Shown here: piece by piece, positions 1-64,000 of the stretch
How positions within the stretch are numbered: the first letter of the stretch is position 1
Layout of the letters: the number at the start of each line of letters is the position of its first letter
Virus record (IMG/VR): IMGVR_UViG_2667527592_000002
Length of the DNA: 64,000 bases
Direction: 5' to 3' (one strand)
From: a virus
Lineage: Duplodnaviria; Heunggongvirae; Uroviricota; Caudoviricetes
Position numbers and translations under genes: made by a program
Notes under the pieces: generated by a model
The model's input: only the letters and a program-made list of their open reading frames with translations
What the model was told of the DNA's origin: nothing
The model's database searches: none

Positions 1-280
1 AAGGGTAGCCATTGTTGTATGCCTCATACAGCTGAATCCCGGATGTCCCCTGCGCATTCGACGCCAGAGCAGTTACTCGACCGCGTGATACCAGAGTATT
101 GATATTAATGTCAGCCGAACCATCGAACCTGACGCCATTAATGTTTCTGGCTGTTTTCAATTTCGTCGCGGTATCGGCGTTCCCTGTCAGCGCCCCGGTG
201 ATCCCGCCGTTGAAAGTCTGGCGCGCACTCCATGTGTTAGCCGTGCTCAACAGGGGGATCTTTTCACCGCTGGTACCGAG
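1..280 (-). CDS. tail-fibre variable C-terminal segment, partial (runs off window), no own start codon
   Basis: minus-strand translation reads ...LSTANTWSARQTFNGGITGALTGNADTATKLKTARNINGVRFDGSADINI..., typical Mu/P1 S-type tail-fibre repeats; frame stays open through crossover site. Confidence 0.6.
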
Positions 281-306
281 TTCTCTTAAACCAAGGTTTA
301 GGATTG
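281..306. other. invertase crossover site (hix/gix/cix-like)
   Basis: TTCTCTTAAACCAAGGTTTAGGATTG: two half-sites around central AA, same pattern as hixL TTCTTGAAAACCAAGGTTTTTGATAA (recalled); overlaps invertase stop codon. Confidence 0.6.
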
Positions 307-858
307 AAATGATGACGCCGGAAACTTCTTATAAAGAGTGGAAACAGCCACATCATAGATGATTGCAACCTGCTTACGGGGGATGCCCTTCTCCAGCAAT
401 CGCCGCATTTGCTGCCATGTTTCTTCCTGGTATTTAGGCCGACGCCCACCTATTCGACCTTCTGCGCGAGCTGCATCAAGTCCAGCGCGTGTACGTTCAA
501 CAATAAGTTCACGTTCCATTTCTGCCAGCGCCCCCATTACGTGAAAGAAAAAGCGCCCCATTGGTGTACTGGTATCGATGGAGTCAGTGAGACTCCGGAA
601 GTTAATGCCTCTGTCACGCAGCTCTTCCACCAGCACAACTAAGTGACGCATGCTGCGCCCAAGACGATCTAACTTCCATACGACCAGGGTGTCGCCTCTG
701 GAAAGCATACGGAGAACCTTTTTTAACCCTGGGCGTTCAGCCTTTTTGCCGCTCGCCTTATCCTCAAAAATTAGCTCACATCCTGCGCTTTCAAGGGCGT
801 TTCGTTGTAAAGCGGTGTTTTGGTCATTAGTTGATACGCGAATGTATCCAATAAGCAT
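298..858 (-). CDS. serine DNA invertase (Hin/Gin/Cin/Pin family)
   Basis: MLIGYIRVSTNDQNTALQRNAL... N-terminal catalytic Ser motif, C-terminal HTH ...STLYKKFPAS; 186 aa. Confidence 0.9.
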   Translation of the reverse strand: MLIGYIRVSTNDQNTALQRNALESAGCELIFEDKASGKKAERPGLKKVLRMLSRGDTLVVWKLDRLGRSMRHLVVLVEELRDRGINFRSLTDSIDTSTPMGRFFFHVMGALAEMERELIVERTRAGLDAARAEGRIGGRRPKYQEETWQQMRRLLEKGIPRKQVAIIYDVAVSTLYKKFPASSFQS

Positions 859-963
859 ATGTCCCCCCTTGTATGTTAAGGGGGGAGATTTTAGAAGATG
901 TCCTGTAAGGAAATAACAAACTGACTAAGTTAGTGGCGCATTAGATGTTATTTCTGGAGGGGT

Positions 964-1290
964 ATGTTTGCAGATTATGAAAATCTGGCTGTAGTAGTCA
1001 TAACATCCCTACTAAGTGGAACCGGCGTATTCCTTCTCGGAGTTAGAGACGGGCGCATTTCTGCGTCCCTGCTCAATCTTGCGAGTGAATTGTTTACTGC
1101 GGTAACAGCCGGGCTTGCGGGGTATGGGGTGGCGGTTAGCCAAGAATGGCCTGAAGGTATCATTTTCTGCGTTGTTCTGATTGCCAGTAACAACGGTAGT
1201 GAAATTTTACAGGGCTTGAAGTCCAGAGCTAGTAACGTCTTGAATCTCTTAAGCGTAATAGCGAATGGGGGAAAAGGTGGAGAGAAATAA
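964..1290 (+). CDS. putative holin (LydA-like by position and size)
   Basis: 108 aa, about three hydrophobic helices, RBS GGAGGGG before ATG; first gene of operon next to invertase. Confidence 0.45.
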   Translation: MFADYENLAVVVITSLLSGTGVFLLGVRDGRISASLLNLASELFTAVTAGLAGYGVAVSQEWPEGIIFCVVLIASNNGSEILQGLKSRASNVLNLLSVIANGGKGGEK

Positions 1291-1736
1291 TGGGTAACTT
1301 TGGAAATTATTTCATTTTTATCATGGCATTTGTTGCCATCATTGACCGTTTCATTTTTCGTCGCAAGAGTGTTGAGATTTTGAGTATTGGTGACGCTGTA
1401 GTGAAAGAATCCGCTATAGCATTTCCTGTTTCGCTACGTGTTAAGCGAAGCTGGGTCAGCAATGCTCAAATCGAATATTGGTTGCAAGACCTGAAAAATC
1501 CATCTGTGGTTATTTCAGGGAAAACGCGACCAGTTGACGCCTCAAAACGCGGTGAGAGAGAAGAGTATTTGCTCATCGATACGAAATATCTTGAGCCAAC
1601 GAAGTGGGATCTGAAAGTCACATTGACTAACGGTAACTGTCGACTGAATCCGCTTTATCGCATTTTCCCTATCAATGACTGCATAGAGCGCCAGTTTACG
1701 ATCGAAAAGCGTGAAGGAGACTGGGATGTCAAATAA
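1290..1736 (+). CDS. hypothetical protein (LydB/antiholin position)
   Basis: 148 aa ORF, start overlaps upstream stop; no recognisable motif. Confidence 0.3.
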   Translation: MGNFGNYFIFIMAFVAIIDRFIFRRKSVEILSIGDAVVKESAIAFPVSLRVKRSWVSNAQIEYWLQDLKNPSVVISGKTRPVDASKRGEREEYLLIDTKYLEPTKWDLKVTLTNGNCRLNPLYRIFPINDCIERQFTIEKREGDWDVK

Positions 1737-2346
1737 GAATAATTATGTTCTTCTTAATTATGCTGAATTAAACGAAAAGGGGCTGGCAAAACTCGTCAAA
1801 GAAATCAGCAAAGGTGGTTACAAGATAGCGAGGGTGATCCCTGCAAGTAATGGCAGGAAGAAAGATGGGATCATGACGCGCACGTTTACCCTTATTGGTA
1901 TTGATGAACAGACAATGGAAGTTCAGGTTAACGATACCGGCGATATATCTGGGATCAAACTGAATGGTAAAACAGTACCGTTCAAGCCAGTAAAAACAAT
2001 GTCGGCTTTGGGGCAATCTCTTGCGGCTTTATTTAATCGCGGAGCAACTTCTTTCCAGAAGTCATTAGCTCGAAAACTTGCTCGTGCAGCAAAAAATATT
2101 GATGACGGAAATAAGAAGCGGCAGGGAGTTAAATCTAACGCTCAGAAATTAGCTGAAGCGAAAGAATCACGTGATGCACTCCGTGAAGATATCGCTAATG
2201 CTAACGACAAACTGTCTAAACTCCAGAGCAAGTCAGACAAAGTAATGCAAGATACGGGTAACGTTAAAGCTGCCTTGTCTCAGGAAGTAGCTAAGACACG
2301 TGCTCTTAAAGAAGAAATCGCGCGCCTGGAGGATGAGCATGATTAA
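1726..2346 (+). CDS. hypothetical coiled-coil protein (Hdf position)
   Basis: ORF track 1711..2346; ATG at 1726 preceded by AAGGAG; C-terminal heptad-rich region. Confidence 0.3.
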   Translation: MSNKNNYVLLNYAELNEKGLAKLVKEISKGGYKIARVIPASNGRKKDGIMTRTFTLIGIDEQTMEVQVNDTGDISGIKLNGKTVPFKPVKTMSALGQSLAALFNRGATSFQKSLARKLARAAKNIDDGNKKRQGVKSNAQKLAEAKESRDALREDIANANDKLSKLQSKSDKVMQDTGNVKAALSQEVAKTRALKEEIARLEDEHD

Positions 2347-4264
2347 CAATCCTTTACGAATTAATATTCAGTCTACTTTTGCTGATACGATCCCCGGCTA
2401 TATGCCAAGTCGCTGGTCTTCAGAAGAATTAAGCGAAGATGACCTGATTTTTGAGGCGGCGACCTTAGAAGATATTGAGCTTGCCTATATGGGCAATGAA
2501 ATTCTGGTTGTGTCTGACGAAGCTATGTTTGAGTCCATAACTACAACCAGAATTCGGTTAGCTCAAACAATGCGAGCTTTCGTCCGTGCGCTGAATCGTG
2601 GCCTGAATGGTACGAATATTATGGCAGGGACTGATGAAGCTGGGACCGATGAAAATGGACGTAATTGTATTGGTGGTGCGATTATCGGTCGTGTACGTCG
2701 GGTAGCTAATATCCCTGTTTTGACCGCGCAGATACCGCTTACTGACGGGCAGAGTACAAGCATAATTTTCCACTCTCCAACAGCTGACGGGGCAAAAATA
2801 AAGAGTAACGACGAGCTTGTTGCATTTCAGTTTTTACTTAATAAGCGTAACGTAACTCACGTTGTCGCCCCGATTGGTGGGAGAGATGTTTCTTTAAGCC
2901 AGGTATGCCAGGCGCTATCTAATTTGATTGAGCGTAACAGCGAAAAATTTAAGAAAGCAAAAGAGCGCCAGGACAAAATGAAGGCAGATATTGAGAGTTA
3001 TCTCAATGAAGCAGATAAACTGGCAGAAGAACGGTCAATAATGATTGATCAGGTGGAAGTTGCGCAACGTGGGCTGACTGAAAAGCGTGCTGCTCTTACG
3101 GAGATGCAAAAAAAACTTGATGCCCAGAAAGCCATCAACGAGGAATTACAAGCAAAACGCGATAAATTGTTGTCTGCTAAAGGTGAAAAAACGAAAGAAC
3201 GAGCGTTTAGTGACCAGCTGCGACATGTAAAACATAATCTTGCCATTGACGGAAAAACAGTGCTGGATAATGGCGCTGAAGTTAATTATGTCACGTCCGG
3301 CAGTGATAATTTCGTTACGATAGTAGCACCTGAAGGTAAATTCAGTATTGATGCCAGTGCTGTCAAAGGAGGCAGTTTGGCAGATGCTGCAACCAAATTA
3401 CTTAAAGCCTACCGAGAGCATAACGCAGATAAATATAAAGTTGATGTGTTACCAGGCCAGCTGGAAGACTCCGAACTACCACAGACAGACCCCGAAACGA
3501 ACCCAGTATTACAACCAGAGAGCCAAGATGTAGGTAAATACCACTATGCACTTCAATCTCGCCCGGCTGGTGTTGGTGCTGTTCCGGATGGAAATAAAGC
3601 CGTGCTTGATCGTCCTGACCAGGCTGATCAGTATTACGAATATGCTCGTCACGGTATCATTACGTATGACCGTAAACTGACAGATGAAGAAGTCAGCCAG
3701 TACGAGTTGCTTTATCTTCCTGATGAAGATGAGCTGAAAGATTTTGCAGGCCAATTGGTTGCGTCCAGCATGTCGAAACATATTGATGGCTATGTGGACC
3801 TGTTTGGCAGTGACCTGAAAACATTCAAGGCGCAAGTGAAAATTCTTTTCCGCAAAGCGTTTCCAAACGTGGCGTATCCACTTAGTGATGGGGAGAACCT
3901 TTTCATTATGGACGTGAATAACGCCCTTCAAAATCATTCAAGCGAAGTAAAAACAGAGCATGTGGTTGAGCCAGAATCACAACCACAACCAGCACCAGAA
4001 CAGGAGTCGGAGCCAGAAGAAGCGGGTGAATCAGCAAGTGAAGCTGATCAGGAAGCAGATAAAGCGCTGGAGTACCTGAAATCCGTGCCGGAGCAGTTTA
4101 CATCCCGCGATCTGACGGTCATCAGTGCTGAACTTGATCATGTGCAGGAAGCAGCGAACGCTCTAATCAGTGCAGGTCGATACGACGAGAACGAAGCCAC
4201 TGTGGGTGCAGCAGTTGACTACCTGATCAATATTCTGGCTGAAATTCAGCAGGGAGGTGTTTAA
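2333..4264 (+). CDS. DarA-like large protein (positional and size analogy only)
   Basis: about 640 aa, central coiled coil, acidic C-terminal region; sits in lyd-dar-like operon; start 2333 or 2339 uncertain. Confidence 0.35.
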   Translation: MSMINNPLRINIQSTFADTIPGYMPSRWSSEELSEDDLIFEAATLEDIELAYMGNEILVVSDEAMFESITTTRIRLAQTMRAFVRALNRGLNGTNIMAGTDEAGTDENGRNCIGGAIIGRVRRVANIPVLTAQIPLTDGQSTSIIFHSPTADGAKIKSNDELVAFQFLLNKRNVTHVVAPIGGRDVSLSQVCQALSNLIERNSEKFKKAKERQDKMKADIESYLNEADKLAEERSIMIDQVEVAQRGLTEKRAALTEMQKKLDAQKAINEELQAKRDKLLSAKGEKTKERAFSDQLRHVKHNLAIDGKTVLDNGAEVNYVTSGSDNFVTIVAPEGKFSIDASAVKGGSLADAATKLLKAYREHNADKYKVDVLPGQLEDSELPQTDPETNPVLQPESQDVGKYHYALQSRPAGVGAVPDGNKAVLDRPDQADQYYEYARHGIITYDRKLTDEEVSQYELLYLPDEDELKDFAGQLVASSMSKHIDGYVDLFGSDLKTFKAQVKILFRKAFPNVAYPLSDGENLFIMDVNNALQNHSSEVKTEHVVEPESQPQPAPEQESEPEEAGESASEADQEADKALEYLKSVPEQFTSRDLTVISAELDHVQEAANALISAGRYDENEATVGAAVDYLINILAEIQQGGV

Positions 4265-4632
4265 TGACCATCTCTGTTTTAGACCGCCTGAAATTAGGTA
4301 AAGAGCTATCAGATCTAATGCAGGCGCAGAAAACTGCGCCAGTATTGCAACGCGTCACCATTGGTAAGCAGATTGTTGATGTGATGCTGAAATTGGGCCT
4401 GGGGACTGCCGTGCAACCGGCAGCGGAACCGCAACAACAGGCTGATCCTGTTGTAGATGAAGTCCCTAAGATAGTGACTGACTTCCTGGGCGGTGTGTTC
4501 ACAAAGTCCACACAAATGGAATTTATTGATGCGCTGCGTGGGATCTCAAACTATGTTGGCGAGTTCCTTACGTTGGAGCAGGCTAAAGAGCAGACCATAA
4601 GCTGGGTGAAAGCTAACGGTTATGCCGGGTAA
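4264..4632 (+). CDS. hypothetical protein (DdrA position)
   Basis: 122 aa, ATGA start/stop overlap with upstream gene. Confidence 0.3.
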   Translation: MTISVLDRLKLGKELSDLMQAQKTAPVLQRVTIGKQIVDVMLKLGLGTAVQPAAEPQQQADPVVDEVPKIVTDFLGGVFTKSTQMEFIDALRGISNYVGEFLTLEQAKEQTISWVKANGYAG

Positions 4633-4714
4633 TCAAAAGGGGCTGAAATGCCCCTTTCACTTATCTGTTCTCACATAAATCACACACTTTTTACACTCAC
4701 AGCTTTCTCTATAG

Positions 4715-6112
4715 TTGGAGTGTATTTTGAACAAATCAGTTACTTCTGCGCTTTCCGAGGCCGCAGATATTAACAGCGTCATTGCTCTGGTTTCTTCATT
4801 AGAGAGGAAAGAAACACGCCTGGGGCGAAGTAGCTACGTAGTCACCAGCAAAGGTGCAGAGGTAAAGACGGCTTTTAAGGTCGTTGATGCCAGCAGTCTG
4901 ATCATTTCGAACAACCTTGACGGTACGATTAACCCGGCCTTCCCGGAAGAACTCCAACCACGAGATCGTACCCGGCTATCCAGCAAACTCCAGGTTAACC
5001 GTATTGCCTCCAATTTACGCCCGGCACAATTAACGGATTCCGGTATGAGCAGCCACGGAGCGCCTATAGTTGGTCCGGACAACGTTGTTGAATCCGGCAA
5101 CGGAAGGAGTATGGGTATCTGGCGTGCCTATGAGCAAGGACAGGCGGATGAGTATCGCCAGTACCTGATCGACCATGCGAAAGAGTTTGGTCTGAATCCT
5201 GACGAAATTTCGCAAATGTCTATGCCCGTACTGGTGCGAGAAAGACTCACAGATGTAGACCGCGCTCAATTTGCCCGCGATTCAAACATTAGTGATCTGC
5301 AAGAGATGGCAGCAAGTGAAAAAGCGTATGCGGATGCGCAATTTCTCACTGAGAGTGTCATGGCGCTATTTAATCCTTCAGATGATGGAAATCTGCTGGC
5401 GCGGTCCAATGATGCGTTTATTCGTGCGTTTTTGCGCGAAATTGGCGATACAGCGACGGCAGGCTTGCTTACTGCCGATGGGCGTCCCACGAAACAGCTT
5501 ATCGATCGCATCCAGAATGCAATTTTTGCCAAAGCGTACAAGGATGAAAGGCTTGTTAGGCTGGTGTCGGAAGAGCCAGATCCGGAAATGCGTAATATCC
5601 TGACCGCATTAAATACGGCAGCCAGCGATTTTGCGCAAATGCAGTCGCTGTCTGGCGACGCTCACCATGACGCAGTAACAGGCTTAGTGGACGGTATAGA
5701 GCAGGTTAATGGCCTGGATACACAGGCGATAGCAGCACTCCAAGAAGCAATTAATCTTGTACGTGAAGCCAAAGACAACGGTCAGGCCGTTGAAGAAGTG
5801 ATCGCCCAAAGGGGGTTATTCGGCGACAGTACACCGGAAGCTGAGGCATTGGCGTTATTCATCGTAGCAAATAATCGCAGTGCGAAGCGTATGGGGGCAG
5901 CATTCAAAAAAATGGCGCAAAAAATCAACGACGAGCTGACTCATAAACAACAGGCATTGGGCGATATGTTCGGCGGTGGCGATGTTGATCTGCGTCGTAT
6001 TTTGTCTGCTGTATCTGATGAAATTGAGGGTGAATTTGGCGAAGGGAAAGGTCTGAACTTTGCTATGTTTGAAAATTCTACAGATCTAAATAATTGCCGT
6101 ACGGAAAACTAA
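4715..6112 (+). CDS. ParB/Srx-like N-terminal domain protein (DdrB position)
   Basis: motifs ...EELQPRDR... and ...VESGNGRSMGIWRA... resemble ParB box I/II (QPR and GxxRxxA); alternative start likely. Confidence 0.4.
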   Translation: MECILNKSVTSALSEAADINSVIALVSSLERKETRLGRSSYVVTSKGAEVKTAFKVVDASSLIISNNLDGTINPAFPEELQPRDRTRLSSKLQVNRIASNLRPAQLTDSGMSSHGAPIVGPDNVVESGNGRSMGIWRAYEQGQADEYRQYLIDHAKEFGLNPDEISQMSMPVLVRERLTDVDRAQFARDSNISDLQEMAASEKAYADAQFLTESVMALFNPSDDGNLLARSNDAFIRAFLREIGDTATAGLLTADGRPTKQLIDRIQNAIFAKAYKDERLVRLVSEEPDPEMRNILTALNTAASDFAQMQSLSGDAHHDAVTGLVDGIEQVNGLDTQAIAALQEAINLVREAKDNGQAVEEVIAQRGLFGDSTPEAEALALFIVANNRSAKRMGAAFKKMAQKINDELTHKQQALGDMFGGGDVDLRRILSAVSDEIEGEFGEGKGLNFAMFENSTDLNNCRTEN

Positions 6113-6176
6113 ACCAACCGCTGAAATCACATACTGATTATGCTGCCGCAAAACTGGAAACAATTTGCGGTGATTC

Positions 6177-7859
6177 ATGGCAACGAAAGACAAAAACAAA
6201 GGCTTTCTGTCAGCATTGAAGAAAGCCTTCAACGGTGGTGATGTTACGCCCGCCGATCCGGTCGTTTTTACGAGCGGGCATAGTGTCGTTGCTCGTTCCG
6301 GCCTGTCTGCTTTACGTCCAGGTATACTGGGGAGCAACAGCGATGGCATGACGAGTGCAGCAGATTCAATTTCTTTATCCGCTGAACTGCCCGGCGAGCG
6401 CCTGCAAAAGTACAACATCCTGGAAACGATGGCTAAAAGCCCGACTATCTCGACGGCTTTAAATATTCACATTGCACATGCGCTTGCGCCTTCAAAAAAA
6501 ACCGGACAAGCATTCATCCTTTCGCCAAAGGATGGTTCCGATGCTGAGGCAGTAAGTAGATGTGAAGAGTTAACTGCTGATTTGGGGGCGATGATTAATG
6601 ACGGACTTCCTTCATGGGCCATGATTATGGCGATCTTTGGGGTGTCTTATGTCCGCCCTTATGCTGAACAGGGCAGGGGGATAACAGGCATTGAGTCCAG
6701 TTATTACACTCTGCCACACTTCGTCCAGGAGTTTTATCGTGGTAGCCAGCTGGTAGGTTTCAGTGGTGATTACATCCTGGATACGCATAGTTTGCGCAGA
6801 GTAATAACCGAACCGTGGAATCTGGTTTCCATGAAAAATCCCTATTGGACGCCGCAGCATAAAGTTATTCCGGTCAGCTACGGCACAAAAGGGTACTCAC
6901 TGTTAAGTGAGCAGGCTGATAAGCCGTTAATGGAGACGCAGAATTACGGAACTTCATTCCTTGAATACAGCTATGAACCTTACCTGAATTTATGTGCTGC
7001 GCTCGCCGCGCTGAAATCAACGCGAAATAATGCAGCCAAAATTGACCGCCTGATTGCTCTTACGACGAACACACTGGACCCGGTTAATGCGGCGAACTAT
7101 ACGCGTGGCGTCAGCCAGGCATTGAAGCGCCATAGTGACCTGGTGGCGCAAAGGTCGATTAATGCCAACGCTATTCCGACGGTGCTTAACCACCTGATAC
7201 CTGTTATGGGAGACGGGAAGAACGGTATCACTATTGATACGCAATCCATACCCGCAGATATCAGTGGTATCGAAGACGTTATGTTTCACCTCCGGCAGCT
7301 TGCTGCAAGCCTAGGCATTGACGCAACAATGCTTGGCTGGGCTGATCAGATGAGTGGTGGACTTGGGGAAGGCGGTTGGCAGCAAACAGCTATCCAGGCC
7401 GCATTACGTGCGAACTGGATCAGACAGGCCGCGCAGCGAACTATTTATCGGCTTCATGATATTCACCTCGCTTATAAATACGGGAAGGTTTACACCGAAA
7501 AAAACCGTCCTTATGACGTGCAATTCAACTCAATGAACACTGCTATCCAGGAAGAGGAAAACCGGGAACTGGATGCACGCGCCAACTTTGTTGCTGTCAT
7601 CTCCCAAATTATGGACCAGATCCAGAACAACCCGAAACTGGCTGGTAGTGACGCGTTTATGCGTTATCTGTTCACCGAGCAGTTGCACATCGACGATGAC
7701 ACTCTCAACACCATGATCAAAGAGTTTAAGGCGAATGAATCAGAGCAAAACAACGAGCATGGTATGTACGAATCCGCGCCGTTGTCGTCCGGTGACGATC
7801 CGGAAAACTGGACGCCAGAACAGTTAATAAACTTTGCAAAATTTGTGATGAGCAATTAA
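6177..7859 (+). CDS. putative portal / virion morphogenesis protein
   Basis: 560 aa, size and neighbourhood only; no diagnostic motif. Confidence 0.3.
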   Translation: MATKDKNKGFLSALKKAFNGGDVTPADPVVFTSGHSVVARSGLSALRPGILGSNSDGMTSAADSISLSAELPGERLQKYNILETMAKSPTISTALNIHIAHALAPSKKTGQAFILSPKDGSDAEAVSRCEELTADLGAMINDGLPSWAMIMAIFGVSYVRPYAEQGRGITGIESSYYTLPHFVQEFYRGSQLVGFSGDYILDTHSLRRVITEPWNLVSMKNPYWTPQHKVIPVSYGTKGYSLLSEQADKPLMETQNYGTSFLEYSYEPYLNLCAALAALKSTRNNAAKIDRLIALTTNTLDPVNAANYTRGVSQALKRHSDLVAQRSINANAIPTVLNHLIPVMGDGKNGITIDTQSIPADISGIEDVMFHLRQLAASLGIDATMLGWADQMSGGLGEGGWQQTAIQAALRANWIRQAAQRTIYRLHDIHLAYKYGKVYTEKNRPYDVQFNSMNTAIQEEENRELDARANFVAVISQIMDQIQNNPKLAGSDAFMRYLFTEQLHIDDDTLNTMIKEFKANESEQNNEHGMYESAPLSSGDDPENWTPEQLINFAKFVMSN

Positions 7860-7872
7860 CCGGAGGGAAATA

Positions 7873-8871
7873 ATGCAATCACTGAATACTGTTACGGATC
7901 GCTTCTCCCTGGTAGAGAAAATCCGCAAACACACACCGCAGAACAACCGAAATTACGTCATTCAGTCGGTACGAGACACATTCAACTCGCCAGAAACAAA
8001 AGAGCGTATCGCGCTGGGGGAGATGTATGGTTATTACGGTCATGGTCGCCGGGCGATGCACTATAACAAAACGAAAAGCCTGAACTTGCCGGAAGTCTCT
8101 GTTGTGATGGTAGATGGGAAGCCTGTTGTATTGGAGAATGTGCCGTCAAACAGGACTATCGACATTTCGATTGACGACAACGGCATTGTTACGCATACGC
8201 AGGAAATACTGGATACAGACACCGGGCGTATTGTTCAGGGCATGATTAATTCTGGTGCTGGTGGTTGGTCGTGGGCTACATCTGGTCCAGATTCATCGGT
8301 ATCCCTGGTAAAGTCTTTCCACGGCTTTGATTACGTAACTGTGCCTAACTATATCAGCCTCGACAAGAAAAGCCTGATGCTTGAATCAGCAGAAGAGCGC
8401 GATGCGGCTATTCATGCAGCACTTATCGAACAAGGTTTTACCGATAACGCTGCTACGGATCTGGTTCACCACTTTTCAGCAATGAAAAATCAGCAAGCCA
8501 TGCTCGAATCTGCACATCGTGAAGCCCTGGAATCAGAATTGATGCTCCTTGAAGTGGAAAACATACAGCTTCGAGATAAGCTGCGCGCTCAAACAGCGAT
8601 GATGGAAAGCCAGGGGGAAAATGCAAAGCAATGCCGCCGGATTTTGCGTGACGCTATCCAGGAAATGCCTGTTTTTATCAGCGCAGAACAGCGCCGGGCG
8701 CTCTGCCGTATGCAGTCTGAAGATGATGCCCGCATAGTGGCTGCGATGCTTGAATCTCTTGGGGCAAATGCTACTTATGGCTTACCGGTATCAGGCAAGA
8801 AAGAACCAGAGTTATCACCGAAGGAGAACAAAAACACCACCCCGTTACTCTTCGTTTCTAGAAGGGGGTAA
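7873..8871 (+). CDS. hypothetical protein (head protease/scaffold position)
   Basis: 332 aa, C-terminal coiled coil; position after portal-like gene. Confidence 0.25.
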   Translation: MQSLNTVTDRFSLVEKIRKHTPQNNRNYVIQSVRDTFNSPETKERIALGEMYGYYGHGRRAMHYNKTKSLNLPEVSVVMVDGKPVVLENVPSNRTIDISIDDNGIVTHTQEILDTDTGRIVQGMINSGAGGWSWATSGPDSSVSLVKSFHGFDYVTVPNYISLDKKSLMLESAEERDAAIHAALIEQGFTDNAATDLVHHFSAMKNQQAMLESAHREALESELMLLEVENIQLRDKLRAQTAMMESQGENAKQCRRILRDAIQEMPVFISAEQRRALCRMQSEDDARIVAAMLESLGANATYGLPVSGKKEPELSPKENKNTTPLLFVSRRG

Positions 8872-8889
8872 CCGCCTTGTTAAGTTAAA

Positions 8890-8899
8890 TTTCTAACAT
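8890..8899 (-). promoter_or_regulatory. TGTTAGAAAA-type recurrent motif (candidate operator)
   Basis: tttctaacat on + strand, followed by palindrome gtgtatttatatacac (8901..8916). Confidence 0.4.
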
Positions 8900-8984
8900 A
8901 GTGTATTTATATACACTGTTGATCCTGGTGGATGGGATCGAGTAGGATCGCGGTCACTGCTCCGGTAGCGACTGCCAAAAAAGC

Positions 8985-9009
8985 AAAAGCCGCTGAGAAG
9001 CGGCTTTTT
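8985..9009 (+). terminator. rho-independent terminator
   Basis: aaaagccgct-gaga-agcggctttt followed by T-run. Confidence 0.6.
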
Positions 9010-9071
9010 GGGTGTATAAATCCACTGCCATAGATTTATACGGTAGATAGATTTTTTCACGGAACTATCTG

Positions 9072-10034
9072 GTGAGTATTTTAAATTCAGTTTCAGTAAC
9101 TTTCAACACTTCTGAGTATAAAAACAACACTGAATACCACAAAAAAATCAAAGGTCATCAGTTGAGTTTTTTTGCTCGTCATAGCGGTCTTCTTTCCCCT
9201 TCACATAGCGCCATTATTGCCGAGTTCGCCAACCTGGCAGGGTCTACCGATGAATACATGATCCGTCGCTCATATGCTGATATGTCCGAGATTACAGGAC
9301 GCAGCATTTCTACTGTGCGCCGGGCATTTGCTGAAGCGACGAAGTGCGGAATGCTTGTTAAGCAACATCAGGTAGCGAATAACAATGCCCAGGTGTGTAA
9401 CGTATATCGGTTTACGACACAATTTCTCCACTTCATTCATGTAGCAATGGAGATAGGGGGTAAGCAGGGCATCAAATTTGCCAACGCCACAAAGCTGGTT
9501 AAGCAATTGATTTCAAAGGTACGTTATTTTTTTGAAACTGGGAACCCCCTGTTCAAATTGAACAAGTCCCCCCATGTTCAAAATGAACAGCCAATAGAAA
9601 ATAAGAGTCACTCTATAGCCAAAAGAAGAGAAAGATCATGCGCGGTTCAGCCAAAGGCTTCACTAGCAAATAGTTCTCAAGCGGATAATGGGTGGCTGGA
9701 TAAAAAACCAGTAATCAGGGAAGAACATACCAACCACTGCCTGGCGGCGGCAAAAGCGAGAGCTGCAAAGCGTCGTTCAGACGAGGGGCACGCAAAACGG
9801 CAGGCTCTGTATCGTACCGCTGAAAAGCTGGCAAAAAAATTTGCATGGATACGTAGTGCCGCTACCGCAGTGAATAAGCCTAAACAATCCAGCGCCCTGG
9901 ATTTCTCAATGGATTATTCTGGCTCCCAGGGGTGTGCAACCATTGGTGAAGCCTTTGACCTGATGAAACAGCGTGGCTATCGGTCTGAATTTGACCGTGA
10001 GGATTGGTCAATCCCTGCGGGATTTAGGGGATGA
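9072..10034 (+). CDS. HTH DNA-binding protein, possible lytic replication initiator (RepL-like; speculative)
   Basis: 320 aa; ...MSEITGRSISTVRRAFAEATKCGMLVK... HTH; two internal palindromes TGTTCAAATTGAACA / TGTTCAAAATGAACA at 9550..9589. Confidence 0.3.
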   Translation: MSILNSVSVTFNTSEYKNNTEYHKKIKGHQLSFFARHSGLLSPSHSAIIAEFANLAGSTDEYMIRRSYADMSEITGRSISTVRRAFAEATKCGMLVKQHQVANNNAQVCNVYRFTTQFLHFIHVAMEIGGKQGIKFANATKLVKQLISKVRYFFETGNPLFKLNKSPHVQNEQPIENKSHSIAKRRERSCAVQPKASLANSSQADNGWLDKKPVIREEHTNHCLAAAKARAAKRRSDEGHAKRQALYRTAEKLAKKFAWIRSAATAVNKPKQSSALDFSMDYSGSQGCATIGEAFDLMKQRGYRSEFDREDWSIPAGFRG

Positions 10035-10086
10035 CCTGTGTGTCTACAAAACATCCCAATGATCGGAAAATGCTCGCTCGATAATT

Positions 10087-10098
10087 TGTGTTAGAAAA
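10087..10098 (+). promoter_or_regulatory. TGTTAGAAAA-type recurrent motif
   Basis: tgtgttagaaaa; second partial copy tgtttctaaat about 10 nt downstream. Confidence 0.4.
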
Positions 10099-10447
10099 TT
10101 AATTTGCTGTTTCTAAATCGGAATGTATGATCTGCATCATCGACTGAAGTCATCCATTGCTGAAATTTTTAGTTGATCTTCCATGTTTTCAGGCTTATAT
10201 TCATGCCGTCGTAGCAAATTCTGCGACCGGGTTTGACAGCCTGAATACTTACGCGGACAACCGCACATTTCCGATATTGCGGTATTTTTGTGTCCGTAAA
10301 ACCACGTTACGCCCGAATTATGGTGGGGCGTGATGGGGAGGCTTCGGCCTGCTGGTTTCGTAAGTGCCAGTCTGTCAACCCTGTCACGTCCTGCCACCTG
10401 TTTGACAGCGGGTCGCAGGTTGTTTATCAACTTACGAGGCCGTAACT

Positions 10448-10672
10448 ATGGTTAATGCCAATCCTTGCTCACGTCCAGAATTCATCTGGCGTTTCCACTC
10501 CCTGCAAAAACACTGCGATCACTTCGCAATTGCCGCAACCGAAAAAGAAGCCCGTTCTCTGATCCCTGATCAGTATGGTGTTCTTACTGGTCGTTTCTCT
10601 ACTTCCCCACAACCAAACACTAATCCCTGGTATCGCAATATTACCAATCCCGGAATTGCGGAGGCACACTGA
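10448..10672 (+). CDS. Icd-like small protein (cell-division inhibitor family; copy 1)
   Basis: 74 aa, ...EFIWRFHSLQKH...AIAATEKEAR...; paralogue at 50569..50784; precedes Ant-like gene with ATGA overlap. Confidence 0.45.
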   Translation: MVNANPCSRPEFIWRFHSLQKHCDHFAIAATEKEARSLIPDQYGVLTGRFSTSPQPNTNPWYRNITNPGIAEAH

Positions 10673-11379
10673 TGGAAATCTGCATTCTTGAAAAGCCATC
10701 AATGACCAGCATTGAGATCGCGGAGCTGGTGGGAAGTCGCCCGGATAACGTTAAACGCACTATTGAACGCTTGAGTAAATCAGGTGTTATTCCACTTCCT
10801 CCAATGGAGGTTTCCGAAAATATCAATAACTTAGGATTTAAAGTTAAAAATTCACACTACGTCTTCGAAGGCGAGCAAGGCAAGCGTGACAGTATCATTG
10901 TCGTTGCGCAGCTTTCTCCCGAATTCACCGCCCGGCTGGTGGACCGCTGGCGCGAACTGGAAGAACAAGTACGCCAGCCGTTGACCGAAATAGAGATGAT
11001 CGCCGCAATGGCTGCAAATGCAGTTCAGCAGCAAAAGCGGCTTCATGTTGTTGAGTCAAAGGTTAGCCAGGTGGTAGAAACCGTCGAGCAAATCAAGAAG
11101 GGCAACATGCCGGAAGGTTACATTGGCTACCGCCAGCTGGCGGCGAAATGCGGCCTGACCGAAGCCAAATGCCGCAACCTTGTCAACGCTTACCGGATTC
11201 CCACCGATACGCATGAGTTTTTAACTCCAGAGGGGGTATTGTCGCGTCGTTCCATCGTCGCCTTATCTCCCTTCATGAATGCTTTTAACCGGATGATGTC
11301 GGAGGCTGAACACCGAGGAAAACGTTGGTATCACCCAAAAATGGGGCAATTCCAGGTGATCGGTTGGGGAGGTGAGTGA
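10672..11379 (+). CDS. Rha/Ant-family antirepressor (copy 1)
   Basis: N-terminal MTSIEIAELVGSRPDNVKRTIERL (phage Rha-type motif); paralogue of 50784..51725. Confidence 0.7.
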   Translation: MEICILEKPSMTSIEIAELVGSRPDNVKRTIERLSKSGVIPLPPMEVSENINNLGFKVKNSHYVFEGEQGKRDSIIVVAQLSPEFTARLVDRWRELEEQVRQPLTEIEMIAAMAANAVQQQKRLHVVESKVSQVVETVEQIKKGNMPEGYIGYRQLAAKCGLTEAKCRNLVNAYRIPTDTHEFLTPEGVLSRRSIVALSPFMNAFNRMMSEAEHRGKRWYHPKMGQFQVIGWGGE

Positions 11380-11576
11380 TGGACATCATGCAGGCGGTAA
11401 AAAAAATCAGGGAAGGACAGGCTGAAGTGTGCCGCCGTAAAGCATGGAGTGTTGGTGTATGGGCCTGGCCTGATAATTACTCTACTACCGGATGGTTTTG
11501 TATTAATGGACTCCAGATCCGGGAAGTTGATTTATCGACGGCTGATATAGTCGGTAATGATTGGATGGTGACTTGA
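11376..11576 (+). CDS. small DUF2829 (Tad2-type)-like protein
   Basis: 66 aa, ...KKIREGQAEVCRRKAW...DLSTADIVGNDWMVT; matches C-terminal extension of Ant copy 2. Confidence 0.4.
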   Translation: MMDIMQAVKKIREGQAEVCRRKAWSVGVWAWPDNYSTTGWFCINGLQIREVDLSTADIVGNDWMVT

Positions 11577-11584
11577 AGCGTGAT

Positions 11585-11609
11585 GCCCCGGCCTGGCCGG
11601 GGCTTTTTT
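11585..11609. terminator. bidirectional hairpin terminator
   Basis: gccccggcctggccggggc + TTTTTT between convergent genes. Confidence 0.6.
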
Positions 11610-12094
11610 CATGCCTCATTAGTTGAGGTTGCTGCGTCTCCGACTGGTAACAGCGCGGTATTGCGTGGTTCGCCAGCAGGCCAGCGATAGCCAGACACTC
11701 TTGATGTTGGGAATGCGCGAATATTAACCGCATCCCCCTGGTTCCCACCCAAGACAAGCAGATCGCCATTGGCGCGGCGTCCGACAACGAAGCCTACGTG
11801 CCCACCGCCTACGCGGGTAAATACAACGATACATCCGTATGCCGGTGTATCTAATTTCTCGCCCCAATCCAGATAGGATTTTGCCGACTCAAATCTTGTT
11901 GAGCGGATGCCTACACGTTCCAGCATTGCACCGACAAATGCTGCGCACCACGGCGTTTCATCGTCTTTAATTCCGCCGCGCTTGATGTCGCGCCAGAACT
12001 GAACGATTTCAGGGTTGTGTTTAGCGCCTTTTATTTCAGTCAGGCCAATGTGCTTACGGGCTTCAATTAGCCAGCGAGGTTCAATGTTTGCCAT
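11609..12094 (-). CDS. CHAP / NlpC-P60-like cell-wall peptidase
   Basis: ...TPWCAAFVGAML... Cys nucleophile context and ...GGGHVGFVVG... His motif; 161 aa. Confidence 0.55.
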   Translation of the reverse strand: MANIEPRWLIEARKHIGLTEIKGAKHNPEIVQFWRDIKRGGIKDDETPWCAAFVGAMLERVGIRSTRFESAKSYLDWGEKLDTPAYGCIVVFTRVGGGHVGFVVGRRANGDLLVLGGNQGDAVNIRAFPTSRVSGYRWPAGEPRNTALLPVGDAATSTNEA

Positions 12095-12244
12095 ATTTTT
12101 CTCCCGGTCATGGGTTAATAAGTAGGCAAACTATGGGGAGTATGTGATTTTGACGGTAGTATCGTCCCCCTGAAAATAACATTCTCCATACCCTCTCAAC
12201 CGTACCGCATAGCGGAATTTTTACGGTTTAGAGGGGGAAATCCT

Positions 12245-15200
12245 TTGGACAAACTACTTCATTCAATCAGTGAAGCCTCCAGCTTAGGCGAACTGATTGA
12301 AATTGTTAGTCGGTTGCATAAATTACGTGCTGTTGCGACCTTTGGCGTCAGGAAAGCCGATGGCGTCAGTATTCAGAAAACACGCCGGGCAGCAAACAAC
12401 GCCGCAGTAAATCTTCTTAATTCCCTTCCGCCCGGCTTCGATGGGGCGAAATTAACTGACGAACAACGTCAGATTCTTGCCGGGTATACCGGTGAAGGTG
12501 GCCTGACAGATGGTGAGGGCAGCCAATACGAATACTACACGCCACAGTTTATGGCTGAAGGTATATGGGATCTGTTTGCTGACTACGGTATTGATGGTGG
12601 GCACGTACTGGAACCATCAGCGGGCACAGGTATTTTCCAGGAGACAAAACGGCAGGGCATGATAATGACCAGCGCCGAACTGTCTCCGATTTCCGGTCGA
12701 ATAAACCAGCTTTTGCACCCGGAAGACGATGTGAATATCGGGGCGTTTGAGGCGCTGGCGGCGAAAGACGCAATGTATGACCACGCTGTTGGTAACGTAC
12801 CGTTTGGTGAAGGGCGTTCCGGCGTTGCCGGGCTTGATCCGGCATATGCAAACGAGAAGAACGTTGGCAATTACTTTGTGTTGCGCACGATCGACAAGGT
12901 TAAGCCTGGTGGACTAATTGTATTGGTGGTGCCGAATGGCATGACCGATGGTACGAAATACAAAAAATTGCGCGATAAAGTCAGCCGTAAAGCGGAATTT
13001 TTGGGCGCACATCGTATGCCTTCTGGTACGTTCAGCGAATCCGGTACAGATACCGTGGTGGACGTATGGGTATTGCGTAAACACCCGGAAACCTTCCTGG
13101 AGATGATCCCCGACACGGATGATGCAACGCTCAAATCGGCAAACGTCCTTTGGGATACCTTCCTCAAAGGGAAATGGTTTACAACCGAAGGGAAGCGATT
13201 TGTTTACGGCGACATGGAACGCACCAGCTTCCGCAATACCCTGGTGGTGAAAAAGGATGGTCGTGTATCCAATGAGTCGATGAAAACCGCGCTATCTCGT
13301 CGCTTTGATAGTCGCATCAATTGGGATTTGCTCGGCGTAACTACTCAGGCATGGCAGGGCGCGAAAGTGGGCGATAAACGCCTTGTAGGCGGTATCTGGC
13401 ATGAGTTTGATGGCCTGAAATGGGTTAAGGACACGACAACCAAATCCTCCGCGCTTGATGTAAGTCGATATGGTGTTTCGACGTTTGGCGATCTGCAGAT
13501 CGCGTTCCAGTCAACAAACGGGATTCTGGCTTTGTCATGGGACCAGATATCGGCGATCGCGTCCGACTATCCATCGGTTGTCAGTGATGAAGTGGCAGCA
13601 ATGATTCGCTTTGCTGGCAAGCAGCGAGAAAAAGACAGGGAGCGCGTTATGCGCGGTGCGCTGATAGGTCAGTTGATCAACAAGGCACTTGATTTGCGTA
13701 ACCTGGGTGTGAACGTTGATGACAAACTGGCAGATGCATCCCGCCTGGCGGCAGCAGAAGTTGCGAAGTATGGACCACCGCACGCGATTAAGCTGAATGG
13801 GCTTGCTGAAGCTGGCGCTAAAAACTGGATGACGTTCACTGGCAATGTGAAACAGGATGGTTCCACTTCTGACCTTCTGGCAGGGCGACTTGATGTAACG
13901 GATGGTGCTGCCGGTATTGACTTTACCCGTCCTGAACAAGTGATAGCACATCTTTTCAGTGATGTAGCCCTTAATCCTATAACGCTGGGAGACTTTCGTG
14001 AGGCGTTTGCTGGTGAACTGCCAGAGGACGACGACGCGGCCCTTGAATTCCTGGCGAAATTTGATGATATCGCTATTGATGGGTATGGCTGCCTGCTGCC
14101 GATGGACCGCGCCACCAGCGGCGATATTGCAACCAAAACAGCATTGCTGGTGGGCTGGCGTGATGCGTCAATAGGTGAGCAGAAAGCGAACTTTGAGCGT
14201 CAGTTGGCGAAAATCGAAGAGAAACGCATTTTCACGCCACTAAATAAAGTCACCGTTAATCTGAACGCCCGCTGGCTGGATCGCCGCTTGATAAAAGAGT
14301 TCCTGGCAGAGCAGGGCTATGACGAGTTTAAGTACACTGAACCTGATCTGAAGGTCGTCGATGGCATTCTGGTATCTCCGGACGATTACGAAGGTAAGGA
14401 CGGGGTATTTACCGGCTATCAGCTACGAACCGTAAACGGCAAAAACGGGAATGAGTTCAAGAAGGCCAACAATAAAGACGGCTTCCTGAACCAGTTAGAA
14501 AACTACCTGAACGGCGTCAAACCGCGCGGGCAGAACGCTAACGAGTACCTGGATAAGATTGCTCAACTTGAAGTTAGCTTTAACGACTGGTTACGCACTC
14601 ACCCGCAGGCTGATCAGATAGCCCGTGACTATAACGACGCATTCAATGGTTTCATTCCGTTCACGCATTCTGACGCACCGCTTGGCCTGGAAGGGCTTAG
14701 TGGAAAGCGCATTCCTCTTACTTATCAGAATGAAGAAGTTCGGCGCTTGTCAGAAGATGGGCGCGGCATCATGGGATTTGGTACCGGGCTGGGTAAAACC
14801 ACGACCGCGCTTGCGCTTGAGGCGTATAACTTCGAAACAGGTCGCACTAAACGCACGTGTATTGTTGTTCCGAAGGCGGTTTATCAGAACTGGTATCACG
14901 AGGCACAGAGTTTCTACAGTGCTGATGCCTTCGCCAATATGATGTTTATCGGTTTGGATGAAGTTCGTGATGACAGCGGAAATATTCTGACCGCGCCGGT
15001 GCTTGATGAAAATGGCGAACCACGCCTCGACAGTAACGGGCAGCCTCTTACCAGAAATGTTGTGAAAGAGTCCGCCAGCGCCGTTATCGTTCAGCGCATG
15101 AACATGATCCCGTCGTCAAATTGGCGAACGGTCATCATGACAAAAGAACAATTCGCGTCTATCCCGCTACGAGAAAAAACCATCGAGGAGAACTCACAGC

Positions 15201-18200
15201 AAGCTGTCTTTAATGCTGTGGAAATGGGGCGTCTTGACCTGGCGTCCGGTAAACACCGTGATGCGCAGAAGAAGAACAAGATTAAGGATCAGGCCGCGAA
15301 TACCGGTACAACGAAGAAGCAGAATATCCCGTACTTTGAGGATATGAACTTCGATAGCGTGATTGCCGACGAGGGGCATAACTACCGCAACTCCTTTAAT
15401 GCCGGGCGTGAAGCGGGACAACTGGCATATTTGCCTAATCCGGCAGTATCCAAGATGGCCCGCGACATGGCTGTAAAAGCTGCGTACATGATGAAACGCA
15501 ACAACGGGCGTGGTGTAGTCATGCTGACGGCAACTCCGCTGGTGAACAGTCCGATTGATGCCTTCAACATGCTGTCTACTGTCATTCCGCAGGAAGAGTG
15601 GATGCGCATGGGCATCATTACGCCTGATGATTTCGTTCGTGTGTTTGGCAAAACAGCCACAGTTCAGGTCCAGAAAATTTCCGGGGAAGTGGAAGAGAAG
15701 CAGGGGCTGGTGGGCTTCCAGAACCTTGACGGCCTGCGTGGTATTTTCCATCGTTGGACCACTCTGAAGACTGCTGCAGATGTCGGAGCGACGGTTAAAA
15801 TTCCCGACATCATTGAGAACACCTTGCAGATCCCGATGACAGGGGAGCAGGAGACTGCTTATGAAGAGCTTCGTAAGCGTGCTCAGGAGTTAAGTCGCAA
15901 TGATGAGCTGACAGTCGATGAAAACGGGCATATCACTAACGACAAACCAGATGATTTCATCTTCTCCATCATCCGTGACATGGACAAGGTTGCTATAGAC
16001 CCGGATCTGTATGCCAGTGCGATTACATTCCAGTTCCCCGTTGAGCTTGCAGACCAGGTAAAAGCTATTGCTGATGCCTTGCCAAAAGTAGCTGGCGGTA
16101 AAGTGGCAGATGATGTTGATGAGGCCGAGGAAGACGGCGCTGGCGGGCTGGTCAGTACGCGTACCAGCAAGGTAGTGAAGACCGCTTTTAGTGAACATCC
16201 GACGCATGTTGAAATACGTGCCAGCATTGAACTGGAAGCTGAAATACTGAAGGCCATTGCGGCTGCCGGTATTGATATGCAGCAGGTATCGCACCCCATC
16301 CCGCCGAAGTATGCCGCGCTGATCGAAAATCTTCGTGAAGGTCTGAAGAACGGTAAGCAGATCGTCTTTATTGATGAAAAAGCCCAGCACCAGAAGCTGC
16401 GCCGTATTATCGCCAGTGCACTGCAAATGCCGGAGCAGGAGATTGGCATTATCAATGCGACGACAGTTAGCCAGGCTGGCGGCATCAAGCTGAAGAAGGT
16501 GAATAAGCCGACCGAACCTACTCCAAACAAAAACGGTGAATACAAAGAAGGGGCATGGGAAACCTACTACAGCAAACTTGCACAATATGAGGATTATCTC
16601 TCAGCTAAAAATGATGCTGGCCTTGAGGGCATGGAAGGTATTGCCGCCGACTATAACGAAGGTCGCACGCGCATCATAATCTGTAACAAGAAGGCTGAAG
16701 TAGGTATTAACCTGCACATCGGGACAACCGATATCCATCACCTGACACTACCCTGGACACCAGCCAGTATCGACCAACGAAATGGGCGCGGTGCGCGCGT
16801 AGGTTCACCGCAAGAAAAGGTCAATGTTCACTACTATTGTGGCAAAGGCACATTCGATGACTTCCGTCTGGATACGCTGAAACGTAAGAAAGACTGGATC
16901 AAGATGGTGATGACATCCGACATGTCAGAGATCGCCAATGGTGATGCAGATGATGCTGATGAACGCGCCATTATGCTGGCGGCAAACCCGGAAGAACGCC
17001 GCGCAATCATGGCTCGCCAGGCGCAAGAGCGTGAAGAACGTCTGAAACTGAAAGCACAGCGCGAGGCCAACAATGCTCTCGATATCTACCTGAAAGCGGC
17101 AAACGCCGCCGGAAAAGATATCGGCATGATGGAGACAGAACTGAAAAGCGCGATGGAACAGATAGAGTATTACCAGCGCAATCTTGACGACCTGATAAAA
17201 GCGGGTACGAACAGGAATGGGCAAAAATACGCGCTTGAGCAGTTGAGTAGCTACAGAAAACGTGCGCGGGTGCTGCGGTTTGCGATCACCATGGCAAAAG
17301 ACGCGGATACCATAATGAAACGCTCTCGTGGTGATGTGGAGCGCGCTATTAAGTCTGGTGTGCTGGATATCAGTATCGATGTTATTCAGAACCCACAGGA
17401 ATATATGCGCACTGACAAGAATATCCTGTTGCATAAAGGTAGTTATTACCGTGCAGTCATTGATGATCGCGAAACAACAGCGATTGTCCGGGTGGAAAAA
17501 ATTGACGGTGAAAAAGCACAATACATCTGCCGTATCGCCTGGCTGGATAGAGCAAGTCGTTACGCTCGATCACCGGGGTCAATCGTTACATTGCCGTTTG
17601 ACTCTGTGATTGAAGCGGTAACTTTTGAAGAGGGGGTTGCTGAATCACGCGCAACGGCTGCGCGTGGTGTTCAGTGCCACCAGCTATCAACAATACTTAC
17701 TCGCGATCAGTTCTATGATGCTATTCGCAATGGGGTAATGAATGTTATTGCTGGTAAACCTGGTAATGCATGGGGCGGTGGATCAGCTATTAAATACTGG
17801 GCCTATCGCACAGATGATGGGCAGATCGCGCTGTCATCGACCTATGATGGCGTGATAGGCCAACAAATCGGGCGAGCATCGGATATAGCACCTGAACGAT
17901 GGATATATCCTGATGGCAACGACGAGGCGCTGAAGCGTGAAGTGGCAAAAATACAAGCCAGTGATAACCCGCTGAATATCGTGGACGGAGAGGGATTCCT
18001 CCAGGCATTGTATGGGTATGATTACATCCAGGGAATGCAGGCATGGGGCGCACAAGCGACGATGGATGATGTTGCCCAGGAGTTCGAAAACTGGATGGCT
18101 GGGCGTGGTCTGTCAGGTCGTTCGCTTAATAAAGTCACTTCTGAAGATATTCTTAGCTTGTTCCGTAAACCGTCCGGAGAAGGTCTGGAATCATTCTGGA

Positions 18201-19081
18201 GGACCGTGCTGGCATACCGTTTATTCCAGGGCAGGATGAAAGCCTTTAGCAATATCGATGATATTGAACGGATGTTTAATCAGGTCAAGATCGCGAAAAT
18301 TAAGGCGAAGATCGAAAAAACACGTTCTGCGCTGGTGGCCTGGCGCGATGCATTGTTTGAGCAATATAAATCACTCAGTGATGCAGATGGATGGGCGGCG
18401 CTGGAACAGTTGGCGAATAATGGGGTAGATGGAGCGAAACTCGCCATTGTCCAGGCTGATAACCCCCTGGAATCACCGGCAGCACAGTGGATTAAGGTGG
18501 GGGCTGTCATCAATGCATTTGATGAAAAACACATTAGTAAGGACGATTTTGCTGATGCTGTTTCTGTTAATCGCCTGGTAGAAATGGCTACCCGCCGCGC
18601 CCGTGAGTTGAAAGATGGCGACTATGTGAATGAGTTGCCGGATACGCTCAAATCGGCAACGTGGCAGGACTATGTATCGCTGAAAAACGGCGGGGCCACT
18701 GAATCAGAAATCGCGGAAAGGCTTGAGCAGGCTGAAAGCAAAAGAGAAGAGCAGGCGGCAGTGGCTGAAGCCAGAGCTGATGAAGCGGCAAATGATGACT
18801 ATATCATTGTGGTTAATGATAAGCCGATTCGCGCTAAGGCGCGTGTTCGCGGGCGCTGGTGGAGCGTCAGCGAGGACGTTGGCGCGGTTTATCTCATTGC
18901 CGACCAACCAGGTTCCTCGACAATAAGGAACGCCAAAGACGCGATTAAGAAGATTGGCGGGCGTTTCTGGAATTTTGAAGTGAATCCGGTCGCGGATGTG
19001 GACTTTGACCGTCCGGCGTGGATGGTATCTACGCGTTACTCGGTAGATGAACTGCGTAAAATAATCGCCGATGCGGCCTAA
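12245..19081 (+). CDS. darB: DarB-like giant antirestriction protein: N6-adenine methyltransferase + DExH/SNF2-type helicase
   Basis: 2278 aa; MTase motif I VLEPSAGTGIF and motif IV-like GNVPFG; helicase motifs GFGTGLGKTTTAL, VIADEGHNYRN, LTATPLVNS, IDQRNGRGARVG; TTG start. Confidence 0.8.
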   Translation: MDKLLHSISEASSLGELIEIVSRLHKLRAVATFGVRKADGVSIQKTRRAANNAAVNLLNSLPPGFDGAKLTDEQRQILAGYTGEGGLTDGEGSQYEYYTPQFMAEGIWDLFADYGIDGGHVLEPSAGTGIFQETKRQGMIMTSAELSPISGRINQLLHPEDDVNIGAFEALAAKDAMYDHAVGNVPFGEGRSGVAGLDPAYANEKNVGNYFVLRTIDKVKPGGLIVLVVPNGMTDGTKYKKLRDKVSRKAEFLGAHRMPSGTFSESGTDTVVDVWVLRKHPETFLEMIPDTDDATLKSANVLWDTFLKGKWFTTEGKRFVYGDMERTSFRNTLVVKKDGRVSNESMKTALSRRFDSRINWDLLGVTTQAWQGAKVGDKRLVGGIWHEFDGLKWVKDTTTKSSALDVSRYGVSTFGDLQIAFQSTNGILALSWDQISAIASDYPSVVSDEVAAMIRFAGKQREKDRERVMRGALIGQLINKALDLRNLGVNVDDKLADASRLAAAEVAKYGPPHAIKLNGLAEAGAKNWMTFTGNVKQDGSTSDLLAGRLDVTDGAAGIDFTRPEQVIAHLFSDVALNPITLGDFREAFAGELPEDDDAALEFLAKFDDIAIDGYGCLLPMDRATSGDIATKTALLVGWRDASIGEQKANFERQLAKIEEKRIFTPLNKVTVNLNARWLDRRLIKEFLAEQGYDEFKYTEPDLKVVDGILVSPDDYEGKDGVFTGYQLRTVNGKNGNEFKKANNKDGFLNQLENYLNGVKPRGQNANEYLDKIAQLEVSFNDWLRTHPQADQIARDYNDAFNGFIPFTHSDAPLGLEGLSGKRIPLTYQNEEVRRLSEDGRGIMGFGTGLGKTTTALALEAYNFETGRTKRTCIVVPKAVYQNWYHEAQSFYSADAFANMMFIGLDEVRDDSGNILTAPVLDENGEPRLDSNGQPLTRNVVKESASAVIVQRMNMIPSSNWRTVIMTKEQFASIPLREKTIEENSQQAVFNAVEMGRLDLASGKHRDAQKKNKIKDQAANTGTTKKQNIPYFEDMNFDSVIADEGHNYRNSFNAGREAGQLAYLPNPAVSKMARDMAVKAAYMMKRNNGRGVVMLTATPLVNSPIDAFNMLSTVIPQEEWMRMGIITPDDFVRVFGKTATVQVQKISGEVEEKQGLVGFQNLDGLRGIFHRWTTLKTAADVGATVKIPDIIENTLQIPMTGEQETAYEELRKRAQELSRNDELTVDENGHITNDKPDDFIFSIIRDMDKVAIDPDLYASAITFQFPVELADQVKAIADALPKVAGGKVADDVDEAEEDGAGGLVSTRTSKVVKTAFSEHPTHVEIRASIELEAEILKAIAAAGIDMQQVSHPIPPKYAALIENLREGLKNGKQIVFIDEKAQHQKLRRIIASALQMPEQEIGIINATTVSQAGGIKLKKVNKPTEPTPNKNGEYKEGAWETYYSKLAQYEDYLSAKNDAGLEGMEGIAADYNEGRTRIIICNKKAEVGINLHIGTTDIHHLTLPWTPASIDQRNGRGARVGSPQEKVNVHYYCGKGTFDDFRLDTLKRKKDWIKMVMTSDMSEIANGDADDADERAIMLAANPEERRAIMARQAQEREERLKLKAQREANNALDIYLKAANAAGKDIGMMETELKSAMEQIEYYQRNLDDLIKAGTNRNGQKYALEQLSSYRKRARVLRFAITMAKDADTIMKRSRGDVERAIKSGVLDISIDVIQNPQEYMRTDKNILLHKGSYYRAVIDDRETTAIVRVEKIDGEKAQYICRIAWLDRASRYARSPGSIVTLPFDSVIEAVTFEEGVAESRATAARGVQCHQLSTILTRDQFYDAIRNGVMNVIAGKPGNAWGGGSAIKYWAYRTDDGQIALSSTYDGVIGQQIGRASDIAPERWIYPDGNDEALKREVAKIQASDNPLNIVDGEGFLQALYGYDYIQGMQAWGAQATMDDVAQEFENWMAGRGLSGRSLNKVTSEDILSLFRKPSGEGLESFWRTVLAYRLFQGRMKAFSNIDDIERMFNQVKIAKIKAKIEKTRSALVAWRDALFEQYKSLSDADGWAALEQLANNGVDGAKLAIVQADNPLESPAAQWIKVGAVINAFDEKHISKDDFADAVSVNRLVEMATRRARELKDGDYVNELPDTLKSATWQDYVSLKNGGATESEIAERLEQAESKREEQAAVAEARADEAANDDYIIVVNDKPIRAKARVRGRWWSVSEDVGAVYLIADQPGSSTIRNAKDAIKKIGGRFWNFEVNPVADVDFDRPAWMVSTRYSVDELRKIIADAA

Positions 19082-19117
19082 CAGATAAGGAGCGGCCCCA
19101 ACCGGGGCCGAATTTGA

Positions 19118-19552
19118 ATGACGACATTAATTGACACTGTAAAACCGACGGAATCCTACCTTGAGGACATTTTGCCGCAGGCGCTCAATGGCAGGAGTGA
19201 AGAGGCGTTTCTGGATGCATATCTGAATGGCATGGTGGAAAGGCTGAAACGAGATCCACAGCTTTATCACCTTTATGGGCCGTGGTGGCCTGCGCTTAAA
19301 ACGTTATTGCTGGAGCGCGGCGACATATCATTTGGACAAGTTGTAGATAGTGATGTGGCAGAGATCTACAAAATGAGTCGCCCGGCGCTTACGGTTTTGG
19401 CTGGGCATCTGTATTCGAGCGATCGCCTGGAAAATGACGCGGTATACAATCCCGTTCATGCTCTGGAAGTCGCACCTTATGCTGATGATACAGAGCCATA
19501 CGTGTACACAAGTTACGACGAGTCTATAGAGAAATATCGAATCATGGGGTAG
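19118..19552 (+). CDS. hypothetical protein
   Basis: 144 aa ORF directly after DarB-like gene. Confidence 0.3.
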   Translation: MTTLIDTVKPTESYLEDILPQALNGRSEEAFLDAYLNGMVERLKRDPQLYHLYGPWWPALKTLLLERGDISFGQVVDSDVAEIYKMSRPALTVLAGHLYSSDRLENDAVYNPVHALEVAPYADDTEPYVYTSYDESIEKYRIMG

Positions 19553-19554
19553 CC

Positions 19555-19815
19555 ATGCGAAAGAATCGTAGGTTTACGGTCGAAGACCTAAAGGAATATT
19601 CCATATCGAAGGGGTATGTCCTTGAGTTCCACCGATACAAGAAGGTTTTTACGCTGCGAAAAGCAGAAAACCCCGCGAACTGGAGCTGGGTATACTTTCC
19701 TCACACCGATGATAAGTTGGTAGAACTTGTTGATGATTTAACCTATGAAGGTTGGTTGATCGCAATCGACAAGACAATCAGAGAATTATCCGAACAGGAT
19801 AAAATAACCCTTTAA
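19555..19815 (+). CDS. hypothetical protein
   Basis: 86 aa ORF, tight spacing. Confidence 0.3.
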   Translation: MRKNRRFTVEDLKEYSISKGYVLEFHRYKKVFTLRKAENPANWSWVYFPHTDDKLVELVDDLTYEGWLIAIDKTIRELSEQDKITL

Positions 19816-19951
19816 AAATAATAGGTTGGGTAAATGCCATGCGATTTACCCTCCTTGTTGATTAAGGTCACTCTTTACTCTAAAAGCAAATCCGACCTGT
19901 TGCATATAGACCATCCTTGAGTAGTATCTCTCTTGTTTTACAAATCTAACG

Positions 19952-20446
19952 TTGTTGTTATTATTTCGCATATTTACTATCAATAGGTATGTTAGAAAAA
20001 TATCGCGAAAGAGAAGGCGTCGCAGTGAATATTCTGAAACATCCCCACATGCCGCAGCTCTTAGAGAACTGGAGAAAAACCCAGATCTAATCAAAAGGAA
20101 CCATGAGCATTACGAGCAGGTTCGCGTCCTGGACTGGTTGTATCGCAATATGCGTTATGTGTATGAGCATACTCACGCCACTCCAAACGGTGGCCTGCGA
20201 GGCATAAGGACGGCAATAAAAATGGTGGCAGAGGGCCAAAAGAAGGGATATCCCGATCTTTCTATAGACCTTGCTTGTGGGGGATACCACGGAATGCGCA
20301 TTGAGATGAAACATGGGAGAAATCGCCTGACTCCCGAACAACTCGTCTGGATGACCCGCCTCACTGAAGCCGGTTACTACTGCTTTGAGGCGCGCAGTGC
20401 CGCTGAAGCCATAAAAGCTATCACGGAGTATGTTTGTCTTGATTAA
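19952..20446 (+). CDS. VRR-NUC domain nuclease (start uncertain)
   Basis: ...KKGYPDLSIDLACGGYHGMRIEMKHGRNRLTPEQLVWMTRLTEAGYYCF...; PD-(D/E)xK-type motif. Confidence 0.6.
   Translation: MLLLFRIFTINRYVRKISRKRRRRSEYSETSPHAAALRELEKNPDLIKRNHEHYEQVRVLDWLYRNMRYVYEHTHATPNGGLRGIRTAIKMVAEGQKKGYPDLSIDLACGGYHGMRIEMKHGRNRLTPEQLVWMTRLTEAGYYCFEARSAAEAIKAITEYVCLD
19988..20000 (+). promoter_or_regulatory. TGTTAGAAAA-type recurrent motif
   Basis: tatgttagaaaaa. Confidence 0.4.
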
Positions 20447-20460
20447 ACGGAGAAATCGTT

Positions 20461-20661
20461 TTGCGTTTACTTAACGTGGCAGAACTTATCCCTGCAGGAA
20501 CTAATGCTATCGCTCGTCGTCGCTCATGGCAGCAGGCTCTATGTATTGAGATCTCGAAACGTATCAATGGAAGTTTTGAAGCTCGCAATATTGTTACTGG
20601 CGATAAGGTTCACATAACCCCGGAAAGTGCAAGCGCTGATGATTGGGAGTTTGTACATTGA
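20461..20661 (+). CDS. hypothetical protein
   Basis: 66 aa ORF. Confidence 0.25.
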   Translation: MRLLNVAELIPAGTNAIARRRSWQQALCIEISKRINGSFEARNIVTGDKVHITPESASADDWEFVH

Positions 20662-20957
20662 GCAAAAAATATTATGTGAGTCTGGCGTTCGCTGACGATG
20701 CGGGGAGGACGCGGAGTATCACGTTGAGCACACCGGTTAAGGCTGTGACAGCGCCGTTAATCCGTGAAGCTCTCAGAGAGCTGGAATTGGGTGAAAACTC
20801 GGCACTGTTGTCGGTTAGTTGGTTAGGGAAAATGTCAGAGAAACAATACGTGGATGGAGTTACCCCAATAACAGTAATGAGGCTACTTTCATTGCTGCAA
20901 TGGGCCATCGTACCTGTATTTATCGCGTATCTTATTTATCAGGCTGCAACACAGTAA
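20643..20957 (+). CDS. hypothetical protein with C-terminal transmembrane helix
   Basis: 104 aa, C-terminal LLSLLQWAIVPVFIAYLIY; followed by terminator. Confidence 0.3.
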   Translation: MGVCTLSKKYYVSLAFADDAGRTRSITLSTPVKAVTAPLIREALRELELGENSALLSVSWLGKMSEKQYVDGVTPITVMRLLSLLQWAIVPVFIAYLIYQAATQ

Positions 20958-20965
20958 TTGCATAA

Positions 20966-20992
20966 AAACCCGCCAATTAGCGGGTTTTTTGT
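20966..20992 (+). terminator. rho-independent terminator
   Basis: cccgccaattagcggg + TTTTTT. Confidence 0.65.
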
Positions 20993-21030
20993 TTATTGCA
21001 TCTTCCGATACCGTCATCAAACTAATAAAA

Positions 21031-21043
21031 TATGTTAGAAAAC
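21031..21043 (+). promoter_or_regulatory. TGTTAGAAAA-type recurrent motif
   Basis: tatgttagaaaac about 30 nt upstream of 21071 start. Confidence 0.4.
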
Positions 21044-21070
21044 TAATTTAACAAAGTAACGGGAACAGCA

Positions 21071-22279
21071 ATGAGTCAACACACTGATACTTCTAATCTG
21101 GAAATTATCTCGACAGCAATTGAAACGCTGCGCACACAAATCGCTCTTATACAGAAACGGAATCCGGGTGATGACCTGTCAAAGCGACTGCACGAGAGTG
21201 TCATTGCCACTACAGATAACCTGGTGGCGGAAATCAACAAGCTGCTTGATGATGGGGCAGTTGATTACAATAAGCTGGTGGATCAGTTTGAGGAATACCA
21301 ACAAGCTGTTAATGATGGCTTGATCCGTTTTTCACAAGTCACAGGCGTATCAGCGACAGTTGAAAGCCTGGGTGATGCAGTTAATCAATTTGCCGCGAAT
21401 ATGCGTAATGAGATCGGCAATCTGGAAGCACGTCTTGAACAGGCAAATACACTGCGTAAATCTGCCGAAGCCGATTTGAACCGTTACAAAAAAGACTATC
21501 CGCCCAGCCTGACAAAGCGTCTGGATGTTGCGGAGAAGGATAACCGCGCGCTGAAAAGAGAGCGCCGGGAACTAAAAGAGCGTTTAACCAAGCTCAATCA
21601 GCAATGCATTGATTATCAAGGCGAAGGCGTCACACTGCGTAAAAAGTTAGCTACAGCGCAGAGCATTATCGAAACATTAAAGCGAGAGTGCTCACAGCTT
21701 GGTCACGATCTGAACCGTGCTTGTGGCATGGGACAAAGACCAGAGACATTTCCACTTATGTATGATGGAAGGGATGCCATTGCCTACATCCATGAGTATC
21801 CGCACGGCCTGGTTGCGGAAACTGGGCAGCGTGGCGAAGCACTGCTGACGGCTAATTACCATCAACAAATCAGAACCAATCGCCTGTTAACGATGGATGT
21901 GATCCCATCGGTATGGGGAACGCCGCTTTACTATCGCCTGCCGGGTTTCGAAAAGGACTGGAATACCGACATAGACGAATGTCTCGCAGATAAAATTATG
22001 GCGTACCTGGAGACGGATTTTCCGCGCTTATATCGCCGGATTATGGACTCTAAGGATGCGCCAATCGATGAATTAAAAATGCGTCCGGAGACGCTGGAGG
22101 CAATCAAGCAGACGGAGTTTGATACTGTATTCAGTGTGGCCTGCATTCCAAGCTGTTTCCATGAAAGCATCCCGTTCATGCAAGGAGATCGTCGTCAGGA
22201 AATCATTGACGCTTGCCGGGTATGGGCGAACGAATGGGATAAGAAGAATGGGGGTGTAGAAGATCTTTATGGGAAATAA
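21071..22279 (+). CDS. hypothetical protein, N-terminal coiled coil
   Basis: 402 aa ORF with RBS; no recognisable catalytic motif. Confidence 0.4.
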   Translation: MSQHTDTSNLEIISTAIETLRTQIALIQKRNPGDDLSKRLHESVIATTDNLVAEINKLLDDGAVDYNKLVDQFEEYQQAVNDGLIRFSQVTGVSATVESLGDAVNQFAANMRNEIGNLEARLEQANTLRKSAEADLNRYKKDYPPSLTKRLDVAEKDNRALKRERRELKERLTKLNQQCIDYQGEGVTLRKKLATAQSIIETLKRECSQLGHDLNRACGMGQRPETFPLMYDGRDAIAYIHEYPHGLVAETGQRGEALLTANYHQQIRTNRLLTMDVIPSVWGTPLYYRLPGFEKDWNTDIDECLADKIMAYLETDFPRLYRRIMDSKDAPIDELKMRPETLEAIKQTEFDTVFSVACIPSCFHESIPFMQGDRRQEIIDACRVWANEWDKKNGGVEDLYGK

Positions 22280-22290
22280 TGTGTTAGAAA
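22280..22290 (+). promoter_or_regulatory. TGTTAGAAAA-type recurrent motif
   Basis: tgtgttagaaa. Confidence 0.4.
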
Positions 22291-22436
22291 TCTAAAATCA
22301 CAATTCGAATGTATTGATTGTGGAGATAACTTAACATAGAATTTTCCTTGCTGGTGGGCGGTACCCACGTTTCGCTTGCTGGGCTTGATAGTCACTTATT
22401 GGTTATTGTTCGCCAACCAGCATTTAACAAATTAAA

Positions 22437-22448
22437 GTGTTAGAAAAG
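22437..22448 (+). promoter_or_regulatory. TGTTAGAAAA-type recurrent motif
   Basis: gtgttagaaaag. Confidence 0.4.
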
Positions 22449-23032
22449 TATGGTAATGCAAGAGCACGCTTTGGCACCGTGCAGGCCAAAGTTCAGCAGG
22501 TTTAGTGCGGAAAGTGGTTTCAGAGAGAGCACTTTGCGGAGTAAACGACAATACATGTTGAGCCACGGAAGGTCTTTTTAAGGTGTTCATTGATGATGGT
22601 CCGGCAGAGAGTAACGGTACATGCTGCATCTAATCATCAATGCACATCTTCAACATTAAGGAGGCATAGGGATTTTTGTGGCGGTTACCTTTTGCCCTGA
22701 GTCTCCTTAATGTTGCGGTAATGCACCTATGCGGATGTGGCCTTGCATTGTGTCTTGAAAGAATGGGGTAAGGCCGGGGATATCCCCAGGGGGAGGCACC
22801 CCCGCTGCAACGAACAGCCACAGACGGCAGTCGAGTGATGGAAACGTGTAAAGACTTTAAACCTCGTTACGGCTGGCGTGGCAAACGCGACAACCGAGAC
22901 AGAGCGGTGACGGGCGGAGAGAGTGCCGCATCAAGAAAGAAGCCGACTTGTGATCCCTTTCTGCGGGCATTTGAAAGTGAATCCAGCTCAGGCAGTCGGC
23001 TTCTTTCTTGTGTGAGATGTAGCGTATTTGCC

Positions 23033-23056
23033 CATCTTCGGGTGGGCTTTTTTAGG
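23033..23056 (+). terminator. hairpin with UUCG tetraloop plus T-run
   Basis: gcccatc-ttcg-ggtgggc + tttttt in ORF-free region upstream of tRNAs. Confidence 0.5.
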
Positions 23057-23513
23057 GTTTTCGTCATGGTTAGCGACTTTGCGGCGGTTTAGAAACCGAC
23101 CATTAAAGTAAATGCAAACGATGATCTGATGATGGTAGCGGCCTAAGAAGCCTGACGCCACGGGGTATGAGTCGTCCCCCGTCAAAAAATCGACCGCAGA
23201 GTGTCCCCGTCTGTGTATTAGGGAACGGGGAGGCATAACAGGCAAGGGCGCTGGTGTGATTAACCAGATGAATGAGAAGGGTCAGGTCTTTCTGGTCAGC
23301 GCCCTTACCTGTTACGTCCCTCCCGCGTAACAGCCATTGCTTGATGGTATATGGGAAAGTTTGTTGGTTACGGGTATATCCCGTCATGCTGAAGGCGCTA
23401 ATCACGCTGGAAGCCAGGGTTATGCATCCCCTGTTACTGAATTGCAGCCAGGGCGCGGTGCGCCGAAAAGCATACGGAGGTGGAAGCCCTCGCCGGAGAC
23501 GTACCCGGCAAGT

Positions 23514-23589
23514 GATGGTGTAGCTCAGCGGTTAGAGCGGTTGACTGTTAATCAACGGGTCGATGGTTCAAATCCATCCACCATCGCCA
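23514..23589 (+). tRNA. tRNA-Asn (anticodon GTT)
   Basis: 76 nt cloverleaf folded by hand; acceptor GATGGTG/CACCATC, T-loop TTCAAAT, anticodon loop CTGTTAA, encoded CCA. Confidence 0.9.
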
Positions 23590-23591
23590 AT

Positions 23592-23667
23592 GCCGGTTTA
23601 GCTCAGTTGGTAGAGCGCCTGCCTTGTAAGCAGGATGTCAGCGGTTCGAGTCCGTTAACCGGCACCA
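23592..23667 (+). tRNA. tRNA-Thr (anticodon TGT)
   Basis: 76 nt; acceptor GCCGGTT/AACCGGC, D-arm GCTCAGTTGGTAGAGC, anticodon loop CTTGTAA, CCA. Confidence 0.9.
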
Positions 23668-23677
23668 GCACAACAGG

Positions 23678-23757
23678 TAAGGGTATTTTGCGACGTCGGA
23701 GATCGCCGAGCTTGGCAGAGGGTTCGAATCCCTACGAAGTACCCTTACCGTTGTGAT
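23678..23757 (+). ncRNA. tRNA-like degenerate hairpin module (unit A)
   Basis: GGTAAGGGTA...GGTTCGAATCCC...TACCCTTACC: acceptor-like stem and T-loop-like element but no canonical cloverleaf and no CCA. Confidence 0.3.
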
Positions 23758-23889
23758 GAATGCGCAGGCTGATGCGCGAAAGACATTGCAGCTATTGCGG
23801 AAAAGAGCTGTCCGGCGGGGCAATTAAACGCCCGTGAGAGTCTGAAATAACCGCAAGCCGGAGATCAGCACCGGTCATCACAACACAAC

Positions 23890-23950
23890 AGGTAAGGGCA
23901 TTCTCCCTTATGGGGCTTGGCTTAAATGCATCGAGTGCTCTTACCGTTGT
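23890..23950 (+). ncRNA. hairpin module (unit B) sharing leader and trailer with unit A
   Basis: GGTAAGGGC...GCTCTTACC stem of about 9 bp; flanked by ggagatcagcacc leader and cgttgtgatgaa trailer. Confidence 0.25.
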
Positions 23951-24337
23951 GATGAAGTGCAGCTCTTTGAAGCAACCAGAAGATAAGCATCTGGCTTCAC
24001 AACATAAACCGCAGGAACGACCAATAAACGGTAGTCCGTATGGAGAACACCCCGTTGAGGAAGAGGCCTGGCCGGAACCGTAACCGGCACTACAACGTTG
24101 AGAACACTGGCGTAACGGGGTCATATCCCAATCTACGAATAAATGTTGCGTTGCAGCGTGACAACCAGTGTTCTCAACATTGTGGTGAATGCGTGTTGCT
24201 GGCGCGCAAGTCCGCCCTATGGCAACGAGGCGGCGTAGTAAATATCGATGCCTCAGTCATCAAGCGCACTGACCGGCCTTATGGGCTATGAAAAAAAGAG
24301 GCGCAGTCGGAGATCAGCACCGACCACCACAATCAAT

Positions 24338-24424
24338 GGAGAGTAGGGAGCATGGTGCTCAAGCGGTCTTGAAAACCGTCCCATTGCGCAAGCGATGATG
24401 GTTCGATTCCATTACTCTCCGCCA
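24338..24424 (+). tRNA. tRNA-Ser-like (anticodon TGA), long variable arm, atypical D-arm
   Basis: acceptor GGAGAGT/ACTCTCC, anticodon arm GCGGTCTTGAAAACCGT, T-loop TTCGATT, CCA; D-arm non-canonical. Confidence 0.6.
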
Positions 24425-24584
24425 TCGCAACGTTAAGAGTATTTGGCTAATTAAGCGAATGCCGGAAGCAGAACCGGATCACCAAATGCGTACAGGCGTC
24501 ATCGCCGCCCAGCCAGCCAAGTGCTCTTACCATTGCGGTGAATGCGGCTAAGCGCACGCGGAACAGTTAAAACAATCCTCCTTA

Positions 24585-24908
24585 GTGGTTAAGTCAAACA
24601 TCCCGGCGTTAATTGTTAACTGGTTAACGTCACCTGGAGGCACCAGGCACCGCAATCTAATAAAGTTTCAAGCAATGGGGTTTTTGTTGTCAGACTTCAG
24701 ATATAGATGGTTGTGGAAGGAGAGCCTGTACATAGTGCAGTTATTTCTTCCGCTATTTGTCTGCTTTGTCATGCTTCCTGAGCTGAAATACGCAATTTCA
24801 GACACTTTAAGCACTATCGTTACTTTTGTGTTTTATCTTTACTTTGATTACTTATTGAGCACTAAAATCAATGAATTATCCGAGGAAATGCAAGGTGGCT
24901 GTAAGTGA
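24585..24908 (+). CDS. small hydrophobic protein (start uncertain)
   Basis: ORF between tRNAs with two predicted TM helices. Confidence 0.25.
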   Translation: MVKSNIPALIVNWLTSPGGTRHRNLIKFQAMGFLLSDFRYRWLWKESLYIVQLFLPLFVCFVMLPELKYAISDTLSTIVTFVFYLYFDYLLSTKINELSEEMQGGCK

Positions 24909-24909
24909 T

Positions 24910-25038
24910 GGATTTTTGGGCGTTTGCCGATAAGAACCCTGGTTGGACATTTTTATTTTTGCTGGTGGTTGCATATGGGGTCGAGCAAGCGGCTAAAGCC
25001 TTACGCGGTTCTGGCAAAAAGCGTAAGCGGAATTAACA
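24910..25038 (+). CDS. small membrane protein (42 aa; below ORF-track cutoff)
   Basis: MDFWAFADKNPGWTFLFLLVVAYGVEQAAKALRGSGKKRKRN; one TM helix, basic tail. Confidence 0.25.
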
Positions 25039-25045
25039 GTAATCT

Positions 25046-25121
25046 GGCCCTTTAGCTCAGTGGTTAGAGCAGGCGACTCATAATCGCACGGTCACCGGTT
25101 CAAATCCGGTAGGGGCCACCA
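25046..25121 (+). tRNA. tRNA-Ile2-like (anticodon CAT, lysidine type) or tRNA-Met
   Basis: 76 nt; near-identical arms to E. coli ileX as recalled: GGCCCTTTAGCTCAGTGGTTAGAGCAGGCGACTCATAATCGC... Confidence 0.9.
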
Positions 25122-25575
25122 TATTTGGTTGTAACACGGCGTATGGCACATGCGTCGTTAGCGGTCTGGTGTAGCTGTTAGGTACCTTACTAACACTGCA
25201 TGGGCACATCAGGTAGCCGGAATGTGCAAGTCACCGCTGGAGGGATAGCGGACTCAGGGACTCACCATCCTGGCGATTCGGTGTGACAGCCGGAATAGCA
25301 CGGCGCACAACAGGAAAAGGCGTTTAATTAACGCGAGCGCCGTTTCCGTTGTGGTAATTGCGGCTATGCGCTCGTGACGAAGCCATTTTCATTCACTACG
25401 TTCTGATAAGTGACGTCGCCGGGAGTGGCTAACCTGGCAGGTGGAGGCACCACCGCCACAACTCCTTTCAATTCATCATATAGCCGCTCAGGCTGTACCC
25501 CTTAATTAATACGAAGTTACGACATCACTACCGGTACTTCCGGGGGATAGTCGCGCGTGTAAAAAAGGAGACGTT

Positions 25576-26151
25576 ATGTTAATGGCGAACGATAACGCAT
25601 ATGCAGAAGAAGATCTCATTTTGAGTGACTTCATAGGGAAGCGGGAACGCTGGACCCAAAAGCGAGAGGAACTTTACGCCTCATTAGTTCGCAAAGGCGT
25701 CAATATCGAAACCGCACAAAGCGGCGATATGACAGTGGTAAGCGTTGGATTGCACGGTGTAAGCGTGTCAGCAATCAATCATGAGCCATACGTTGCGTTA
25801 TCCGAGTCAATGGTAAGGTTAGTTAAGTTCCTGAAGTACACAGAAGCGAATAATGTAATCATTGGCAAAAAGAATATCCCTTTTTCCTCGGCTTTTTACT
25901 GGATGATGAAAGGGCTTGATGCCCGGCGGACATCATGGCCTAAAGGGAGCTATATATCGATGTTCCGTGGCAGCATTGGCAGCAAAGAAAAGCTCTTCGA
26001 ATTCTTGCCGGAAGAGGCATTCGATATTGTGGAAGGGTGCGATGTGATGGTGATGCCTCGCCTGGTAATGATGAATGGGGATTTACAGGCGCAGACAGAC
26101 TGGTTTGCAACTGGTGTGGATATTATCGCGACTGACTGGGAGGCTTTCTGA
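25576..26151 (+). CDS. hypothetical protein with DUF2829-like C-terminal region
   Basis: ...AFYWMMKGLDARRTSWPKGSYISM...QTDWFATGVDIIATDWEAF. Confidence 0.35.
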   Translation: MLMANDNAYAEEDLILSDFIGKRERWTQKREELYASLVRKGVNIETAQSGDMTVVSVGLHGVSVSAINHEPYVALSESMVRLVKFLKYTEANNVIIGKKNIPFSSAFYWMMKGLDARRTSWPKGSYISMFRGSIGSKEKLFEFLPEEAFDIVEGCDVMVMPRLVMMNGDLQAQTDWFATGVDIIATDWEAF

Positions 26152-26543
26152 TGTACGGGACTACCAAATTAAGCACTCAACAGGCCACCAATATGGAGTG
26201 GTCTATCGCTAACTGTAAGATTGTGTCATGCAATGCCACGCGTACTGATGTGGGCCATAAAAGCACTATAACAGGCTATCTAGTAATGACCACCAGGGGG
26301 ATGAGGGTTAGATTTCGCTGGAAAGCAGAGCAAGTAACGCCATTCAGAGAGCCATCAATGCCGCTGCAGGTTGAGCAGGATTATCTATGTTTACCAGAAA
26401 TAGATGGAGGAATGCTGGTGGAGTCTGATGGTAGTAAGGCTGATTTTGAAGCCAATTTGAAGCTGGCACAGGCCGTAATCAATAGTTATCGCGGAAAGTG
26501 GATCGCAAAAGTGAAACATGTTGTTCGTTTGTCTCGCTGGTAG
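26151..26543 (+). CDS. hypothetical protein
   Basis: 130 aa ORF, ATGA overlap with upstream gene. Confidence 0.3.
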   Translation: MYGTTKLSTQQATNMEWSIANCKIVSCNATRTDVGHKSTITGYLVMTTRGMRVRFRWKAEQVTPFREPSMPLQVEQDYLCLPEIDGGMLVESDGSKADFEANLKLAQAVINSYRGKWIAKVKHVVRLSRW

Positions 26544-26651
26544 CGTTAGGTATTTAATATTAGTTTTCTAATATAATCATCTTTTTACCAGTCTATACAG
26601 TTTTAACATTCTCATTATCATCCCCTCGGTCATTTCCTGCCCGGGGGATTA

Positions 26652-27044
26652 ATGGAACAAATCAGCAGCGCAGAAATTGCGGATATCATGATCAGGGCTG
26701 ACTGCTATCTGACAGTCACTGAAATTACCACTCTCGCCAAAGAAAAATACCCTCATCTCCATGTTTCACGAGTAAGTGTAACTAACATCATTCGTCATTT
26801 TGTTCGTTCAAGCAGGGCAATCTGTGAGCTGGATGATCGTGTGTATCCACGAAAATACTGGCTACATGGTCTGAACGGATATCAGTTCAAGGTGCGCGGG
26901 CGCACGCCTGAATACGGTAGCTTACTGGTTAAAAACTGTAGCAGGAAATCAGTCGAACAGGCGCGAAAAGAGCAACGAGAGCTGGTGGACATGGCGAATA
27001 AGCTGTGGAATGCCGCCGTTAAAAAGCGTGGTGTTGCTTTATGA
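26652..27044 (+). CDS. hypothetical protein (late-activator position upstream of terminase genes)
   Basis: 130 aa; position only. Confidence 0.3.
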   Translation: MEQISSAEIADIMIRADCYLTVTEITTLAKEKYPHLHVSRVSVTNIIRHFVRSSRAICELDDRVYPRKYWLHGLNGYQFKVRGRTPEYGSLLVKNCSRKSVEQARKEQRELVDMANKLWNAAVKKRGVAL

Positions 27045-28405
27045 GTCTGGTTAATTGGGAGGAGCACCGCGCCCGCTTTATAGCGTTGCGTGAAGAAAAA
27101 GGGATCACTGTAAAGGAATACTGTGAGGAGCATGGCCTTAGCTTCAATACAGCCAGAAAGCATCTCAATATGAAAAAAAATGAGGTGCGGTCGCAGGTAA
27201 AGACAACAAAAAAAAGCACCAAATCACCTGAAAAAAAACGGGCGGGAAGAGCAACAAAAAAGCTGGAAGAGGGTGCAGAAAAAACAAAATTTACAGAAAT
27301 TGACAATTCGCAGGGTGCAGGTTCTTTCCGAAGTATGCCAAGAAAGAAAACTTCGGATCATGAAAGTAATTCCAATAATAACAATGAGATAAAAGAATCT
27401 GTCAGGAGATCATTGCGCGAAAAAATGGCGAAAATGATCCCCGAAGAAGATAAAAGCGCCCCAAAAATTGAGGGATCTTCAGCAATGATCCCTGGCGGTG
27501 CTGTGCAACGTGCCACATTGCCCACTACGAATGTGGCTCGCGACATGATGAAGAACGGCGCAGAAGAACACCTGCGGTTAGCAATTCAAATGGCGCAAGA
27601 GCGCGCACTTCAGTATCAAAGCATTGTTGATCAGGAGGCCGAACGTCTACAGGCGGAAATAGACGCCTTGGGCGATAAAGAGCCAGAAGGAATGCACCCT
27701 GGGCAGCGCCTTCTCGGTCTAATCAGTGACGCGGCCTACTACATGAATGATTTTATCAGTAGGTTGGCAGCTATATATCAGTCCGAACAAAAGCTGCGAC
27801 AGGGGGATGAAAAGCTTCGTCAGAGCGCTCGCCAGCAAGCATTCAAAGAGGCTGAGGCCAGAGAAAAACTCGAATTAGCACGCCTACAGGCCGAACAGCG
27901 TGGCAAAGAGATTGAATATCGCATTGGCGCTGACGCACGCGCTGCCAGAGTTATCGCCGCCGCTATACGTATGCGTGAGCGCGAGGAACTGGATGATATC
28001 GGTGTTGCTGAATACATCGAGCGCCAGGGGGTCAGCGTCCCGGCTATCCTCGCGGCGCGCGCGGCGAAAGCTATCACTCTTCTCGAACCACCTGTTTCTG
28101 ACGTCAATGATGTTGATGATGAACAGCTGGACAAAGAGGCAAGGGAGTTTGCAACGCTTCAGGCTAACCATCCGCAATGGCTGGCAGAGCGCCGGGCGGA
28201 TGTGGCAACCATTGTTGAAGAATTGGGGTGCGGAGATTACGACCGCAATGGCGAGCGTAAAGCTGGAGAATTCGAGGCCAGCGACGAAGAGCTGGATATT
28301 GACCCTTCGGCAACGGCTGAAATTTACGGTGATTATGATGCATCTGATGCAGGGTATGACGCCGGAGATGATGATATCGCGATAGAACCGCCGGAGGATG
28401 ATTAA
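27041..28405 (+). CDS. terminase small subunit-like (PacA-like)
   Basis: 454 aa, N-terminal HTH-like region, basic linker, acidic C-terminus; directly upstream of large terminase. Confidence 0.45.
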   Translation: MSLVNWEEHRARFIALREEKGITVKEYCEEHGLSFNTARKHLNMKKNEVRSQVKTTKKSTKSPEKKRAGRATKKLEEGAEKTKFTEIDNSQGAGSFRSMPRKKTSDHESNSNNNNEIKESVRRSLREKMAKMIPEEDKSAPKIEGSSAMIPGGAVQRATLPTTNVARDMMKNGAEEHLRLAIQMAQERALQYQSIVDQEAERLQAEIDALGDKEPEGMHPGQRLLGLISDAAYYMNDFISRLAAIYQSEQKLRQGDEKLRQSARQQAFKEAEAREKLELARLQAEQRGKEIEYRIGADARAARVIAAAIRMREREELDDIGVAEYIERQGVSVPAILAARAAKAITLLEPPVSDVNDVDDEQLDKEAREFATLQANHPQWLAERRADVATIVEELGCGDYDRNGERKAGEFEASDEELDIDPSATAEIYGDYDASDAGYDAGDDDIAIEPPEDD

Positions 28406-29913
28406 TGGCTGGCGGGCGCAAGATTAAATGCGTCACCAGCGATCCACGCTGGCGCGATATGGTAATCAAATACCGCTACAACTTTACCCAGGCTGTTGTC
28501 GATATTTTTGGGATGTTCCCCTCCCACCAGCAGCAGCAGATCATTCAGTCAGTGCAGGAAACGGGGAGTAGGACGACCGTCACGTCCGGACACGGAACGG
28601 GGAAGTCGTCCCTTACCGCGATGTTGCTGTTGATTTTTATGATCCTGTTCCCCGATGCCCGTGTCATCATTGTTGCTAACAAGATAGGCCAGGTAAAAAC
28701 AGGCGTATTCAAATACGTTAAACAGTATTGGGCGAATGCAGTTAAGCGTCATGGGTGGTTGCAGACCTATTTTGTCCTCTCTGACACCATGTTTTATGAG
28801 CGCTCCCGTAAGGGGATTTGGGAAGTTCTCTGCAAAGGTTATCGACTCGGCAACGAAGAAGCGCTGGCGGGGGAACACGCGGCACATTTGCTTCTAATTC
28901 TGGACGAAGCATCTGGTATATCTGATAAGGCGATCGGCGTAATGACCGGTGCTCTTACTGAAGAAGATAACCGGATGTTGATGCTATCCCAGCCAACAAG
29001 GCCAAGTGGTTATTTCTACGATTCGCACCATTCTCAAGCAAAAACCCCAGACAACCCGAAAGGGATCTGGACAGCAATTGTTCTTAACTCGGAAGAATCA
29101 CCGTTCGTCACACCACAATTCATCAAGCAGAAGCTTCTGGAATATGGCGGGCGCGATTCTATTGAGTACATGGTCAAGGTGCTTGGTCAGTTCCCACGAG
29201 AAATTAACGGCTATTTGCTTGGTCGTGATGAATGCGATCGCGCTGCTCGCCGCAAGGTGTTGTTGGAGAAAAACTGGGGATGGGTGGCAACGGCTGACGT
29301 TGGTAATGGGCGAGATAAGTCGGTCCTCAACATCTGCAAAGTATCTGGTCACAGGGATAAGCGGCGCGTTGTTAACTTTAAGGTAATGGAGATGCCTGGC
29401 ACTATGGACCCATTGGCCTTTGCTGACTTCATATATAACGAATGTACGCCGGAAAAATACCCGAATATAACAATCGCGGTTGATGCTGATGGTTTTGGTT
29501 CTGATACGTGTGCGCAGTTGGTGCGTCGTGGTGCGAACCCGGTACGTATTCGGTGGGGAAAACCCATGTTTGCGAACAAAGACAGGGAGCGATTTGTTAA
29601 TCAGCGTGCCTACGCAAATATTATGGCGCGTGATGCCATAAAGTCAGGGCGTATGCGGATAGACAGTGACCCTAAAACGGCAGAGCAAGCGTCAAAAATC
29701 CCCTTTTTACTGAATGAAGAAGGGAAAATGGCGATGATGCGCAAAGAGCACATGCGGCAAAAGCTAAACATCAAATCGCCTGACCGATGGGATACCTACT
29801 GCTTCACTATGCTGGTGGACTATGTGCCTGCTAATGAAGATATTGGTGCCGAAATGGCAACTTTCCGAGATCAGGTTCTGGCGGATATCGAAATGCCGGA
29901 TCTGGATATATAA
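28405..29913 (+). CDS. terminase large subunit (PacB-like ATPase)
   Basis: Walker A TSGHGTGKSS, Walker B LLLILDEASG; 502 aa. Confidence 0.75.
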   Translation: MAGGRKIKCVTSDPRWRDMVIKYRYNFTQAVVDIFGMFPSHQQQQIIQSVQETGSRTTVTSGHGTGKSSLTAMLLLIFMILFPDARVIIVANKIGQVKTGVFKYVKQYWANAVKRHGWLQTYFVLSDTMFYERSRKGIWEVLCKGYRLGNEEALAGEHAAHLLLILDEASGISDKAIGVMTGALTEEDNRMLMLSQPTRPSGYFYDSHHSQAKTPDNPKGIWTAIVLNSEESPFVTPQFIKQKLLEYGGRDSIEYMVKVLGQFPREINGYLLGRDECDRAARRKVLLEKNWGWVATADVGNGRDKSVLNICKVSGHRDKRRVVNFKVMEMPGTMDPLAFADFIYNECTPEKYPNITIAVDADGFGSDTCAQLVRRGANPVRIRWGKPMFANKDRERFVNQRAYANIMARDAIKSGRMRIDSDPKTAEQASKIPFLLNEEGKMAMMRKEHMRQKLNIKSPDRWDTYCFTMLVDYVPANEDIGAEMATFRDQVLADIEMPDLDI

Positions 29914-29940
29914 AGCCCCGCGATGCGGGGCCGGTTGTGA

Positions 29941-30978
29941 TTACCAGAGCTTCGCGGCGTACTGCGTTTGGGGGAATGTGTATCCGTAACGTTCTTCGAT
30001 TGCTTTGCCGTATTTTTTACGAGCTTCATTCAGTTTAATGCCGGTCAGGTCGTCTCCAGAGGCCATCATTACCTCTAACAATTCCAGATCCATTTTATCC
30101 AGCCTTGCCATTGCTTCACGTGATGTACGTATCTTACGCTCAATGATATGGCGAATAGCCGGATCGGCATCCTCCAGCATCTTAGCGGATTTCTGCTTAA
30201 GGCTTTCATTGCGAATATCGATGTTCCTTAAGATGTACGACTTCGCAACGTAGCTTGGCTGGTGTTTTTCCAGGTCACGAACACGATATAAGTTAAAATC
30301 GCCGAGAAGGCTGCAAGGTACCGATTCGACGCCAGAATAAATTGTAATGCTCCGGCGTTCACCAACATTATTGACAACGGGGATCGTTGTCTTCGGTAGT
30401 CTTGCGAAAACCAATGCGCCATGTGCGCCAACTCTAAAGCGAGAAAGGGCATTGCTGCCTTCGATGTTTGTTGTCAGCACAACATCTGTATATGCCTCTT
30501 TACGCGCCCGGTAGATCTCGCCTTCAGGCTCAGCTTCAAAGAAGCGCTGTTCTTCTTCAAGAGCGCCTACGATTTGAGAAAAAACCCTATTTTTCAGGCT
30601 TTTCTTTATGATTTTGTCGTATTTTTTGAGCAATTGTTCACGTGTAAATGTACGTGTTGTTGTAGCGCTTTGCACAACAACATGCGTGCTTTGATTGGTG
30701 TCCTCAATGATGAATGGGATCGGAGAATATACAGACTCAACAATGTTCGACGCTTTGCCGTCGGCATCGCGGCACATGTCAACGAAGGCTTTCCATTCAG
30801 CAAGACATTTTTCAGCTTCTTCTAATATGTTTTGGTCATGCGTTAATGCAACATGGCGGAATTCCTCGCCAGCATAACTGGTATCATGGAAAACAGAGTT
30901 TGCGACCACCAGCTCTTTCCACCGTTCAGCGGTTTGCAGGAACCGTTTGTACTCTTTCTCGATCGACTTCTTACTCAT
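29941..30978 (-). CDS. hypothetical protein (occupies P1 c1-repressor position; unverified)
   Basis: 345 aa ORF with bidirectional hairpin after stop; motif site 19 nt upstream of start. Confidence 0.4.
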   Translation of the reverse strand: MSKKSIEKEYKRFLQTAERWKELVVANSVFHDTSYAGEEFRHVALTHDQNILEEAEKCLAEWKAFVDMCRDADGKASNIVESVYSPIPFIIEDTNQSTHVVVQSATTTRTFTREQLLKKYDKIIKKSLKNRVFSQIVGALEEEQRFFEAEPEGEIYRARKEAYTDVVLTTNIEGSNALSRFRVGAHGALVFARLPKTTIPVVNNVGERRSITIYSGVESVPCSLLGDFNLYRVRDLEKHQPSYVAKSYILRNIDIRNESLKQKSAKMLEDADPAIRHIIERKIRTSREAMARLDKMDLELLEVMMASGDDLTGIKLNEARKKYGKAIEERYGYTFPQTQYAAKLW

Positions 30979-30996
30979 TATTCCTACTCGATTTAG

Positions 30997-31007
30997 TTTT
31001 CTAACAT
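30997..31007 (-). promoter_or_regulatory. TGTTAGAAAA-type recurrent motif
   Basis: ttttctaacat on + strand. Confidence 0.4.
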
Positions 31008-31187
31008 AAAATTACTATGACAAATTTATGTCGAATAACAGAGTGAGTAAAGGATCGAACTGTGATTTTTTGTCATCAATTTTAGAAAACCAACCGTAGA
31101 AACCACACTTCGCAAATTAAAGACCATGAAGGCAACGTGTTACTGGTCATCATCAATCTATGATGGATTTAAAAAAATCGGCATTTT

Positions 31188-31221
31188 ATAACTTTAAATA
31201 ATTGGCATTATTTAAAGTTAG
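31188..31221. other. lox-like recombination site (13-8-13)
   Basis: ATAACTTTAAATA-ATTGGCAT-TATTTAAAGTTAG; arms inverted 12/13; first 7 nt identical to loxP arm ATAACTT; about 150 bp upstream of cre. Confidence 0.75.
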
Positions 31222-31372
31222 GCTATAATCATGTGTAGATGAACAGTGTTGACATCACTGAAAATACGTGCCTCGAATCAAAGGCTTGTATTTTGAAAAT
31301 TAACTTATAGCTACCCTGTCATTTTTATATTTTTCGCGTAGCGTCATCTGTATATAGAGGTGTAATAGTTTC

Positions 31373-32401
31373 ATGGGTGAATTAATTATCTCTGGCAGTT
31401 CCGGTGGTTTTCTGCGCAACATTGGCAAAGAGTACCAGGAAGCCGCAGAAAACTTTATGCGGTTCATGAATGACCAGGGGGCTTATGCGCCGAATACTCT
31501 GCGCGACCTCCGGTTGGTGTTTCATTCCTGGGCGCGCTGGTGTCACGCTCGCCAGCTTGCCTGGTTTCCGATCTCACCAGAAATGGCCCGCGAGTATTTT
31601 CTTCAGCTGCATGATGCCGATCTGGCTTCGACCACCATTGATAAGCACTACGCCATGCTGAACATGCTGCTTTCGCATTGTGGCCTTCCGCCACTTTCGG
31701 ATGATAAAAGTGTTTCTCTGGCTATGCGGCGCATCCGGCGCGAAGCAGCAACTGAAAAAGGCGAACGAACAGGCCAGGCTATACCGCTGCGGTGGGACGA
31801 TCTGAAACTGCTCGACGTCCTGTTGTCCAGGTCAGAACGGCTGGTGGACCTGCGCAACCGGGCTTTTCTCTTTGTTGCATACAATACGCTGATGCGTATG
31901 TCGGAAATCTCGCGTATTCGTGTAGGAGATCTGGACCAGACAGGTGACACTGTCACGCTACATATTTCACACACGAAGACAATAACGACCGCCGCCGGGC
32001 TTGATAAGGTGCTTTCCCGTCGCACTACCGCTGTGCTGAATGACTGGCTGGATGTTTCCGGGCTTCGCGAACATCCTGACGCAGTGCTGTTCCCGCCGAT
32101 ACACCGTAGCAATAAGGCCAGGATCACGACAACGCCCCTTACTGCACCTGCAATGGAGAAAATATTCAGCGACGCCTGGGTGTTGCTGAATAAAAGAGAT
32201 GCTACGCCAAACAAAGGAAGATACCGGACGTGGACCGGGCATAGTGCACGCGTCGGGGCCGCTATTGATATGGCTGAAAAGCAGGTGTCTATGGTGGAGA
32301 TCATGCAGGAAGGAACCTGGAAGAAACCGGAAACACTTATGCGGTATCTTCGCCGTGGCGGCGTGTCTGTGGGGGCTAATAGCCGCCTGATGGATTCGTA
32401 A
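31373..32401 (+). CDS. cre: Cre-like tyrosine recombinase
   Basis: colinear with P1 Cre as recalled: ...SLAMRRIRRE..., ...AYNTLMRMSEISRIRV..., ...GHSARVGAAIDMA..., ...EIMQEGTWKKPETLMRYLR (catalytic R-H-R-W-Y positions conserved). Confidence 0.92.
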   Translation: MGELIISGSSGGFLRNIGKEYQEAAENFMRFMNDQGAYAPNTLRDLRLVFHSWARWCHARQLAWFPISPEMAREYFLQLHDADLASTTIDKHYAMLNMLLSHCGLPPLSDDKSVSLAMRRIRREAATEKGERTGQAIPLRWDDLKLLDVLLSRSERLVDLRNRAFLFVAYNTLMRMSEISRIRVGDLDQTGDTVTLHISHTKTITTAAGLDKVLSRRTTAVLNDWLDVSGLREHPDAVLFPPIHRSNKARITTTPLTAPAMEKIFSDAWVLLNKRDATPNKGRYRTWTGHSARVGAAIDMAEKQVSMVEIMQEGTWKKPETLMRYLRRGGVSVGANSRLMDS

Positions 32402-32407
32402 ATTAAA

Positions 32408-32418
32408 TTTCTAACACA
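32408..32418 (-). promoter_or_regulatory. TGTTAGAAAA-type recurrent motif
   Basis: tttctaacaca. Confidence 0.4.
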
Positions 32419-32474
32419 TCTTTTTAGATTAACGCCTTTGCTGTAAAGTACCCTCGCCTATTTAGGAGGGTGCT

Positions 32475-32819
32475 TTGCAGAGTCAAATCACGGAATCAAG
32501 ACGCTTCAAGGTGGATGGTTACACCGTAACCTTCGCCGCTGGTGTTAAGAACAGTCATGCTGTCGTTGTGTTCGGCATCATGACCGGGCTTGAGGCCGTC
32601 CCTGTGTTTACCCTCGAAAAAAACTGGCGAAATCTGGAGGAAGCAGAAAGCTACGTCCGGAAAGTAACCATCATTGCCGCCGAAAAACTCCTGGCCCACT
32701 ATCAGGAAAATTATCGCACTATGGTCGAGAAGATTAATCTCGCTTTCACTCGCCCCACTACCGGCTTTATTGCACCGGATACTAATGCAGGTCGATATCC
32801 TGCAAGGGGGCGTCGGTGA
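32475..32819 (+). CDS. hypothetical protein
   Basis: 114 aa ORF after cre. Confidence 0.3.
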   Translation: MQSQITESRRFKVDGYTVTFAAGVKNSHAVVVFGIMTGLEAVPVFTLEKNWRNLEEAESYVRKVTIIAAEKLLAHYQENYRTMVEKINLAFTRPTTGFIAPDTNAGRYPARGRR

Positions 32820-33292
32820 AAACTTATTACCCATCTCTGAATTGTTACCCGTCTTCCTATCCAGAATTATCCGGGAAGCTGTTAGCTCTATTAGCTAAAG
32901 CACCTACGGAATGGTTTAAGCCAGTCGTTATCAATCCACACTTCCTGGATTACGGATCTGTTCGCACTCGTAACGAACTCAAAAACCTACTGGCGCATGG
33001 ATTCATTCGACACCGTGCCGGGAAAGGCTATCAGTTAGCGATTGCGCCAGAAGAGGCCATGCGGCTATTCGCATATCGTGACAGCCAGACAAAAGCTCGG
33101 GTAATAGCTCAAATACTTCATAACGGCAGCACCTATGCCCGCCAGTTTGGCGGCGACACGTCGCAGTTCTTGCGGGCGGTGCGATCGCTGGAGGAGCAAG
33201 GAGTTATTGAAAGTTCCTGTCTTCCTGTTCCTACCGTTCCACATATCAAACGTCGGGTTTACACCTTCACGCAGAGAGCTAAAAAACAATGA
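32816..33292 (+). CDS. hypothetical protein
   Basis: 158 aa ORF, overlapping stop/start. Confidence 0.3.
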   Translation: MKTYYPSLNCYPSSYPELSGKLLALLAKAPTEWFKPVVINPHFLDYGSVRTRNELKNLLAHGFIRHRAGKGYQLAIAPEEAMRLFAYRDSQTKARVIAQILHNGSTYARQFGGDTSQFLRAVRSLEEQGVIESSCLPVPTVPHIKRRVYTFTQRAKKQ

Positions 33293-33783
33293 TTTACGTA
33301 AAAGTGAAACGCCTACATCCGGCAGCAAAACTTCCAGCTTATGCCACCTCCGGATCGGCGGCGATGGATTTTGAGGCTGTTGAAATAACACCATGCGTCG
33401 ATAGCAATGGTGAAATTTCCTCAAGCTGGTGGGTGCATACCGGACTGGCTATGGAGATCCCGCCCGGCTGGTGTCTGAAACTCTATCCGCGATCCGGATT
33501 GGGCTGCAAAAAACATACTCGCCTGGCTAACTGCGTAGGAATTATCGACTCCGATTATCGCGGTGAAATCATGGCAAAACTGATTACTGATCCCGGCGGG
33601 GAAGGCGTTTGTCTCAAGCCTGGAATGGCTGTCATGCAAGGCATTTTTGAGCGTGTTGAACAAGTCTCACTAGTCGAGGTTGAGGAACTCAACGAAACGG
33701 AACGTGGTGCTGGTGGCTTTGGTAGCACATCGGAAGGCCACTTTGAAATTAAGCGTTCACCGCTTCAGTACGAAAAGTTATAA
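33289..33783 (+). CDS. dut: dUTPase
   Basis: motifs ...GIIDSDYRGE... and C-terminal ...RGAGGFGSTS... Confidence 0.85.
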   Translation: MIYVKVKRLHPAAKLPAYATSGSAAMDFEAVEITPCVDSNGEISSSWWVHTGLAMEIPPGWCLKLYPRSGLGCKKHTRLANCVGIIDSDYRGEIMAKLITDPGGEGVCLKPGMAVMQGIFERVEQVSLVEVEELNETERGAGGFGSTSEGHFEIKRSPLQYEKL

Positions 33784-33797
33784 GCAGAGAAAAGACT

Positions 33798-34475
33798 ATG
33801 AATAACATGACAACGAAAGAGCTTTTGACGGCACTTCCAAAATACAAAAGCCATAAAACAGTTCGTGCCTCAAAAATCAAAGATATCGAAATTATCGCCC
33901 TAATGGATGTGGTCCTTCTTTGCAACATCGAAGTCGTTGAGCCAGAAGGGGTAAAAGTCCATGTTGATAAAATGTTTTTGCAAAAACACCGACCAGAAAT
34001 TGGCGGATATCTGGTCGCTTATGAGGACGGATCTCTGTCCTATTCACCAGAAAAAACATTTGAAGAAGGCTTTAGTCGGACTAACGACTTCTTCGAAAAT
34101 GGGGCATTGCTCAGCATTGAAGGTCACAATGGGGTGACATTCATTACAGCCAGGGACGTAACTATTTCTGCTGGCGGTATCGCTACTCTACAAGAAGAAA
34201 TCGACCTTGAAGCAGCCGACTTTTCTGACGCGCTGATGTGGCTGAAGGATGGCAAGAAAGTTGCTCGACGCGGGTGGAACGGCGAAAACCAATTCTGCTG
34301 GCTGGTTCCTGAAGGACAGTACCCGGCACGAATGGAAGCCATTAAGGGATATTTCCCCGGCGACCTCGTTCCGTATGGTGCTTATTTCGCCTTAAAAAAT
34401 GCACAAGGTGTAGTTGTTCCGTGGGTTCCTTCTGTAGGCGACTTACTGGCATGTGACTGGTTTGTAGTGGAGTAA
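33798..34475 (+). CDS. two-domain protein with C-terminal DUF2829 (Tad2-type)-like domain
   Basis: ...DALMWLKDGKKVARRGWNGENQFCWLVPEG...VVPWVPSVGDLLACDWFVVE. Confidence 0.5.
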   Translation: MNNMTTKELLTALPKYKSHKTVRASKIKDIEIIALMDVVLLCNIEVVEPEGVKVHVDKMFLQKHRPEIGGYLVAYEDGSLSYSPEKTFEEGFSRTNDFFENGALLSIEGHNGVTFITARDVTISAGGIATLQEEIDLEAADFSDALMWLKDGKKVARRGWNGENQFCWLVPEGQYPARMEAIKGYFPGDLVPYGAYFALKNAQGVVVPWVPSVGDLLACDWFVVE

Positions 34476-34481
34476 TTTGAC

Positions 34482-35288
34482 ATGGAAAGCACCAAAACAA
34501 TTCAATACCGCTTGCGTAATGGCCTGCTGGTGGCTGTTAACGCCGACATGTCACTGCCGTTTGACACGATTGAACGCACTATCATGACGTATCTCGGCTT
34601 TAATGAAGAACTGAATGAAGAGCATGGCGTAGCTATATGGAGTGATGCAGACAGCGGCGTTCGTCGTTACATCACCGCCAGGGGCAAAGACTACTCTCTG
34701 GAAGAACTGTTTGCCCTTGCGCAGTCTTTCGAATGTGTAGCATTAGACCTGTTTAATGATCCTGCTATAGCGCAACGACTTATACGCGAGCTTGGGCTAT
34801 CCGTTACACCAATTATCTTTAAAAATGGCAGCCTGACTGGCACATGGCGCGTAGAACGCATCTCAAACTACCTTCCATATAACCGACAGTTAAATGGAGT
34901 AATCTCCGGCGTTAATCAGCCCGTAGCGTGTGAAAATGTAAATCTGGTTGTCGCTGTTTTGGCAACCGCATGTCGTGTTATCGGTTTGGCTAAACAGGCA
35001 TTTATTCATTTCCCAAATGGTGCAGAAGGTAGCGCAGAGATTATCGCGTGTGATTTCGAATTTACCTGGATGCTACGCGAATATCTGGACCAAACAGTGT
35101 TCCGCGCCGAAGAACTGGATATGTATATCACGTCAACGATTCCTGATGATGTGCGTGCTGAAGCAATCGCCACAGCAAGGGCCAAATGCCGTGCGGCGAT
35201 TGCAGAACAGGCCAAAGAAGAACAGTCCGATGAAGTCGCGGCAGATGTGGAGGCAGAGGTAGCGGAGGATGCTGATGCTGACGCCTAA
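34482..35288 (+). CDS. hypothetical protein with acidic C-terminal tail
   Basis: 268 aa; C-terminus ...EEQSDEVAADVEAEVAEDADADA. Confidence 0.35.
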   Translation: MESTKTIQYRLRNGLLVAVNADMSLPFDTIERTIMTYLGFNEELNEEHGVAIWSDADSGVRRYITARGKDYSLEELFALAQSFECVALDLFNDPAIAQRLIRELGLSVTPIIFKNGSLTGTWRVERISNYLPYNRQLNGVISGVNQPVACENVNLVVAVLATACRVIGLAKQAFIHFPNGAEGSAEIIACDFEFTWMLREYLDQTVFRAEELDMYITSTIPDDVRAEAIATARAKCRAAIAEQAKEEQSDEVAADVEAEVAEDADADA

Positions 35289-36375
35289 AAACATCACCGA
35301 ATTACCAGAGTGGAGAGAGCTGGTAAGCAAATATAGCCATGACTGGGCATTAGCAGCAGAAGAGTTGATGGGTGTTAAGTTAACCCACCAGCAAAAGCTA
35401 ATTGTTGAGGCGATTCAACAAAAAGGTTCAGCAGTCAGCGTCACCACTCCTGAAGGGATAGGCCAAAAGACGGTTATCGCTATAATTAGTATTCTTTATA
35501 CAATCCTGATGCCTGAGTCTAAAACGGTTATTGTTTCCCCAAAGTTCTATAATTGTCGCAGGCAAGTTATCCAATACATAAGTACGTATTGGGATAGAGT
35601 CAGTAACAGAATCCCATTGCTGGGAGAATATTTTAAAGTCGATGGAAACGGCATCAATCATCGTTACCGGGAATATTGGGGCTGCGAAATTAAGCCATAT
35701 CACCGAAATTATGAGGAAGGTTTCGGTGGATATTATGCTGAACATCTTTTAATCATTGTTACGGAGGCGGCTCTTGCTGGCGATCGGCTATTCAGCATGT
35801 TAAGAGCATCGTTAGTAAGTGACGATTCACGTATACTTTTAATGTCCGCTCCTTCAGAGGAGGAGCATGGACACTTTTACGATTCCCATCATGGTCGTGC
35901 TAAATCAGAAGAAAATCCATGTGGTATTTATACAGCCATCAAGCTGAACGCAGAAGATACCCCCATTATTTCTCAAGGTTATCTTGATAACATTGCAGAA
36001 ATATATGGTGGTAAAAACAGCGATTACTACCGTCGTATGGTTCTTGGTGAGTTTCCTGGTATTAGGGGGGCTGTTCTTGAATCAGATATGCCGAAGACAA
36101 TGCGCTTTTCGATGCCTGATGGTAGTGAATGGATAATGCCATTACGAGTGATAGCCCGGCATCATGCACAGCACCACGCCAAAAAACATGGCGTTACAAC
36201 ATTGGAGTGGTTGAAATCGCACACCATTCCACTCTTCACTGCAGATCACAATGCTATCGTTGAGTGGGCAAAAACAATTCCGTGGGAGAATGTTGCTGAA
36301 TACGCCCACATGCTAAAACCGCCGAAAGACAGGCAAGAAATTAGCTGGCTGACAGCAGAAAAAATCATTGAGTGA
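35269..36375 (+). CDS. terminase-large-subunit-like ATPase-domain paralogue, degenerate Walker motifs
   Basis: shares ...HFYDSHHG.AK...NP.GI.TAI.LN.E..P...QG.L...AEIYGG... with PacB-like 28405..29913; Walker A TPEGIGQKT, Walker B LLIIVTEAA (DE replaced by TE). Confidence 0.5.
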   Translation: MLMLTPKNITELPEWRELVSKYSHDWALAAEELMGVKLTHQQKLIVEAIQQKGSAVSVTTPEGIGQKTVIAIISILYTILMPESKTVIVSPKFYNCRRQVIQYISTYWDRVSNRIPLLGEYFKVDGNGINHRYREYWGCEIKPYHRNYEEGFGGYYAEHLLIIVTEAALAGDRLFSMLRASLVSDDSRILLMSAPSEEEHGHFYDSHHGRAKSEENPCGIYTAIKLNAEDTPIISQGYLDNIAEIYGGKNSDYYRRMVLGEFPGIRGAVLESDMPKTMRFSMPDGSEWIMPLRVIARHHAQHHAKKHGVTTLEWLKSHTIPLFTADHNAIVEWAKTIPWENVAEYAHMLKPPKDRQEISWLTAEKIIE

Positions 36376-36381
36376 TAGTAG

Positions 36382-36412
36382 GAAGCCCGCCTGGTTGAGC
36401 GGGCTTCTTTTC
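36382..36412. terminator. bidirectional hairpin terminator
   Basis: gaagcccgc-ctggttga-gcgggcttc + ttttc between convergent genes. Confidence 0.55.
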
Positions 36413-36791
36413 AAATATTGGAACCATATAGTTCACGTAGTTTTTCCGCTACTGAAGATACGGGGATTTCACCAGTTGCAGCCCCCACCGCAAGTTCCAC
36501 CAGCACGGGAGAATCATATACCTGTATACCGTTACGGCGTAGAAATAGCAGCGCACTGTTTAGCGCGGTACGCTTATTGGCATCATTGAATATATGCCCT
36601 CTCGCAGTAGCCACCAGGTAGGTTGCGGAGACTTCGAAAAGGTCGGTGATCTCTTCGTAGGCAACTCTGGCCTGAACTCTCCCGATAATGGCCTCTGCCC
36701 TACCCGGATCTGACATTCCCGGCAGGCCGCCGTAGCGGCTTATATTCGCATCATGAAGCGCAATAAGTTCTTCCGGTGATATATGCCTCAT
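36411..36791 (-). CDS. doc: Doc toxin (Fic-fold kinase)
   Basis: [40 protein letters not shown]... near-identical to P1 Doc as recalled. Confidence 0.95.
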
Positions 36792-37018
36792 TATCGGTTA
36801 ACCAGTTCCTTGTTGGTGGAGTCCAGGGTGTCAAACAGGGATGCAAATTCAGCATCCAGCGCCGCCTTTTTGTAGGCTTCGAAAGTAGCCTTGCTGACAA
36901 TTACTGCTGGTTCACGGCCTCTGCGGGTGATTTCAACCTCTTCCCCGGCTTCAACATTGTTGAGCAATTCAGAAAGGTTGCCGCGCGCGGTACGGAAGTT
37001 AATGGACTGCATAAACAC
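36791..37018 (-). CDS. phd: Phd antitoxin
   Basis: ...[49 protein letters not shown]...; likely true start at ATG 37012; stop overlaps doc start. Confidence 0.95.
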
Positions 37019-37084
37019 CTCGTGTACTCGTTATGTGTACACAATCATAAACTTCACAGGCATAAAGCACCAGCACTTTGCAGC

Positions 37085-37474
37085 TTAAATGACCGGACAA
37101 TCATCAAACTCCCCACTTCGGGCATCATTGATGACATGAGTGATCACACCAAAAACAGCATTACTACCCGTGTAACCATCGTCATCTACTGGTAACGCCT
37201 CTTTCTTCCCGGTGCTTAAATCCTCCAGGTGCTGGCGCGGATACTTTCGGTATCTCTTTATGCGATATTCACCCTCCATAGCGCACACAAGCAGCGAACC
37301 ATCAACTGGAGTAAGCGAAGAATCAACCACCAGCAAAGCACCCTGCAATATTCCCTCACGGTGATGGCTGTCTGCCGCCCGCATGAAGTATGTCGCTGAT
37401 GGATGCCTGATTAGTTGCTGATCAAGAGAAATTCTGCTTTCAACATAGTCCGCCGCAGGAGAAGGGAAGCCCAT
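37085..37474 (-). CDS. humD: HumD (UmuD'-like SOS mutagenesis subunit homologue)
   Basis: MGFPSPAADYVESRISLDQQLIRHPSATYFMRA... colinear with UmuD from GFPSPAADY onward. Confidence 0.85.
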   Translation of the reverse strand: MGFPSPAADYVESRISLDQQLIRHPSATYFMRAADSHHREGILQGALLVVDSSLTPVDGSLLVCAMEGEYRIKRYRKYPRQHLEDLSTGKKEALPVDDDGYTGSNAVFGVITHVINDARSGEFDDCPVI

Positions 37475-37561
37475 AGCGTTTTCACCTCAATAATACTGTT
37501 CATTTATACAGTATACATTAAAGAGACACCTTTGGTGCAAACGCGTTATCGCCGGTCATCA

Positions 37562-37846
37562 TTAACTCCTACATTCAGGGCAAGAGTTCCCTTCCGCAAA
37601 ATAGGGGAAACTGCTATCAAGCTCATCACACCATCTGCGATGGTCGTAGCACCAAAACGCCTCCCACGGTGCACGGAAATACTTCATCCACCAGGACACT
37701 CGATCAGGTATATCTGCTGGTGGCAGCTCTTCTGGCAATAATTTGCCTGATAATTCCCTTTCCGCCCGCGCCAGCATTCCTTTTAGACTCGCATTCTCTT
37801 TTTCAAGAATCTCTATGCGCGCCTGTAACTCAGCTTTCGTTGGCAT
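37562..37846 (-). CDS. hypothetical protein (start trimmed to MPTKAELQ...)
   Basis: ORF track 37562..37918 overlaps upstream gene; internal Met resolves overlap; coiled-coil. Confidence 0.3.
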   Translation of the reverse strand: MPTKAELQARIEILEKENASLKGMLARAERELSGKLLPEELPPADIPDRVSWWMKYFRAPWEAFWCYDHRRWCDELDSSFPYFAEGNSCPECRS

Positions 37847-38597
37847 GGTCCGCCTCATGTTTATCAGCCACCAGCGGCAATAAAGCCTTCGCCATTTCAT
37901 GAACCAACATGGCATCAATGACGCCTAGCGTATGGCCCGGCTTAATCTTTAATGCGGCCTCAAGATAGCCTCTTTCCAGAGTGGTTTTTACGCTTTTCCT
38001 GGGCGCTTGTTGGGAACTATCCGGAAAATCCGGATGGTTCCCAGCCTCATAAGCTACCCGCAACCAGTGCATGAATGTTTCCGCAGACACACAACCGCAG
38101 TCCACATCGATTTTCCCGCGTTGCTGTTCCAGCCATTGCTCAAAATCTAACTTGTAAGCCTTACTTTCAGACTTAACTTTCTGAGACGCTATGCGAGCTG
38201 CTTCATACTGTTCACGAGTGACAACCGATGTAAACGCACTGCGATCAAGGTCACTGATATCGCAAATAATGCCATCAATGGAATAATTCTTTGATGATTG
38301 GTAATTTTTATGGCGCGTACCAAAAAGAACCGTAGCGCGACTACTACCTGGCATCGTAATGGATAGATGGCAAAAATCTTTTCCATCAGGCCATCCACGC
38401 CCCTTAGATAATTCCTTCACTAACAAGTCAATCAGTGTCATAGCTTTACCATCCTTGCAAGGCGCTAAAGCTATTTTGGCAAGCTCCAATACTTCATCTG
38501 CTGTGTATCCAGCACCGTGACCATACATTTCGATACGGGAAATAATATCTGAAATACGCTCTTTAGTGATTCTTGTCATAGTTTTATTTCCTTGCAT
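37830..38597 (-). CDS. hypothetical protein
   Basis: 255 aa ORF. Confidence 0.35.
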   Translation of the reverse strand: MQGNKTMTRITKERISDIISRIEMYGHGAGYTADEVLELAKIALAPCKDGKAMTLIDLLVKELSKGRGWPDGKDFCHLSITMPGSSRATVLFGTRHKNYQSSKNYSIDGIICDISDLDRSAFTSVVTREQYEAARIASQKVKSESKAYKLDFEQWLEQQRGKIDVDCGCVSAETFMHWLRVAYEAGNHPDFPDSSQQAPRKSVKTTLERGYLEAALKIKPGHTLGVIDAMLVHEMAKALLPLVADKHEADHANES

Positions 38598-38785
38598 GGT
38601 TCGCCTTTACGGCAAACAGCTACACGGTCATTTCTTACATTAACCACAGTCACCGTTCCGTCATCGCATTGAATAACGATGAAAGAGTGTTCATTCTCTT
38701 TTGTGCAATGTTGCTGTTCCCCTGCTGTAACAGTGAGGGGAATTAATAAAATAATAATTACTGCGAATTTACTAAATGTTGCCAT
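38576..38785 (-). CDS. small secreted protein / putative lipoprotein
   Basis: N-terminal signal-like MATFSKFAVIIILLIPLTVTAG, four Cys. Confidence 0.3.
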   Translation of the reverse strand: MATFSKFAVIIILLIPLTVTAGEQQHCTKENEHSFIVIQCDDGTVTVVNVRNDRVAVCRKGEPCKEIKL

Positions 38786-38809
38786 AGCAATCTTTCTTTC
38801 TGTTTTTCA

Positions 38810-39103
38810 TTATGGTTGAATCCAGTTATCTTCAATAGCAATGCTCAATCTTTGTAACCATTCTGCTAATTTCAGCATTGCTTCTCTTTCGCTTAAACCA
38901 CGAGGAAAATCATCAAGCGATATTGTTGGCTTGAAGTTTCCCAAATTATCCATTTCAACGGTCAGATTTTGCTCCAGCACGGTATTCCTTACGCGGCTAT
39001 TGTGCCGAAGCAAATATACTGAACGTGATTTATTGGTTTTGTGGTCGAACGTATATTCGGTAAGTATCATCTGGCTTCCGCCATGATTATTACCGCGCCA
39101 CAT
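38810..39103 (-). CDS. hypothetical protein
   Basis: 97 aa ORF. Confidence 0.3.
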   Translation of the reverse strand: MWRGNNHGGSQMILTEYTFDHKTNKSRSVYLLRHNSRVRNTVLEQNLTVEMDNLGNFKPTISLDDFPRGLSEREAMLKLAEWLQRLSIAIEDNWIQP

Positions 39104-39410
39104 AATTACTCCGTGTTAATTTTACCTTTATCGCGAACACCTTTACCGGTTTATCGCCGAAGTGCGGGTGTGTGATTATCTTGATTTCATAGCCGTCATA
39201 CGGAACATCAATTCTGCGGCTGGAATCGTCGCGCTTCGGATATCCCTTTGTGATAATCAGGCGGTCATACTTACGGTTAACGAGGCGCTTATTCCAGTAG
39301 TCATTACACAGGCGATACTCTTCCGTTTTCTCCCCGCGAATCATGGCATCGAAGTATTCACCTTTAACGGCAAGTTGCAGGTTAGCCATTACCTCACCTC
39401 CAGTCTCCAT
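39090..39410 (-). CDS. hypothetical protein
   Basis: 106 aa ORF. Confidence 0.3.
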   Translation of the reverse strand: METGGEVMANLQLAVKGEYFDAMIRGEKTEEYRLCNDYWNKRLVNRKYDRLIITKGYPKRDDSSRRIDVPYDGYEIKIITHPHFGDKPVKVFAIKVKLTRSNYVAR

Positions 39411-39649
39411 ACCGCCTGACCAATCCGGCTGGCATGGGTATCTTTGGATACTGTTCCGTCTTTAGCCAGCTCCATAAGAATTTTGCGCAAATCTGCCGAA
39501 CGCCATTCTTCATCAGGAAATTCCTTCTCCATTGCCAACCGCAGATTCCAGGTTGCCATCCTGAATGGATATTCCCCGCCGAGAGCTTTATCTTGCAGGG
39601 CAGCCCGGGAACGCATCACCTGCAAAACCTTCTCTTTTACATCCATCAT
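39389..39649 (-). CDS. hypothetical protein
   Basis: 86 aa ORF. Confidence 0.3.
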   Translation of the reverse strand: MMDVKEKVLQVMRSRAALQDKALGGEYPFRMATWNLRLAMEKEFPDEEWRSADLRKILMELAKDGTVSKDTHASRIGQAVWRLEVR

Positions 39650-40659
39650 TTCGCCTCCTGCGGCGGTTCTGGTAGCGGCATCCAGTGAGTTACTTTCGAT
39701 GCCGGTTCTTCCCCATCGTCAGTAACTGCCCACCATTTGTTTCTCGACCAATCGTAATACCCTTCGAAGGTATTGCACTCAGTCCAGCCGTAAGACTTAC
39801 CCCAACACCAAACATACTGTTTATCGTTCGGCATTCGCTCACTACAGCTTATCCAACTATCCGGAATGACCGGAGAGTTGCCAGTCAGTCTACGCAAAAT
39901 AGCCTTAACAGCCTCAATACGGTCATCATCGCAACTTTCCAGCGTATCTATGCGATCGAGCATGATGATGGCGTTATCAATATCAGGATTGCCGGTCCAC
40001 TCATTACCGCGATTGGATTCGGCAGTCTGGTTGCCGCGTACTGGTTGATTCTCGGCTTTACCCTGTCTGTCGTTGCTGCATGAATGCCCTTCCAGCCAGG
40101 CCAATGCTTGTCGCATGAAATACGCAATATGTTTGCCGTGGTAATCGTCTTCATTGATGTGAAAAGCGATACTGCGGATGTATTCAATTGCGTTTTCAAT
40201 GGCCTCCGGCGTTATCGGCGCTGACATATTTTGATTTTGGAGTGCCAAGACGCGGCTGGCATCCTCAACACCTTTAACGGCATCTGCGCAGTAGTTATAG
40301 CGATTGCATTCCACTAACTTTTGCTTTAGGTTTTCAATTGCTTGCGCGACATCAGCCTGTATTACCGGCGCTGGCGGTGCGGTATAAAACTTCGTCCCCA
40401 ACGGCAACAACTTCATCGCTTTTTCTCCCTTAATGATGCGATAAGTTGATTTCCCGCCAAGGTCTACCGTTCCATCCATAACAAGGCCATATCGCTTCTC
40501 TGAAACTTCACCAATAGGCTCTGCTTCCAGCGATGCCAGTGCGATACGAAACACATTGGCAAGCAGGCTGTCTGAAGATTGGTTATCGTGCGCCGGGTCG
40601 CTCAGGAAACCAGTGATGAATGATTTAATCTCCGCGTTTTCTCTGGTAATAGTGATCAT
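39646..40659 (-). CDS. hypothetical protein with DUF551-like C-terminus
   Basis: C-terminal ...DKQYVWCWG...VTHWMPLPEPP. Confidence 0.4.
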   Translation of the reverse strand: MITITRENAEIKSFITGFLSDPAHDNQSSDSLLANVFRIALASLEAEPIGEVSEKRYGLVMDGTVDLGGKSTYRIIKGEKAMKLLPLGTKFYTAPPAPVIQADVAQAIENLKQKLVECNRYNYCADAVKGVEDASRVLALQNQNMSAPITPEAIENAIEYIRSIAFHINEDDYHGKHIAYFMRQALAWLEGHSCSNDRQGKAENQPVRGNQTAESNRGNEWTGNPDIDNAIIMLDRIDTLESCDDDRIEAVKAILRRLTGNSPVIPDSWISCSERMPNDKQYVWCWGKSYGWTECNTFEGYYDWSRNKWWAVTDDGEEPASKVTHWMPLPEPPQEAK

Positions 40660-40865
40660 TTGTTAATCCTTAAAACTTTATGCCCTGGCGCAAAAGCACG
40701 TGTTTTGTCTTTGCTTATTCGCCACCCGTCTTTACGGGCCTCTTTTGCACAACCAGACCATGACGTACCGATATACTCACCGAAGTCTGGCACTGGATAT
40801 ACACCTTCCGTACACTGGCGGCAGTCACAATAGAGATGCATGGTGTAACTTGCGGCAATAGCCAT
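40656..40865 (-). CDS. hypothetical Cys-rich small protein
   Basis: 69 aa; CDCRQC...C pattern. Confidence 0.3.
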   Translation of the reverse strand: MAIAASYTMHLYCDCRQCTEGVYPVPDFGEYIGTSWSGCAKEARKDGWRISKDKTRAFAPGHKVLRINK

Positions 40866-40866
40866 A

Positions 40867-41058
40867 TCAGTCTCCTTTAGTGCGCAGGTGGTTTTTCCAG
40901 CGGTTTTGCGCCGCGCTGCGCTTATCTTTTACTCCCTCTCTGGCAATTCCAGAATATAAGTACAACACCACACGGCGATTGCTAACTCTCAACCACTGGC
41001 TGGGATAGCAACGTCTGTATACACGGGAAATAAGCATCTTTGCTTTACGGTTTTTCAT
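40867..41058 (-). CDS. small basic protein (paralogue 1)
   Basis: MKNRKAKMLISRVYRR...; 63 aa. Confidence 0.3.
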   Translation of the reverse strand: MKNRKAKMLISRVYRRCYPSQWLRVSNRRVVLYLYSGIAREGVKDKRSAAQNRWKNHLRTKGD

Positions 41059-41231
41059 CTTACTGCGTACCCTTTCTTCCGCCTGTTCTGTGACGCGCTA
41101 GGCTTACGCTTTGCGGCAAAAGCCACCTGACCAAATGGATGGAGTACCGCTATCTTATGGTTGCTGATAACCAGCTCCACCACACGCACAGGTCGCTGTA
41201 AAAAAAGTCGTTTTGCTTTACGGTTTTTCAT
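41055..41231 (-). CDS. small basic protein (paralogue 2; 58 aa, below ORF-track cutoff)
   Basis: hand translation MKNRKAKRLFLQRPVRVVELV...; same start context tgctttacggtttttcat; ATGA overlap with paralogue 1. Confidence 0.25.
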   Translation of the reverse strand: MKNRKAKRLFLQRPVRVVELVISNHKIAVLHPFGQVAFAAKRKPSASQNRRKKGYAVR

Positions 41232-41403
41232 CGTTTTGCTCTCCTGCGTTTCTTTGCTGCTCGTCGTGCCGCCGCAATACCTGTATGGCGGCGCTTTGGT
41301 GCCGGGATGATGTTGTCAGCCATCAGGACATGCGGCTTTGTAATTAGCGCAGAAGCCCAAAAACGAGTCGGATACGGTAACAAGCCGATACATGCCACAC
41401 GCA

Positions 41404-41883
41404 TTACTCACCTTCTTTGATGCGAATGCCTGCGGCGCGTGGCACATTAACTTCCACGATGCGCACTGTTGGTTTGTACATCTCAATCGCTGTCAGCCAG
41501 TCAGCGCCGGTCATACGCTTTTCTGCATCGCCATTAGTCCACTTAACCGGTACACCAATAGCCTTCATCGCAATTTCTATTTCCCCGGCAATGGCGCTTT
41601 TCCCGCAACCAGTAAAACCAGATACAACGACAAGAACTTCGCCTTTTGCTGGTTTTATTTCCCGCGCCTCCACCTCTGCAATTCGGCACATAGCATCGAT
41701 ATTTGTGTCTTCCTGGCGTTTAACTTCATCCAATAATGCCAACGCGATATCTGGCGAAAAGTGCTTCATAAAATCGTTAAGCGCATTAATTCGCTGATCG
41801 AAAGGCATTACAGGCGCTTCACCAGCAATTTTTGTTTTTTCAGCAATTTCACGAAGCTTTTGATAGTCAATTTTGTTTGTCAT
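41404..41883 (-). CDS. P-loop protein
   Basis: ...VVVSGFTGCGKSAIAGE... Walker A-like. Confidence 0.35.
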   Translation of the reverse strand: MTNKIDYQKLREIAEKTKIAGEAPVMPFDQRINALNDFMKHFSPDIALALLDEVKRQEDTNIDAMCRIAEVEAREIKPAKGEVLVVVSGFTGCGKSAIAGEIEIAMKAIGVPVKWTNGDAEKRMTGADWLTAIEMYKPTVRIVEVNVPRAAGIRIKEGE

Positions 41884-42758
41884 GCCACTACCTCTTCGAA
41901 TTTCAACTCCAATTGGTCACCCCAGATTTCACATGATTCGGAACACGAACCAGTATCAAACCGCTTGGCCTGCACCATCGCCTGATACAAATTTCTGTAG
42001 TCGCTGTCGGCATACATTCTGGCAATCCCGTCAAGCGTCAGGTGACCACGGTACATAACGTCTTTACCTGTTCTGCGATGACCATCCCTGACGTGTTTGC
42101 CTGTAACCAGTTCATTAAAAACCCGCATCAGACCTGGTTCGTCTTTACATGCAAGCCCCAGCTTTTGCGTTGACTTTTTGATGCAAAAAACACAGTTCCC
42201 GAGGTGCTCCGGGATTTGCAAATCAAAAGGTTGTTTTCGCCACCACCGGATAACATCCGACTTATCAAAATCTGACAGCTCGGCAAGATACCGGACGCCC
42301 GGTTTCGGTTTCAGCCTACGGGGTTCGTCCGCACGAATACCCAGCCATGTGATGTAATTCCCTCGCCCAAAATGGTCATCGCAATATTTCGTGAAAGGGG
42401 TGAGTTTTAGCCTGTCAGTACAGAACGCGCCGCCGATGTATGGCGTACCGTACTTTTTAACCATGTCCATAAACGGTTTAAGCACCGGCATTCGCGTCTG
42501 AATATCCTTTGGTTCCCATTCCGTATAACCATTTGGCTGCCCAAGTTCTGGATTTATATCGACCTGCAACACCGTTAGCGGTACATTCCAGAACTTCACA
42601 ACCTCACGAATAAAGCGATACGTCAGAGGATGTTCACAGCCGGTATCCATAAAAATGAAATGGACGCTAGCGCCAGCTTTTCGCTGTGCTTCCATCAGAT
42701 GAACGAGATAAGCCGATGTTCGTCCACCTGAAAAGCTGACGACTTGATGCATACTCAC
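41880..42758 (-). CDS. pap: PAPS-reductase-like / PP-loop ATP pyrophosphatase family (Pap-like)
   Basis: N-terminal VVSFSGGRTSAYL PP-loop motif; 292 aa; near phd-doc as in P1. Confidence 0.75.
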   Translation of the reverse strand: MSMHQVVSFSGGRTSAYLVHLMEAQRKAGASVHFIFMDTGCEHPLTYRFIREVVKFWNVPLTVLQVDINPELGQPNGYTEWEPKDIQTRMPVLKPFMDMVKKYGTPYIGGAFCTDRLKLTPFTKYCDDHFGRGNYITWLGIRADEPRRLKPKPGVRYLAELSDFDKSDVIRWWRKQPFDLQIPEHLGNCVFCIKKSTQKLGLACKDEPGLMRVFNELVTGKHVRDGHRRTGKDVMYRGHLTLDGIARMYADSDYRNLYQAMVQAKRFDTGSCSESCEIWGDQLELKFEEVVA

Positions 42759-42761
42759 GGT

Positions 42762-43454
42762 TTATTCCTGAACGCGCTTAAACTCGATTACCCATACCCA
42801 CGGGTTAGATAGCCAGTTATCCTGCCCGTAAATACTGCGCCAGATATCACCAAAACCAACGCGATAAACAGCTTCCGGCGGCGTAATTTTGTACATCGCC
42901 GGAGATGCGCCTTCTGCTTTAGCATCTGCCTCGCTCATATCACGCAGCCGTTCCACACGCACGTCGGTAATTTCCAGCAAAATGCGCGATGCCCAGCGCG
43001 GCATGTGAATTGATGGACGCCACCCGCCATCAAATTTTTCATTCACAGTGTGAGGTTTCCAGTCGGCATCATCGGGTATCGACCACAAGCCGTAATCACC
43101 CGGCTTTTGCTCACAACTGGCCCGATAAATCCTTGCTGCGTTCTTCTCATCGCCACGACAAAGGTTGTCGTTCCAGTCCACACTGCAACCATCCTCATTG
43201 CCTAATATCGCCCACGCCTCACGGACCCATATGCGATCACCAACGTTACCGAACGGGCATAAACCATGTTCAGGTGCATCCATAACGTGGGTATAGACAC
43301 CATTGCGTTTCTTGGTCGGTTTACGGATAACCAGGCAGTTATCGGCCCTGACATTTTTTACAGGTCGGCGAGTCTGCGTCTTCCTTCCTTCGAGGATGGC
43401 CCTGACCATCTCATCGTTAAAAATCATCCCGCGTTCTTTCATTTTTTGATCCAC
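42762..43454 (-). CDS. hypothetical protein (ASCH-like N-terminus?)
   Basis: ...MIFNDEMVRAILEGRKTQTRR... Confidence 0.35.
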   Translation of the reverse strand: MDQKMKERGMIFNDEMVRAILEGRKTQTRRPVKNVRADNCLVIRKPTKKRNGVYTHVMDAPEHGLCPFGNVGDRIWVREAWAILGNEDGCSVDWNDNLCRGDEKNAARIYRASCEQKPGDYGLWSIPDDADWKPHTVNEKFDGGWRPSIHMPRWASRILLEITDVRVERLRDMSEADAKAEGASPAMYKITPPEAVYRVGFGDIWRSIYGQDNWLSNPWVWVIEFKRVQE

Positions 43455-43458
43455 CTCA

Positions 43459-44454
43459 TCAGTTATTGAACGTGATCACTCCGCGCTCGATGGCGAAGTC
43501 GAAAAGCTGGTTAGCTGCTACGTAAAGGCGTATGCCATGTGCTTTTTCCCATGCCCGGACATCGTTTTCTGCGCTTCTGGCGCAGTCATCGCAAAGAGGA
43601 ACAGCCCAGCGGTCGTGTTCGTTTAACGAGCGGGCGCGGTACATGAATGGGTGATTAACCTTGCCGCCGCAGCCTACACACGGGCGAGACACCACAAACC
43701 GGAGATAAGCCGGGCTTTTTCCGAGTAAGGTTTTTGGACGGCGCATATATAGGAGGCCAGAATCTTCATCGACGGACAGATTGACGATCTGCTCTGCGGA
43801 AATATCCACCAGCTCGCGGGTACTATGCTCCCAGGTAATATCCGACTCTTTCAGAGTGCCGGTAGGGATTTCAGTTTTTGGCTGACAAAATGCAATGCGA
43901 CCAGCTTCATCAGGCAGTTCGTCTTTAAGATTCCGGCGAATGGCCCAAAAGGTGAGTTCAACCATGCTCAGATCGCGATCTGGCGGAAGTTTTAACTCGC
44001 TGGCAGCCCAGTTCATAATCCAGTTGGCGCGATTCAGTGACAGTTGGTCTTCCAGCTTGCCGTATCCCTTCATCATGTATTCCGCATCATGCTTCCAGCA
44101 CAGGCGAACGGCAGAACCGTTATAGAAATGGGTGGTTAACTGGTGGCTGCAATCGCGCTTATCATGCGCCTGGCAATCGTGAATGTTGGTGCTAACCCAG
44201 TGAACGAGAGAATCCTCACCACCTAACGCGTTAAATACGCGCTCACTTTGAAAAAAGGGTGCCAGTGACTGGTTGGTAACCAGTGAATAATTCAGGTCAA
44301 CGACACCATCAGGGGTGTTTTCAGCCTGTTCACGCGGCAATGGGGATATAAGAAAACGACGTCCTGCGCCGATGTAATTGCTGGTGGGCTTATCTACAGG
44401 AAAGACAGCCACACCAGTTTCATTTACGACATATGGGGTGATTATTGCACTCAT
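43459..44454 (-). CDS. hypothetical protein with C-terminal Cys-rich motif
   Basis: ...RPCVGCGGKVNHPFMY...AVPLCDDCARS... Confidence 0.35.
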   Translation of the reverse strand: MSAIITPYVVNETGVAVFPVDKPTSNYIGAGRRFLISPLPREQAENTPDGVVDLNYSLVTNQSLAPFFQSERVFNALGGEDSLVHWVSTNIHDCQAHDKRDCSHQLTTHFYNGSAVRLCWKHDAEYMMKGYGKLEDQLSLNRANWIMNWAASELKLPPDRDLSMVELTFWAIRRNLKDELPDEAGRIAFCQPKTEIPTGTLKESDITWEHSTRELVDISAEQIVNLSVDEDSGLLYMRRPKTLLGKSPAYLRFVVSRPCVGCGGKVNHPFMYRARSLNEHDRWAVPLCDDCARSAENDVRAWEKAHGIRLYVAANQLFDFAIERGVITFNN

Positions 44455-44494
44455 AATGCATACCGACTCTGTTTTGTTCCGAGTGGTAAAATAA

Positions 44495-44507
44495 TATGTT
44501 AGAAAAC
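44495..44507 (+). promoter_or_regulatory. TGTTAGAAAA-type recurrent motif
   Basis: tatgttagaaaac, with degenerate inverted copy tgttctaacgca at 44517..44528. Confidence 0.4.
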
Positions 44508-44551
44508 TAAAATCAATGTTCTAACGCATTTTGAGTGCGTAAATGATTTGA

Positions 44552-45232
44552 TCAGACTTTAAGCTGCCCTCCCTTCACATGCATTAGCGTCAGATTTCCG
44601 CAAAAAACCGCGCCCGTGTCTATGTAGTGCTGATTCCAGTATGCTTTTGGTCTTCGTACCGGTGTGTGCCCAAAGATAAAGCGATCTGCGCCTGTGATTT
44701 CTCCACCAATGCCATCTATCGAATCACCGACGCGACTGCGCGACCAGACAACATCAAAAAGCGACACATCCTTACCGAACTGGTACTCTCCACCTGGATA
44801 GTCGGCATGGGCTATAACGATAGTTTCATGCCCGGTGTTCAACTCAATGATATAGGGCAGACGTCTTACCAGCTCCACCAGCGCCCTGGCTAATATTTCC
44901 CGATCAGCGTCCAGCATGAAGAACCATTGACCACCATTCATTAGCCAGTTATTCACGTTGCCTGCGGGACTTAACGCATCGATCATTAATCGCTCGTGGT
45001 TTCCCATAACCGACCGAAACCAGGGCATCTGCAATAGCTCCAGGCATTCAACATTTTCGGTGCCGCGATCGATAAGGTCGCCAACCGATATCAGTAAATC
45101 CTGCGCCGGGTCAAAATCCACACGATGGAGTTCGGACATCAGTCTGGTGTAGCAACCATGCAGATCACCAACAACCCATATGTTTCTGTAGCCAGAACCA
45201 TCAATACGGCTATATAAATTCACTTCATGCAT
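44552..45232 (-). CDS. ppp: Ser/Thr protein phosphatase (lambda PPase family; Ppp-like)
   Basis: ...[13 protein letters not shown]..., ...[11 protein letters not shown]..., ...GNHE...; ORF track start 45274, likely true start at internal Met. Confidence 0.85.
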
Positions 45233-45240
45233 AGCCTGGA

Positions 45241-45552
45241 TCATGCGGCAACCTTCTCCCGCAGCCAGATACAAACTGGACCATCTTCAGTGTCATGGAT
45301 AGAGCCAACAAACCAGCCTTCACCCTCTGGTCGCTCCGGTTCCCAGGCGGCAATATCGGGTCCATCTGCGTCCAGATCAAAATCATCTTCATCCATACTG
45401 CGAATAGTCCACTGAAGATTATTTTCCTTCATCCAGGCGTCAAATTCCTCAGTGGAAATATATTCACGACCTGCGCAAAACTTCTCATACTCCGGATGTG
45501 TCCAGCAGCCATATTCATCACGTTCTACCGGCATTTTTTTAATGATGCTCAC
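45241..45552 (-). CDS. hypothetical protein
   Basis: 103 aa ORF. Confidence 0.3.
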
Positions 45553-45773
45553 TCTTCATCCTCCAAGTCGGCAACGGCCTCCATCACATCAGAACCGCGA
45601 ATAACCTCAAAAGCACGGCAGGCCATTTCAAACACCTGTTGTTCTTGCGGATGCGGTGACTCCCAATACTTAAAACCAGGTCGATGCTCGTAACCCATCA
45701 TGGAATAAAAATCGCCAGCAAGTTCAATCGCGGCATCAACAAGTTCGCGATTTGTCATCGTCTGTTCTGTCAT
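45549..45773 (-). CDS. hypothetical protein
   Basis: 74 aa ORF. Confidence 0.3.
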   Translation of the reverse strand: MTEQTMTNRELVDAAIELAGDFYSMMGYEHRPGFKYWESPHPQEQQVFEMACRAFEVIRGSDVMEAVADLEDEE

Positions 45774-46045
45774 TTGGTTTTCTCCTGTCTGAACATCACT
45801 ATCATCAGGTCGCCTTTTGTCGCTATCCTGGCTGTTGTGCCTGGTTCAATGCGGCTAAGTTCAAATGCGTCATAGAACGCTTCTAATGCCTTCTGGCGTA
45901 GTTCCTGTTTGCGCCGTTTTTTCCACTCTTTTAGGAAAATGGAACCCAGCCATCGCCAGGTACGGGACATGATGTAAAGCCAACCGAAAAGTGCCAGACC
46001 GGTATTTAGGGCCGTATCGATTGTTATCGTGGTGTCGATATTCAC
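45770..46045 (-). CDS. hypothetical membrane protein
   Basis: 91 aa; hydrophobic N-terminal half. Confidence 0.3.
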   Translation of the reverse strand: MNIDTTITIDTALNTGLALFGWLYIMSRTWRWLGSIFLKEWKKRRKQELRQKALEAFYDAFELSRIEPGTTARIATKGDLMIVMFRQEKTK

Positions 46046-46290
46046 TGTGGTGGCTCCTGCTTTTCTGCCTTCAATACCATGCGCGAACCATCATCCAGCT
46101 CCCAATTAATTTCACCGCCTTCAGCCATGACTAGATGCCAAACGAGTTGTGCGGCCTCGTTGGTTACATCACGACCGCGATCATTGCCGACACGACGTTT
46201 TGTTCCATCCCCTAAGTCACGCATTTTTGCCAACACGATGGTTTTTGATAGCGGTGAAAAACCAAGCTGTAGTCGTGCGGTATTACTCAC
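46042..46290 (-). CDS. hypothetical protein
   Basis: 82 aa ORF. Confidence 0.3.
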   Translation of the reverse strand: MSNTARLQLGFSPLSKTIVLAKMRDLGDGTKRRVGNDRGRDVTNEAAQLVWHLVMAEGGEINWELDDGSRMVLKAEKQEPPQ

Positions 46291-47084
46291 TGTTTACCTC
46301 CTTTTCGAAGCTGTTCGGCGATATCTTCGAGAACGCCATCAGAGAATGAGCGGTCAAAATCGCCTTCCCGCGCATTAGCCATAAACTCAGTAGAGGTAAG
46401 AATCATCCGGGCAATATCCGCGGCGTTCTTCGCAGTATCATCAATAAAACCAGCTTCCCAAGCAGCCAGCATCCTGTTCGCCACAAAGTAAGCGCCCTCC
46501 TTGCGTGCTTCAGTCTTCACTTCATCCAGGAAAGTGTCGGTCGCAGGAGTGGTTTTTTGTGGTGATAGGGCGATACGAATTGTTTCAAGAGCTGGATCTA
46601 TTTCCACTGTTGGCACCTTGATAAAACCAAGCTGCACGCCATTCATAATGAACGTGCGGCGATCCTCACATATCGCCTTCAGTCTCGCATTCTCCGCAGC
46701 CAGCGCCGCGCGATTACCCTCCAGCTCTGCAATGCGCTGTTTTGCGGCATCAAGTTCAATCGATAATTTTTCCAACTGCTCTTTATGCTTCTTGTATTCC
46801 TGATATGCGTGCCAAGACTGACCTTTGCGCACACTATCAGTAATATCAGTAATCTGTTCTGGTGTTAGCGTGGTCAGTGGCTGTGCTGGGAAAATCAGCA
46901 CTTTCCCGGAATCCCAATCAAAACCAGCGTGAATTGACTGAACCTCAACTGAGGGTGTTGAACCAATGCTGCCAGGCGAATGAACAACGATCGTTACATC
47001 CATATCGCGACGATGGCTGTGGTTATTGGACAAAATACGATTCACCAACTCAGAAAATTTGGAGAATTTCATGCGGAGCCTCAA
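46287..47084 (-). CDS. coiled-coil protein, paralogue of 47488..47991
   Basis: shared C-terminal block ...FL.E...EAR.EG......R.LAA...GFI......R..DV.RMIL...E..AN... Confidence 0.35.
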   Translation of the reverse strand: MRLRMKFSKFSELVNRILSNNHSHRRDMDVTIVVHSPGSIGSTPSVEVQSIHAGFDWDSGKVLIFPAQPLTTLTPEQITDITDSVRKGQSWHAYQEYKKHKEQLEKLSIELDAAKQRIAELEGNRAALAAENARLKAICEDRRTFIMNGVQLGFIKVPTVEIDPALETIRIALSPQKTTPATDTFLDEVKTEARKEGAYFVANRMLAAWEAGFIDDTAKNAADIARMILTSTEFMANAREGDFDRSFSDGVLEDIAEQLRKGGKQ

Positions 47085-47491
47085 TATGCAAAATAGACAG
47101 TTGCCACACCGTTATAGTGATCAAACGATACGGCGTTTACTTCATAGCTGGCAGGAAGCTTCGAGCCGAGAACGTATCCGGGCCACGTTTTCCATGGAAT
47201 TTCTCTACTCTCACTATCCCCATATACCGTACATCCAAGCGAACCTACAGCCTCGTCAGAACGTTTGCCGCATGTTATGAAACCTATATTTTTCTTGCTG
47301 GCCTTAATGGCGATTGGGTGAACACTGGCTGATGCATTGGCAGCACGCTGTGACTGTTGGTTTGCGATATTCGCAGAGTTCGCAGCAGCTACAGCAGCCG
47401 TGGTCGCGGCGGTAGATGCCACAATAACTGCTGAAGCCTGCGCCTGTTGGGTAATGGTCAGCAATGCCGCCACAAAAATCATCTTCTTCAC
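47081..47491 (-). CDS. secreted protein with signal peptide
   Basis: MKKMIFVAALLTITQQAQA signal-like N-terminus. Confidence 0.35.
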   Translation of the reverse strand: MKKMIFVAALLTITQQAQASAVIVASTAATTAAVAAANSANIANQQSQRAANASASVHPIAIKASKKNIGFITCGKRSDEAVGSLGCTVYGDSESREIPWKTWPGYVLGSKLPASYEVNAVSFDHYNGVATVYFAY

Positions 47492-47991
47492 TTGTCAGCT
47501 CCTTTGCGAATCTGTTCCGCCCATTCTTCAAGGGATTTCTCCGCATATTCACCGGACAGGCCATCAATCGGGTGCGATTCATTAGCCAACTCTTCTTTCG
47601 CTGACAGAATCATGCGCGTAACGTCGAAAACTTCACGTAAAGACTTATTGATAAATCCGTGGTTGAAAGCAGCAGCAAGACGGCTTGCGGTATAGTTAAT
47701 CCCCTCGTTGCGAGCCTCCGCACGAATTTCAGCCAGGAAAGCATCGGTGACTGGCATATTTCCTGTTGCCTTCATGGCCTCCAAAATAACCAGAACGCCA
47801 TCTCTCCCTACCACCTCGCAGATAACCTCGGTGTTGTCGCCAACAACATCGCAGAATGCCTGAACTGCTTTACGAGCAAGTGCATTCTCCGCCGCTAGCG
47901 CAGCACACGCTTTCTCAAGTCGGGAAATTTCCGTTACATACTCAGCGTTACGCTCTGCCAGTTGCGCGGGCGTTAAACCTTCAGACTTCAT
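47488..47991 (-). CDS. coiled-coil protein, paralogue of 46287..47084
   Basis: 167 aa; shared C-terminal domain. Confidence 0.35.
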   Translation of the reverse strand: MKSEGLTPAQLAERNAEYVTEISRLEKACAALAAENALARKAVQAFCDVVGDNTEVICEVVGRDGVLVILEAMKATGNMPVTDAFLAEIRAEARNEGINYTASRLAAAFNHGFINKSLREVFDVTRMILSAKEELANESHPIDGLSGEYAEKSLEEWAEQIRKGADK

Positions 47992-48298
47992 ACACTCTCC
48001 TTTCGAAATAAACGTACTGATTAATCATGCCCAGGGGCATTTCGAGTTTTTCCGCGATCTCACGGCGGGGAACGCCACACTGATGAAGCTGCCGCGCCAG
48101 CTCTATATCGCTCTGCCGGTATTTGGCTGACTGGTGAAAGTCACCTTTCAGAATCATGCTGATCCCAAGCTCTCGCGCTTTAGTCCTGACGGCATCACCG
48201 GTACGACCGATCAGCTTCCCAATACTCTCGACCGTCATAGTTCCGGCGCACTGGCGGAGTATCATGACTTCTGCCCTTCCCCATCCCCGCCAGCTCAC
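47981..48298 (-). CDS. putative DNA-binding protein
   Basis: 105 aa; HTH-like ...TVESIGKLIGRTGDAVRTKAREL... Confidence 0.3.
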   Translation of the reverse strand: MSWRGWGRAEVMILRQCAGTMTVESIGKLIGRTGDAVRTKARELGISMILKGDFHQSAKYRQSDIELARQLHQCGVPRREIAEKLEMPLGMINQYVYFERRVYEV

Positions 48299-48933
48299 GC
48301 AGAACTCCTTCTAACCAAAAGAACGCCATCTTCAGAAACAACGTTGCAGGACTTCAGGTAATTCATTGCCTCTTTCGGTAATGGATTCTTTGGATCGGCG
48401 TTTGCCAGGGATTTCGATAACCTCATGATAAATTTGATCATTACCTTCTGGCGGAGCTTGTGCTCATGAGATAAAGAAAGGTAATAGGAAATGGTATGGG
48501 CTAAACGCTCACGAAGCTGTTCTGTGCCGTGATATACAGCAGCGATATCACGCAGTGCATTGACCAGTTCCCGGTAAATATGTGGAGCAACCTGGCATTC
48601 AATGTTGGTTGGTGACTCATAAATTACAGTCAGCCCCAGCTTTTCAGCCAGCGCGTGCTCTGCACGAGCACCAACCGATTCTTCCCATCGATTGAGCAAA
48701 TAGATCGCATCAGCAGAACGCACCATTGCCAGGCAAATATCCATGTATTCACTCTGGCAAAGGCCACCAGGTAACACCGCTGGATTCAGAACGATATGCC
48801 CTTCAGCCATCAGCTCGCTCGCTTTCGCATTAAACGCCGCACGGTTGTAATCTGGATAACCAGTCATCGGCCCCGCGATGTAAATTTTCAAAACACGTTT
48901 CACCATCAAAATTTCCCCAAAATCGTGACGCAA
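48295..48933 (-). CDS. DUF4406 / nucleoside 2-deoxyribosyltransferase-like N-terminal domain protein
   Basis: ...KIYIAGPMTGYPDYNRAAFNAKASELMAEGHIVLNPA... Confidence 0.35.
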   Translation of the reverse strand: MRHDFGEILMVKRVLKIYIAGPMTGYPDYNRAAFNAKASELMAEGHIVLNPAVLPGGLCQSEYMDICLAMVRSADAIYLLNRWEESVGARAEHALAEKLGLTVIYESPTNIECQVAPHIYRELVNALRDIAAVYHGTEQLRERLAHTISYYLSLSHEHKLRQKVMIKFIMRLSKSLANADPKNPLPKEAMNYLKSCNVVSEDGVLLVRRSSA

Positions 48934-49098
48934 AACATAAGCACTGCGAAAAGCTCAATACCAAGCTCAAGTAGCGCCAACGCCCCGAAAAACAACACAT
49001 AGAACAGGCCAATCTCATTCACAGATGGCTGGTGGATCGCACTTAAAGCTATAAGCATCATGTCCTCCAAACAGTTATCAGGAATGATATTAATGTTT

Positions 49099-49110
49099 TG
49101 TGTTAGAAAA
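49099..49110 (+). promoter_or_regulatory. TGTTAGAAAA-type recurrent motif
   Basis: tgtgttagaaaa, about 70 nt upstream of 49179 start. Confidence 0.4.
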
Positions 49111-49178
49111 TCAATTTTGAATATCTAACTATTTTGATCAATCATAGAAAAATCGCTGAAAAGTAAGAGGCAGCCATC

Positions 49179-49757
49179 ATGCAGAAACAGAGCTATTGGG
49201 AGAAACAGAGACAAAAAGCCATGCAAAAATTGGCTGACCCGGCCTGGCGAGAGGAACAAAGGGCAAAGCGCCTTCAACAAGCTCAACGCCAGCAGCAGCG
49301 AGCGAGAGAAAAAGCCGCATCGCCTGAATATCGGCAAAAAAAAATTGAAAAAGCAAAGCAATATGACCAGCGGAGAAAAGAGAAAGCTGTATCCGCTCCG
49401 TCCAAAAAAACACGCACGTCACGCGGCCTGAAGGGCAGATCACTCACAGCCGATGAGCGCCGGATACAGACCGCTATCGGTACTCTCCCCTGCATTGCCT
49501 GCCATATTCACGGGCAACATAGCCCAGTAGTATCCCTGCACCATATCTTCGGGAGAACGGCAGAGAACGCGCATAAATATGTCCTCCCTTTGTGTAAATG
49601 GCACCACCAGTACGCAGCGCCAGCCGAGGTCCGAGAACAATATCCCTGGCTGGTCCCTGTTCATGCTGATGGAAAAATAGGCGGAAAAGCAGATTTCATA
49701 CGGCACAATGCCGATGAAATGGCGTTGTATCAGATGGCAATTGAATTGATAAATTAG
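49179..49757 (+). CDS. ref: HNH endonuclease with highly charged N-terminal region (Ref-like)
   Basis: N-terminal about 80 aa K/R/Q/E-rich; C-terminal ...LPCIACHIHG...HHIFGR...LPLCKWHH... HNH-type Cys/His pattern. Confidence 0.55.
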   Translation: MQKQSYWEKQRQKAMQKLADPAWREEQRAKRLQQAQRQQQRAREKAASPEYRQKKIEKAKQYDQRRKEKAVSAPSKKTRTSRGLKGRSLTADERRIQTAIGTLPCIACHIHGQHSPVVSLHHIFGRTAENAHKYVLPLCKWHHQYAAPAEVREQYPWLVPVHADGKIGGKADFIRHNADEMALYQMAIELIN

Positions 49758-49768
49758 TTTTCTAACAT
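49758..49768 (-). promoter_or_regulatory. TGTTAGAAAA-type recurrent motif
   Basis: ttttctaacat. Confidence 0.4.
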
Positions 49769-50087
49769 TTTAAGTTGAATTGAAAATTTCTCCGATGTAC
49801 ATTCACTACCGATTGGCACACCGGTCAACTTTTTGAGACAAACTATTTAGTTTTTCGTATTATTGCCGCCGCCATACCTATGGCGGTGCAATATAGGTGG
49901 CTGAAAAGCCCCCGTTGACTCACGGTGTTCCAGCCTTTATTGCGCCGCCACCAGACCGTGGAACAGTCGATGGCGGCTCCGAAAGCAAGGAGTCACTACA
50001 CTATGAACAACTACAGTCTTTTCCCATCACTCGTCGTCCACCACTCACGCGATAATCTGCATTCTTTACTCGCGCTGGGGGTGTCAA

Positions 50088-50255
50088 AATGACTGTTCGC
50101 TACCTCAACTTTCAAATCAAGAACATTACTGGCGGTTGCTATGACTGGTTTGTCACTCTCGGAAAAGAAGTGATCACCGGGAAGCTGGATGAAGTGAAAG
50201 CTAAAGCAATGGCCTACGCCTGCAAGCAAGCCCGGAAAAAATCCGCCAAAGCATA
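50088..50255 (+). CDS. small hypothetical protein (55 aa; below ORF-track cutoff)
   Basis: hand translation MTVRYLNFQIKNITGGCYDWFVTLGKEVITGKLDEVKAKAMAYACKQARKKSAKA; RBS present. Confidence 0.3.
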
Positions 50256-50353
50256 AAATACTGACTGTTGCGCCCTGGCATTATCGTGGGGTATATTTCT
50301 ACGGCACCTTAGAAAAACGGGTGCCGGGATTGGAACCCCGGATAATGCAAAAG

Positions 50354-50376
50354 GCGACACAGACGCCGAAAGCGTC
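50354..50376 (+). terminator. rho-independent terminator
   Basis: gacgccgaaagcgtc + ttttttt. Confidence 0.6.
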
Positions 50377-50568
50377 TTTTTTTGTGTCATGCCATCGCAC
50401 AGCCATACGTAGCGTTTAGCTCAGAGATCAATGGTAGTGCTGGCTGGGCTGCCGAAAGGCAGGCCGGTTCCCTTTTGCGCCGGTAGTTCCAACCCAGTCA
50501 GTGCTACCGCCATTGAGATTGGAACCTCACGCGGTAGCTCCTTAAATTAGCAAAAGGAGGCTGCCAAT

Positions 50569-50784
50569 ATGGCTACTATCCCTACCCCAACTCATTCTGA
50601 ATTTATCTGGCGTTTCTATTCCTGCCAAAAACACCTGTATATCTGCGTAATGGCTGCTACCGAAGCAGAAGCTCGTTCATACCTTCCTGAAGAACCCTGC
50701 ATTTTTGCCGCACGCTTCACTCTTGATGCGATGGAGATCCTCAATTACTGGAATCTGCCGATGAACTGCGTGGAGGTGCACTGA
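50569..50784 (+). CDS. Icd-like small protein (copy 2)
   Basis: ...EFIWRFYSCQKH...VMAATEAEAR...; paralogue of 10448..10672. Confidence 0.45.
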   Translation: MATIPTPTHSEFIWRFYSCQKHLYICVMAATEAEARSYLPEEPCIFAARFTLDAMEILNYWNLPMNCVEVH

Positions 50785-51725
50785 TGAATCTGCCCATCTC
50801 TCGCAAAGCGACAATGACCAGTATTGAGATCGCGAAACTGGTGGGAAGTCGTCACTCTGATGTTAAACGCAGCATCGAAAGACTTGTTGCTAAAGGTGTT
50901 ATCCAACATACGCCATTGGCTACAGTTGAGAATAATCAATCACTTAGCCCTAATAAATACACAAAAGCCTATGTCTTCGAAGGCGAACAAGGCAAACGAG
51001 ACAGTATCATTGTCGTCGCACAGCTCTCTCCGGAATTCACCGCCCGGCTGGTGGACCGCTGGCGCGAACTGGAGAATGCCAGGGGACCGTTAAAATCAAA
51101 AGCCGAAATCCTGGCTGAAATGGCGCAAATGCATCTTGAGCATGAACGCCGGATCAACGCCGTAAATGCCCAGGTAGCCGAGGTATCAGCACAAGTATCG
51201 ATGGTTGCTGAAACACTCGAGCAAATAAAGAAAGGCAATATTCCGGAAGGCTACATTGGCTACCGCCAGCTGGCGGCGAAATGCGGCCTGACTGAAGCCA
51301 AATGCCGAAACCTGGTCAACGCTTACCGGATTCCCACCGATACGCATGAGTTTTTAACTCCAGATGGTTTGCTTGCGCGACGCTCCATTGTGGCCCTGGC
51401 CCCCTTCCGGAAAGCCTTTAAGCAGGTGATGTCGGAGGCAGAACCACGCAATAAACGCTGGTATCATCCAAAGATGGGGATGTTTCAGGCAATCCACCAT
51501 CCTGTGCCTGAAAGCCCAAAGGATAATCTGTCACTACATACCGCCAGAGAGAAGATCAGGACTGGATACGCAACAGTGTGTCGTCGTTCTTCCTGGCCTG
51601 AAGGTGTATGGGTATGGCCCGAAGGTGGATCACGAAAGCACTGGCGCACCATCCGGGACGGAAAAATCCATGCTATTGATTTAGCTCCAAAGGATGTTAT
51701 TGCTATGGACTGGATTGTTAGTTAA
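50784..51725 (+). CDS. Rha/Ant-family antirepressor (copy 2) with DUF2829-like C-terminal extension
   Basis: MTSIEIAKLVGSRHSDVKRSIERL; C-terminal ...KIRTGYATVCRRSSWPEGVWVWP...IHAIDLAPKDVIAMDWIVS aligns with standalone 11376..11576. Confidence 0.7.
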   Translation: MNLPISRKATMTSIEIAKLVGSRHSDVKRSIERLVAKGVIQHTPLATVENNQSLSPNKYTKAYVFEGEQGKRDSIIVVAQLSPEFTARLVDRWRELENARGPLKSKAEILAEMAQMHLEHERRINAVNAQVAEVSAQVSMVAETLEQIKKGNIPEGYIGYRQLAAKCGLTEAKCRNLVNAYRIPTDTHEFLTPDGLLARRSIVALAPFRKAFKQVMSEAEPRNKRWYHPKMGMFQAIHHPVPESPKDNLSLHTAREKIRTGYATVCRRSSWPEGVWVWPEGGSRKHWRTIRDGKIHAIDLAPKDVIAMDWIVS

Positions 51726-51784
51726 ATGCTGCATCCCCGGCGACTCCGGGGATTTAACTGCCAAATAATCGGATTATCCGCACG

Positions 51785-52096
51785 ATGAAAAAAATAGATT
51801 TCACTTATTCTGCCGCCACAATCCAGCGACGTTTCAGTCTCATAAGGGAAGTGGAACTATCAAAAAACTTGTATCAAATTCTACTGGATGAAGAGTTTTC
51901 ACTGATGGTTATAGCAGAAAAATTAGCTATGCCGAACGACCGGCACAAGGTCATAGCCAGCCTCGATCTGGTGACAAACAGATACTGGGAGAAAGAGGAA
52001 CTACATGAGGCGGGAGTAATTCGTGACCTGATGGAGAATTCCGTTCCCCGCCGCTATCGTGCAGGGAACGGCATCTCCGTGGTTAAAGGTGTTTAA
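51785..52096 (+). CDS. hypothetical protein
   Basis: 103 aa ORF. Confidence 0.3.
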   Translation: MKKIDFTYSAATIQRRFSLIREVELSKNLYQILLDEEFSLMVIAEKLAMPNDRHKVIASLDLVTNRYWEKEELHEAGVIRDLMENSVPRRYRAGNGISVVKGV

Positions 52097-52485
52097 AGCT
52101 CACCTGCGCGCTGTTTTTCAAGCACAGATTTAACATTTGGCGCTTTCCCTTTAAAAGAATGGAAAGTGCCACATTTTTCTGTTTTAACCTCGCGCAGAGC
52201 TTCGCCATCGGCGTTCTGCCATTGATGGGATAATGTCATATCACCGCGAGAAGGAACATCCAGCGAGTACAGCGTGTAAGTTCCCCCCATCTCCGCATAC
52301 TCCTGGAACACATAGCTCATTACGTCAGATTCAGTTTTTCGGTGTGCGTTATCAACCTTATTCCCATTCAGAAATATGGCATCTGGATAGATTTTTATAT
52401 CAAACCGACCGCACTTAACTTGTAAATTTCCGGCGCTCGCGATCAAAGGGAAAGACGCCAGTAAAGCAATAGCCAATCTTTTCAA
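52093..52485 (-). CDS. secreted / periplasmic protein
   Basis: signal-like MKRLAIALLASFPLIASA. Confidence 0.35.
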   Translation of the reverse strand: MKRLAIALLASFPLIASAGNLQVKCGRFDIKIYPDAIFLNGNKVDNAHRKTESDVMSYVFQEYAEMGGTYTLYSLDVPSRGDMTLSHQWQNADGEALREVKTEKCGTFHSFKGKAPNVKSVLEKQRAGEL

Positions 52486-52505
52486 TTCTGCCTCCGCTGC
52501 GTAAC

Positions 52506-53129
52506 TTATTGCCCGTATTTTTTACACCATTGCTCTGCCATTTGTTTGGCTAAAGGCCCGGCTACTGCACTGTATTCTGCTGTTTTACTTTGCACACATG
52601 AAGCAGATGGTTTTTTATTTCGCTGCTCGGTTAGTTTGCGCTCATAAGCCATCATGCTATCGAACCCGGCAATATCACTTTGGCGAAGCATTCCCTTTTT
52701 AACCAAAAATTGCTGCCCCTCTGGCACCAACGCAAGCATAAAAAGTGGTTGCAATAACTCACCTAATCCTTGCTGGCGATACACTTCGAATTGCTGCCAT
52801 CCCTGACTTAATCTGGAAAGAGTATCTTTGGTTGAATAACCTGTTTTTGTTATAGCTTTGTCCGTCAGATATGCTGTATATGCAAAAACGCAAAAGTCAG
52901 TTTTACCAATAAACTGAGTTCCAACAGGCCGTAATGGAATGCCCTCCCTCTTGCAAAAGTCCATAATTGCCGCTTGTGAATGATCCCCACCAGCGTTATT
53001 CATAACCTGCTGCCCTGCCCTGAATTGTGCAGGTAACGCAGTTGCATTGGCAGTATTAACAGATACGCATCCCAACATAGCCGCGAGCGCGGCCCCTAAA
53101 ACCCTTAACTTCACTACACCATCCTTCAT
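52506..53129 (-). CDS. secreted / periplasmic protein (possible superinfection-exclusion type; speculative)
   Basis: N-terminal signal-like region, 207 aa; position near immI-like module. Confidence 0.35.
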   Translation of the reverse strand: MKDGVVKLRVLGAALAAMLGCVSVNTANATALPAQFRAGQQVMNNAGGDHSQAAIMDFCKREGIPLRPVGTQFIGKTDFCVFAYTAYLTDKAITKTGYSTKDTLSRLSQGWQQFEVYRQQGLGELLQPLFMLALVPEGQQFLVKKGMLRQSDIAGFDSMMAYERKLTEQRNKKPSASCVQSKTAEYSAVAGPLAKQMAEQWCKKYGQ

Positions 53130-53345
53130 GTAAACAAAATGAAGTTTTATGTTATAAAAACAATTAACTACATCAACATGATTTAGGCCAAATTTCGGTC
53201 AAAAAATAAAATCCACAAAAAGTGGTTGACACTATTTTGGAAATCACAAACTACACATAATCCATCGCGCTAACGGCTCCCGTTGAAGGTTCTTTTGACG
53301 ATTAACTTTCAGCCGAAGCGCGGTAGGGAGTCATAACGCCAAAGC

Positions 53346-53370
53346 AGGCCGCCATGTGCGGCCTTTTTTT
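53346..53370 (+). terminator. hairpin + T-run (terminator or attenuator) just upstream of 53398 gene
   Basis: aggccgc-catgt-gcggcct + tttttt. Confidence 0.5.
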
Positions 53371-53397
53371 GTATCCGTCATCCGTGAAGGAAGGACA

Positions 53398-54051
53398 ATG
53401 GAAAAGATCGCAATATTCAGCCTGACCACCAGCAAGCCTCAAATGCTCACTGCAATACTGAAAGACGGTGCTCTCATTATTAACGAAGTAAAACCCCTTC
53501 CCGCGTCAGCATTGGAGCAAAAGCAAAAAATTCCTCCAGCTATAGCAGCCCTGCGGAAAAGCAAATTTAAGGTACTGGTAGACGAAATTACGCCAACGAT
53601 CTCCGCTGGCACCGGAGCAAGCCAGGTGACTCTCAAGACCCGTCATGCCGATGGCAGAGCAGCAATCATCGTCGGGATGGAAAGATACAGAGAGTTAAAA
53701 CTCCAGAAGCTATTATCCCTGCCGCAAAATAACAAAGGTGCTTTCGAAATCCCCGACTCTATCGTTGATACCGAATACAACGGTAACGGAGAAGAAGTCT
53801 ACAGGGTGAACTGGCAGGATATCAGGCCGGAGCATATTCTGATGATCCTGTGTTGCTACGCGACCGTATACCAAAACGTTGCCAGTGCAGATTACGTAGA
53901 GCAGATGACCGGGACAGTCGAGAAAGAGCAAAAAACAAGCATACTCGCTTCGTTCCTTTCCATTATTGGGCATGAAAAAGTTAAAGCAGGCACCTCCCAG
54001 CCAAAGTCACTGGCTGGGAAAGAAGTTGATGAAGATACCGTGATACTTTGA
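53398..54051 (+). CDS. hypothetical protein
   Basis: ATG at 53398 preceded by GAAGGAAGG; ORF track starts earlier inside the hairpin. Confidence 0.35.
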   Translation: MEKIAIFSLTTSKPQMLTAILKDGALIINEVKPLPASALEQKQKIPPAIAALRKSKFKVLVDEITPTISAGTGASQVTLKTRHADGRAAIIVGMERYRELKLQKLLSLPQNNKGAFEIPDSIVDTEYNGNGEEVYRVNWQDIRPEHILMILCCYATVYQNVASADYVEQMTGTVEKEQKTSILASFLSIIGHEKVKAGTSQPKSLAGKEVDEDTVIL

Positions 54052-54379
54052 TCACATTAGTAGCTTTGTTAACTCCCTCAATACCAGGTAGAAGAGTAAC
54101 AAAAATATTGACGCGAGTATTTGAGTGGTCAATGAAGCGTTCATAAACAGATCAATTAGCATTAATAATTCGAAGATAACATCCATGTCATTCACTCCGT
54201 TTAATTTTTAATCTAATGCCAGCAAAGGAAGCTGGCCCCCGCATAAAGATTAATGAAAGTCACTTGTCACCAGTGAGGGGATTTATGAACCACATCCCCC
54301 TGAACTGGTGGCCTGTCTGTTTCTCGCATTTCACACCCTGCATACAGTTTCCCCCAGGTTATGACTGAGAGGCTTTGTT

Positions 54380-54709
54380 ATGGGCTATAGCAGACTCGAC
54401 GATAGGTACATTGAAGACGATATTTTTCGTGCGCTGTTTCACCAGGAAATGATTAAGCGGGTATCGGAGTATCACTCTGATAATTTCCAGTACACGATAA
54501 AGATTGATGAAGTATATCGTTCAGACCTTGCAGCCTACAGGGCGTATGGCAATGCAGATTTGCGCTGGGTATTCCGGGTGCTGGTGGGCCATGAGTCAGA
54601 AATGGAAGAAATGCCCGCCGGGACCACGTTAACTCTTCCTGATGTGGCATGGCTGAGGAACAAGATCCGTGATTACGCGAGCGCGGAACCGGAGATAGAA
54701 AATGCCTGA
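54380..54709 (+). CDS. hypothetical protein
   Basis: 109 aa ORF. Confidence 0.3.
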   Translation: MGYSRLDDRYIEDDIFRALFHQEMIKRVSEYHSDNFQYTIKIDEVYRSDLAAYRAYGNADLRWVFRVLVGHESEMEEMPAGTTLTLPDVAWLRNKIRDYASAEPEIENA

Positions 54710-55895
54710 TTTCCTGAAAAACCAGGACGGGCGCTATATCACTGACGGCCTGTCCTCTAAGGACTTCACGCGTTTATTCGACCTTATCAGGAAAGAACAA
54801 ACCCGTAAGCGCCGACAAGCTCACCGGACGCTGACGCCAGGCAGACTTAGGAACAAATCCGCCGAAGATATTCTCAAGTTAGGGAAGAAAAAAGGCGGCA
54901 CGTTCTTCACGCGAGACGACCTGAAAGGTTTCGAAAAGCTACGGAGTAAAACGCGCGAAAAATATGACAGCAAGACGGCTGGCATCACATACGCCCAGCT
55001 GGTGGCATCCAGCCAGGCAATCGATATTAAGCGTGCAAATAACGCCGTGGATGACGGATCTGGTATCAAAAGAGCTACACCCGTATCTCTTCGCCACAAT
55101 GTGATTAATATCCGCGTAGAAGCATCGGATATATCCGTCCACCAGCACCATATCGTCCGGATACGCTTTGAAGAATGGGATCAGATGGTTGATGACATCG
55201 CAGAAGACGATAAATCAGCTCTCAAAATAACTAAATCACTGTGCGCCGGGCGAGTGTCTTTCGATTGTGACTGTGGTCGCCATCAATACTGGTATCGCTA
55301 CATCGCCACTGCGGGTAACTTTGCCCTGGCACCGCCAAAAGAATACGCCTATCCAAAAGTTCGCAACCCTAAGCTGCAAGGTGTCGCCTGTAAACACGTG
55401 ATTCACGCAATGACGCGGTTACAGTCCGCCAGTTGGCAAATGAGTATTGCTCGTGCGCTACAAAAGGCTGCAACGCAAATTGCATTTGGTGACGATCGCC
55501 GCCGTACAACCAAACACTTCTCAAAAGAAGACGAGAAGGAGTTTAATCGCAATCGTAGCAGTAAAACGAACGTTGAAGCCGCCAAACGCGAATGGAGGCT
55601 CTATCAGAAGCGCCAGGCAGCTTTAAGTACAAAACTGGCAAAGGACAACGGCAAGATCGACAAACTACGTGACCAATTGACCAAGGCCAGAAAGTTGTCA
55701 GACGCACAGAAAAAACGGGCGGCAGCAAAAGAAGCGGCCTTGCAACGTGAGAAACAGAAAAACAAGGAGCTTCAGCAACGCCTTGCCGATCAGTTCGCAC
55801 TGAAGAAGCAGGCGTTCATTGATGCGCTTGTCATGGCTGGAACACCACCAGCACAAGCTGAAAAAATGTTCATGGAGTATGTAAAAAAAGCATAA
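54702..55895 (+). CDS. hypothetical protein with SWIM-like zinc-finger motif and basic coiled-coil tail
   Basis: ...SFDCDCGRH...GVACKHVIHA... (CxC...CxH). Confidence 0.35.
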   Translation: MPDFLKNQDGRYITDGLSSKDFTRLFDLIRKEQTRKRRQAHRTLTPGRLRNKSAEDILKLGKKKGGTFFTRDDLKGFEKLRSKTREKYDSKTAGITYAQLVASSQAIDIKRANNAVDDGSGIKRATPVSLRHNVINIRVEASDISVHQHHIVRIRFEEWDQMVDDIAEDDKSALKITKSLCAGRVSFDCDCGRHQYWYRYIATAGNFALAPPKEYAYPKVRNPKLQGVACKHVIHAMTRLQSASWQMSIARALQKAATQIAFGDDRRRTTKHFSKEDEKEFNRNRSSKTNVEAAKREWRLYQKRQAALSTKLAKDNGKIDKLRDQLTKARKLSDAQKKRAAAKEAALQREKQKNKELQQRLADQFALKKQAFIDALVMAGTPPAQAEKMFMEYVKKA

Positions 55896-55928
55896 ACCAC
55901 ACATAGCCTAGCTGCCTAGGCTAGGCTT

Positions 55929-56657
55929 TCATCTTTTTGAAAAATCAATTTCCGTTTTATCAAATAAATTTGAAATATCAGCAACCAATTTATTAAAATC
56001 ATGATCGCCATTATAAAGCGAAGTCTTCTTTATTGCCATTACAAAATCATATAACTTTTCTGGGGAGTCAATACCAACCCCTCTACTTTTAAAAAGCTCA
56101 ATGATAACTCCAACATCATCATATAATAACTTTATTGCCGCTATAATCTCTTTTTGCTGCCTAAGAAATCTCTCAAGTTCATTTTTATTTTCATCCATAA
56201 TTCTTTTGTTGAATTGTGTATCATTAATACTTTTTATTATTTCAGTCTCTTTTATTTGCAACGCCTTTCTTTTATTTTGATCCATGTCGGCATCCAAATA
56301 CCTTATCTCTGTATATATTTTACTTGTTAGCTTTGATACGCAAAGAGTGACAATCGGAGCTGCAATTGATGCAATAATTCCAAAAATAAATGGCAAGCCA
56401 AAATGATAAAACCAAGGAGACAAAACGCCTTCATAAACTAGAGGAATCTTACCTCCAACAAATGTTACAGATAAAGTATATAGGATATCATCCTTTGACT
56501 TCATCAATATTAGTATATCTTTCCAATTAATAATTAAAAAAGAAATGAATATATATGCAAACACTTTATTAAAAAGCTTGTCTTTTATGGCATCTCCAAA
56601 AGATACTTTGATTAGATCATTTTCAGTCAATTTTTCTGTTGATGAATCTGTATTCAT
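55929..56657 (-). CDS. membrane protein encoded by strongly AT-rich DNA
   Basis: 242 aa; two predicted TM helices then K/E-rich helical domain; base composition visibly more AT-rich than flanks. Confidence 0.5.
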   Translation of the reverse strand: MNTDSSTEKLTENDLIKVSFGDAIKDKLFNKVFAYIFISFLIINWKDILILMKSKDDILYTLSVTFVGGKIPLVYEGVLSPWFYHFGLPFIFGIIASIAAPIVTLCVSKLTSKIYTEIRYLDADMDQNKRKALQIKETEIIKSINDTQFNKRIMDENKNELERFLRQQKEIIAAIKLLYDDVGVIIELFKSRGVGIDSPEKLYDFVMAIKKTSLYNGDHDFNKLVADISNLFDKTEIDFSKR

Positions 56658-56719
56658 ATAAACTACCGGGATTACTAATATCTATTTTATGAAAATAGCG
56701 GTCATCCAGACCGCCAAAC

Positions 56720-57079
56720 TCAAATACCAACCAAGCTTTCAAGAGGAATGCCAAACTGGGAATGTAAACGGCGAATCATAGGTAACGTCAAATTTCGTGT
56801 CCCATTTAGCACTTCGTAAACACGATTTGACTTACCAATCGCCGGTTCCAGATCCTTCACGGTCAGCCCTTGCTGTTCCATACGGAATTTAATGGCCTCA
56901 ATAGGTGATGGTGGCTCAATTGGGTAATGTTTTTTCTCGTACTCCTCAATGAGAAGACACATGACCTCAAAGAAATCACCTTCCGGGGTGTTCATTTCCG
57001 GTTCGTTATCGAACATCGGTTCGACCGCACGCAGTGCGGCCTCATAATCTTGTTCTGTACGGATAGGTTTAATGTTCAT
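56720..57079 (-). CDS. higA: HigA-family antitoxin (HTH)
   Basis: ...LTVKDLEPAIGKSNRVYEVLNGTRNLTLPMIRRLHSQFGIPLESL...; downstream of toxin (hig order). Confidence 0.75.
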   Translation of the reverse strand: MNIKPIRTEQDYEAALRAVEPMFDNEPEMNTPEGDFFEVMCLLIEEYEKKHYPIEPPSPIEAIKFRMEQQGLTVKDLEPAIGKSNRVYEVLNGTRNLTLPMIRRLHSQFGIPLESLVGI

Positions 57080-57082
57080 GAT

Positions 57083-57388
57083 TTACTCCAGTTCTATTGT
57101 ATCCGCGTCAATGGCATCGTATTCCTTGTGTGTTCCAATAAATTTAACGAACATCCATCCTCGCTGATAAGCAATTGCGACAATTAACCTGTAATCATTT
57201 CCCTTAATATTGAACACCACGCGCCTGTTTTTAAGGATGCTGGCTGTCCGGTACTGTTCTTTGATCTCAGCCGGATTTTTCCAGTCAGCCTTTGTTGCTT
57301 CATCAACCCATGCCTTTAATGGCTGTTCTGCATCGGGATTCTTCGCCCAGAAATCCCTTAGTGTCTTTACCGAAATTATTTTCATCAC
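57083..57388 (-). CDS. higB: HigB-family toxin (RelE/ParE superfamily)
   Basis: ...RRVVFNIKGNDYRLIVAIAYQRGWMFVKFIGTHKEYDAI... Confidence 0.75.
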   Translation of the reverse strand: MMKIISVKTLRDFWAKNPDAEQPLKAWVDEATKADWKNPAEIKEQYRTASILKNRRVVFNIKGNDYRLIVAIAYQRGWMFVKFIGTHKEYDAIDADTIELE

Positions 57389-57415
57389 AGATTCCTTCTT
57401 TCTGAAAGTATAGTA

Positions 57416-57460
57416 GTCCCAATATGGGACAATGTAAAGTACTTTAGTCCCATGCTGGGA
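57416..57460. promoter_or_regulatory. paired palindromes upstream of higB (candidate HigA operator)
   Basis: GTCCCAATATGGGAC (57416..57430) and TCCCATGCTGGGA (57448..57460). Confidence 0.4.
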
Positions 57461-57530
57461 TATGAATTGAAATCACAATCTCCAGACAATGCACCCTCGA
57501 TACCTGATAAATCGACCTTTGAGGATGCTT

Positions 57531-58322
57531 ATGGGCCGTTTTGACGAATGGTTTGCTGACGATGCAAACCTGGCAAGTAAGGAGTCAGAACATGACAGCA
57601 CGCAGAGAGAAACGCCAGCGGCGGTTGAAGCGGATGCAGGAAGCGCGCCGGAACATGGCAATGCCGGACCGGATTCATTCAGCATTCTGGAAGAGCAATC
57701 CACCGCCGAAGCTGATAGCCATGATAATTTTGCTGATAGCAACGGTGGCCTTACTCCGGACGCTGGCGAATCAAATATAGCCATACTTCCACCTTCCCTG
57801 GCTGGCAGAGAACCGACTCCACAGCTAAAAGCACGCTATAACGGGCATAAAGCCTTTAACGACCAAATCCGCGCAGACTGGATGCTGATTATTGAATCCA
57901 GCCCAGACGCGTTTCAGGCTCTCTTATATCGACCAGATGTTGGCACATATGGGGTAGTCAGCGACGAAACAGGAGAAGAGTCATTCACTGAACTGGATAA
58001 CAACCAACGCGAACTGACTTACCAGGAACCTGAAATCGTTTATGTGCTGGATAACCCGGACGGGCGTGACTCTTTCCATGCGATTGACGCAGACGGTGAG
58101 CAGGATGGCTTAACCGATGATGTTCTGATTCTGCGTATTGCAGCAAATAACGTCCCCGTCGGATCAATTCTTGAATGGAATGAAGAGATGGTAAACGGCG
58201 TAGCCCGCCGCTGGTTGTACGTGCACCGTATTTTTAGCTACGGCACACAGCATGTTGGTTCGCTTTACTACTGCATACCGGCCAGGAATTTTGATACGAC
58301 TCAAAACGGAGTGATCGAATGA
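57531..58322 (+). CDS. hypothetical protein, acidic N-terminal half
   Basis: ATG at 57531 with GAGGA RBS; ORF track starts earlier. Confidence 0.35.
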   Translation: MGRFDEWFADDANLASKESEHDSTQRETPAAVEADAGSAPEHGNAGPDSFSILEEQSTAEADSHDNFADSNGGLTPDAGESNIAILPPSLAGREPTPQLKARYNGHKAFNDQIRADWMLIIESSPDAFQALLYRPDVGTYGVVSDETGEESFTELDNNQRELTYQEPEIVYVLDNPDGRDSFHAIDADGEQDGLTDDVLILRIAANNVPVGSILEWNEEMVNGVARRWLYVHRIFSYGTQHVGSLYYCIPARNFDTTQNGVIE

Positions 58323-59086
58323 CTTCAAATAAAACCCTCCTGGCGCGAACAGGTGAATGGCAAACCTCACGCACAGGAAAATTCCAGACCACGGGCTTTG
58401 AAAGCGTGGATAACGCGTTTGCTACGCTAATCAGCAATATCTTTTCTGATATCTTACTGGTGGCCCCCGCGCCGGAAGAAAAACGCTTTGCGTCATTCCT
58501 GAATCGTCCACCAGCAGAGCGTGTCTATGTGGCCCGTTTCGACAATGCGATCGAGTTTCTTAAAGCAGTTCGTCGCGCAAATGCCGGGCAAGGGAGAAAA
58601 CCTGAAAACCAGAACATTAACCGGGATGCTCTCCCCCTGGTCAATATCTCACGCACTATGGATATCAATTATATCAACGATGATCAGCAGATTGACCGCA
58701 AAAAAGTAGCCAGTTTTTGCGAACCGGATACCGGAATGCCTTTAGCAGAACTGGAATACACCCAGGCCATTCTGACGTATGACGTTACGTTAATGGCAAC
58801 TGATAAAGCGACCATGAGTCTGATGTGTAATTCGCTGGGCGCACGGCTTCGCCTGATGACAGGTACACAATTTGAAGCAACCACTCACCTTGTTCGTGTC
58901 CCGGTCCCGCTGATTTGCTCGATACAGGATGCCAAAGAAGTCGGCTTTACGGATGTTTCAGCACCAATTGGAGAAGAGCGTATTTATGCCACACAAGCGC
59001 CGATAAGTGTGATTGCAGACGTGATCACAGCATGGGAGTTGGACGCAAAACGTATTATTACCGAAACCTCGATATCTATGGGGTGA
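58319..59086 (+). CDS. hypothetical protein (possible virion component)
   Basis: 255 aa, overlapping start; same operon as gpV-like gene. Confidence 0.3.
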   Translation: MTSNKTLLARTGEWQTSRTGKFQTTGFESVDNAFATLISNIFSDILLVAPAPEEKRFASFLNRPPAERVYVARFDNAIEFLKAVRRANAGQGRKPENQNINRDALPLVNISRTMDINYINDDQQIDRKKVASFCEPDTGMPLAELEYTQAILTYDVTLMATDKATMSLMCNSLGARLRLMTGTQFEATTHLVRVPVPLICSIQDAKEVGFTDVSAPIGEERIYATQAPISVIADVITAWELDAKRIITETSISMG

Positions 59087-59089
59087 TAA

Positions 59090-60070
59090 GTGGCCCAGGA
59101 GTTACAACAATATTTTCTACAGTCAGTGCTCATTAACGATAACAAAGTGCCACGAGACTGGATTTTTACCGCAGTATATGTAGAAAAAACCAGCCTCAAA
59201 GCCCCTTTGCTAAAACTGGAAATTCATGACGCTACCGGCACCGTAATTGATGACTGGAAAGCCAAATACGGTGCATCGCTGGTGGCTGAAATGGGCGATC
59301 CAAACGGTAATGCAGGCACTTTTAAAACAGATTTCTTTGTTACGTCTGCAATGCTGGCTGGTGATGTTGTTACCGTTATTGCTGTCAGTGAAGACGTGCG
59401 CAGGTTTAAGATCCCCTCCCCGCGCACAAATTTACATACCAACAAAACACCAGACGCTATATTCAAGGCATATTCCGGCAAGCTTAAAATTACCAGCAGC
59501 GTGCTAAAACGCGCAGTTACATATCATCTGAATGCTGGTGACAAACCGTCAAAAATGCTTTCGGAGATAGCGCGAGACAAAGGTGCATTGTGTTGGGTAT
59601 GTCGGGGGGAATTTAACTTTTACACCCTGGCTGATCTGATGAAGCAAACGCCATCATTTACCTACGAGGGGAATAACCCTAAAGCAGAATACACTTTGTC
59701 AAAAATGCGCCTACTCCAACAGGAACATGCGTCAACAGCAAAGAATCAATATCGTTTTGTTGGGTATTCCATGACCGATGGCTACGTCGAATATGGCGAT
59801 AGCTCACTCCCAGTGCGTTATATATCCGACTCTGATATGGAAACTCTTCGCAATATGCAGCTGTCTCTCGTCCCCAAAATGGATATAGAAGTCGCAGGCA
59901 ATCCTGATATAAAACCGGGGATGGTAATAGAGATTATCGTATACCGCTATGACCAGGAAAACCGCATTGATGAATCAATGCCCCGTAAGCTGATAGTAAA
60001 AAATGTTGCGCACTTTGAGGACCGCGTAGGCTACACAACACGAATGATATTGGGAGTGCCGAACAAATGA
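59090..60070 (+). CDS. hypothetical protein (possible baseplate component)
   Basis: 326 aa, immediately upstream of gpV-like gene. Confidence 0.3.
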   Translation: MAQELQQYFLQSVLINDNKVPRDWIFTAVYVEKTSLKAPLLKLEIHDATGTVIDDWKAKYGASLVAEMGDPNGNAGTFKTDFFVTSAMLAGDVVTVIAVSEDVRRFKIPSPRTNLHTNKTPDAIFKAYSGKLKITSSVLKRAVTYHLNAGDKPSKMLSEIARDKGALCWVCRGEFNFYTLADLMKQTPSFTYEGNNPKAEYTLSKMRLLQQEHASTAKNQYRFVGYSMTDGYVEYGDSSLPVRYISDSDMETLRNMQLSLVPKMDIEVAGNPDIKPGMVIEIIVYRYDQENRIDESMPRKLIVKNVAHFEDRVGYTTRMILGVPNK

Positions 60071-60720
60071 AGCGTAGAGCGCAAATTGTTGGAACTGTGC
60101 ACCCGGCAGGGCTTATGCGTGCTCAAGTCCGTGTTTTACCTGACTGGAATGGCGTTCCTGATGACGATCTCCCATGGGCAGAATACCTGTTACCCATAGG
60201 TAACGCGTTTGTACCTACAGTAAAAGGCGACCTAGTATGGGTAGAGTTTCCTTATCTGGATGTTAATGGTCGAATTGATACCAGACGCCCAATGATAGTT
60301 GGCGCGGCTCAGGATGCGCCAGGCGGAATTCCAAACGTTGCACCAGAAGCATCTGGCAAAGGCAACGGCTGGACGCCGCCGGAAGTAGATGGAGCACCTC
60401 CCCGCCCCCAAATCTCAGCAACGAAAGACTTCGTTATTCACCGCAACAATATTCTTGAAGTACGAACTGCTGGTGGCGGCTATGAAATTGCCAATACGGC
60501 AGCTGGCTCAAGGATTGGCATGAATGAGTCCGGGCAGATATATATCATTGGTCCGGCTGATGTAATCGTGAATGCAGGAGGGAGTGTTAACGTCAAATCA
60601 GCCAACAACATCAATGTTAATGGGGAAAATATAGCTGTCACCGCTAACGGGGACATAGCTTTCAAGGCAGGAGGAACCTTTCAGGCCACTGCTGGCAACT
60701 TCGATTTCAAGAAAGGATAG
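60067..60720 (+). CDS. baseplate spike/hub protein (P2 gpV-like)
   Basis: N-terminal OB-fold pattern ...GTVHPAGLMRAQVRVLPDWNGVPDDDLPWAEYLLPIGN...VKGDLVWVEF..., Gly-rich beta-helix-like C-terminus. Confidence 0.5.
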   Translation: MKRRAQIVGTVHPAGLMRAQVRVLPDWNGVPDDDLPWAEYLLPIGNAFVPTVKGDLVWVEFPYLDVNGRIDTRRPMIVGAAQDAPGGIPNVAPEASGKGNGWTPPEVDGAPPRPQISATKDFVIHRNNILEVRTAGGGYEIANTAAGSRIGMNESGQIYIIGPADVIVNAGGSVNVKSANNINVNGENIAVTANGDIAFKAGGTFQATAGNFDFKKG

Positions 60721-60730
60721 AAAACGCACC

Positions 60731-60773
60731 CATTTGTGTTAGATAATTAACATGCATTTTCTAACACAAATGG
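60731..60773. promoter_or_regulatory. perfect 12-bp inverted repeat pair containing the TGTTAGA motif (candidate operator)
   Basis: catttgtgttag...ctaacacaaatg separated by about 19 bp, immediately upstream of rdgC-like start. Confidence 0.5.
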
Positions 60774-60779
60774 TGAGAC

Positions 60780-61685
60780 ATGAGATCAGTCGCTTTCAAA
60801 AATATCTTCATCTATCGTCTTTCACGCGAAGTTAACTGGGATACCGCAGAAGTAAATGCTGCCCTTAGCAAGTTTGTGTTTACCCCATGCGGTTCTCAGG
60901 ATATTGCTAAAGCTGGTTGGACCCCCGTCCTTGGCGACAACCTCACCCATGAATACAAGGGTTTTCTTCTGATACAGCATAAACGAGAGGAAAAAATCCT
61001 ACCTTCTCAAGTGCTCAAAGAAGAGCTACAGAAAAAAATCCTGAAACTTGAAGAAGAACAAGACAGAAAGCTGAAGAAGACCGAAAAAGATTCGCTGAAG
61101 GATGAAGTGCTTCACTCTCTTCTTCCTCGTGCTTTCACGAGAAAATCAGTCGCTAAAATCCTGATAGACCGAAGCAATCATCTGGTTTTTGTCGAGGCGA
61201 GCAGTGCTAAAAAAGCAGAGGATCAGCTGGCTTTGTTACGGAAATCTCTTGGCAGCTTGCCCGTTGTCCCCTTCTCTCCGAAAGACCCATTAGAACTGAC
61301 CATCACTGGCTGGATTAAAAATGGCTTCCCGAACGGTTTCCGTGCCGGTGAGGAAGCGACCTTAAAAGCATTGCTTGATGATGGCGGCGCGGTCCGCTGC
61401 AAAAAAGTGGACCTGCTATCCGACGAGATCATGAGTCATATAGAAGCTGGTAAGGTTGCAACCACAGTTGCGGTTAACTGGCAAGACCGTGCATTTTTCA
61501 GACTGAATGACGATATGAGTATCAAGGCTTTGTCGTTCAGCGACGAATTGTACGACCAGAACGACGATATTGATCGAGAGGATGTTGCTCAACGATTTGA
61601 CGCTGACTTTATCCTGTTTACTGCTGAATTATCAGCGATGTTCACTTCGCTGGTGGAGGCCGTTGGTGGTGAAGCAGAACGTTAA
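60780..61685 (+). CDS. rdgC: RdgC-like recombination-associated protein
   Basis: ...[12 protein letters not shown]..., ...FTPCGSQD..., ...[21 protein letters not shown]..., ...[16 protein letters not shown]... colinear with E. coli RdgC as recalled. Confidence 0.85.
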
Positions 61686-61698
61686 CAATAGACCTCTT

Positions 61699-62349
61699 AT
61701 GGTGAGTCTTTGTGATTTCACGGGGAAAATGGTCGCCCCCTGGCTGGAGCATGGTATAGATGCTGTTATCGTCGATCCACAACACGCAAAGACCACAGAT
61801 GAGCTGATGCAATCAGGCGCAGTTCTGACACGTATCAGTGCGATTATCGATAGTGATGAAGTTTATGCTTTTCTCCGAAATAATTTACAACGTATTGTGT
61901 TTTTAGCTGGTTTTCCGCCGTGCACGGACCTTGCTGTTTCCGGTGCGCGCTGGTTTGCACATAAGGCTGACAAAGATCCGGTTTTCCAGTTCAAAGCGAT
62001 GCAAGTCGTCTGGCAGTGTTACGACATTGCAAAGATGATTGGTTGCCCGTACATGATTGAAAACCCGGTCAGCCAAATATCGACATTCTGGCGTAAACCT
62101 GATCACATCTTCCATCCTTACCACTTCACTGCATATTGCAAGGAAGACAATTACACCAAAAAAACATGCCTCTGGAGCGGGCAGGGCTTTGTCATGCCTG
62201 ATGCCCTAATGGACGAATCATTAGGCAAGCCAGATAACAGAATCCATACCGCGCCACCTGGGCCTGAAAGGGCTAATTTTCGAAGTGCTACTCCGAATGG
62301 ATTCGCAAAAGCAGTTTTCGAAGCAAATAAGGGGGTGCTCTATGAGTAA
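61699..62349 (+). CDS. short C5-cytosine methyltransferase-like protein (atypical motifs)
   Basis: ...LAGFPPCTDLAVSGARW... (PC motif IV-like) and ...MIENPVSQ... (ENV-like motif VI); only 216 aa; motif I degenerate. Confidence 0.4.
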   Translation: MVSLCDFTGKMVAPWLEHGIDAVIVDPQHAKTTDELMQSGAVLTRISAIIDSDEVYAFLRNNLQRIVFLAGFPPCTDLAVSGARWFAHKADKDPVFQFKAMQVVWQCYDIAKMIGCPYMIENPVSQISTFWRKPDHIFHPYHFTAYCKEDNYTKKTCLWSGQGFVMPDALMDESLGKPDNRIHTAPPGPERANFRSATPNGFAKAVFEANKGVLYE

Positions 62350-63247
62350 ATCTCTAGTAAGCACAGCCATAGAAAGACATGATTCGATGGCGGAAATTAG
62401 CTATATGCGCACCATTCGGACTCCGGATGAATACGAGCGTCCGATCTTCAAATGGGTAGGCGGTAAATTTTCAGAGTTGCCTATAGTGCTTGAGCATCTA
62501 CCACACGGTAAGCGGTTAATAGAACCATTCGTTGGTGGCGGTTCCGTATTTACGAATGCAGGATTTCGCCACAACCTGCTTAATGATATTAACGGTGACT
62601 TGATTAACTTCTATCAGACATTGCAGCGAGAAAGACATTCTCTAGTCACGCTGTCATATAGTTTTTTCCAAAATTACAACAACGCTGACGCTTACCTCGA
62701 AGTGCGTGAGGCATTTAACAGAGGAAAGTATGACCAACTACATCATGCTGCTGCCTTTTTGTACCTTAATCGGCACTGTTTTAATGGCGTAACACGGTAC
62801 AACCAAAATGGCGAGTTCAACGTAGGGTATGGTAAATACAAAGCGCCCTACTTCCCACATGCAGAGATGGAGGCATTTTTGGCTGATGACGTACTCAAAA
62901 ACACTTCCTTTGTATCAGGTGACTTTGCTGGCGTCATCGAGGCGGCTGGTGAAGGCGATGTGATTTTTTGCGATCCGCCGTATGAACCGCTGCCGGATAC
63001 AGAAGGGTTTACCAGTTATTCAGGAAATAGCTTCCGTTTCGACGAACAGAAACGGCTGGTATCTCTATTGGTGGAAGCCCACCAGCGCGGCGCTAAGGTA
63101 GTGATTACAAATAGTGGTGCTCCAAACATCCGTGAACTATATGAAGGAAACGGGTTTAAAGTACATCATATGGCAGCCAGACGGTCGGTTTCCTGCAAGG
63201 CGTCAACACGTGTAGTTGCTAACGATATAATTGCAATAATGAAGTAA
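62342..63247 (+). CDS. Dam-like N6-adenine DNA methyltransferase
   Basis: ...IFKWVGGKF..., ...EPFVGGGSV..., ...FCDPPYEP...; start overlaps upstream gene. Confidence 0.8.
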   Translation: MSKSLVSTAIERHDSMAEISYMRTIRTPDEYERPIFKWVGGKFSELPIVLEHLPHGKRLIEPFVGGGSVFTNAGFRHNLLNDINGDLINFYQTLQRERHSLVTLSYSFFQNYNNADAYLEVREAFNRGKYDQLHHAAAFLYLNRHCFNGVTRYNQNGEFNVGYGKYKAPYFPHAEMEAFLADDVLKNTSFVSGDFAGVIEAAGEGDVIFCDPPYEPLPDTEGFTSYSGNSFRFDEQKRLVSLLVEAHQRGAKVVITNSGAPNIRELYEGNGFKVHHMAARRSVSCKASTRVVANDIIAIMK

Positions 63248-63249
63248 AA

Positions 63250-63277
63250 AACGCCGCAGTAGCGGCGTTTACTTTTT
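63250..63277. terminator. bidirectional hairpin terminator between Dam-like gene and glnS
   Basis: aacgccgc-agta-gcggcgtt flanked by A-run and T-run. Confidence 0.6.
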
Positions 63278-63295
63278 CATGTGGCGAAATACCTA

Positions 63296-64000
63296 TTAAC
63301 CTAACTTCGCCCAGGTATCACGCAGCCCAACGGTGCGGTTAAATACCGGTTTTTCCGCCGTAGAATGGCGGCTGTCGAGGCAGAAATAACCTTCACGCTC
63401 AAACTGGAATGCTTTACCCGCTACCGCTTCTTTCAGCGACGGTTCAGCAAAGCCTTGTTTGATCACCAGCGATTCCGGGTTAATCACCGACAGGAAATCA
63501 TCCGCAGCACCTGGGTTCGGTACACTGAACAGACGGTCGTACAGGCGAATTTCAACCGGCAGCGCATGTGCCGCGCTCACCCAGTGAATAACGCCTTTCA
63601 CTTTACGACCATCTGCCGGATCTTTGCTTAAGGTGTCGGCGTCATAAGTACAGAAGATGGTGGTGATATTGCCTTCGGCATCTTTCTCCACGCGTTCAGC
63701 CTTAATGACGTAAGCATTACGCAGACGCACTTCTTTACCCAGCACCAGACGTTTGTACTGCTTGTTAGCTTCTTCGCGGAAATCGGCGCGGTCGATCCAA
63801 ATCTCACCGCTAAACGGCACCTGACGGCTACCCATTTCCGGTTTGTTTGGATGGTTCGGCATGGTGACCATTTCGCCTTCGCCCTGGTAGTTTTCGATAA
63901 CCAGTTTCACCGGATCGATAACCGCCATTGCGCGCGGGGCATTTTCGTTGAGATCTTCACGGATGCAGGATTCCAGCGACGCCATCTCAATGGTGTTGTC
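63296..64000 (-). CDS. glnS: glutaminyl-tRNA synthetase, C-terminal part (gene continues beyond window)
   Basis: ...[46 protein letters not shown]...[15 protein letters not shown] matches E. coli GlnS C-terminus as recalled. Confidence 0.9.

Follow-up and report, generated by a model that had tools for sequence, protein, structure and literature searches.

The cin-proximal boundary of an invertible tail-fibre segment at the start of a D6-like phage-plasmid contig

The first 858 positions of the DNA analysed here (a stretch of 64,000 nt, hereafter the window) raise a question about the expression of a tail fibre. A gene for a DNA invertase ends inside a 26-bp site and, on the minus strand, a fibre reading frame runs through the same site with no start of its own. 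Is this one edge of a host-range switch of the Mu G or P1 C type, as the original prediction held, and is that switch intact? The comparisons presented below support the prediction and supply the names of the parts: the site is cixL, the enzyme is Cin, and the fibre residues are those that follow cixR in gene S. Positions 1..858 are read here as the edge, on the cin side, of the invertible C segment in a D6-like (P1-family) phage-plasmid of E. coli, with a probability of about 0.96, and nothing found contradicts this reading. The observation is real and correctly read, yet it is an ordinary one, as the Cin/cix host-range switch is already well known. Indeed, programmed DNA inversion by Cin/cix has stood in the textbooks since the early 1980s; the locus does not extend that knowledge, and the P1 and D6 records already carry annotations of these sites.

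The invertase gene and the crossover site

The open reading frame next to the site is, judged by its sequence, a gene for an intact serine DNA invertase of the Gin/Hin/Pin type, Cin. Its product matches the Pfam domains Resolvase (E 3e-51, residues 3-135) and HTH_7 (E 2.7e-18, residues 138-181), and over residues 1-182 it matches the Mu Gin crystal structures 3uj3 (E 3e-89) and 4m6f (E 8e-88). The protein is identical to Cin of pRHB23-C14_2 and differs by two substitutions from Cin of D6 and by two from Cin of P1 (184 of 186 residues identical; 538 of 561 nucleotides at the DNA level). The surrounding sequence follows the same pattern, with 97.7% identity to Escherichia phage D6 over window positions 1..1300 and 95.9% identity to phage P1 over 1..860. 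Inside the 5' end of cin lies a putative recombinational enhancer (Table 1), which shares 68 of its 72 nucleotides with the element annotated in P1 as 'enhancer of Cin-mediated C-segment inversion' and all 72 with D6. Dependence of such enhancers on Fis is general knowledge for the invertase family.

The leader of cin contains a GC hairpin, UCCCCCCUU-(7 nt)-AAGGGGGGA, which stops 3 nt short of the cin AUG and takes in the sole Shine–Dalgarno-like run of the leader. By alignment, the hairpin is kept in D6 and pRHB23-C14_2, while P1 has unrelated sequence in its place. On folding, the stem appears in both the minimum free energy and the centroid structures, and the whole 86-nt leader has a z-score of -1.67. 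A consensus scan for promoters and terminators over positions 1..1400 returned none above shuffles, and the hairpin was not listed as a terminator.

The site itself, TTCTCTTAAACCAAGGTTTAGGATTG, is an imperfectly dyad-symmetric sequence at the 3' end of cin, where it overlaps the last codons of the gene and its TAA stop at 298..300. It has a 12-2-12 layout, in which 8 of 12 positions are shared by the half-sites TTCTCTTAAACC and CAATCCTAAACC and the central AA at 293..294 corresponds, by homology to P1, to the 2-bp exchange point. At up to 3 mismatches the site has no second match in the 64-kb window, and the same threshold gave 0 matches in 100 shuffles; in a separate scan, no further copy was found elsewhere in the window at up to 7 mismatches. 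In the GenBank records of both D6 and P1, the equivalent of 281..306 is annotated as cixL and that of the 298..858 reading frame as cin. The P1 record further places a 20-bp cixL core at the equivalent of window 284..303, Cin binding at 277..307 and the crossover at 293/294. A chance origin of the site is rejected, since it is unique in the window and identical to cixL.

Table 1. Positions of the switch components and neighbouring elements in the window
Feature	Coordinates	Strand	Basis or remark
cixL crossover site	281..306	.	Unique in the window; identical to the annotated cixL of P1 and D6
cin, serine DNA invertase, 186 aa	298..858	-	Open reading frame, stop TAA 298..300; predicted catalytic Ser9 in YIRVSTNDQ
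Recombinational enhancer (putative, by homology), inside the cin 5' end	769..840	-	P1/D6 homology
Perfect 9-bp hairpin in the cin leader	862..886	-	Alignment and fold; any function is conjectural
Cin-proximal arm (part) of the long inverted repeat ending the invertible segment	1..304	.	Comparison with CP076716.1 and P1
Silent start-less variable tail-fibre segment, 5' end, first 97 codons past the crossover	1..293	-	Open frame; truncated by the contig end

The start-less fibre frame and the partner site

The minus-strand fibre frame (codons starting at 307, 304 and so on) differs from the frame of cin and is open for 109 codons, from a TAA at 329..331 to position 1. The codons between that stop and the crossover read GAA GTT TCC GGC GTC ATC ATT TCA ATC CTA AAC CTT; none of them is an ATG, GTG or TTG, and the earliest canonical start in the frame is the TTG at 250..248. 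The encoded residues (LGLRELGTSGEK...) are those found after cixR in gene S of P1, D6 and related plasmids. More specifically, the residues LGLRELGTSGEKIPLLSTANTW... are 100% identical to the post-cixR part of S in pRHB23-C14_2 and near-identical to S of P1 and D6. A Pfam search with the 102-aa fibre fragment gave no family match; the fragment is identified as a tail-fibre segment by its identity to annotated S proteins. Adjoining minus-strand sequence is annotated as S' in D6 and as 'Sv prime' in P1, the C-terminal moiety of an alternative tail fibre. The predicted arrangement thus holds at the stated coordinates, with the invertase stop TAA 298..300 lying inside the 26-bp site and an open fibre frame passing through the site with no start before the crossover.

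The window corresponds to bases 1..64000 of the draft contig JXWE01000020.1 (GCA_000948835.1, 88,762 bp), and identity to this contig was checked from base 1 over all 14,264 nt fetched. Position 1 is therefore the first base of a draft contig, so that the fibre segment is truncated by an assembly break and the partner site cannot lie in the window. An exact-protein look-up placed the exact sequence of the window's DarA-like protein (2339..4264) on three contigs: this draft contig, a Logan contig of SRR1783862 and the closed plasmid CP076716.1 (92,478 bp). Over all 14,264 nt compared, the plasmid and the window are 100% identical. The ecoli_genomes and plasmids collections contained no identical record (best 98.7% and 99.3%). 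Compared with this 92.5-kb closed twin, the draft contig lacks about 3.7 kb, roughly the size of the segment interior.

In CP076716.1, an S gene of 925 aa contains the partner site cixR, TTATCCAATACCTTGGTTTAAGAGAA, which is inverted and lies 4,302 bp upstream; the central TT of this site becomes AA when inverted, matching cixL. A second, inverted site a few kilobases upstream, on which the prediction turned, is thus found in the identical closed proxy, not in the window. The same inverted pair occurs in P1, D6, pRHB23-C14_2 and pVP441, the two sites lying 4,139-4,302 bp apart. The segment is bounded by a long inverted repeat (630 nt and 97% complementary in CP076716.1; 636 nt and 98% in P1), and position 1 of the window sits 293 nt inside the 630-nt repeat. 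An independent unitig assembly behaves similarly, the Logan contig of SRR1783862 beginning at window position 268, at the cix site. Breaks of this kind are typical assembler behaviour at a long inverted repeat and alone are no evidence of two orientations. They do have a practical side, in that the inverted repeat of the invertible segment breaks short-read assemblies exactly at the cix boundary.

The closed twin also gives the contents of the segment. Its two variable parts have about 215 residues in common, beyond which their C-terminal tips differ, and each is followed by its own Caudo_TAP assembly gene. In the silent part, next to cin, the frame runs on for 552 codons before it reaches its own stop. 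Compared with the two arms of CP076716.1, window positions 1..293 show 0 mismatches on the cin side and 4 on the Sc side, at 128, 158, 173 and 245, and therefore the sequenced molecule was in the same state as the closed twin. By homology, that state has the P1 Sv'-type tip fused to Sc, the constant part of S, and the other tip silent beside cin. Because the tip that adjoins cin in the closed twin is, on the same homology, not the Sv' of P1, 'silent variable segment' is a more accurate label for the window feature than 'Sv prime'.

The geometry at the two sites is the same. Across cixR, S of P1, D6 and pRHB23-C14_2 reads GTT ATC CAA TAC CTT GGT TTA AGA GAA (...VIQY-LGLRELG...); across cixL, the window reads TCA ATC CTA AAC CTT GGT TTA AGA GAA (...SILN-LGLRELG...). 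At both sites the crossover TT supplies the last two bases of the same CTT codon, with identical residues downstream. With the TT at the same place in the same codon, either variable part fuses in frame.

A segment with two tips could also be part of a larger repertoire. In a multi-site, shufflon-like system of the p15B Min type, more than two tips would be permuted through several crossover sites; Min is closely related to Cin, and similarity to p15B around cin is noted in the P1 record. However, scans at up to 7 mismatches gave just two sites in each fetched stretch that spans the whole segment (21.9 kb of CP076716.1 and 14.9-20.0 kb of the four relatives), against a single site in the 64-kb window, and the segment of 4.1-4.3 kb holds exactly two tips and two assembly genes. 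A shufflon is accordingly a most improbable reading of this locus, and a two-site C segment is retained.

Several side observations concern the tips and their annotation. The receptor-binding end of the cin-proximal tip of CP076716.1 (6311..7336 of the fetched stretch) is mosaic relative to P1, with about 700 nt that have no strong match to P1 or D6 save for a 319-nt block at 89-90%; the reference phages therefore lack one of the tips that this lineage carries. The D6 record places the start of its S' coding sequence at an internal TTG (9250 of the fetched stretch, equal to window 250), which is an annotation artefact. The gene call on CP076716.1 (6311..7291 of the fetched stretch) covers 326 aa of the 552 open codons, and PGAP leaves the start-less segment unannotated in pVP441. 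In practical terms, gene callers assign false starts to the start-less segment, so that the two-tip host-range repertoire of these widespread phage-plasmids is understated.

Inversion in nature and the working of the switch

Records of related plasmids hold the segment in both orientations. When every locus is turned so that cin points the same way, pRHB23-C14_2, pVP441 and CP076716.1 have the segment one way round and the D6 and P1 records the other. A pair of isomers comes from two Salmonella Thompson plasmids, CP092511.1 and NZ_CP092628.1, both of 92,361 bp. Over 6,150 nt of flank the two are identical, and the 4,302-bp segment of one aligns with that of the other (99.93%) only after reverse complementation, exactly from cix centre to cix centre. 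Differing only by inversion of this segment, the two plasmids are natural inversion isomers, and the switch flips in nature in this lineage. The inverted segment occupies 5..4306 of the fetched locus, and in each record the circle has been opened inside cixR, 4 nt from the crossover. Two 1,389-nt isomers of the cin-side junction were built from CP076716.1 and searched in PLSDB at a coverage of at least 80%. Among closed records, the junction as found occurred in 39 and the inverted junction in 114, with best hits at 99.9-100% identity.

These isomers bear on whether the locus could be a frozen remnant, in which the partner site, enhancer function or Cin expression has been lost and only one fibre type is made. 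The idea has some basis: there are published P1-like plasmids in which cin is truncated or the C segment degraded (PMC6906374), the S gene is interrupted by IS elements in relatives such as pVP441, the window by itself does not reach the partner site, and the leader hairpin masks the ribosome-binding region of cin. On the other hand, cin is full length with its Ser9, cixL is unchanged and the enhancer is identical to that of D6. Further, in the identical twin CP076716.1 cixR is intact, both tips are open and neither assembly gene is missing, and near-identical plasmids are exact inversion isomers. A frozen remnant is therefore very unlikely, and the locus is better read as one edge of an invertible C segment. 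As regards the insertions themselves, pVP441 (NZ_CP121358.1) carries IS1203 (IS3 family) at 1448..2661 of the fetched stretch, in the constant part of S, and NZ_CP027309.1 carries another IS1203 in 6 kb of window-equivalent sequence with no listed recombinase. In some relatives, the fibre or the switch is therefore probably disabled.

For the working of the C segment, the catalytic mechanism, the Fis dependence and the consequence for host range are taken over from the P1 and Mu literature and would apply here by analogy. In systems of the Gin/Cin/Hin type, Cin dimers at two cix sites meet the Fis-bound enhancer; cleavage proceeds through Ser9 with a 2-bp stagger at the central dinucleotide and is followed by rotation and religation. 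In the present plasmid, Cin would bind the two 26-bp cix sites, which would lie about 4.3 kb apart and inverted, and together with the enhancer within cin would exchange strands at the central dinucleotide so that the segment flips. The constant part Sc would provide the promoter and the start codon from outside the segment and would end at cixR. Inside the segment, two alternative variable parts would stand head to head, each with an assembly gene of its own (U or U') behind it. The variable part facing Sc would be fused in frame and expressed, while the other would adjoin cin, have no start codon and stay silent; it is this silent copy that the window contains. Inversion would switch the receptor-binding tip and, with it, the host range. 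In P1, exchange of S and S' (with U and U') alters host range, and the biology of this switch has been summarised (bioRxiv 10.1101/2022.07.24.501295; PMC6906374). A corresponding change of host range is suggested here by the two divergent C-terminal tips in CP076716.1.

Relation to known systems, the cin leader and other features

Among the closest known systems are the D6-like phage-plasmids of E. coli and Salmonella, a described group whose closest closed members are 99-100% identical to the window. With D6 itself (MF356679 / NC_050154), the window shares the gene order cin-lydA-lydB-hdf-darA, and the D6 record annotates cixL and cixR at the equivalent places. Besides the two Cin substitutions, the locus differs from D6 in that the segment is opposite in orientation to the D6 record. 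The arms of the inverted repeat are much more alike here (97%) than in D6, where they form two blocks at 86-93%.

The Cin/cix system of P1 (and P7) has the same cixL (26 of 26 bp), the same overlap with the cin stop and the same position of the enhancer in cin. The architecture is shared as well, with the order Sc-cixR-Sv-U / U'-Sv'-cixL-cin, a 0.6-kb inverted repeat and a 4.3-kb segment. The differences from P1 are minor. The sequence upstream of cin in the window is unrelated to that of P1; lydC is missing, lydA comes directly next, and the cin start is closely preceded by the GC hairpin. In CP076716.1, one tip is also mosaic against P1 S at its receptor-binding end.

Further counterparts are Gin/gix of Mu, Pin of e14 and Hin/hix of Salmonella, which have enzymes of the same family (Gin structures, E 3e-89) and belong to a different host element. 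The Gin, Pin and Hin systems share the 26-bp, 12-2-12 site design and an enhancer inside the recombinase gene; their site sequences presumably differ from cix at several positions. Mu follows the same logic of a constant S part with two variable tips, and the P1 record notes 92-94% identity of segment parts to Mu, whereas Hin flips a promoter and not the 3' end of a gene.

Two further readings of the cin leader and its transcripts may be offered, and together they are unlikely. In the first, the leader hairpin, a feature of the D6 lineage that P1 lacks, could set or damp the translation of Cin and hence the rate at which the host-range switch flips. In the second, which is the less likely of the two, transcripts of cin may run into the silent fibre copy, because cin ends inside cixL and the consensus scan gave no terminator-like site downstream on the minus strand, and an N-terminally truncated tip may then be made from the TTG at 250.

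Elsewhere in the window, two paralogous modules of the immunity type lie at 10195..11379 and 50304..51725. Each consists of a C4 antisense RNA (Rfam 69.6 and 76.7 bits) followed by a small Icd-like reading frame and a Rha/Ant-like reading frame; the module at 10195..11379 also has an a1/b1 target element, and that at 50304..51725 also has an isrK match. One such immI module is known from P1. Finally, the plus strand at 23514..25121 carries a cluster of four tRNA genes, namely Asn-GTT, Thr-TGT, Ser-TGA and one tRNA with a CAT anticodon.

Follow-up and report, generated by a model that had tools for sequence, protein, structure and literature searches.

A block of six genes beside a DNA invertase, the last of them encoding a protein with a ParB/Srx-like domain, raises two questions: which operon this is, and what a protein of that kind does at its end. 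The window, that is the whole stretch of DNA analysed here, comprises 64,000 nucleotides of a Caudoviricetes virus (IMG/VR record IMGVR_UViG_2667527592_000002), and the block occupies positions 964-6112. With a probability of about 0.9, this region is a D6-type copy of the late darA operon of phage P1 and belongs to a plasmid prophage of the P1 family. Neither the operon nor its gene names are new, and the ParB-like domain of its last product, DdrB, has also been described before. A helix motif common to DdrB and DarB is possibly a new point, the rest of the operon being ordinary.

Identity of the operon and its relatives

The operon is formed by lydA, lydB, hdf, darA, ddrA and ddrB, all on one strand in the ORF map. 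All six P1 counterparts were recovered in order by BLASTP (33-64% identity, E 1e-21 to 0), with only 33-43% amino acid identity for five of the six genes, and the PHROG E-values range from 1.6e-49 to 0 for five products, being 8e-39 for lydA. At the nucleotide level the region is 96% identical to phage D6, whose record (NC_050154) annotates the six genes as P1 homologues (orf30-orf25), in the same order and with 92-100% amino acid identity. Identity of ~99% was found to 39 plasmids, with 120 plasmid records matched overall; the relatives at this level are ~92-kb plasmid prophages of E. coli and Salmonella, and of 5,426 complete E. coli genomes, 99 have the DNA of the region on plasmids. The gene order is kept in ten further elements, all P1-like (Pantoea, Vibrio, Photobacterium and others). 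The darA operon of P1 shares this six-gene order, adjoins cin and has homologues of every product, but P1 also has lydC, which was sought by tblastn across the whole window and not found.

The first-pass annotation had described six co-directional genes following an invertase and had compared their layout with the holin/antiholin and dar genes of P1. The ORF map places the genes as described, and the comparison is borne out by the P1 and D6 annotations, BLASTP, Pfam and PHROG. Gene limits, set from PHROG profile starts, the D6 annotation and the ribosome-binding site, leave three of the proposed sizes as they were (108, 148 and 122 aa) and change the others slightly, from about 207 to 206, from about 640 to 641 and, for the last gene, from 465 to 461 aa. 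Overlapping stops and starts were confirmed for five of the genes (1, 11, 8 and 1 nt at four junctions) but not for ddrB, the fifth junction being a 94-nt spacer between ddrA and ddrB.

The invertase (298-858, minus strand) is divergent from the operon and is indeed Cin-like, with matches to Pfam Resolvase (3e-51) and HTH_7 and 98.9% amino acid identity to P1 Cin; D6 annotates cin, with cixL alongside. The operon adjoins cin and the invertible tail-fibre segment. The first gene, lydA (964-1290; this and all genes that follow are on the plus strand), encodes a holin of 108 aa (phrog_1527 holin, 8e-39), 43% identical to P1 LydA and 100% to that of D6, and its match to the Pfam LydA holin scores below the cut-off of that family. 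The holin antagonist of 148 aa is encoded by lydB (1290-1736; PF16084 LydB, 1.1e-24; phrog_1898, 3e-69) and is 34% identical to P1 LydB. The product of hdf (1726-2346) is a DarA paralogue of 206 aa (Pfam DarA_N, 2.8e-17; phrog_1620 Hdf-like, 7e-76) with 39% identity to P1 Hdf, an internal head protein and head-size determinant. Its start is the ATG at 1726 and not the GTG at 1711, as the PHROG profile aligns from residue 6 of the longer ORF. The internal head protein DarA (641 aa; darA, 2339-4264) matches Pfam DarA_N (4.6e-40) and DarA_C (9e-19) and aligns with P1 DarA over 625 aa at 39% identity (E 6e-140). Finally, ddrA (4264-4632) encodes 122 aa assigned to phrog_1855 DdrA-like (1.6e-49), 33% identical to P1 DdrA and without a Pfam family.

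Downstream of the operon are the portal gene prt (6177-7859) and pro (7873-8871), both assigned with the D6 annotation; identity to the P1 proteins is 50% for Prt and 44% for Pro. Two more dar genes lie further on. The first, darB (12245-19081), encodes 2278 aa with a methyltransferase and an SNF2 helicase (Pfam N6_Mtase, SNF2-rel_dom and Helicase_C), 43% identical to P1 DarB over 2000 aa; the second, ulx (19118-19552), encodes 144 aa, 46% identical to P1 Ulx (E 2e-43), and orf14 of D6 is annotated as 'Ulx-like'. In P1 darB is divergent from prt, whereas in the window it is downstream on the same strand. All six Dar components, Hdf, DarA, DdrA, DdrB, DarB and Ulx, are encoded in the window.

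The ddrB gene

The last gene of the operon had not been tied to any described Dar component in the first-pass annotation. It is in fact ddrB, whose product belongs to the known set of six Dar proteins: P1 DdrB (995 aa) matches it at 64% identity over P1 residues 2-442, and D6 orf25, annotated as 'similar to P1 gene ddrB', at 96%. The identity of the gene is settled. Counted from the opening of the ORF at 4715 the product would have 465 aa, and the corrected start is a TTG at 4727, located 6 nt after GGAG, which gives a short form of 461 aa (4727-6112, plus strand). The same TTG start and the same 94-nt spacer are found in D6. Plasmid copies of ddrB are labelled 'hypothetical protein' in RefSeq.

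The protein comprises an N-terminal helix motif, the ParB/Srx domain and a conserved helical domain. The latter (5261-6046, plus strand) is all-helical in the model and conserved in 44 of 44 homologues, where N382, R384, S385 and F415 are invariant; it matched nothing in Pfam, no sequence in the PDB and no specific fold. Relative to P1 DdrB, the window protein is missing the last 545 residues. In P1 this half carries WHELGHHLE, with the HExxH peptidase motif, whereas the window DdrB ends at residue 461 with no C-terminal HExxH metallopeptidase in the same polypeptide, and a tblastn search with P1 DdrB residues 441-995 (HELGH) found no match anywhere in the window. Since the short DdrB lacks the peptidase half, self-processing by it cannot be needed for the core function. 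Among DdrB homologues the C-terminal add-ons are InPase, LPD3, ART or none.

The gap between ddrA and ddrB is only 12 nt in P1, whereas the 94-nt spacer of the window is structured, with two hairpins within 4626-4724 (plus strand; 4626-4667 and 4692-4724). Its RNA folds at -34.9 kcal/mol (z -5.96), and none of 200 shuffles was as stable. The second hairpin base-pairs with GGAG, the site of ribosome binding for ddrB; the first has no T-run and was not called a terminator.

The ParB/Srx domain of DdrB

The DdrB-like ParB/Srx-fold domain is located at 4850-5245 (plus strand) and matches PF18763 at 144.2 bits, against a gathering cut-off of 27.6 bits, over profile positions 2-120 of 121. A ParB-like fold had been suspected from the sequence, and the domain does have the alpha+beta fold of ParB/Srx. 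The likeness holds at the level of superfamily and fold, but not at that of the ParBc family originally proposed for the search, as PF02195 was not matched even at E up to 10 with the isolated domain. Both motifs reported for this protein are present, QPRDR at 4955-4969 and ESGNGR at 5090-5107 (ESGNGRSMGIWRA begins at 5090); neither varies across 44 homologues with identities as low as 43%, and the invariant residues include R79 and R81 of the former and R127 of the latter. The longer form GNGRxxxxWRA stands only in part, the W of 'WRA' not being conserved in these homologues.

PDB sequence searches with DdrB, either single-sequence or profile, gave chance matches only (E >0.5). The best hits are KorB and PadC, which are ParB-family CTP binders. 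The N-terminal domains of canonical ParB, KorB and PadC, as well as sulfiredoxin, share 8-15% identity with the DdrB domain, and the canonical ParB box is GERR (GERRxRA) where DdrB has GNGR.

A 2017 study described and named a DdrB ParB-like domain and predicted a role in NTP sensing for it (PMC5512222). The PF18763 DdrB-like ParB of polyvalent proteins (Iyer et al. 2017) has the same fold, the same pocket arginine and the same late-gene virion context. Unlike those polyvalent proteins, the DdrB of the window is not itself polyvalent, being a 'solo core' without an added effector or peptidase domain. Motif alignment, rather than superposition, would place R127 in the pocket, and it may be speculated that the pocket delimited by QPRDR and ESGNGR binds a nucleotide.

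A helix motif common to DdrB and DarB

Residues 2-28 of DdrB (4730-4810, plus strand) form a helix motif that is also present in residues 2-26 of DarB (12248-12322, plus strand). In the hhalign comparison the DdrB N-terminal profile aligned with that of DarB at P 1.3e-5 (probability 80%), whereas the 45 controls all gave P of at least 0.012. An HMM built from DdrB sequences alone identified DarB residues 2-26 at E 1.2e-4, the next match being at 1.5, and the reciprocal DarB-only HMM identified DdrB weakly (E 0.18). The core of the motif is x-[IVL]-x-x-[AS]-x-[ST]-[IVL]-x-x-[LIV]-[LIV]-x-[LIV]-[IVF], and the DdrB model has helices at residues 3-11 and 15-26. The motif was not matched in Ulx, DdrA, Hdf, DarA, Prt, Pro, LydA or LydB, where the best P was 0.012 (DdrA).

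Across ten elements the N-terminus of DdrB aligns with the capsid-targeting segment of DarB. In P1 the targeting sequence is the first 30 residues of DarB (Gonzales et al. 2022), which overlap the motif; capsid targeting has been demonstrated for P1 DarB alone and for no DdrB. BLAST gave no common consensus for targeting in that study (Gonzales et al. 2022). Of the ten DdrB/DarB pairs, that of P1 shows the lowest similarity, which is not significant (score 17, p 0.31). A P1 DarB with residues 11-30 deleted is still packaged, while the deletions 16-30 and 21-30 are not (PMC9024508), so the helix is not simply required. The motif is a candidate element for capsid targeting or DarB docking, any function given to it being speculative. 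A bolder reading, held tentatively and at a little under even odds, is that the helix, which co-varies within each phage, is the common capsid-targeting or docking signal that BLAST failed to reveal in P1, and that the short DdrB is a minimal packaged effector with a ParB fold that binds nucleotides, independent of peptidase processing.

Proposed function and alternative readings

In P1 the six Dar proteins are packaged stepwise (PMC9024508), the loss of Hdf or DarA excludes the others (PMC12810830) and the Dar system acts in cis (PMC12707154). Late expression, packaging, ejection and antirestriction may be expected in the D6-type element by analogy with P1, whose proteins are only 33-64% identical to those of the window. 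By orthology, the operon would be transcribed late in the lytic cycle, with LydA (holin) and LydB (antiholin) probably setting the timing of lysis. Hdf and DarA would bind the procapsid interior and determine the size of the head; DdrA and DdrB, followed by DarB and Ulx from genes 6 kb downstream, would be loaded onto them; and the Dar proteins would be ejected with the DNA, which they would shield in cis against type I restriction. The N-terminal amphipathic helix of DdrB might direct both DdrB and DarB to a shared site inside the head, or dock DarB, and the ParB/Srx domain might bind and perhaps hydrolyse an NTP, or bind DNA after ejection, rather than take part in plasmid partition.

It is rather unlikely that DdrB is a purely structural adaptor for loading DarB, with the ParB domain as a dead scaffold and the DdrB and DarB helices pairing with each other instead of with a common receptor. 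P1 DdrB, identified in virions by 39 peptides, is listed as aiding the addition of DarB to the capsid (PMC9024508), and darB is directly 3' of ddrB in one relative (L010). Within one element, the N-termini of DdrB and DarB also resemble each other more closely than they do across elements (mean score 25.4 vs 21.5, permutation p 0.008), as expected of co-evolving partners. A dead scaffold, however, is at odds with QPRDR and ESGNGR being invariant over wide divergence, which points to a ligand or catalytic site; in addition, solo DdrB-ParB domains are found fused to lysozyme, methyltransferase or other effectors in phages without a P1-type DarB nearby.

More doubtful is an injected metal-dependent DNase, comparable to the ParB-like nucleases of pNOB8, Osa or Atu1540, which would attack the DNA of the host or of a competitor, or else stalled restriction complexes on DNA, with no nucleotide sensing. 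The best hits, KorB and PadC, are ParB-family proteins known as CTP binders, and a free DNase packed beside the DNA of the phage itself would be a hazard. The authors of PMC5512222 favour NTP sensing or degradation because no other DNase domains accompany or replace this one; P1 ddrB is non-essential, with no DNA-damage phenotype reported (PMC10695390).

A second, divergent partition or DNA-sliding ParB, working as a CTP-switch clamp on the prophage plasmid, is very improbable in spite of the ParB-like fold and of QPR and GxxR placed like ParB boxes I and II, as there is no PF02195 match, no helix-turn-helix or dimerisation domain in DdrB by Pfam or fold search, no adjacent ParA and no partition context, ddrB being in the late virion operon in every relative and P1 DdrB being a virion protein (PMC9024508) and dispensable (PMC10695390). 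A canonical partition ParB of the CTP-clamp type is disfavoured by the lack of a ParBc match, the GNGR box and the neighbours of DdrB, which are virion genes.

As found, the region matters little, the operon, the gene names and the DdrB domain being already known. The practical gain is a correct ddrB annotation in place of the RefSeq label. The naturally short DdrB, lacking the peptidase half, marks out the conserved core of the protein. The DdrB/DarB motif is a concrete candidate, open to testing, for a packaging signal common to the Dar proteins, and would be relevant to protein delivery with P1-like capsids.

Upstream signals and the 3' junction

A candidate P1-type late promoter is located at 927-947 (plus strand) and comprises a -22 box, AAGTTAGTG (927-935), followed by a weak -10, either ATTAGA or TTAGAT. 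The annotated LPdar of P1, AAGTTACTT-N4-TACCAT, is similar to this box and lies at a similar distance from lydA. An Lpa-dependent late promoter upstream of lydA is weakly suggested by this likeness, its -10 being poor. No second good copy of the exact -22 box was identified above chance in the window, the loose P1 late-promoter pattern matched at 40 sites and was not usefully enriched, and the regions upstream of lydA in more distant relatives contained neither the box nor any common motif. Scans of 700-6400 for sigma-70 promoters and intrinsic terminators gave counts at or below the shuffle expectation, and no Rfam family matched in the operon.

At the 3' end of ddrB the alignment with D6 breaks (6073-6123, no strand assigned), at an empty cargo site. 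In D6, the sequences matching window positions 1-6072 and 6124-9200 flank 1110 bp that contain orf24 (DUF4145) and orf23. In place of these two genes, which occupy ~1.1 kb between ddrB and prt of D6, the window has a junction of 51 bp, and the last ~13 codons of ddrB differ between the two. Neither orf23 nor orf24 was found elsewhere in the window. In other relatives the site after ddrB is occupied by unrelated, variable genes.

Gene content and layout of the operon

The region 964-6112 comprises six co-directional ORFs located downstream of and divergent from the serine invertase gene (298-858), and is very well supported as the Dar/Lyd late operon of a D6-type phage-plasmid, the last gene encoding the ParB/Srx-fold protein DdrB. 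In the record of phage D6 (NC_050154) the same six genes are annotated as similar to lydA, lydB, hdf, darA, ddrA and ddrB of phage P1, and are flanked by cin and cixL on one side and by prt and pro on the other. The D6 annotation, the starts of the PHROG profiles and the ribosome-binding site were used to refine the gene limits; all genes are on the plus strand, and identities to the P1 counterparts are from BLASTP. The operon is formed by lydA (964-1290; PHROGs holin; 43% identity), lydB (1290-1736; Pfam LydB, 1e-24; PHROGs lysis determining protein; 34%), hdf (1726-2346; Pfam DarA_N; PHROGs Hdf-like; 39%), darA (2339-4264; Pfam DarA_N and DarA_C; PHROGs DarA family; 39%), ddrA (4264-4632; PHROGs DdrA-like; 33%) and ddrB (4727-6112; PF18763, 2.6e-42; PHROGs DdrB families; 64%). 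The gene sizes proposed in the first-pass annotation agree with these limits to within a few residues, and of the overlapping stops and starts it described four junctions do overlap, the exception being ddrA-ddrB, where a 94-nt spacer was identified.

DarB (12245-19081, plus strand, 43% identical to P1 DarB) and Ulx (19118-19552, plus strand, 46% identical to P1 Ulx) are also encoded in the window, and the six-protein Dar set is therefore complete. TTG is the start codon of both ddrB and darB. A CHAP-domain ORF of 161 aa (11609-12094, minus strand) is positioned immediately upstream of darB in the divergent orientation, and its D6 counterpart is annotated as 'baseplate hub subunit and tail lysozyme'; in L011, one of the loci around ddrB in P1-family relatives, a CHAP gene is likewise found 3' of ddrB. 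Late expression, packaging and antirestriction would be expected of the operon by orthology with P1, where Hdf and DarA serve as the base on which the Dar proteins are loaded stepwise (PMC12810830), their effect on the packaged DNA being in cis (PMC12707154).

Distribution of the module

Megablast of 900-6200 matched phage D6 (96% identity over 99% of the query) and 120 plasmid records from Escherichia, Salmonella and Shigella, 39 of them at least 99% identical. Nearly all of these plasmids are of ~92 kb and 119 of the 120 were typed as non-mobilizable. These matches place the window in a D6-like plasmid prophage of the P1 family. Of 5,426 complete E. coli genomes, 99 have the module, with ddrB plasmid-borne in every case, and the identical gene order is shared by P1-like contigs of ~85-95 kb, including those of Pantoea, Leclercia-like, Vibrio and Photobacterium origin. 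As it stands, the operon is an already known and ordinary finding, a common plasmid-prophage module. RefSeq E. coli plasmids label ddrB 'hypothetical protein' despite its matches to PF18763 and P1 DdrB.

DdrB and its ParB-like domain

The ParB-like protein of the last gene is DdrB, which matches the Pfam 'ddrB-like ParB superfamily domain' (PF18763, 144 bits). The canonical ParBc family, PF02195, by which the first-pass annotation had proposed to recognize it, was not matched, even when the domain was searched by itself with E values of up to 10 allowed, and sequence searches against the PDB found nothing. Residues 28-196 modelled alone gave a pLDDT of 90.2 and a pTM of 0.86; the fold test being clear, the lack of a ParB-fold prediction, which was to have refuted the claim, did not arise. 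The QPRDR and GNGR motifs first noticed are real: when 44 homologues with identities as low as 43% were aligned, they fell within two invariant blocks, QPRDRxR and ESGNGR, and the W of the proposed 'WRA' was not conserved. The domain is already on record: P1 DdrB was the protein on which Iyer et al. (2017) based their 'DdrB-like ParB domain', with a conserved pocket arginine and a late-gene virion context, and they favoured NTP sensing or degradation over DNase activity (PMC5512222). Nucleotide binding by the QPRDR/GNGR pocket is a partially supported hypothesis. The C-terminal, helical part of the DdrB core (5261-6046) is conserved across all homologues, with invariant blocks such as NNRSAKR and GDMFGGG, and gave no match to a family, a PDB entry or a specific fold.

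At 461 aa, the DdrB of the window is a short form, aligning with residues 2-442 of P1 DdrB (995 aa). The half of P1 DdrB bearing WHELGHHLE, a peptidase proposed to process DdrB before packaging (Iyer et al., PMC5512222), has no counterpart anywhere in the window by tblastn. Peptidase-free DdrB occurs in many elements, either core-only (437-485 aa) or with InPase, LPD3 or ART add-ons, from which the conserved unit is seen to consist of the N-terminal helix, the ParB domain and the helical domain. The 64% identity of this core to P1 is above that of its operon neighbours (33-43%) and even that of the portal (50%). P1 DdrB is present in virions (39 peptides, 59.5% coverage), where it is listed as a helper of DarB addition to the capsid (PMC9024508), and its gene is not essential for plaque formation (PMC10695390).

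An N-terminal motif common to DdrB and DarB

The N-termini of DdrB (NKSVTSALSEAADINSVIALVSSL) and DarB (DKLLHSISEASSLGELIEIVSRL) resemble each other along an N-terminal helix of ~25 residues (4730-4810 and 12248-12322, respectively). DdrB/DarB pairs were compared in ten elements. The highest-scoring ungapped 15-mer of a pair exceeded composition shuffles at p <=0.012 in five pairs and at p <0.1 in seven, the P1 pair not being significant (p 0.31). Same-element pairs outscored different-element pairs (25.4 versus 21.5, permutation p 0.008). Profile-profile comparison of 43 DdrB with 10 DarB N-termini scored 27.7 over 28 columns (P 1.3e-5, probability 80%), and none of 45 controls exceeded 14.0 (P >=0.012); these were the N-termini of eight other same-element gene families against both profiles, reversed profiles, and 17 internal DarB and 10 internal DdrB blocks. 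In leave-family-out searches, an HMM from DdrB N-termini alone, run over the 790 ORF segments from the six frames of the window, found DarB residues 2-26 at E 1.2e-4 (next match E 1.5), and the reciprocal DarB-only HMM placed DdrB as top non-self match, weakly (E 0.18).

The motif coincides with the N-terminal 30 residues of P1 DarB, which suffice for capsid targeting, with the caveat that P1 DarB deleted for residues 11-30 is still packaged (Gonzales et al., PMC9024508). A targeting role of the helix is a hypothesis with partial support; instead of directing both proteins to a common receptor, the motif could mediate docking between DdrB and DarB. BLAST gave Gonzales et al. no consensus among Dar N-termini (PMC9024508), and our literature search found no report of a signal common to DdrB and DarB. 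Both this motif and the short DdrB architecture are modest additions that merit a bench test.

Differences from P1 and neighbouring features

The ddrA-ddrB gap is of only 12 nt in P1 and of 94 nt in the window, where two stable hairpins are predicted (fold region 4626-4724, z -5.96). The second pairs with the GGAG Shine-Dalgarno of ddrB, and this sequestering of the ribosome-binding site suggests that DdrB translation may be damped or regulated.

P1-family elements carry variable cargo directly 3' of ddrB. In D6 (locus L001, 8192-9301) this slot is occupied by a DUF4145 gene and another ORF, in P1 by hxr, isaB and IS1, and in other elements (loci L005-L014) by a DpnII/MboI-like nuclease, IS605 TnpA/TnpB, a toxin-deaminase, parAB, StbA or CHAP. 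The window has no cargo at this position, the slot being reduced to a 51-bp junction (6073-6123) whose left edge falls within the last ~13 codons of ddrB.

Unlike P1, the D6-type window lacks lydC between cin and lydA. Its cin (298-858) is 98.9% identical to P1 cin at the amino acid level whereas the genes at 964-8871 are just 33-64% identical, which points to a sharp mosaic boundary and to an invertase/tail-fibre module that was exchanged recently. Between lydA and the start codon of cin there is a G/C-rich hairpin (CCCCCCUUG...UAAGGGGGG, 862-889), which covers the cin ribosome-binding region on the minus strand and is followed by AGAUUUU on the plus strand.

Elsewhere in the window, C4 antisense RNA is present in two copies (10316-10401 and 50427-50514), one with its a1b1 target (10195-10247) upstream of icd/ant-like genes and the other adjoining an isrK-like sRNA (50304-50382). 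Finally, a cluster of four tRNAs (Asn-GTT, Thr-TGT, Ser-TGA and Met-CAT) is located at 23514-25121 on the plus strand.

Follow-up and report, generated by a model that had tools for sequence, protein, structure and literature searches.

A recurrent intergenic motif in a D6-like plasmid prophage as the probable operator of its C1-family repressor

A short word recurs between the genes of the stretch of DNA analysed here (“the window”, 64,000 nt), which is a phage D6-like, P1-family plasmid prophage, and the question is which protein reads it. The initial annotation had listed this word as a putative regulator-binding site, and all instances that it listed are present, with shifts of 0–2 nt. Its count clearly exceeds the shuffled background: the exact 10-mer TGTTAGAAAA occurs nine times in the window (0.26 expected; maximum of 2 in dinucleotide shuffles), and 18 matches with at most one mismatch are found (5.2 expected). 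The motif is longer than 10 bp and reads A..TTArTTTTCTAACAyA in the reverse-complement orientation. A 16-bp matrix, TTArTTTTCTAACAyA, built from 14 seed sites that all keep leave-one-out scores of at least 15.3 bits, yields 18 matches in the window at a cut-off of 13 bits (0.65 expected), and the motif is enriched 28- to 35-fold relative to dinucleotide or Markov shuffles. Equal frequency in coding DNA, which would have spoken against a regulatory site, is not observed, as 16 of the 18 matrix matches are non-coding, while non-coding DNA makes up 9.6% of the window (binomial P = 6.5e-15); the coding exceptions are 19988, within a pmgM TTG start that is probably over-extended, and a weak match at 6064 within ddrB. 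An unbiased ranking of intergenic 8-mers, which recovered P1’s known C1 operator as a positive control, is headed in the window by TTTTCTAA, TTTCTAAC and TTCTAACA, and no other word is enriched to a comparable degree. The unit of the motif is an asymmetric half-site of ~16 bp, the reverse complement of ..TGTTAGAAAAyTAA.., and lone half-sites occur in either orientation, also relative to the downstream gene, as initially described.

The sites are listed below as candidate operators, together with c1, their presumed reader; 31078-31093, 19934-19949, 44513-44528 and 53148-53163, as well as the weak partner half-sites at 10113, 26544 and 49125, were absent from the initial list.

8885..8900, plus strand: half-site TTAAATTTCTAACATA in the pro/repL interval, 16 nt past the pro stop and ~170 nt before repL (24.9 bits)
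10087..10120, unstranded: paired operator before immI (c4-a1b1, C4 RNA, icd, ant) (26.8 bits)
19934..20003, minus strand: weak (19934-19949) and strong (19988-20003) sites around the pmgM promoter (13.4, 21.9 bits)
21031..21046, minus strand: half-site directly upstream of pmgS (26.8 bits)
22280..22295, minus strand: half-site at the stop codon of pmgS, before the tRNA/tci segment (25.1 bits)
22436..22451, minus strand: half-site upstream of the tRNA-Asn/Thr/Ser/Met cluster (19.7 bits)
26544..26575, unstranded: paired operator upstream of lpa (23.3 bits; strong half 26560-26575, plus strand)
29941..30978, minus strand: c1, 345-aa C1-family prophage repressor
30993..31008, plus strand: half-site 15 nt before the start codon of c1, suggesting autoregulation (26.8 bits)
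31078..31093, minus strand: inverted, weaker second site upstream of the c1 promoter (15.4 bits)
32403..32418, plus strand: half-site at the dre stop codon, before the orf117-orf116-dut-isaA operon (25.0 bits)
44495..44528, unstranded: paired operator in the interval between ppp and a pdcB-like operon (minus-strand genes) (26.8, 9.6 bits)
49099..49130, unstranded: paired operator in the region of the divergent ref and orf88 promoters (23.6 bits)
49754..49769, plus strand: half-site over the stop codon of ref, with orf86 and a second C4-icd-ant module downstream (24.4 bits)
53148..53163, minus strand: weak, uncertain candidate TTGTTTTTATAACATA, intergenic, upstream of mat (15.3 bits)
60735..60768, unstranded: paired operator directly upstream of hrdC (rdgC-family), dcm and dam (23.4, 20.3 bits)

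The claim that the motif sits within 20–80 nt of operon starts stands for about eight of 14 sites, but others lie 170–970 nt upstream, e.g., before the C4 RNA and before the tRNA cluster. Half-sites are arranged head-to-head at a fixed 24-bp offset at five promoters (lpa, immI/c4, the pdcB operon, ref/orf88 and hrdC), forming a palindrome of ~30 bp; the recurrence of this pairing has P = 2.8e-5 in the window alone, and the pairing is perfect in relatives. At immI, the strong half (10087-10102, minus strand) and its weak partner CTAAAT at 10113 form inverted TTAGAAA/TTTCTAA arms, and c4-a1b1 (10195-10247) and C4 (10316-10401; Rfam) follow directly downstream. Both halves of the lpa pair, with the partner CGTTAG (26544-26549) at the same offset, are perfect in the relatives L006-L008, as are the TGTTAG-N18-CTAACG pair at 44495..44528 and the ref/orf88 pair (partner CTAACT at offset 24) in L006 and L007. 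The hrdC pair had been described as a perfect 12-bp palindrome before rdgC, which proved incorrect: its two 18-nt arms (94% complementary, 14 nt perfect) form an inverted repeat that is interrupted by an 8-nt spacer. Downstream of the site over the ref stop codon lie isrK and C4 RNAs (50304-50514) and icd/ant (50569-51725). The uncertain site before mat has a stronger equivalent in D6 (72198, 18.5 bits). The 27 kb of D6 that the window does not cover contain a single TTCTAACA-class site, located in the interval from the capsid gene to orf52.

Most sites overlap or adjoin a candidate promoter, although consensus promoter scans did not rise above shuffled expectation, and these assignments are weak. 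A consensus-like promoter, TTTACA-16-TG-TATTAT (19937-19964), lies between the two pmgM sites; the pmgS site is preceded by a terminator-like hairpin (20964-20989) and overlapped by a candidate -10, TAAAAT (21026-21031). The 44495..44528 pair encloses a candidate promoter, TTGATT-17-TATTTT, and the ref/orf88 pair encloses candidate -35 elements of both divergent promoters. The 30993..31008 site is located just downstream of the conserved c1 promoter (TTTACT-17-TAAATT, 31051-31023, minus strand), which it brackets together with the inverted site at 31078-31093, ~85 bp away. The repL and lpa sites do not overlap their best consensus promoter, which is located 16–20 bp further downstream.

The 345-aa ORF at 29941..30978, initially singled out as a candidate regulator, is a homologue of the C1 repressor. 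Its gene is 99.6% identical to D6 c1 at the DNA level; the protein is 21% identical to P1 C1 (BLASTP, E 3e-8) and aligns with it over residues 6-241 at 98.35% probability (hhalign, E 1e-14), and its homologues carry the precomputed Pfam family PF27008 (Phage_P7_repressor_C1). In both P1 and the window, the gene for the C1 homologue lies between pacB and the gene for the Cre/Dre recombinase. Judged from similarity and synteny, the window C1 is a distant homologue of P1 C1, albeit ~60 aa longer with a helical C-terminal extension. The reading that we favour, with a probability of roughly 85%, is that the motif is the operator of this C1-family repressor, and that the sites jointly define the C1 regulon of a plasmid prophage of D6 type that is related to P1.

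The positions of the sites match those of the curated P1 operators one-to-one: the same operons are concerned (c1, lpa, repL, c4-icd-ant, ref, end of ref, hrdC, pmgM, pmgS, tRNA, isaA), with Oc1, Olpa, OrepL, Oc4, Oref, Omat, Odmt, O26, OpmgR, Oban and Ossb as P1 counterparts. In P1, OrepL (Op53) precedes kilA-repL, O26/Op82 precedes pmgL-pmgM, OpmgRa/b precede pmgR-pmgS, Ossb precedes ssb-isaA, and Odmt/Op68 precedes uhr-hrdC-dmt; Oc4/Op51 has the same layout as the immI site, Olpa/Op94 corresponds to the lpa pair, Oref to the ref pair, and Oban to the 22436..22451 site, and Omat overlaps the end of ref like the window’s 49754..49769 site. The window’s tRNAs lie at 23514-25121. A P1-homologous segment begins at window position 23027, which corresponds to P1 68855, ~160 bp past Obanab in P1; hence, this segment was acquired without the P1 operators. 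Both P1/P7 and the window contain many dispersed asymmetric operators of ~16–17 bp in both orientations, as single and as paired (“bivalent”) sites (PMC8546580). The P1 operator consensus is ATTGCTCTAATAAATTT (PMC8546580), which the window’s AGTTTTCTAACATATTT matches at ~12/17 positions, with the TCTAA core common to both. However, the recognition words differ (TT-TCTAA-CA in the window, GC-TCTAA-T in P1), and no P1-type operator was found in the window. Paired sites are head-to-head with a 24-bp offset in the window but tail-to-tail with a 6-bp overlap in P1, and the c1 promoter is bracketed by two sites in the former but overlapped by a bivalent site in the latter. Homologues of the P1 accessory proteins Lxc and Coi were not detected in the window (PMC6799933), and thus the circuit is not a copy of P1’s. 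Judged by its sequence, the prophage would be an unexceptional, heteroimmune representative of a known system, and the motif is what one would expect as the equivalent of the well-known P1 operators, with another recognition sequence.

Comparison of related replicons suggests that the operator word tracks the C1 lineage, a covariation confounded with overall replicon divergence. The word is abundant in replicons with C1 identities of 90, 81, 70, 51, 48 and 42%. P1 has zero matches to the 16-bp matrix and instead carries GCTCTAAT (n=15). The matrix likewise has zero matches in P1-like plasmids of Citrobacter and Leclercia (NZ_CP114569, NZ_CP042508; C1 ~30%), which appear to use a third C1/operator dialect: their C1, of the same length class, is ~29% identical to the window C1 and 24% to P1 C1, and the word (A)TTCTAAGG recurs between genes at the same positions as in the window (c1, rdgC, ref, downstream of the recombinase, upstream of a repL-like gene). 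The dre-stop site is found at the same place in L006, L007, L013 and L014, and L012 carries third-lineage variants at the dre-stop (18378) and hrdC-pair (5368) positions. In the upstream regions of c1 and of lpa, the operator word stays constant amid diverging flanks: at c1, TTTTATGTTAGAAAAC is fully conserved across the 100% to 68% C1 tiers and has a single change in the 42% tier, and the core of the second site, TTTTCTAA, is kept in all tiers; at lpa, the core is invariant down to the 42% tier. These footprints, together with position, resemblance to the P1 operator and covariation with C1, support the first half of the initial proposal of a “C1-like operator or Lpa-like late site”.

Alternatively, the sites might be bound by another regulator, phage- or host-encoded, that was co-inherited with the D6-type backbone, C1 having its target elsewhere. 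Since the loci examined include no c1-swap recombinant, covariation with C1 is inseparable from covariation with the rest of the genome. This possibility nevertheless seems unlikely given the resemblance to the experimentally defined P1 C1 operator and the one-to-one positional match to P1 operators, both of which implicate C1 in particular, and the intergenic DNA offers no comparably enriched second word; a host-encoded factor in particular is unlikely because P1, in the same host, lacks matrix matches. Still less probable is that the word is a core sigma-70 element, i.e., an extended -10 (TGnTAGAAA) of early promoters read by the host RNA polymerase. TGTTAGAAA matches TGnTATAAT at 6/9 positions, about nine sites have the word directed at the downstream gene 10–60 nt before the start codon, and the variant TGTTAGATAAT of the hrdC pair creates a good candidate -10, GATAAT, inside the left arm. 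However, the word is directed away from the downstream gene at 8889, 26564, 32407, 49758 and 44497, and its consensus lacks the critical last T of the -10 hexamer. Nor would a promoter element account for conservation over 16 bp, including yTAA 8 bp downstream, or for exact 24-bp inverted pairs, and an element read by the host polymerase would not be expected to change to GCTCTAAT or TTCTAAGG among related phages that share their hosts. The initial preference for a regulator-binding site over a core promoter element is thus supported.

The other half of the initial proposal, a recognition element of Lpa-dependent late promoters and D6 counterpart of the P1 “-22 box”, was rejected and has only a very slight chance of being right. 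An Lpa homologue is indeed encoded at 26652..27044 (PF25716, E 5e-57), and some copies of the motif precede genes named as morphogenetic (pmgM, pmgS). Yet the motif is absent from all structural and lysis operons and is present at early and immunity genes, namely c1, lpa itself, repL, both anti-repressor modules, ref and hrdC, which is P1’s early C1-controlled set, and its two orientations are at odds with a promoter element, which must be oriented. In the late operons, a box of another kind, AAATCACA-N7-nAnnnT, precedes prt, ddrB, tail-fibre R/S, sit/pmgB, gp23, gp7, mat and the lysis hydrolase, where P1 has LPpro, LPs, LPsit, LP23 and LPmat; a candidate box of this type, AAATCACA, abuts the 22280..22295 site at 22295. 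Finally, chance, a compositional artefact or a functionless relic of a short dispersed repeat, for which nothing speaks beyond the AT-richness of intergenic DNA, is effectively refuted by the enrichment, the confinement to intergenic DNA and the conservation of the word at orthologous positions down to 42% C1 identity amid divergent flanks.

By analogy with P1, we infer that in the lysogen, C1 would occupy the sites with one protein per half-site and block access or promoter escape of RNA polymerase at early, replication, anti-repressor and late-activator promoters, as well as at the c1 promoter itself. Repression of lpa would keep the separate late regulon off, and inactivation of C1, e.g., by Ant from either of the two immI modules, would release the regulon. 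With an operator word other than P1’s, and with no operator of the P1 type in the window, the element is expected to be heteroimmune to P1 and P7.

A similar layout is known from the stoperators of Cluster A mycobacteriophages (L5 gp71 type), where one repressor also acts on many dispersed asymmetric sites, and the site sequence and immunity specificity coevolve (PMC6550527). However, the stoperator repressor is an unrelated HTH protein, and stoperators lie largely within transcribed regions and affect elongation in an orientation-dependent manner, whereas the sites of the window are intergenic and of mixed orientation. As a structural lead only, the predicted model of C1, built from only 10 sequences (pTM 0.50), resembles E. 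coli Tus at low TM-scores (0.33–0.42) and with no sequence similarity between the two proteins. Like P1 C1, which is reported to bind an asymmetric site as a monomer, Tus binds the asymmetric Ter site in monomeric form, but its role is fork arrest as opposed to the transcriptional repression proposed for C1.

Escherichia phage D6, a P1-related plasmid prophage, shares 98-99% identity with the window, as do about 100 D6-like plasmids of E. coli and Salmonella. A 345-aa open reading frame at 29941..30978 (-), which the initial annotation had singled out as a candidate regulator, is indeed the c1 gene of D6; it lies between pacB and dre on the opposite strand, an arrangement syntenic with the P1-type system. 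At the sequence level, homology of its product to the C1 repressor of P1 is solid despite low identity (21%, BLASTP E 3e-8): hhalign pairs the two proteins over residues 6-241 with a probability of 98.35% (E 1e-14). The precomputed Pfam family PF27008, ‘Phage_P7_repressor_C1’, is found on all homologues; a local copy of Pfam-A returned no family for either the window or the P1 protein, and the PHROGs label for C1 is ‘unknown function’. Compared to P1 C1, the window protein carries a C-terminal extension of about 100 aa that is predicted to be helical. Tblastn searches with C1 yielded a graded series of homologues in plasmids, with about 150 plasmid records encoding this C1 type, and a second profile-based protein search added one further cluster only. 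The late regulator gene lpa corresponds to the 130-aa open reading frame at 26652..27044.

The recurrent 10-mer TGTTAGAAAA occurs nine times in the 64-kb window, where dinucleotide-preserving shuffles predict 0.26 occurrences (maximum 2); allowing one mismatch raises the count to 18, with 5.2 predicted. Aligning the instances reveals a longer, asymmetric motif, which reads A..TTArTTTTCTAACAyA in reverse complement, i.e., in the orientation of the initial annotation, an A/T-rich stretch followed by TGTTAGAAAA and yTAA. A 16-bp matrix derived from it matches the window 18 times at 13 bits or more (0.65 expected), with 14 strong and four weaker sites, and all 14 seed sites score at least 15.3 bits when left out of the matrix one by one. 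Sixteen of the 18 matrix matches are non-coding, although 90.4% of the window is coding (P = 6.5e-15; coding fraction computed with gene coordinates carried over from the D6 record). The initial annotation had named a frequency no higher than expected, or an equal frequency inside coding regions, as outcomes that would speak against the motif; given the enrichment and the restriction to non-coding DNA, neither is the case. The motif coordinates it listed are all right to within 2 nt, and its statement that most sites lie within 20-80 nt of operon starts applies to about eight of 14 sites, which are less than 80 nt from a start codon, and not to the remainder.

In the curated P1 record, 20 half-sites are annotated as C1 operators, along with 11 late promoters, and the operator consensus obtained from the extracted sites is ATTGCTCTAATAAATTT. 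The same consensus has been published, with P1 carrying 22 dispersed operators in the form of an asymmetric 17-mer (PMC8546580). In reverse complement (e.g., AGTTTTCTAACATATTT), about 12 of 17 positions of the window motif agree with the P1 operator; both contain the core TCTAA and are A/T-rich in their 3' part. A search of the window for the P1/P7 consensus ATTGCTCTAATAAATTT with up to three mismatches gave no match. The element appears to belong to the P1-type ImmC system type, outside the P1/P7 immunity group. The site positions, compared by position only, match the P1 control set: c1, lpa, repL, immI (c4-icd-ant), and accessory early operons.

Operator-type sites of the window and their positional counterparts in P1
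8885: OrepL counterpart, upstream of repL
10087-10120: Oc4 counterpart, upstream of the c4-a1b1 targets, C4 RNA, icd, and ant (C4 RNA and targets from Rfam)
19934/19988: O26 counterpart, upstream of pmgM
21031: OpmgR counterpart, upstream of pmgS
22280/22436: Oban counterpart, upstream of the tRNA segment
26544-26575: Olpa counterpart, upstream of lpa
30993 and 31078: Oc1 counterpart, bracketing the c1 promoter
32403: Ossb counterpart, upstream of the dut-isaA operon
49099-49130: Oref counterpart, upstream of ref
49754: Omat counterpart, overlapping the end of ref
60735-60768: Odmt counterpart, upstream of hrdC-dcm-dam

In the part of D6 beyond the window, the matrix scan detected only one more operator-type site, at D6 position 54204, upstream of orf52. 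The tRNA-tci region at 23027-25307 is a mosaic segment, 92-94% identical to P1/P7 and set in otherwise D6-type sequence; its P1 homology begins about 160 bp downstream of the Oban operators, so that P1 operators were not brought in with the tRNA segment. The window encodes four tRNAs (Asn, Thr, Ser-UGA, and Met/Ile-CAT), all on the + strand, whereas in the D6 record the tRNAs are on the opposite strand to tciA.

Both P1 and the window mix monovalent and bivalent operators, but the pairs are built differently: those of P1 (Obanab, Oc1ab) are arranged tail-to-tail with a 6-bp overlap, whereas those of the window face each other head-to-head at a fixed offset of 24 bp. An inverted partner at exactly this distance (TGTTAG-N18-CTAACA) is present at five sites, i.e., at hrdC, pdcB, ref/orf88, lpa, and immI. 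These partners are imperfect in the window and perfect both ways in its relatives, and three or more of 13 such partners would fall at a single fixed offset by chance with a probability of 2.8e-5. The fixed-offset partners imply palindromic operators of about 30 bp, each composed of two 15-16-bp half-sites head-to-head; sites without a 24-bp partner are lone half-sites in either orientation. The pair in front of rdgC, which had been described as a perfect 12-bp palindrome, is in fact an interrupted inverted repeat with 18-nt arms that are 94% complementary and separated by an 8-nt gap. Strict consensus scans for sigma-70 promoters and terminators around the sites gave counts not above shuffled expectation, and promoter geometry is therefore only weakly indicated. 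Under relaxed criteria, candidate promoters overlap or adjoin most sites, which is suggestive at best: in these weak assignments, the candidate -10 of pmgS falls within its site, the c1 site lies at about +5 to +26, the hrdC candidate -10 GATAAT arises within the left arm, and the candidate promoters of pdcB, ref/orf88, and c4 fall within the pairs.

Regions of +/-10-20 kb around c1 were compared per tier of C1 identity, and 8-mers in ORF-free DNA were ranked for each replicon in an unbiased manner. In P1, the positive control, this ranking recovers the known operator as TGCTCTAA and its neighbours; in the window, it is headed by TTTTCTAA, TTTCTAAC, and TTCTAACA. The same word is top or near-top in intergenic DNA of replicons whose C1 is 90, 81, 70, 51, 48, and 42% identical. 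The window matrix finds no match in P1, which instead carries GCTCTAAT 15 times, nor in the plasmids of Leclercia (NZ_CP042508, L011) and Citrobacter (NZ_CP114569, L012), whose C1 proteins are about 29-30% identical to window C1 and 24% to P1 C1. These two plasmids have the word (A)TTCTAAGG at equivalent gene positions: upstream of c1, rdgC, ref, and a repL-like gene, and downstream of the recombinase gene (in L012 at 5368, 13619, 18378, 19481-19886, 26034/26214, and 39798). Three lineage-specific words at equivalent positions point to three C1 lineages with three operator ‘dialects’, which keep a common TCTAA core and conserved locations: the D6 type reads TT-TCTAA-CA, P1 reads GC-TCTAA-T, and the Citrobacter/Leclercia type reads AT-TCTAA-GG. 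In alignments of the regions upstream of c1 and lpa, the operator word stays unchanged as far as the 42% tier, in contrast to its diverging flanks, and a sigma-70-like promoter, TTTACT-17-TAAATT, is conserved between the two c1 sites. The hrdC upstream alignment of the three lineages is too divergent to be informative beyond each lineage's own word. A search for a natural recombinant that combines a D6-like backbone with an exchanged c1 allele found none.

The motif is thus very probably the operator of the window's own C1 repressor; we put the probability of this reading, which is drawn from sequence comparison, at roughly 0.85. The initial annotation had suggested either a C1-like operator or an Lpa-like late site: the former agrees with the P1 positions and the covariation with C1, whereas the late operons are devoid of the motif. 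As an Lpa-dependent late-promoter box, it would have to precede late genes, in their orientation and about 4 nt ahead of a TANNNT -10, but the motif occurs in mixed orientation at early and immunity genes, is absent upstream of the structural and lysis operons, and has no resemblance to the P1 late-promoter box, AAGTGACTT-N4-TANNNT. A scan for the P1-type box (AAGTGACTT-N3-6-TANNNT, up to two mismatches) returned one perfect match at 54247-54265 (-) and scattered weak ones, so the recurrent motif is not the P1 late box. This single box, AAGTGACTT-tcat-TAATCT, is located between mat and gp26 and faces the tiny orf77, away from gp26.

The DNA preceding the structural and lysis operons has another box in common, AAATCACA-N7-nAnnnT. 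It occurs eight times in complete D6, each time upstream of a late operon: orf16 lysis hydrolase, prt, ddrB, tail-fibre R/S, sit/pmgB, major capsid gp23, gp7, and mat.

Boxes of the type AAATCACA-N7-nAnnnT
Window, preceding ddrB, prt, orf16 lysis hydrolase (divergent from darB), mat, and gp7:
4677-4697 (+)
6124-6144 (+)
12130-12150 (-)
53241-53261 (+)
57470-57490 (+)
Window, additional box: 22295 (+)
D6 (L002/L005): 38135, 45511, and 54144, upstream of tail-fibre R/S, sit/pmgB, and the major capsid gene

Among them are the positions of P1 LPpro, LPs, LPsit, LP23, and LPmat, and the box recurs at orthologous places in four relatives (L006-L008, L010) and in the Citrobacter plasmid. Late operons with a box of their own imply that the signature of the Lpa regulon is separate from the TGTTAGAAAA motif, and AAATCACA-N7-nAnnnT is a candidate for this signature; it differs from the AAGTGACTT of P1, and the two Lpa proteins are 31% identical. 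A sigma-70 extended -10 element is very unlikely, in agreement with the initial annotation, which had argued against a core promoter element, as five sites face away from the downstream gene and the hexamer, TAGAAA, lacks the last T.

If the motif is the C1 operator, one C1 molecule might occupy each half-site, by analogy to P1, whose C1 is generally held to bind its asymmetric operator as a monomer. Bound C1 would occlude the promoter or block promoter escape. It could autoregulate c1 via the two bracketing sites, possibly by looping, and would hold lpa off, which in turn would keep the late regulon off. Release might be provided by two immI anti-repressor modules. The first module comprises the c4-a1b1 targets and C4 antisense RNA at 10195-10401, followed by icd and ant (10448-11379); the second consists of an isrK-like RNA and C4 RNA at 50304-50514, followed by icd and ant (50569-51725). 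An operator-type site precedes each module, and duplication has also been noted for a D6-like prophage (PMC6799933). Homologues of the P1 corepressor Lxc and antirepressor Coi, and of P1 ImcA, ImcB, KilA, and Hxr, were not detected in the 64-kb window (tblastn, best E 0.26), with about 27 kb of the replicon lying outside, and Lxc is also reported to be missing from a D6-like prophage (PMC6799933). The accessory circuitry of C1 therefore seems to be unlike that of P1, and one may speculate that the extra C-terminal helices of C1 supply pairing functions.

A structural lead comes from modelling. An AlphaFold2 model of C1 built from 10 homologues reached a pLDDT of 82.7 and a pTM of 0.50 (a single-sequence model, with a pLDDT of 41, was unusable), and its only significant Foldseek matches in the PDB are E. 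coli Tus-Ter complexes (four entries, E 4e-8 to 6e-6). About 305 columns are aligned, with low TM scores of 0.33-0.42. PDB sequence searches with C1, by single sequence and by profile, found no match, a BFVD fold search with the model gave no significant match, and no link between Tus and C1 was found in the searchable literature. The resemblance is thus a lead and no demonstration. Tus clamps an asymmetric site as a monomer, and a Tus-like monomeric clamp would fit the operator anatomy; the half-site, ATGTT-AGAA-AACTAA, resembles the Ter core, ATGTT-GT-AACTAA, which may be coincidence. That the C1-family repressors of P1/D6-type phage-plasmids are structural relatives of Tus, acting as monomeric clamps on asymmetric DNA sites, is a tentative and rather doubtful proposal based on the model. 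If true, immunity specificity would be a simple ‘dialect’ around an invariant TCTAA core, and the immunity groups of phage-plasmids would be predictable from sequence. The helical C-terminal region of the D6 type might then replace the missing Lxc, either by bringing two monomers together on a 30-bp palindrome or by looping the two sites on either side of the c1 promoter. This possible fold is the sole element of wider interest.

Dispersed C1 operators of a P1-family prophage are a long-known type of system, described for P1 since the 1980s, and the surprise is small because the window system is its expected counterpart. The D6-type operator word, the paired geometry, and the lineage dialects have no annotation in the D6 or plasmid records, and no description of D6 operators or of the motif was found in the searchable literature, though an earlier one may exist. 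The analysis maps the lysogeny regulon of D6-like plasmid prophages, which are common in E. coli, Salmonella, and Shigella, at the level of sequence, tells the C1 regulon apart from the late (Lpa) regulon, and predicts that D6-type elements should be heteroimmune to P1 and P7. The operators of the three C1 lineages keep their positions but not their recognition word, which makes these elements well suited by nature to studies of repressor-operator co-evolution and to forecasting superinfection-immunity groups of phage-plasmids.

Over-representation of Chi is a known feature of P1. Among 9-mers, Chi (GCTGGTGG) and its extensions show the strongest excess in the window, in D6 and P1, and in all related plasmids, at 20- to 50-fold over zero-order expectation (e.g., CACCAGCA/TGCTGGTG, 27 times in the window). 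Two start codons carried over from D6 also look wrong: the pmgM start at 19952 (TTG) encloses an operator, and translation more plausibly begins at a GTG near 20025, which has a GAGAAGG Shine-Dalgarno sequence; the pmgS start at 21056 maps to GTA, and this gene probably starts with the ATG at 21071.

Follow-up and report, generated by a model that had tools for sequence, protein, structure and literature searches.

The lytic replication gene of a D6-like phage-plasmid

Two palindromes lie within the coding sequence of a predicted helix-turn-helix protein gene in a 64,000-nucleotide stretch of viral DNA, here called the window, and their presence raises the question of what inverted repeats of this kind do inside a gene. 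The preliminary description had suggested that the gene encodes a replication initiator and contains its own origin, as repL does in phage P1. Judged from sequence comparison, the palindromes are most likely binding sites through which the initiator protein sets off phage replication.

The window is a D6-like phage-plasmid of the P1 family. It matched 111 related plasmids, and the genome is of the P1 type, with prt, pro, darB, icd, ant, and c4 present. The gene in question starts with GTG, encodes 320 amino acids, and lies immediately after pro and ahead of the c4-icd-ant region. It is 97% identical at the nucleotide level to orf20 of phage D6, described as "lytic replication protein, similar to P1 repL," and is here called repL. 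The product is 27% identical in amino acids to P1 RepL over 92% of its length, and the pairwise alignment contains 95 invariant columns, including a C-terminal IPAGFRG. Consistent with this, tblastn searches with the product matched P1, P7, and others over 92% of the query with E values of 1e-13 to 1e-17 (P1, about 1e-16). The Pfam family PF26868 (Phage_P1_RepL), absent from the local Pfam copy, was assigned by way of P0001, the 98%-identical representative of its cluster, and of the relatives, for all of which it is recorded. The preliminary description had held that homology to a nonreplicative regulator would speak against an origin; the homologue found is P1 RepL, a lytic replication protein.

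Structure prediction indicated one confident winged-helix domain followed by a disordered linker at residues 159 to 216. The local Pfam copy gave a weak HTH_36 match in the open reading frame, and the product weakly matched PHROG 391 ("replication initiation O-like"; E = 6.8e-7). No Pfam match in the product was found to Phage_rep_O, the family of λ O, at an E value of ≤1, and none was found to Rep_3 or to PF05732, the RepL of Firmicute plasmids, the name of which is shared with the P1-type protein by coincidence. NCBIfam contained no family for the product, and a sequence search of solved structures returned only winged-helix regulators at chance level.

Table 1. Positions of repL, the proposed origin, and candidate control elements in the window
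Feature	Position	Strand	Basis or remark
14-bp motif TGTTAGAAAAYTAA, candidate D6-type C1 repressor operator	8885..8898	-	About 175 bp upstream of repL
Palindrome AGTGTATTTATATACACT	8900..8917	.	Unique in window
G+C-rich hairpin flanked by T-runs, predicted intrinsic terminator	8985..9008	-	Terminator scan; inverted repeat I12
Inverted repeat GTATAAATC-N10-GATTTATAC, candidate antisense RNA stem-loop	9014..9041	-	Unique in window
repL, D6-type lytic replication initiator gene	9072..10034	+	D6 identity, P1 RepL homology, PF26868
Sigma-70-like promoter TTGAAA-17-TAAAAT, candidate antisense promoter	9078..9106	-	10/12 matches, best in 8700-10700
Codons of predicted N-terminal winged-helix DNA-binding domain (residues about 18-157)	9123..9542	+	Structure prediction
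Repeat unit 1 (distal candidate RepL-binding site)	9545..9564	.	C-run 9545-9549 plus dyad TGTTCAAATTGAACA 9550-9564
DNA-constrained block of both dyads and the A-rich tract, proposed D6-type oriL core	9546..9638	.	Codon and identity comparison with L003
Repeat unit 2 (candidate RepL-binding site, proximal to A-rich tract)	9568..9589	.	C-run 9568-9573, A, dyad TGTTCAAAATGAACA 9575-9589
Purine/A-rich tract ending in GATC (9634-9637), candidate DNA unwinding element, counterpart of P1 AT2	9590..9637	.	Alignment with P1 AT2

Two repeat units adjoin an A-rich tract within repL

The preliminary description reported two palindromes 25 bp apart, each following a run of C, inside the open reading frame, and both the sequence and a pattern scan confirmed them. 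Positions 9545 to 9589 read CCCCC TGTTCAAATTGAACA agtCCCCCCa TGTTCAAAATGAACA, preceded by gggaa and followed by gcc. The first dyad is a perfect 7+1+7 palindrome, and in the second, perfect arms of 6 bp flank a 3-bp spacer. Their starts are 25 bp apart, and no other exact match to TGTTCA-N3-TGAACA occurs in the 64-kb window; when up to one mismatch was allowed, TGTTCANNNTGAACA was matched three times against 0.24 expected, a count that none of 100 shuffles reached. Moreover, a repeat search indicated that the palindromes are parts of one 20-nucleotide direct repeat, CCCCCTGTTCAAATTGAACA and CCCCATGTTCAAAATGAACA, the copies of which are 90% identical and spaced 25 bp apart.

The least stable 40-mer of the repL interior, at positions 9592 to 9631, falls within the A-rich tract that follows the second unit (ΔG, −45.9 kcal/mol; A+T fraction, 0.68; purine fraction, 0.70). 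Counting against an origin here, the tract is 62 to 68% A+T compared to about 80% for P1 AT2, and no DnaA box (TTWTNCACA) was found in the window repL. GC skew was rejected as an origin signal: the cumulative curve had no turning point near 9.5 kb and changed direction only once, at about 36 kb, in step with gene orientation. Skew is uninformative for a candidate origin at 9.5 kb. We conclude that the two palindromes are probably the cores of 20-bp units that, together with the tract at 9590 to 9637, form oriL in the linker-coding part of repL.

In P1, the lytic origin has been experimentally mapped within repL (PMC9948254). At the aligned position, P1 repL carries CCCCCA-TGTCAAAATGATA and CCCCC-TGTCAGGATGACG, 24 bp apart, with AT2 immediately after. 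AT2 is needed both in cis and in trans when RepL drives amplification, and Huan et al. 2023 remarked on an unexplained C/G-rich sequence ahead of AT2 and called the RepL binding site unknown (PMC9948254). Going by the T5 primers, the 87-bp minimal target of P1 begins with CCCCTCCCCCTGTCAGGATGACG and thus includes the proximal (second) unit, one of the two; one P1 dyad sufficed in an overexpression assay, mutations in P1 were confined to AT2 and never altered the dyads, and the P1 DnaA boxes were dispensable (PMC9948254). We conclude that kilA, the DnaA boxes, and the IHF site are accessory rather than defining, since they are dispensable in P1. A search of the literature on the P1 lytic replicon found no relevant mention of inverted repeats, though earlier P1 work may already mention the repeats.

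The units are conserved across RepL clades and constrained as DNA

The RepL clades compared have a common layout, in which two units 24 to 25 bp apart are followed by a purine/A-rich tract. A homologue of unit 1 was found in P1, in a clade of 65% identity, in an Enterobacter clade, and in more distant clades. The 65%-identity clade carries TGTTCA-AAA/TGA-TGAACA, the Enterobacter clade carries CCGGTCT-GATCA-NNN-TGATC twice with five different spacers, and the distant clades carry a C-run plus GATCA/GGTCA-N3-TGATC. Thus, the dyad arms vary on both sides together (GTTCA/TGAAC, GATCA/TGATC, and TGTCA/TGAYR), and the 3-bp spacers vary as well. Among 22 D6-type loci the arms of unit 1 were invariant, and the sole variant, L018, is altered in the spacer. 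The proximal dyad was intact in every clade compared, even where the distal dyad had decayed. With dyads aligned by hand at the homologous position, and hence not blind, 92% of arm cells were paired and 8 cells were altered on both sides, which none of 500 shuffles equaled. A generic rule-based scan matched this site alone in every locus that passed the purine-content filter, which L091 and L093 failed. Host-factor binding to the dyads was rejected, as the half-site sequence differs between RepL clades; the half-site is not known to match any E. coli regulator consensus.

A scan of genome contigs returned two P1-type loci only, and scans of viral contigs returned no loci with P0016 and Enterobacter-type loci only with P0012. 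The dyad GCTCA-N3-TGAGC is predicted for P0012, for which the viral contig scan gave no DNA locus of its own.

To locate constraint, the window was compared with locus L003. Nucleotide identity was 0.85 inside the block and 0.68 outside it, whereas amino acid identity was 0.61 inside and 0.65 outside. Codons for the same amino acid were identical in 19 of 19 cases inside the block versus 102 of 189 outside (P = 1.8e-5), and four Enterobacter-clade pairs showed the same codon and identity pattern inside the block, which encodes the start of the predicted disordered linker. The D6-type copies fall in different reading frames because their spacing is 25 bp and not 24, and they are read as PLFKLNK and PHVQNEQ. 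Because the copies are in different frames and the synonymous sites are frozen, we conclude that the constraint acts on DNA and not on protein. The earlier suggestion of an initiator gene that carries its own origin thus draws support from homology to P1 repL, the aligned P1 units, conservation across clades, and the frozen synonymous sites, all of which suggest origin function.

Alternative explanations for the palindromes

One alternative, which we consider unlikely, is that the dyads are not duplex binding sites but hairpins in a single strand, either the repL transcript or the unwound top DNA strand. Hairpins could couple transcription to origin firing, provide a structure-specific signal for recognition or priming, or pause translation or transcription of repL. 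Arm changes on both sides keep the complementarity that hairpins also need, and all three non-Watson-Crick cells in intact dyads (P1 d1, P1 d2, and L091 d2) are G·T on the top, coding strand, a pattern as compatible with a hairpin as with a duplex binding site, or more so, though the sample is very small. Folded as DNA, the top strand from 9540 to 9645 was more stable than shuffles (z = −3.9), whereas the RNA fold was unexceptional (z = −2.0), and the best fold paired copy 1 with copy 2 instead of giving a hairpin for each. The stems themselves are marginal, at merely 5 to 7 bp around 1 to 3 nucleotides, and a winged-helix initiator beside dyads is an ordinary arrangement for dimer binding. 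Also in favor of hairpins, P1 lytic replication is reported to require transcription of repL (PMC9948254). A related reading, which seems to us quite unlikely, is that RepL recognizes strand-specific hairpins or a cruciform extruded by transcription of repL and that the purine-rich RNA copied from the adjoining tract remains paired with its pyrimidine template, the resulting R-loop priming or opening the origin. Such an arrangement would explain both the P1 requirement for repL transcription and the G·T-only departures on the coding strand, and if true, oriL would be an origin primed by transcription and contained in the gene for its own initiator.

Inverted repeats need not mark an origin, as initiators of iteron plasmids commonly use them to repress their own genes. 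The dyads might accordingly be RepL operators for autoregulation or an intragenic roadblock only, with the origin being the A-rich tract alone or lying elsewhere, and the P1 mutations, having covered AT2 alone, are compatible with that arrangement. The dyads are situated about 475 bp inside repL and away from the promoter, however, and no TGTTCA-N3-TGAACA-like site was found upstream of repL. Moreover, a unit invariably abuts the A-rich tract in all clades compared, and the minimal replicating target of P1 keeps one unit; we regard a purely regulatory role as very unlikely. Finally, PPxQND-like peptides occur 8 residues apart in most family members, as would be expected if the repeat were a protein-level linker motif (PPxQ[NS]D, twice) with no function as DNA. 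In D6-type repL, the copies instead specify unrelated peptides from different frames, codons are identical and nucleotide identity exceeds amino acid identity in the block, and the linker is predicted to be disordered. The frame shift already largely refutes a protein motif, which we hold to be extremely improbable.

The region upstream of repL contains candidate control elements

Two further palindromes had been noted upstream of repL; both are real, and each is unique in the window (Table 1). Next to the first of these is TGTTAGAAAAYTAA, a motif present in 16 copies in the window against 0.84 expected, another of which, at 10089 to 10102, lies ahead of the c4/icd/ant immunity region. Its scattered, asymmetric, P1-operator-like pattern makes it probable that the D6-type C1 repressor uses the motif as its operator. 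The P1 C1 operator, ATTGCTCTAATAAATTT, had no match in the window with up to 3 mismatches. In L003, the AGTGTATTTATATACACT palindrome likewise adjoins the operator-like motif, as it does in imperfect form in L004. Compared with P1-type late promoters, it gave no convincing match to the −22 boxes annotated for LPpro and LPlyz in P1 (AAGTGACTA and ACAAGTGAT), and it is not repeated in the window. A plus-strand sigma-70 promoter for repL was not found at the threshold of the promoter scan.

The second upstream palindrome could belong to an antisense transcript. Minus-strand RNA from 9072 to 8976 was predicted to fold into a 12-bp stem, with the terminator as its last hairpin (z = −5.5), and an inverted repeat equivalent to that at 9014 to 9041 is present in L003. 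Both hexamers of the candidate antisense promoter are also kept in L003, but they lie within the first repL codons, so their conservation is weak evidence. From these predicted elements, we propose an antisense RNA of about 90 nucleotides that would cover the repL ribosome-binding site.

Proposed mechanism and significance

Returning to the dyads as binding sites for RepL, initiation might proceed as follows. When repression is lifted, repL would be transcribed and translated, and RepL dimers would bind both dyads by way of the N-terminal winged-helix domain. RepL binding, aided by transcription through the site, would open the adjoining A-rich tract, a host or phage helicase and the replisome would be loaded, and theta replication would begin. 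From the sequence, we infer RepL binding to the dyads, melting of the tract, and origin activity in the D6 type; the identity of the recruited helicase and the part of RepL that would recruit it are speculative.

The candidate RepL recognition element is nnTCA-N3-TGAnn, present twice, 24 to 25 bp apart, directly upstream of an unwinding tract, and nature provides three half-site variants: GTTCA, TGTCA, and GATCA. If the proposal is correct, a minimal oriL is defined, orthogonal RepL/oriL pairs for copy-number control become possible, and the position of the lytic origin becomes known in hundreds of phage-plasmids, D6-like and P1-like, from E. coli, Salmonella, and Enterobacter. Resistance genes are carried by some of these phage-plasmids.

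Comparison with known systems

The closest comparison is with P1, in which the initiator is homologous, with IPAGFRG at the C terminus in both, and the intragenic layout is alike: two units of C-run plus dyad and then a purine/A-rich tract ending in AAAGATCA. The half-site is TGTCA/TGAYR in P1 but GTTCA/TGAAC in the D6 type, the spacing is 24 bp rather than 25 bp, and AT2 of P1 is richer in A+T than the D6-type tract. Furthermore, P1 has kilA between the promoter and repL and a DnaA box next to the first unit, whereas the D6 type has neither kilA upstream nor a DnaA box in repL, and the window lacks a match to the P1 C1 operator. P1 P53as, annotated as PaskilA in AF234172, controls the kilA-repL operon by antisense RNA. 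Facing the 5′ end of its lytic replicon transcript, the D6 type likewise has a candidate promoter for antisense RNA, along with a stem-loop and a terminator, but the P1 RNA opposes the 5′ region of kilA and the D6-type candidate would oppose the repL ribosome-binding site; the likeness is purely predicted.

Iteron plasmid origins (P1 oriR/RepA, pPS10, and R6K) likewise combine a winged-helix initiator with direct repeats of about 20 bp beside an A+T-rich unwinding element and have GATC sites near the origin. The D6 type differs in having only two units, each internally palindromic and inside coding sequence, and in serving lytic amplification instead of copy-number-controlled maintenance. Moreover, a Rep_3 initiator would be expected to have a double winged helix and at least three direct iterons, whereas the D6 type has one confidently predicted winged helix and two units.

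In λ, the origin lies inside gene O. It has four 19-bp iterons with dyad symmetry, to which the N-terminal domain of O binds as dimers, and an A+T-rich region next to them. As in λ, the proposed D6-type origin is within the initiator gene, in the stretch joining the N-terminal DNA-binding domain to the remainder, its dyad repeats adjoin an A-rich tract, and transcription through the region is implicated. Unlike λ, the D6 type has two shorter units and no sign of a helicase loader partner like λ P. We conclude that the resemblance to λ is one of working mode and not of family membership, and that the window repL, by its sequence, is a new representative of the already known P1-type lytic replicon.

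The palindromes lie inside a P1-type repL gene

The preliminary description reported two palindromes 25 bp apart in coding sequence, each behind a C-run, and the arrangement was confirmed in every detail. The sequence reads CCCCC-TGTTCAAATTGAACA-agt-CCCCCC-a-TGTTCAAAATGAACA (9545-9589), in which the first palindrome is perfect (7+1+7) and the second consists of perfect 6-bp arms separated by 3 bp. Exact matches to TGTTCA-N3-TGAACA in the 64-kb window were limited to these two palindromes, and allowing up to one mismatch gave 3 matches versus 0.24 expected, a count reached by 0 shuffles. A repeat search reported the palindromes together as a single 20-nt direct repeat (90% identical, start-to-start distance 25) with both copies within the 320-codon open reading frame (ORF).

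The 1.3 kb around the ORF was 97% identical to Escherichia phage D6 and 90 to 99% identical in 109 of the 111 matching plasmids, which were nonmobilizable, ~90 kb, and from E. coli, Salmonella, and Shigella. The D6 copy of the ORF, orf20, is annotated as "lytic replication protein, similar to P1 gene repL," with pro (head processing protease) on one side, icd/anti-repressor genes on the other, and darB beyond. Translated searches found P1, P7, and relatives at 26 to 30% identity over 92% of the protein (E 1e-13 to 1e-17), and alignment to P1 RepL gave a common helix-turn-helix segment and a C-terminal W-x-IPAGFRG. Pfam PF26868 (Phage_P1_RepL) is recorded in a large protein database for a 98%-identical cluster representative and for all relatives; a Pfam search lacking that model gave only a weak HTH_36 match. 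The family is small, with 28 clusters at E <= 0.001 when a profile was searched against 1.84 billion representatives. The homology of the ORF is thus to P1 RepL and not to a nonreplicative regulator.

Positions of features in and around repL
Feature	Position	Strand	Detail
repL	9072-10034	+	GTG start
Distal repeat unit	9545-9564		
Proximal repeat unit	9568-9589		
AT2 counterpart	9590-9637		GCCAATAGAAAATAAGAGTCACTCTATAGCCAAAAGAAGAGAAAGATC
Least stable 40-mer in repL interior	9592-9631		
AGCCAAWAG copies	9589-9597, 9617-9625		28 bp apart
AGCCAAWAG near-copy	9649-9657		AGCCAAAGG; 32 bp further on
TGTTAGAAAAYTAA copies	8885-8898, 10089-10102, 14493, 19990, 21033, 22282, 22438, 26560, 30993, 31080, 32403, 44497, 49101, 49754, 60737, 60753		
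Upstream palindrome	8900-8917		AGTGTATTTATATACACT
Candidate antisense RNA	8976-9106	-	~90 nt; opposite repL start
Promoter-like site	9106-9078	-	TTGAAA-17-TAAAAT; 10/12 matches
Inverted repeat	9014-9041		12-bp stem-loop
Predicted terminator hairpin	9008-8985	-	U-run
a1/b1 targets of C4	10195-10247	+	Rfam 55.9 bits, above gathering score
isrK match	10208-10289		Rfam, just below threshold
C4 antisense RNA	10316-10401	+	Rfam 69.6 bits, above gathering score

In the P1 GenBank record RepL is annotated as acting "at oriL that is internal to repL," with the entire gene labeled as origin region. According to Huan, Brown and Wang 2023 (PMC9948254), neither the precise sequence of oriL nor the way RepL works is known; they found that RepL-driven plasmid amplification was abolished by 11 synonymous changes in the 43-bp A/T-rich tract AT2, that IHF and DnaA sites were dispensable, and that noncoding truncated fragments with AT2 were active in trans. 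Those authors could not tell where RepL binds, and the text of PMC9948254 mentions no palindrome, inverted repeat, dyad, or iteron. The position in P1 repL that aligns with the D6-type palindromes reads cacaCCCCCa-TGTCAAAATGATA-CCCCCTCCCCC-TGTCAGGATGACG-tg, directly followed by the AT2 tract GCAATAAAGAATAAGAAGTCACAAGTTAAAAAAACAAAAAGATC, and P1 thus also carries two C-run-plus-dyad units, at a 24-bp spacing, abutting the experimentally required AT2. By the supplementary primers, T5, the shortest fragment that was still active, extends from CCCCTCCCCCTGTCAGGATGACG... to ...AAAAAGATCAGTTTCCGGCGGTGCCGG; it was described as having "only" AT2 (PMC9948254). As read from those primer sequences, T5 spans ~87 bp and includes the proximal unit but neither the distal unit nor the DnaA box. 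A perfect DnaA box (TTATCCACA, 1880-1900 of the P1 repL locus L002) abuts the C-run of the first unit in P1, whereas D6-type repL contains no DnaA box. The sequence comparison thus supports the earlier proposal of an initiator gene containing its own origin, with the feature as the D6-type counterpart of P1 oriL. What the comparison adds is a concrete candidate RepL recognition element, although an earlier description of the repeats may exist in the older P1 literature or the D6 genome paper.

The block is constrained as DNA

The A-rich tract after the palindromes is less A+T-rich than P1 AT2 and ends at a GATC; the string CAATA-(3-4 nt, mostly A)-AATAAGA-GTCAC is common to both tracts. AGCCAAWAG occurs twice in the window, both times in this tract. 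The origin block may extend to about position 9661, because an AGCCAAWAG near-copy follows the GATC and nucleotides 9638-9661 are nearly identical to the 65%-identity-clade locus L003.

The two D6-type copies translate as PLFKLNK and PHVQNEQ; the 25-bp spacing puts them in different reading frames with unrelated peptides, which rules out a repeat at the peptide level. Compared with the 65%-identity clade, nucleotide identity across 9552-9656 was 0.78 to 0.89 and amino acid identity 0.47 to 0.67, the reverse of the pattern over most of the remaining gene. Codons for shared residues were identical in 19 of 19 cases inside the block (gene nucleotides 475-567, window 9546-9638) and in 102 of 189 outside (Fisher p = 1.8e-5), and four Enterobacter-clade pairs gave the same result (p 9e-6 to 2e-3). 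We conclude that the constraint on the block acts on the DNA and not on the protein.

AlphaFold2 modeling from a shallow alignment of six sequences predicted with confidence an N-terminal domain at residues ~18-157 (pLDDT 80-89) with a helix-turn-helix and beta-hairpin wing, then disorder at residues 159-216 and, after a long helix (217-262), a tail of lower confidence. The predicted disorder begins at nucleotide 9546, exactly at the start of the first unit, and the putative origin block therefore appears to occupy linker codons, the part of the gene least constrained by the protein.

The paired units are kept across the RepL family

Every RepL clade with fetched DNA has two units 24 to 25 bp apart followed by a purine/A-rich tract.

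Repeat units by RepL clade
Clade	Loci	Units
D6 type	22 loci	Distal CCCCC-TGTTCAAATTGAACA, proximal CCCCCCA-TGTTCAAAATGAACA; arms invariant; sole variant (L018) a spacer change
65% identity	L003, L028	Distal TGTTCAAAATGAACA, proximal TGTTCATGATGAACA
Enterobacter (31-35% identity)	L004, L029, L030, L087-L089	CCGGTCT-GATCA-NNN-TGATC x2; arms invariant; spacers GCA, GGG, TGC, TGA, TAT
P1 type	56 loci	Two C-run-plus-dyad units as in P1 repL; in L033 and L080 TGTCA...TGATA becomes fully symmetric TATCA...TGATA
Distant	L091	Distal C-run-GATCAAAATGATC, proximal C-run-GGTCAAAATGATC
Distant	L092, L093	Distal dyad decayed; proximal perfect (GATCATTTTGATC, GATCAATTTGATC)

Where one dyad had decayed, the intact dyad was always the proximal one, the dyad kept in P1 T5. 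A generic rule (nnTCA-N3-TGAnn, then 45 nt of >=66% purine, with TCA 24 to 25 bp upstream) was run on 94 loci plus the window (~400 kb in total); it matched this site alone in each locus passing the purine filter, which L091 and L093 failed, and nothing elsewhere. Among 18 distinct dyads, placed in register by hand at the homologous position so that the figures illustrate a pattern and are not a blind test, the five arm pairs were complementary in 92% of cells and two-sided arm changes occurred in 8 cells, at the two outer pairs; 0 of 500 shuffles reached the observed values, and shifted registers collapsed. Family members known only as protein carry the linker PPxQ[NS]D twice, eight residues apart, which is the in-frame translation of C-run-nnTCA-N3-TGAnn. 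We conclude from these alignments that a candidate RepL recognition element, in three sequence variants, is kept throughout the family.

The GATCA/TGATC arms in L004, L029, L030, and L087-L093 place two Dam (GATC) sites in each intact dyad, and methylation control of the origin may therefore be indicated in some lineages. The dyad GATCs were lost in the D6 and P1 types, which still carry a GATC where the A-rich tract ends. About 80 nt before the Enterobacter-type repL start (L004 ~1363-1377, L029 ~1415-1430) is an isolated C-run with a half-site, CCCCCGATCA, which could be an autoregulatory half-site or chance.

Candidate regulatory features flank repL

The further palindromes described upstream of repL are real, and each is unique in the window. 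The first, kept in L003 (AGTGTATTAATATACACT) and loosely in L004, directly follows the 8885-8898 copy of the asymmetric 14-bp motif TGTTAGAAAAYTAA; it gave no clear match to a P1 late-promoter box. The motif occurs 16 times in the window versus 0.84 expected, with copies flanking repL, the one at 10089-10102 preceding the c4 RNA region, and a facing pair at 60737/60753. The P1 C1 operator consensus is absent from the window, and the motif, scattered and asymmetric like the C1 operators of P1, is probably the operator set of a D6-type C1 repressor.

The second palindrome, an inverted repeat, is best explained jointly with the adjoining hairpin and the strongest promoter-like site in the region as parts of a predicted antisense RNA. 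The RNA would begin at the repL start codon, span the ribosome-binding site, and fold into a stem-loop plus terminator (z = -5.5), and it would parallel the antisense control annotated as PaskilA/P53as in the P1 lytic replicon. Downstream, C4 RNA and its targets lie between repL and icd, and the immI region therefore comes immediately after repL; in P1 the order is the opposite, c4-icd-ant-kilA-repL. Chi (GCTGGTGG) is strongly enriched, with 43 copies in the 64-kb window versus 1.6 expected, as likewise reported for P1.

A model for initiation and its relation to known origins

We infer that, once prophage repression is lifted, RepL would be made and would bind each dyad as a dimer. Its recognition helix would read the conserved TCA/TGA core, with clade specificity set by the bases on either side. 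The RepL-dyad complex would open the adjoining purine/A-rich tract, probably aided by transcription through the site, and a replisome would be assembled for theta replication at the D6-type element; helicase loading is a speculative step. No GC-skew switch was found near 9.5 kb. The dyads might instead serve autoregulation only, a reading made less likely by the constant placement of the units against the A-rich tract and by the absence of any unit at the promoter. Action of the dyads as a hairpin or cruciform, possibly linked to the transcription of repL that is reported to be required, is a live rival because each of the three positions that break Watson-Crick pairing in otherwise intact dyads is a coding-strand G·T and the top strand as DNA folds better than shuffles (z = -3.9); the fold as RNA was not clearly better than shuffles (z = -2.0), and we regard this role as improbable.

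RepL of the window has no match to Pfam Phage_rep_O, and membership in the λ O family is unsupported. A distant relationship would be consistent with a weak PHROG match to "replication initiation O-like" (E = 6.8e-7). The arrangement itself is that of oriλ, which lies inside the λ O gene with the origin in linker codons.
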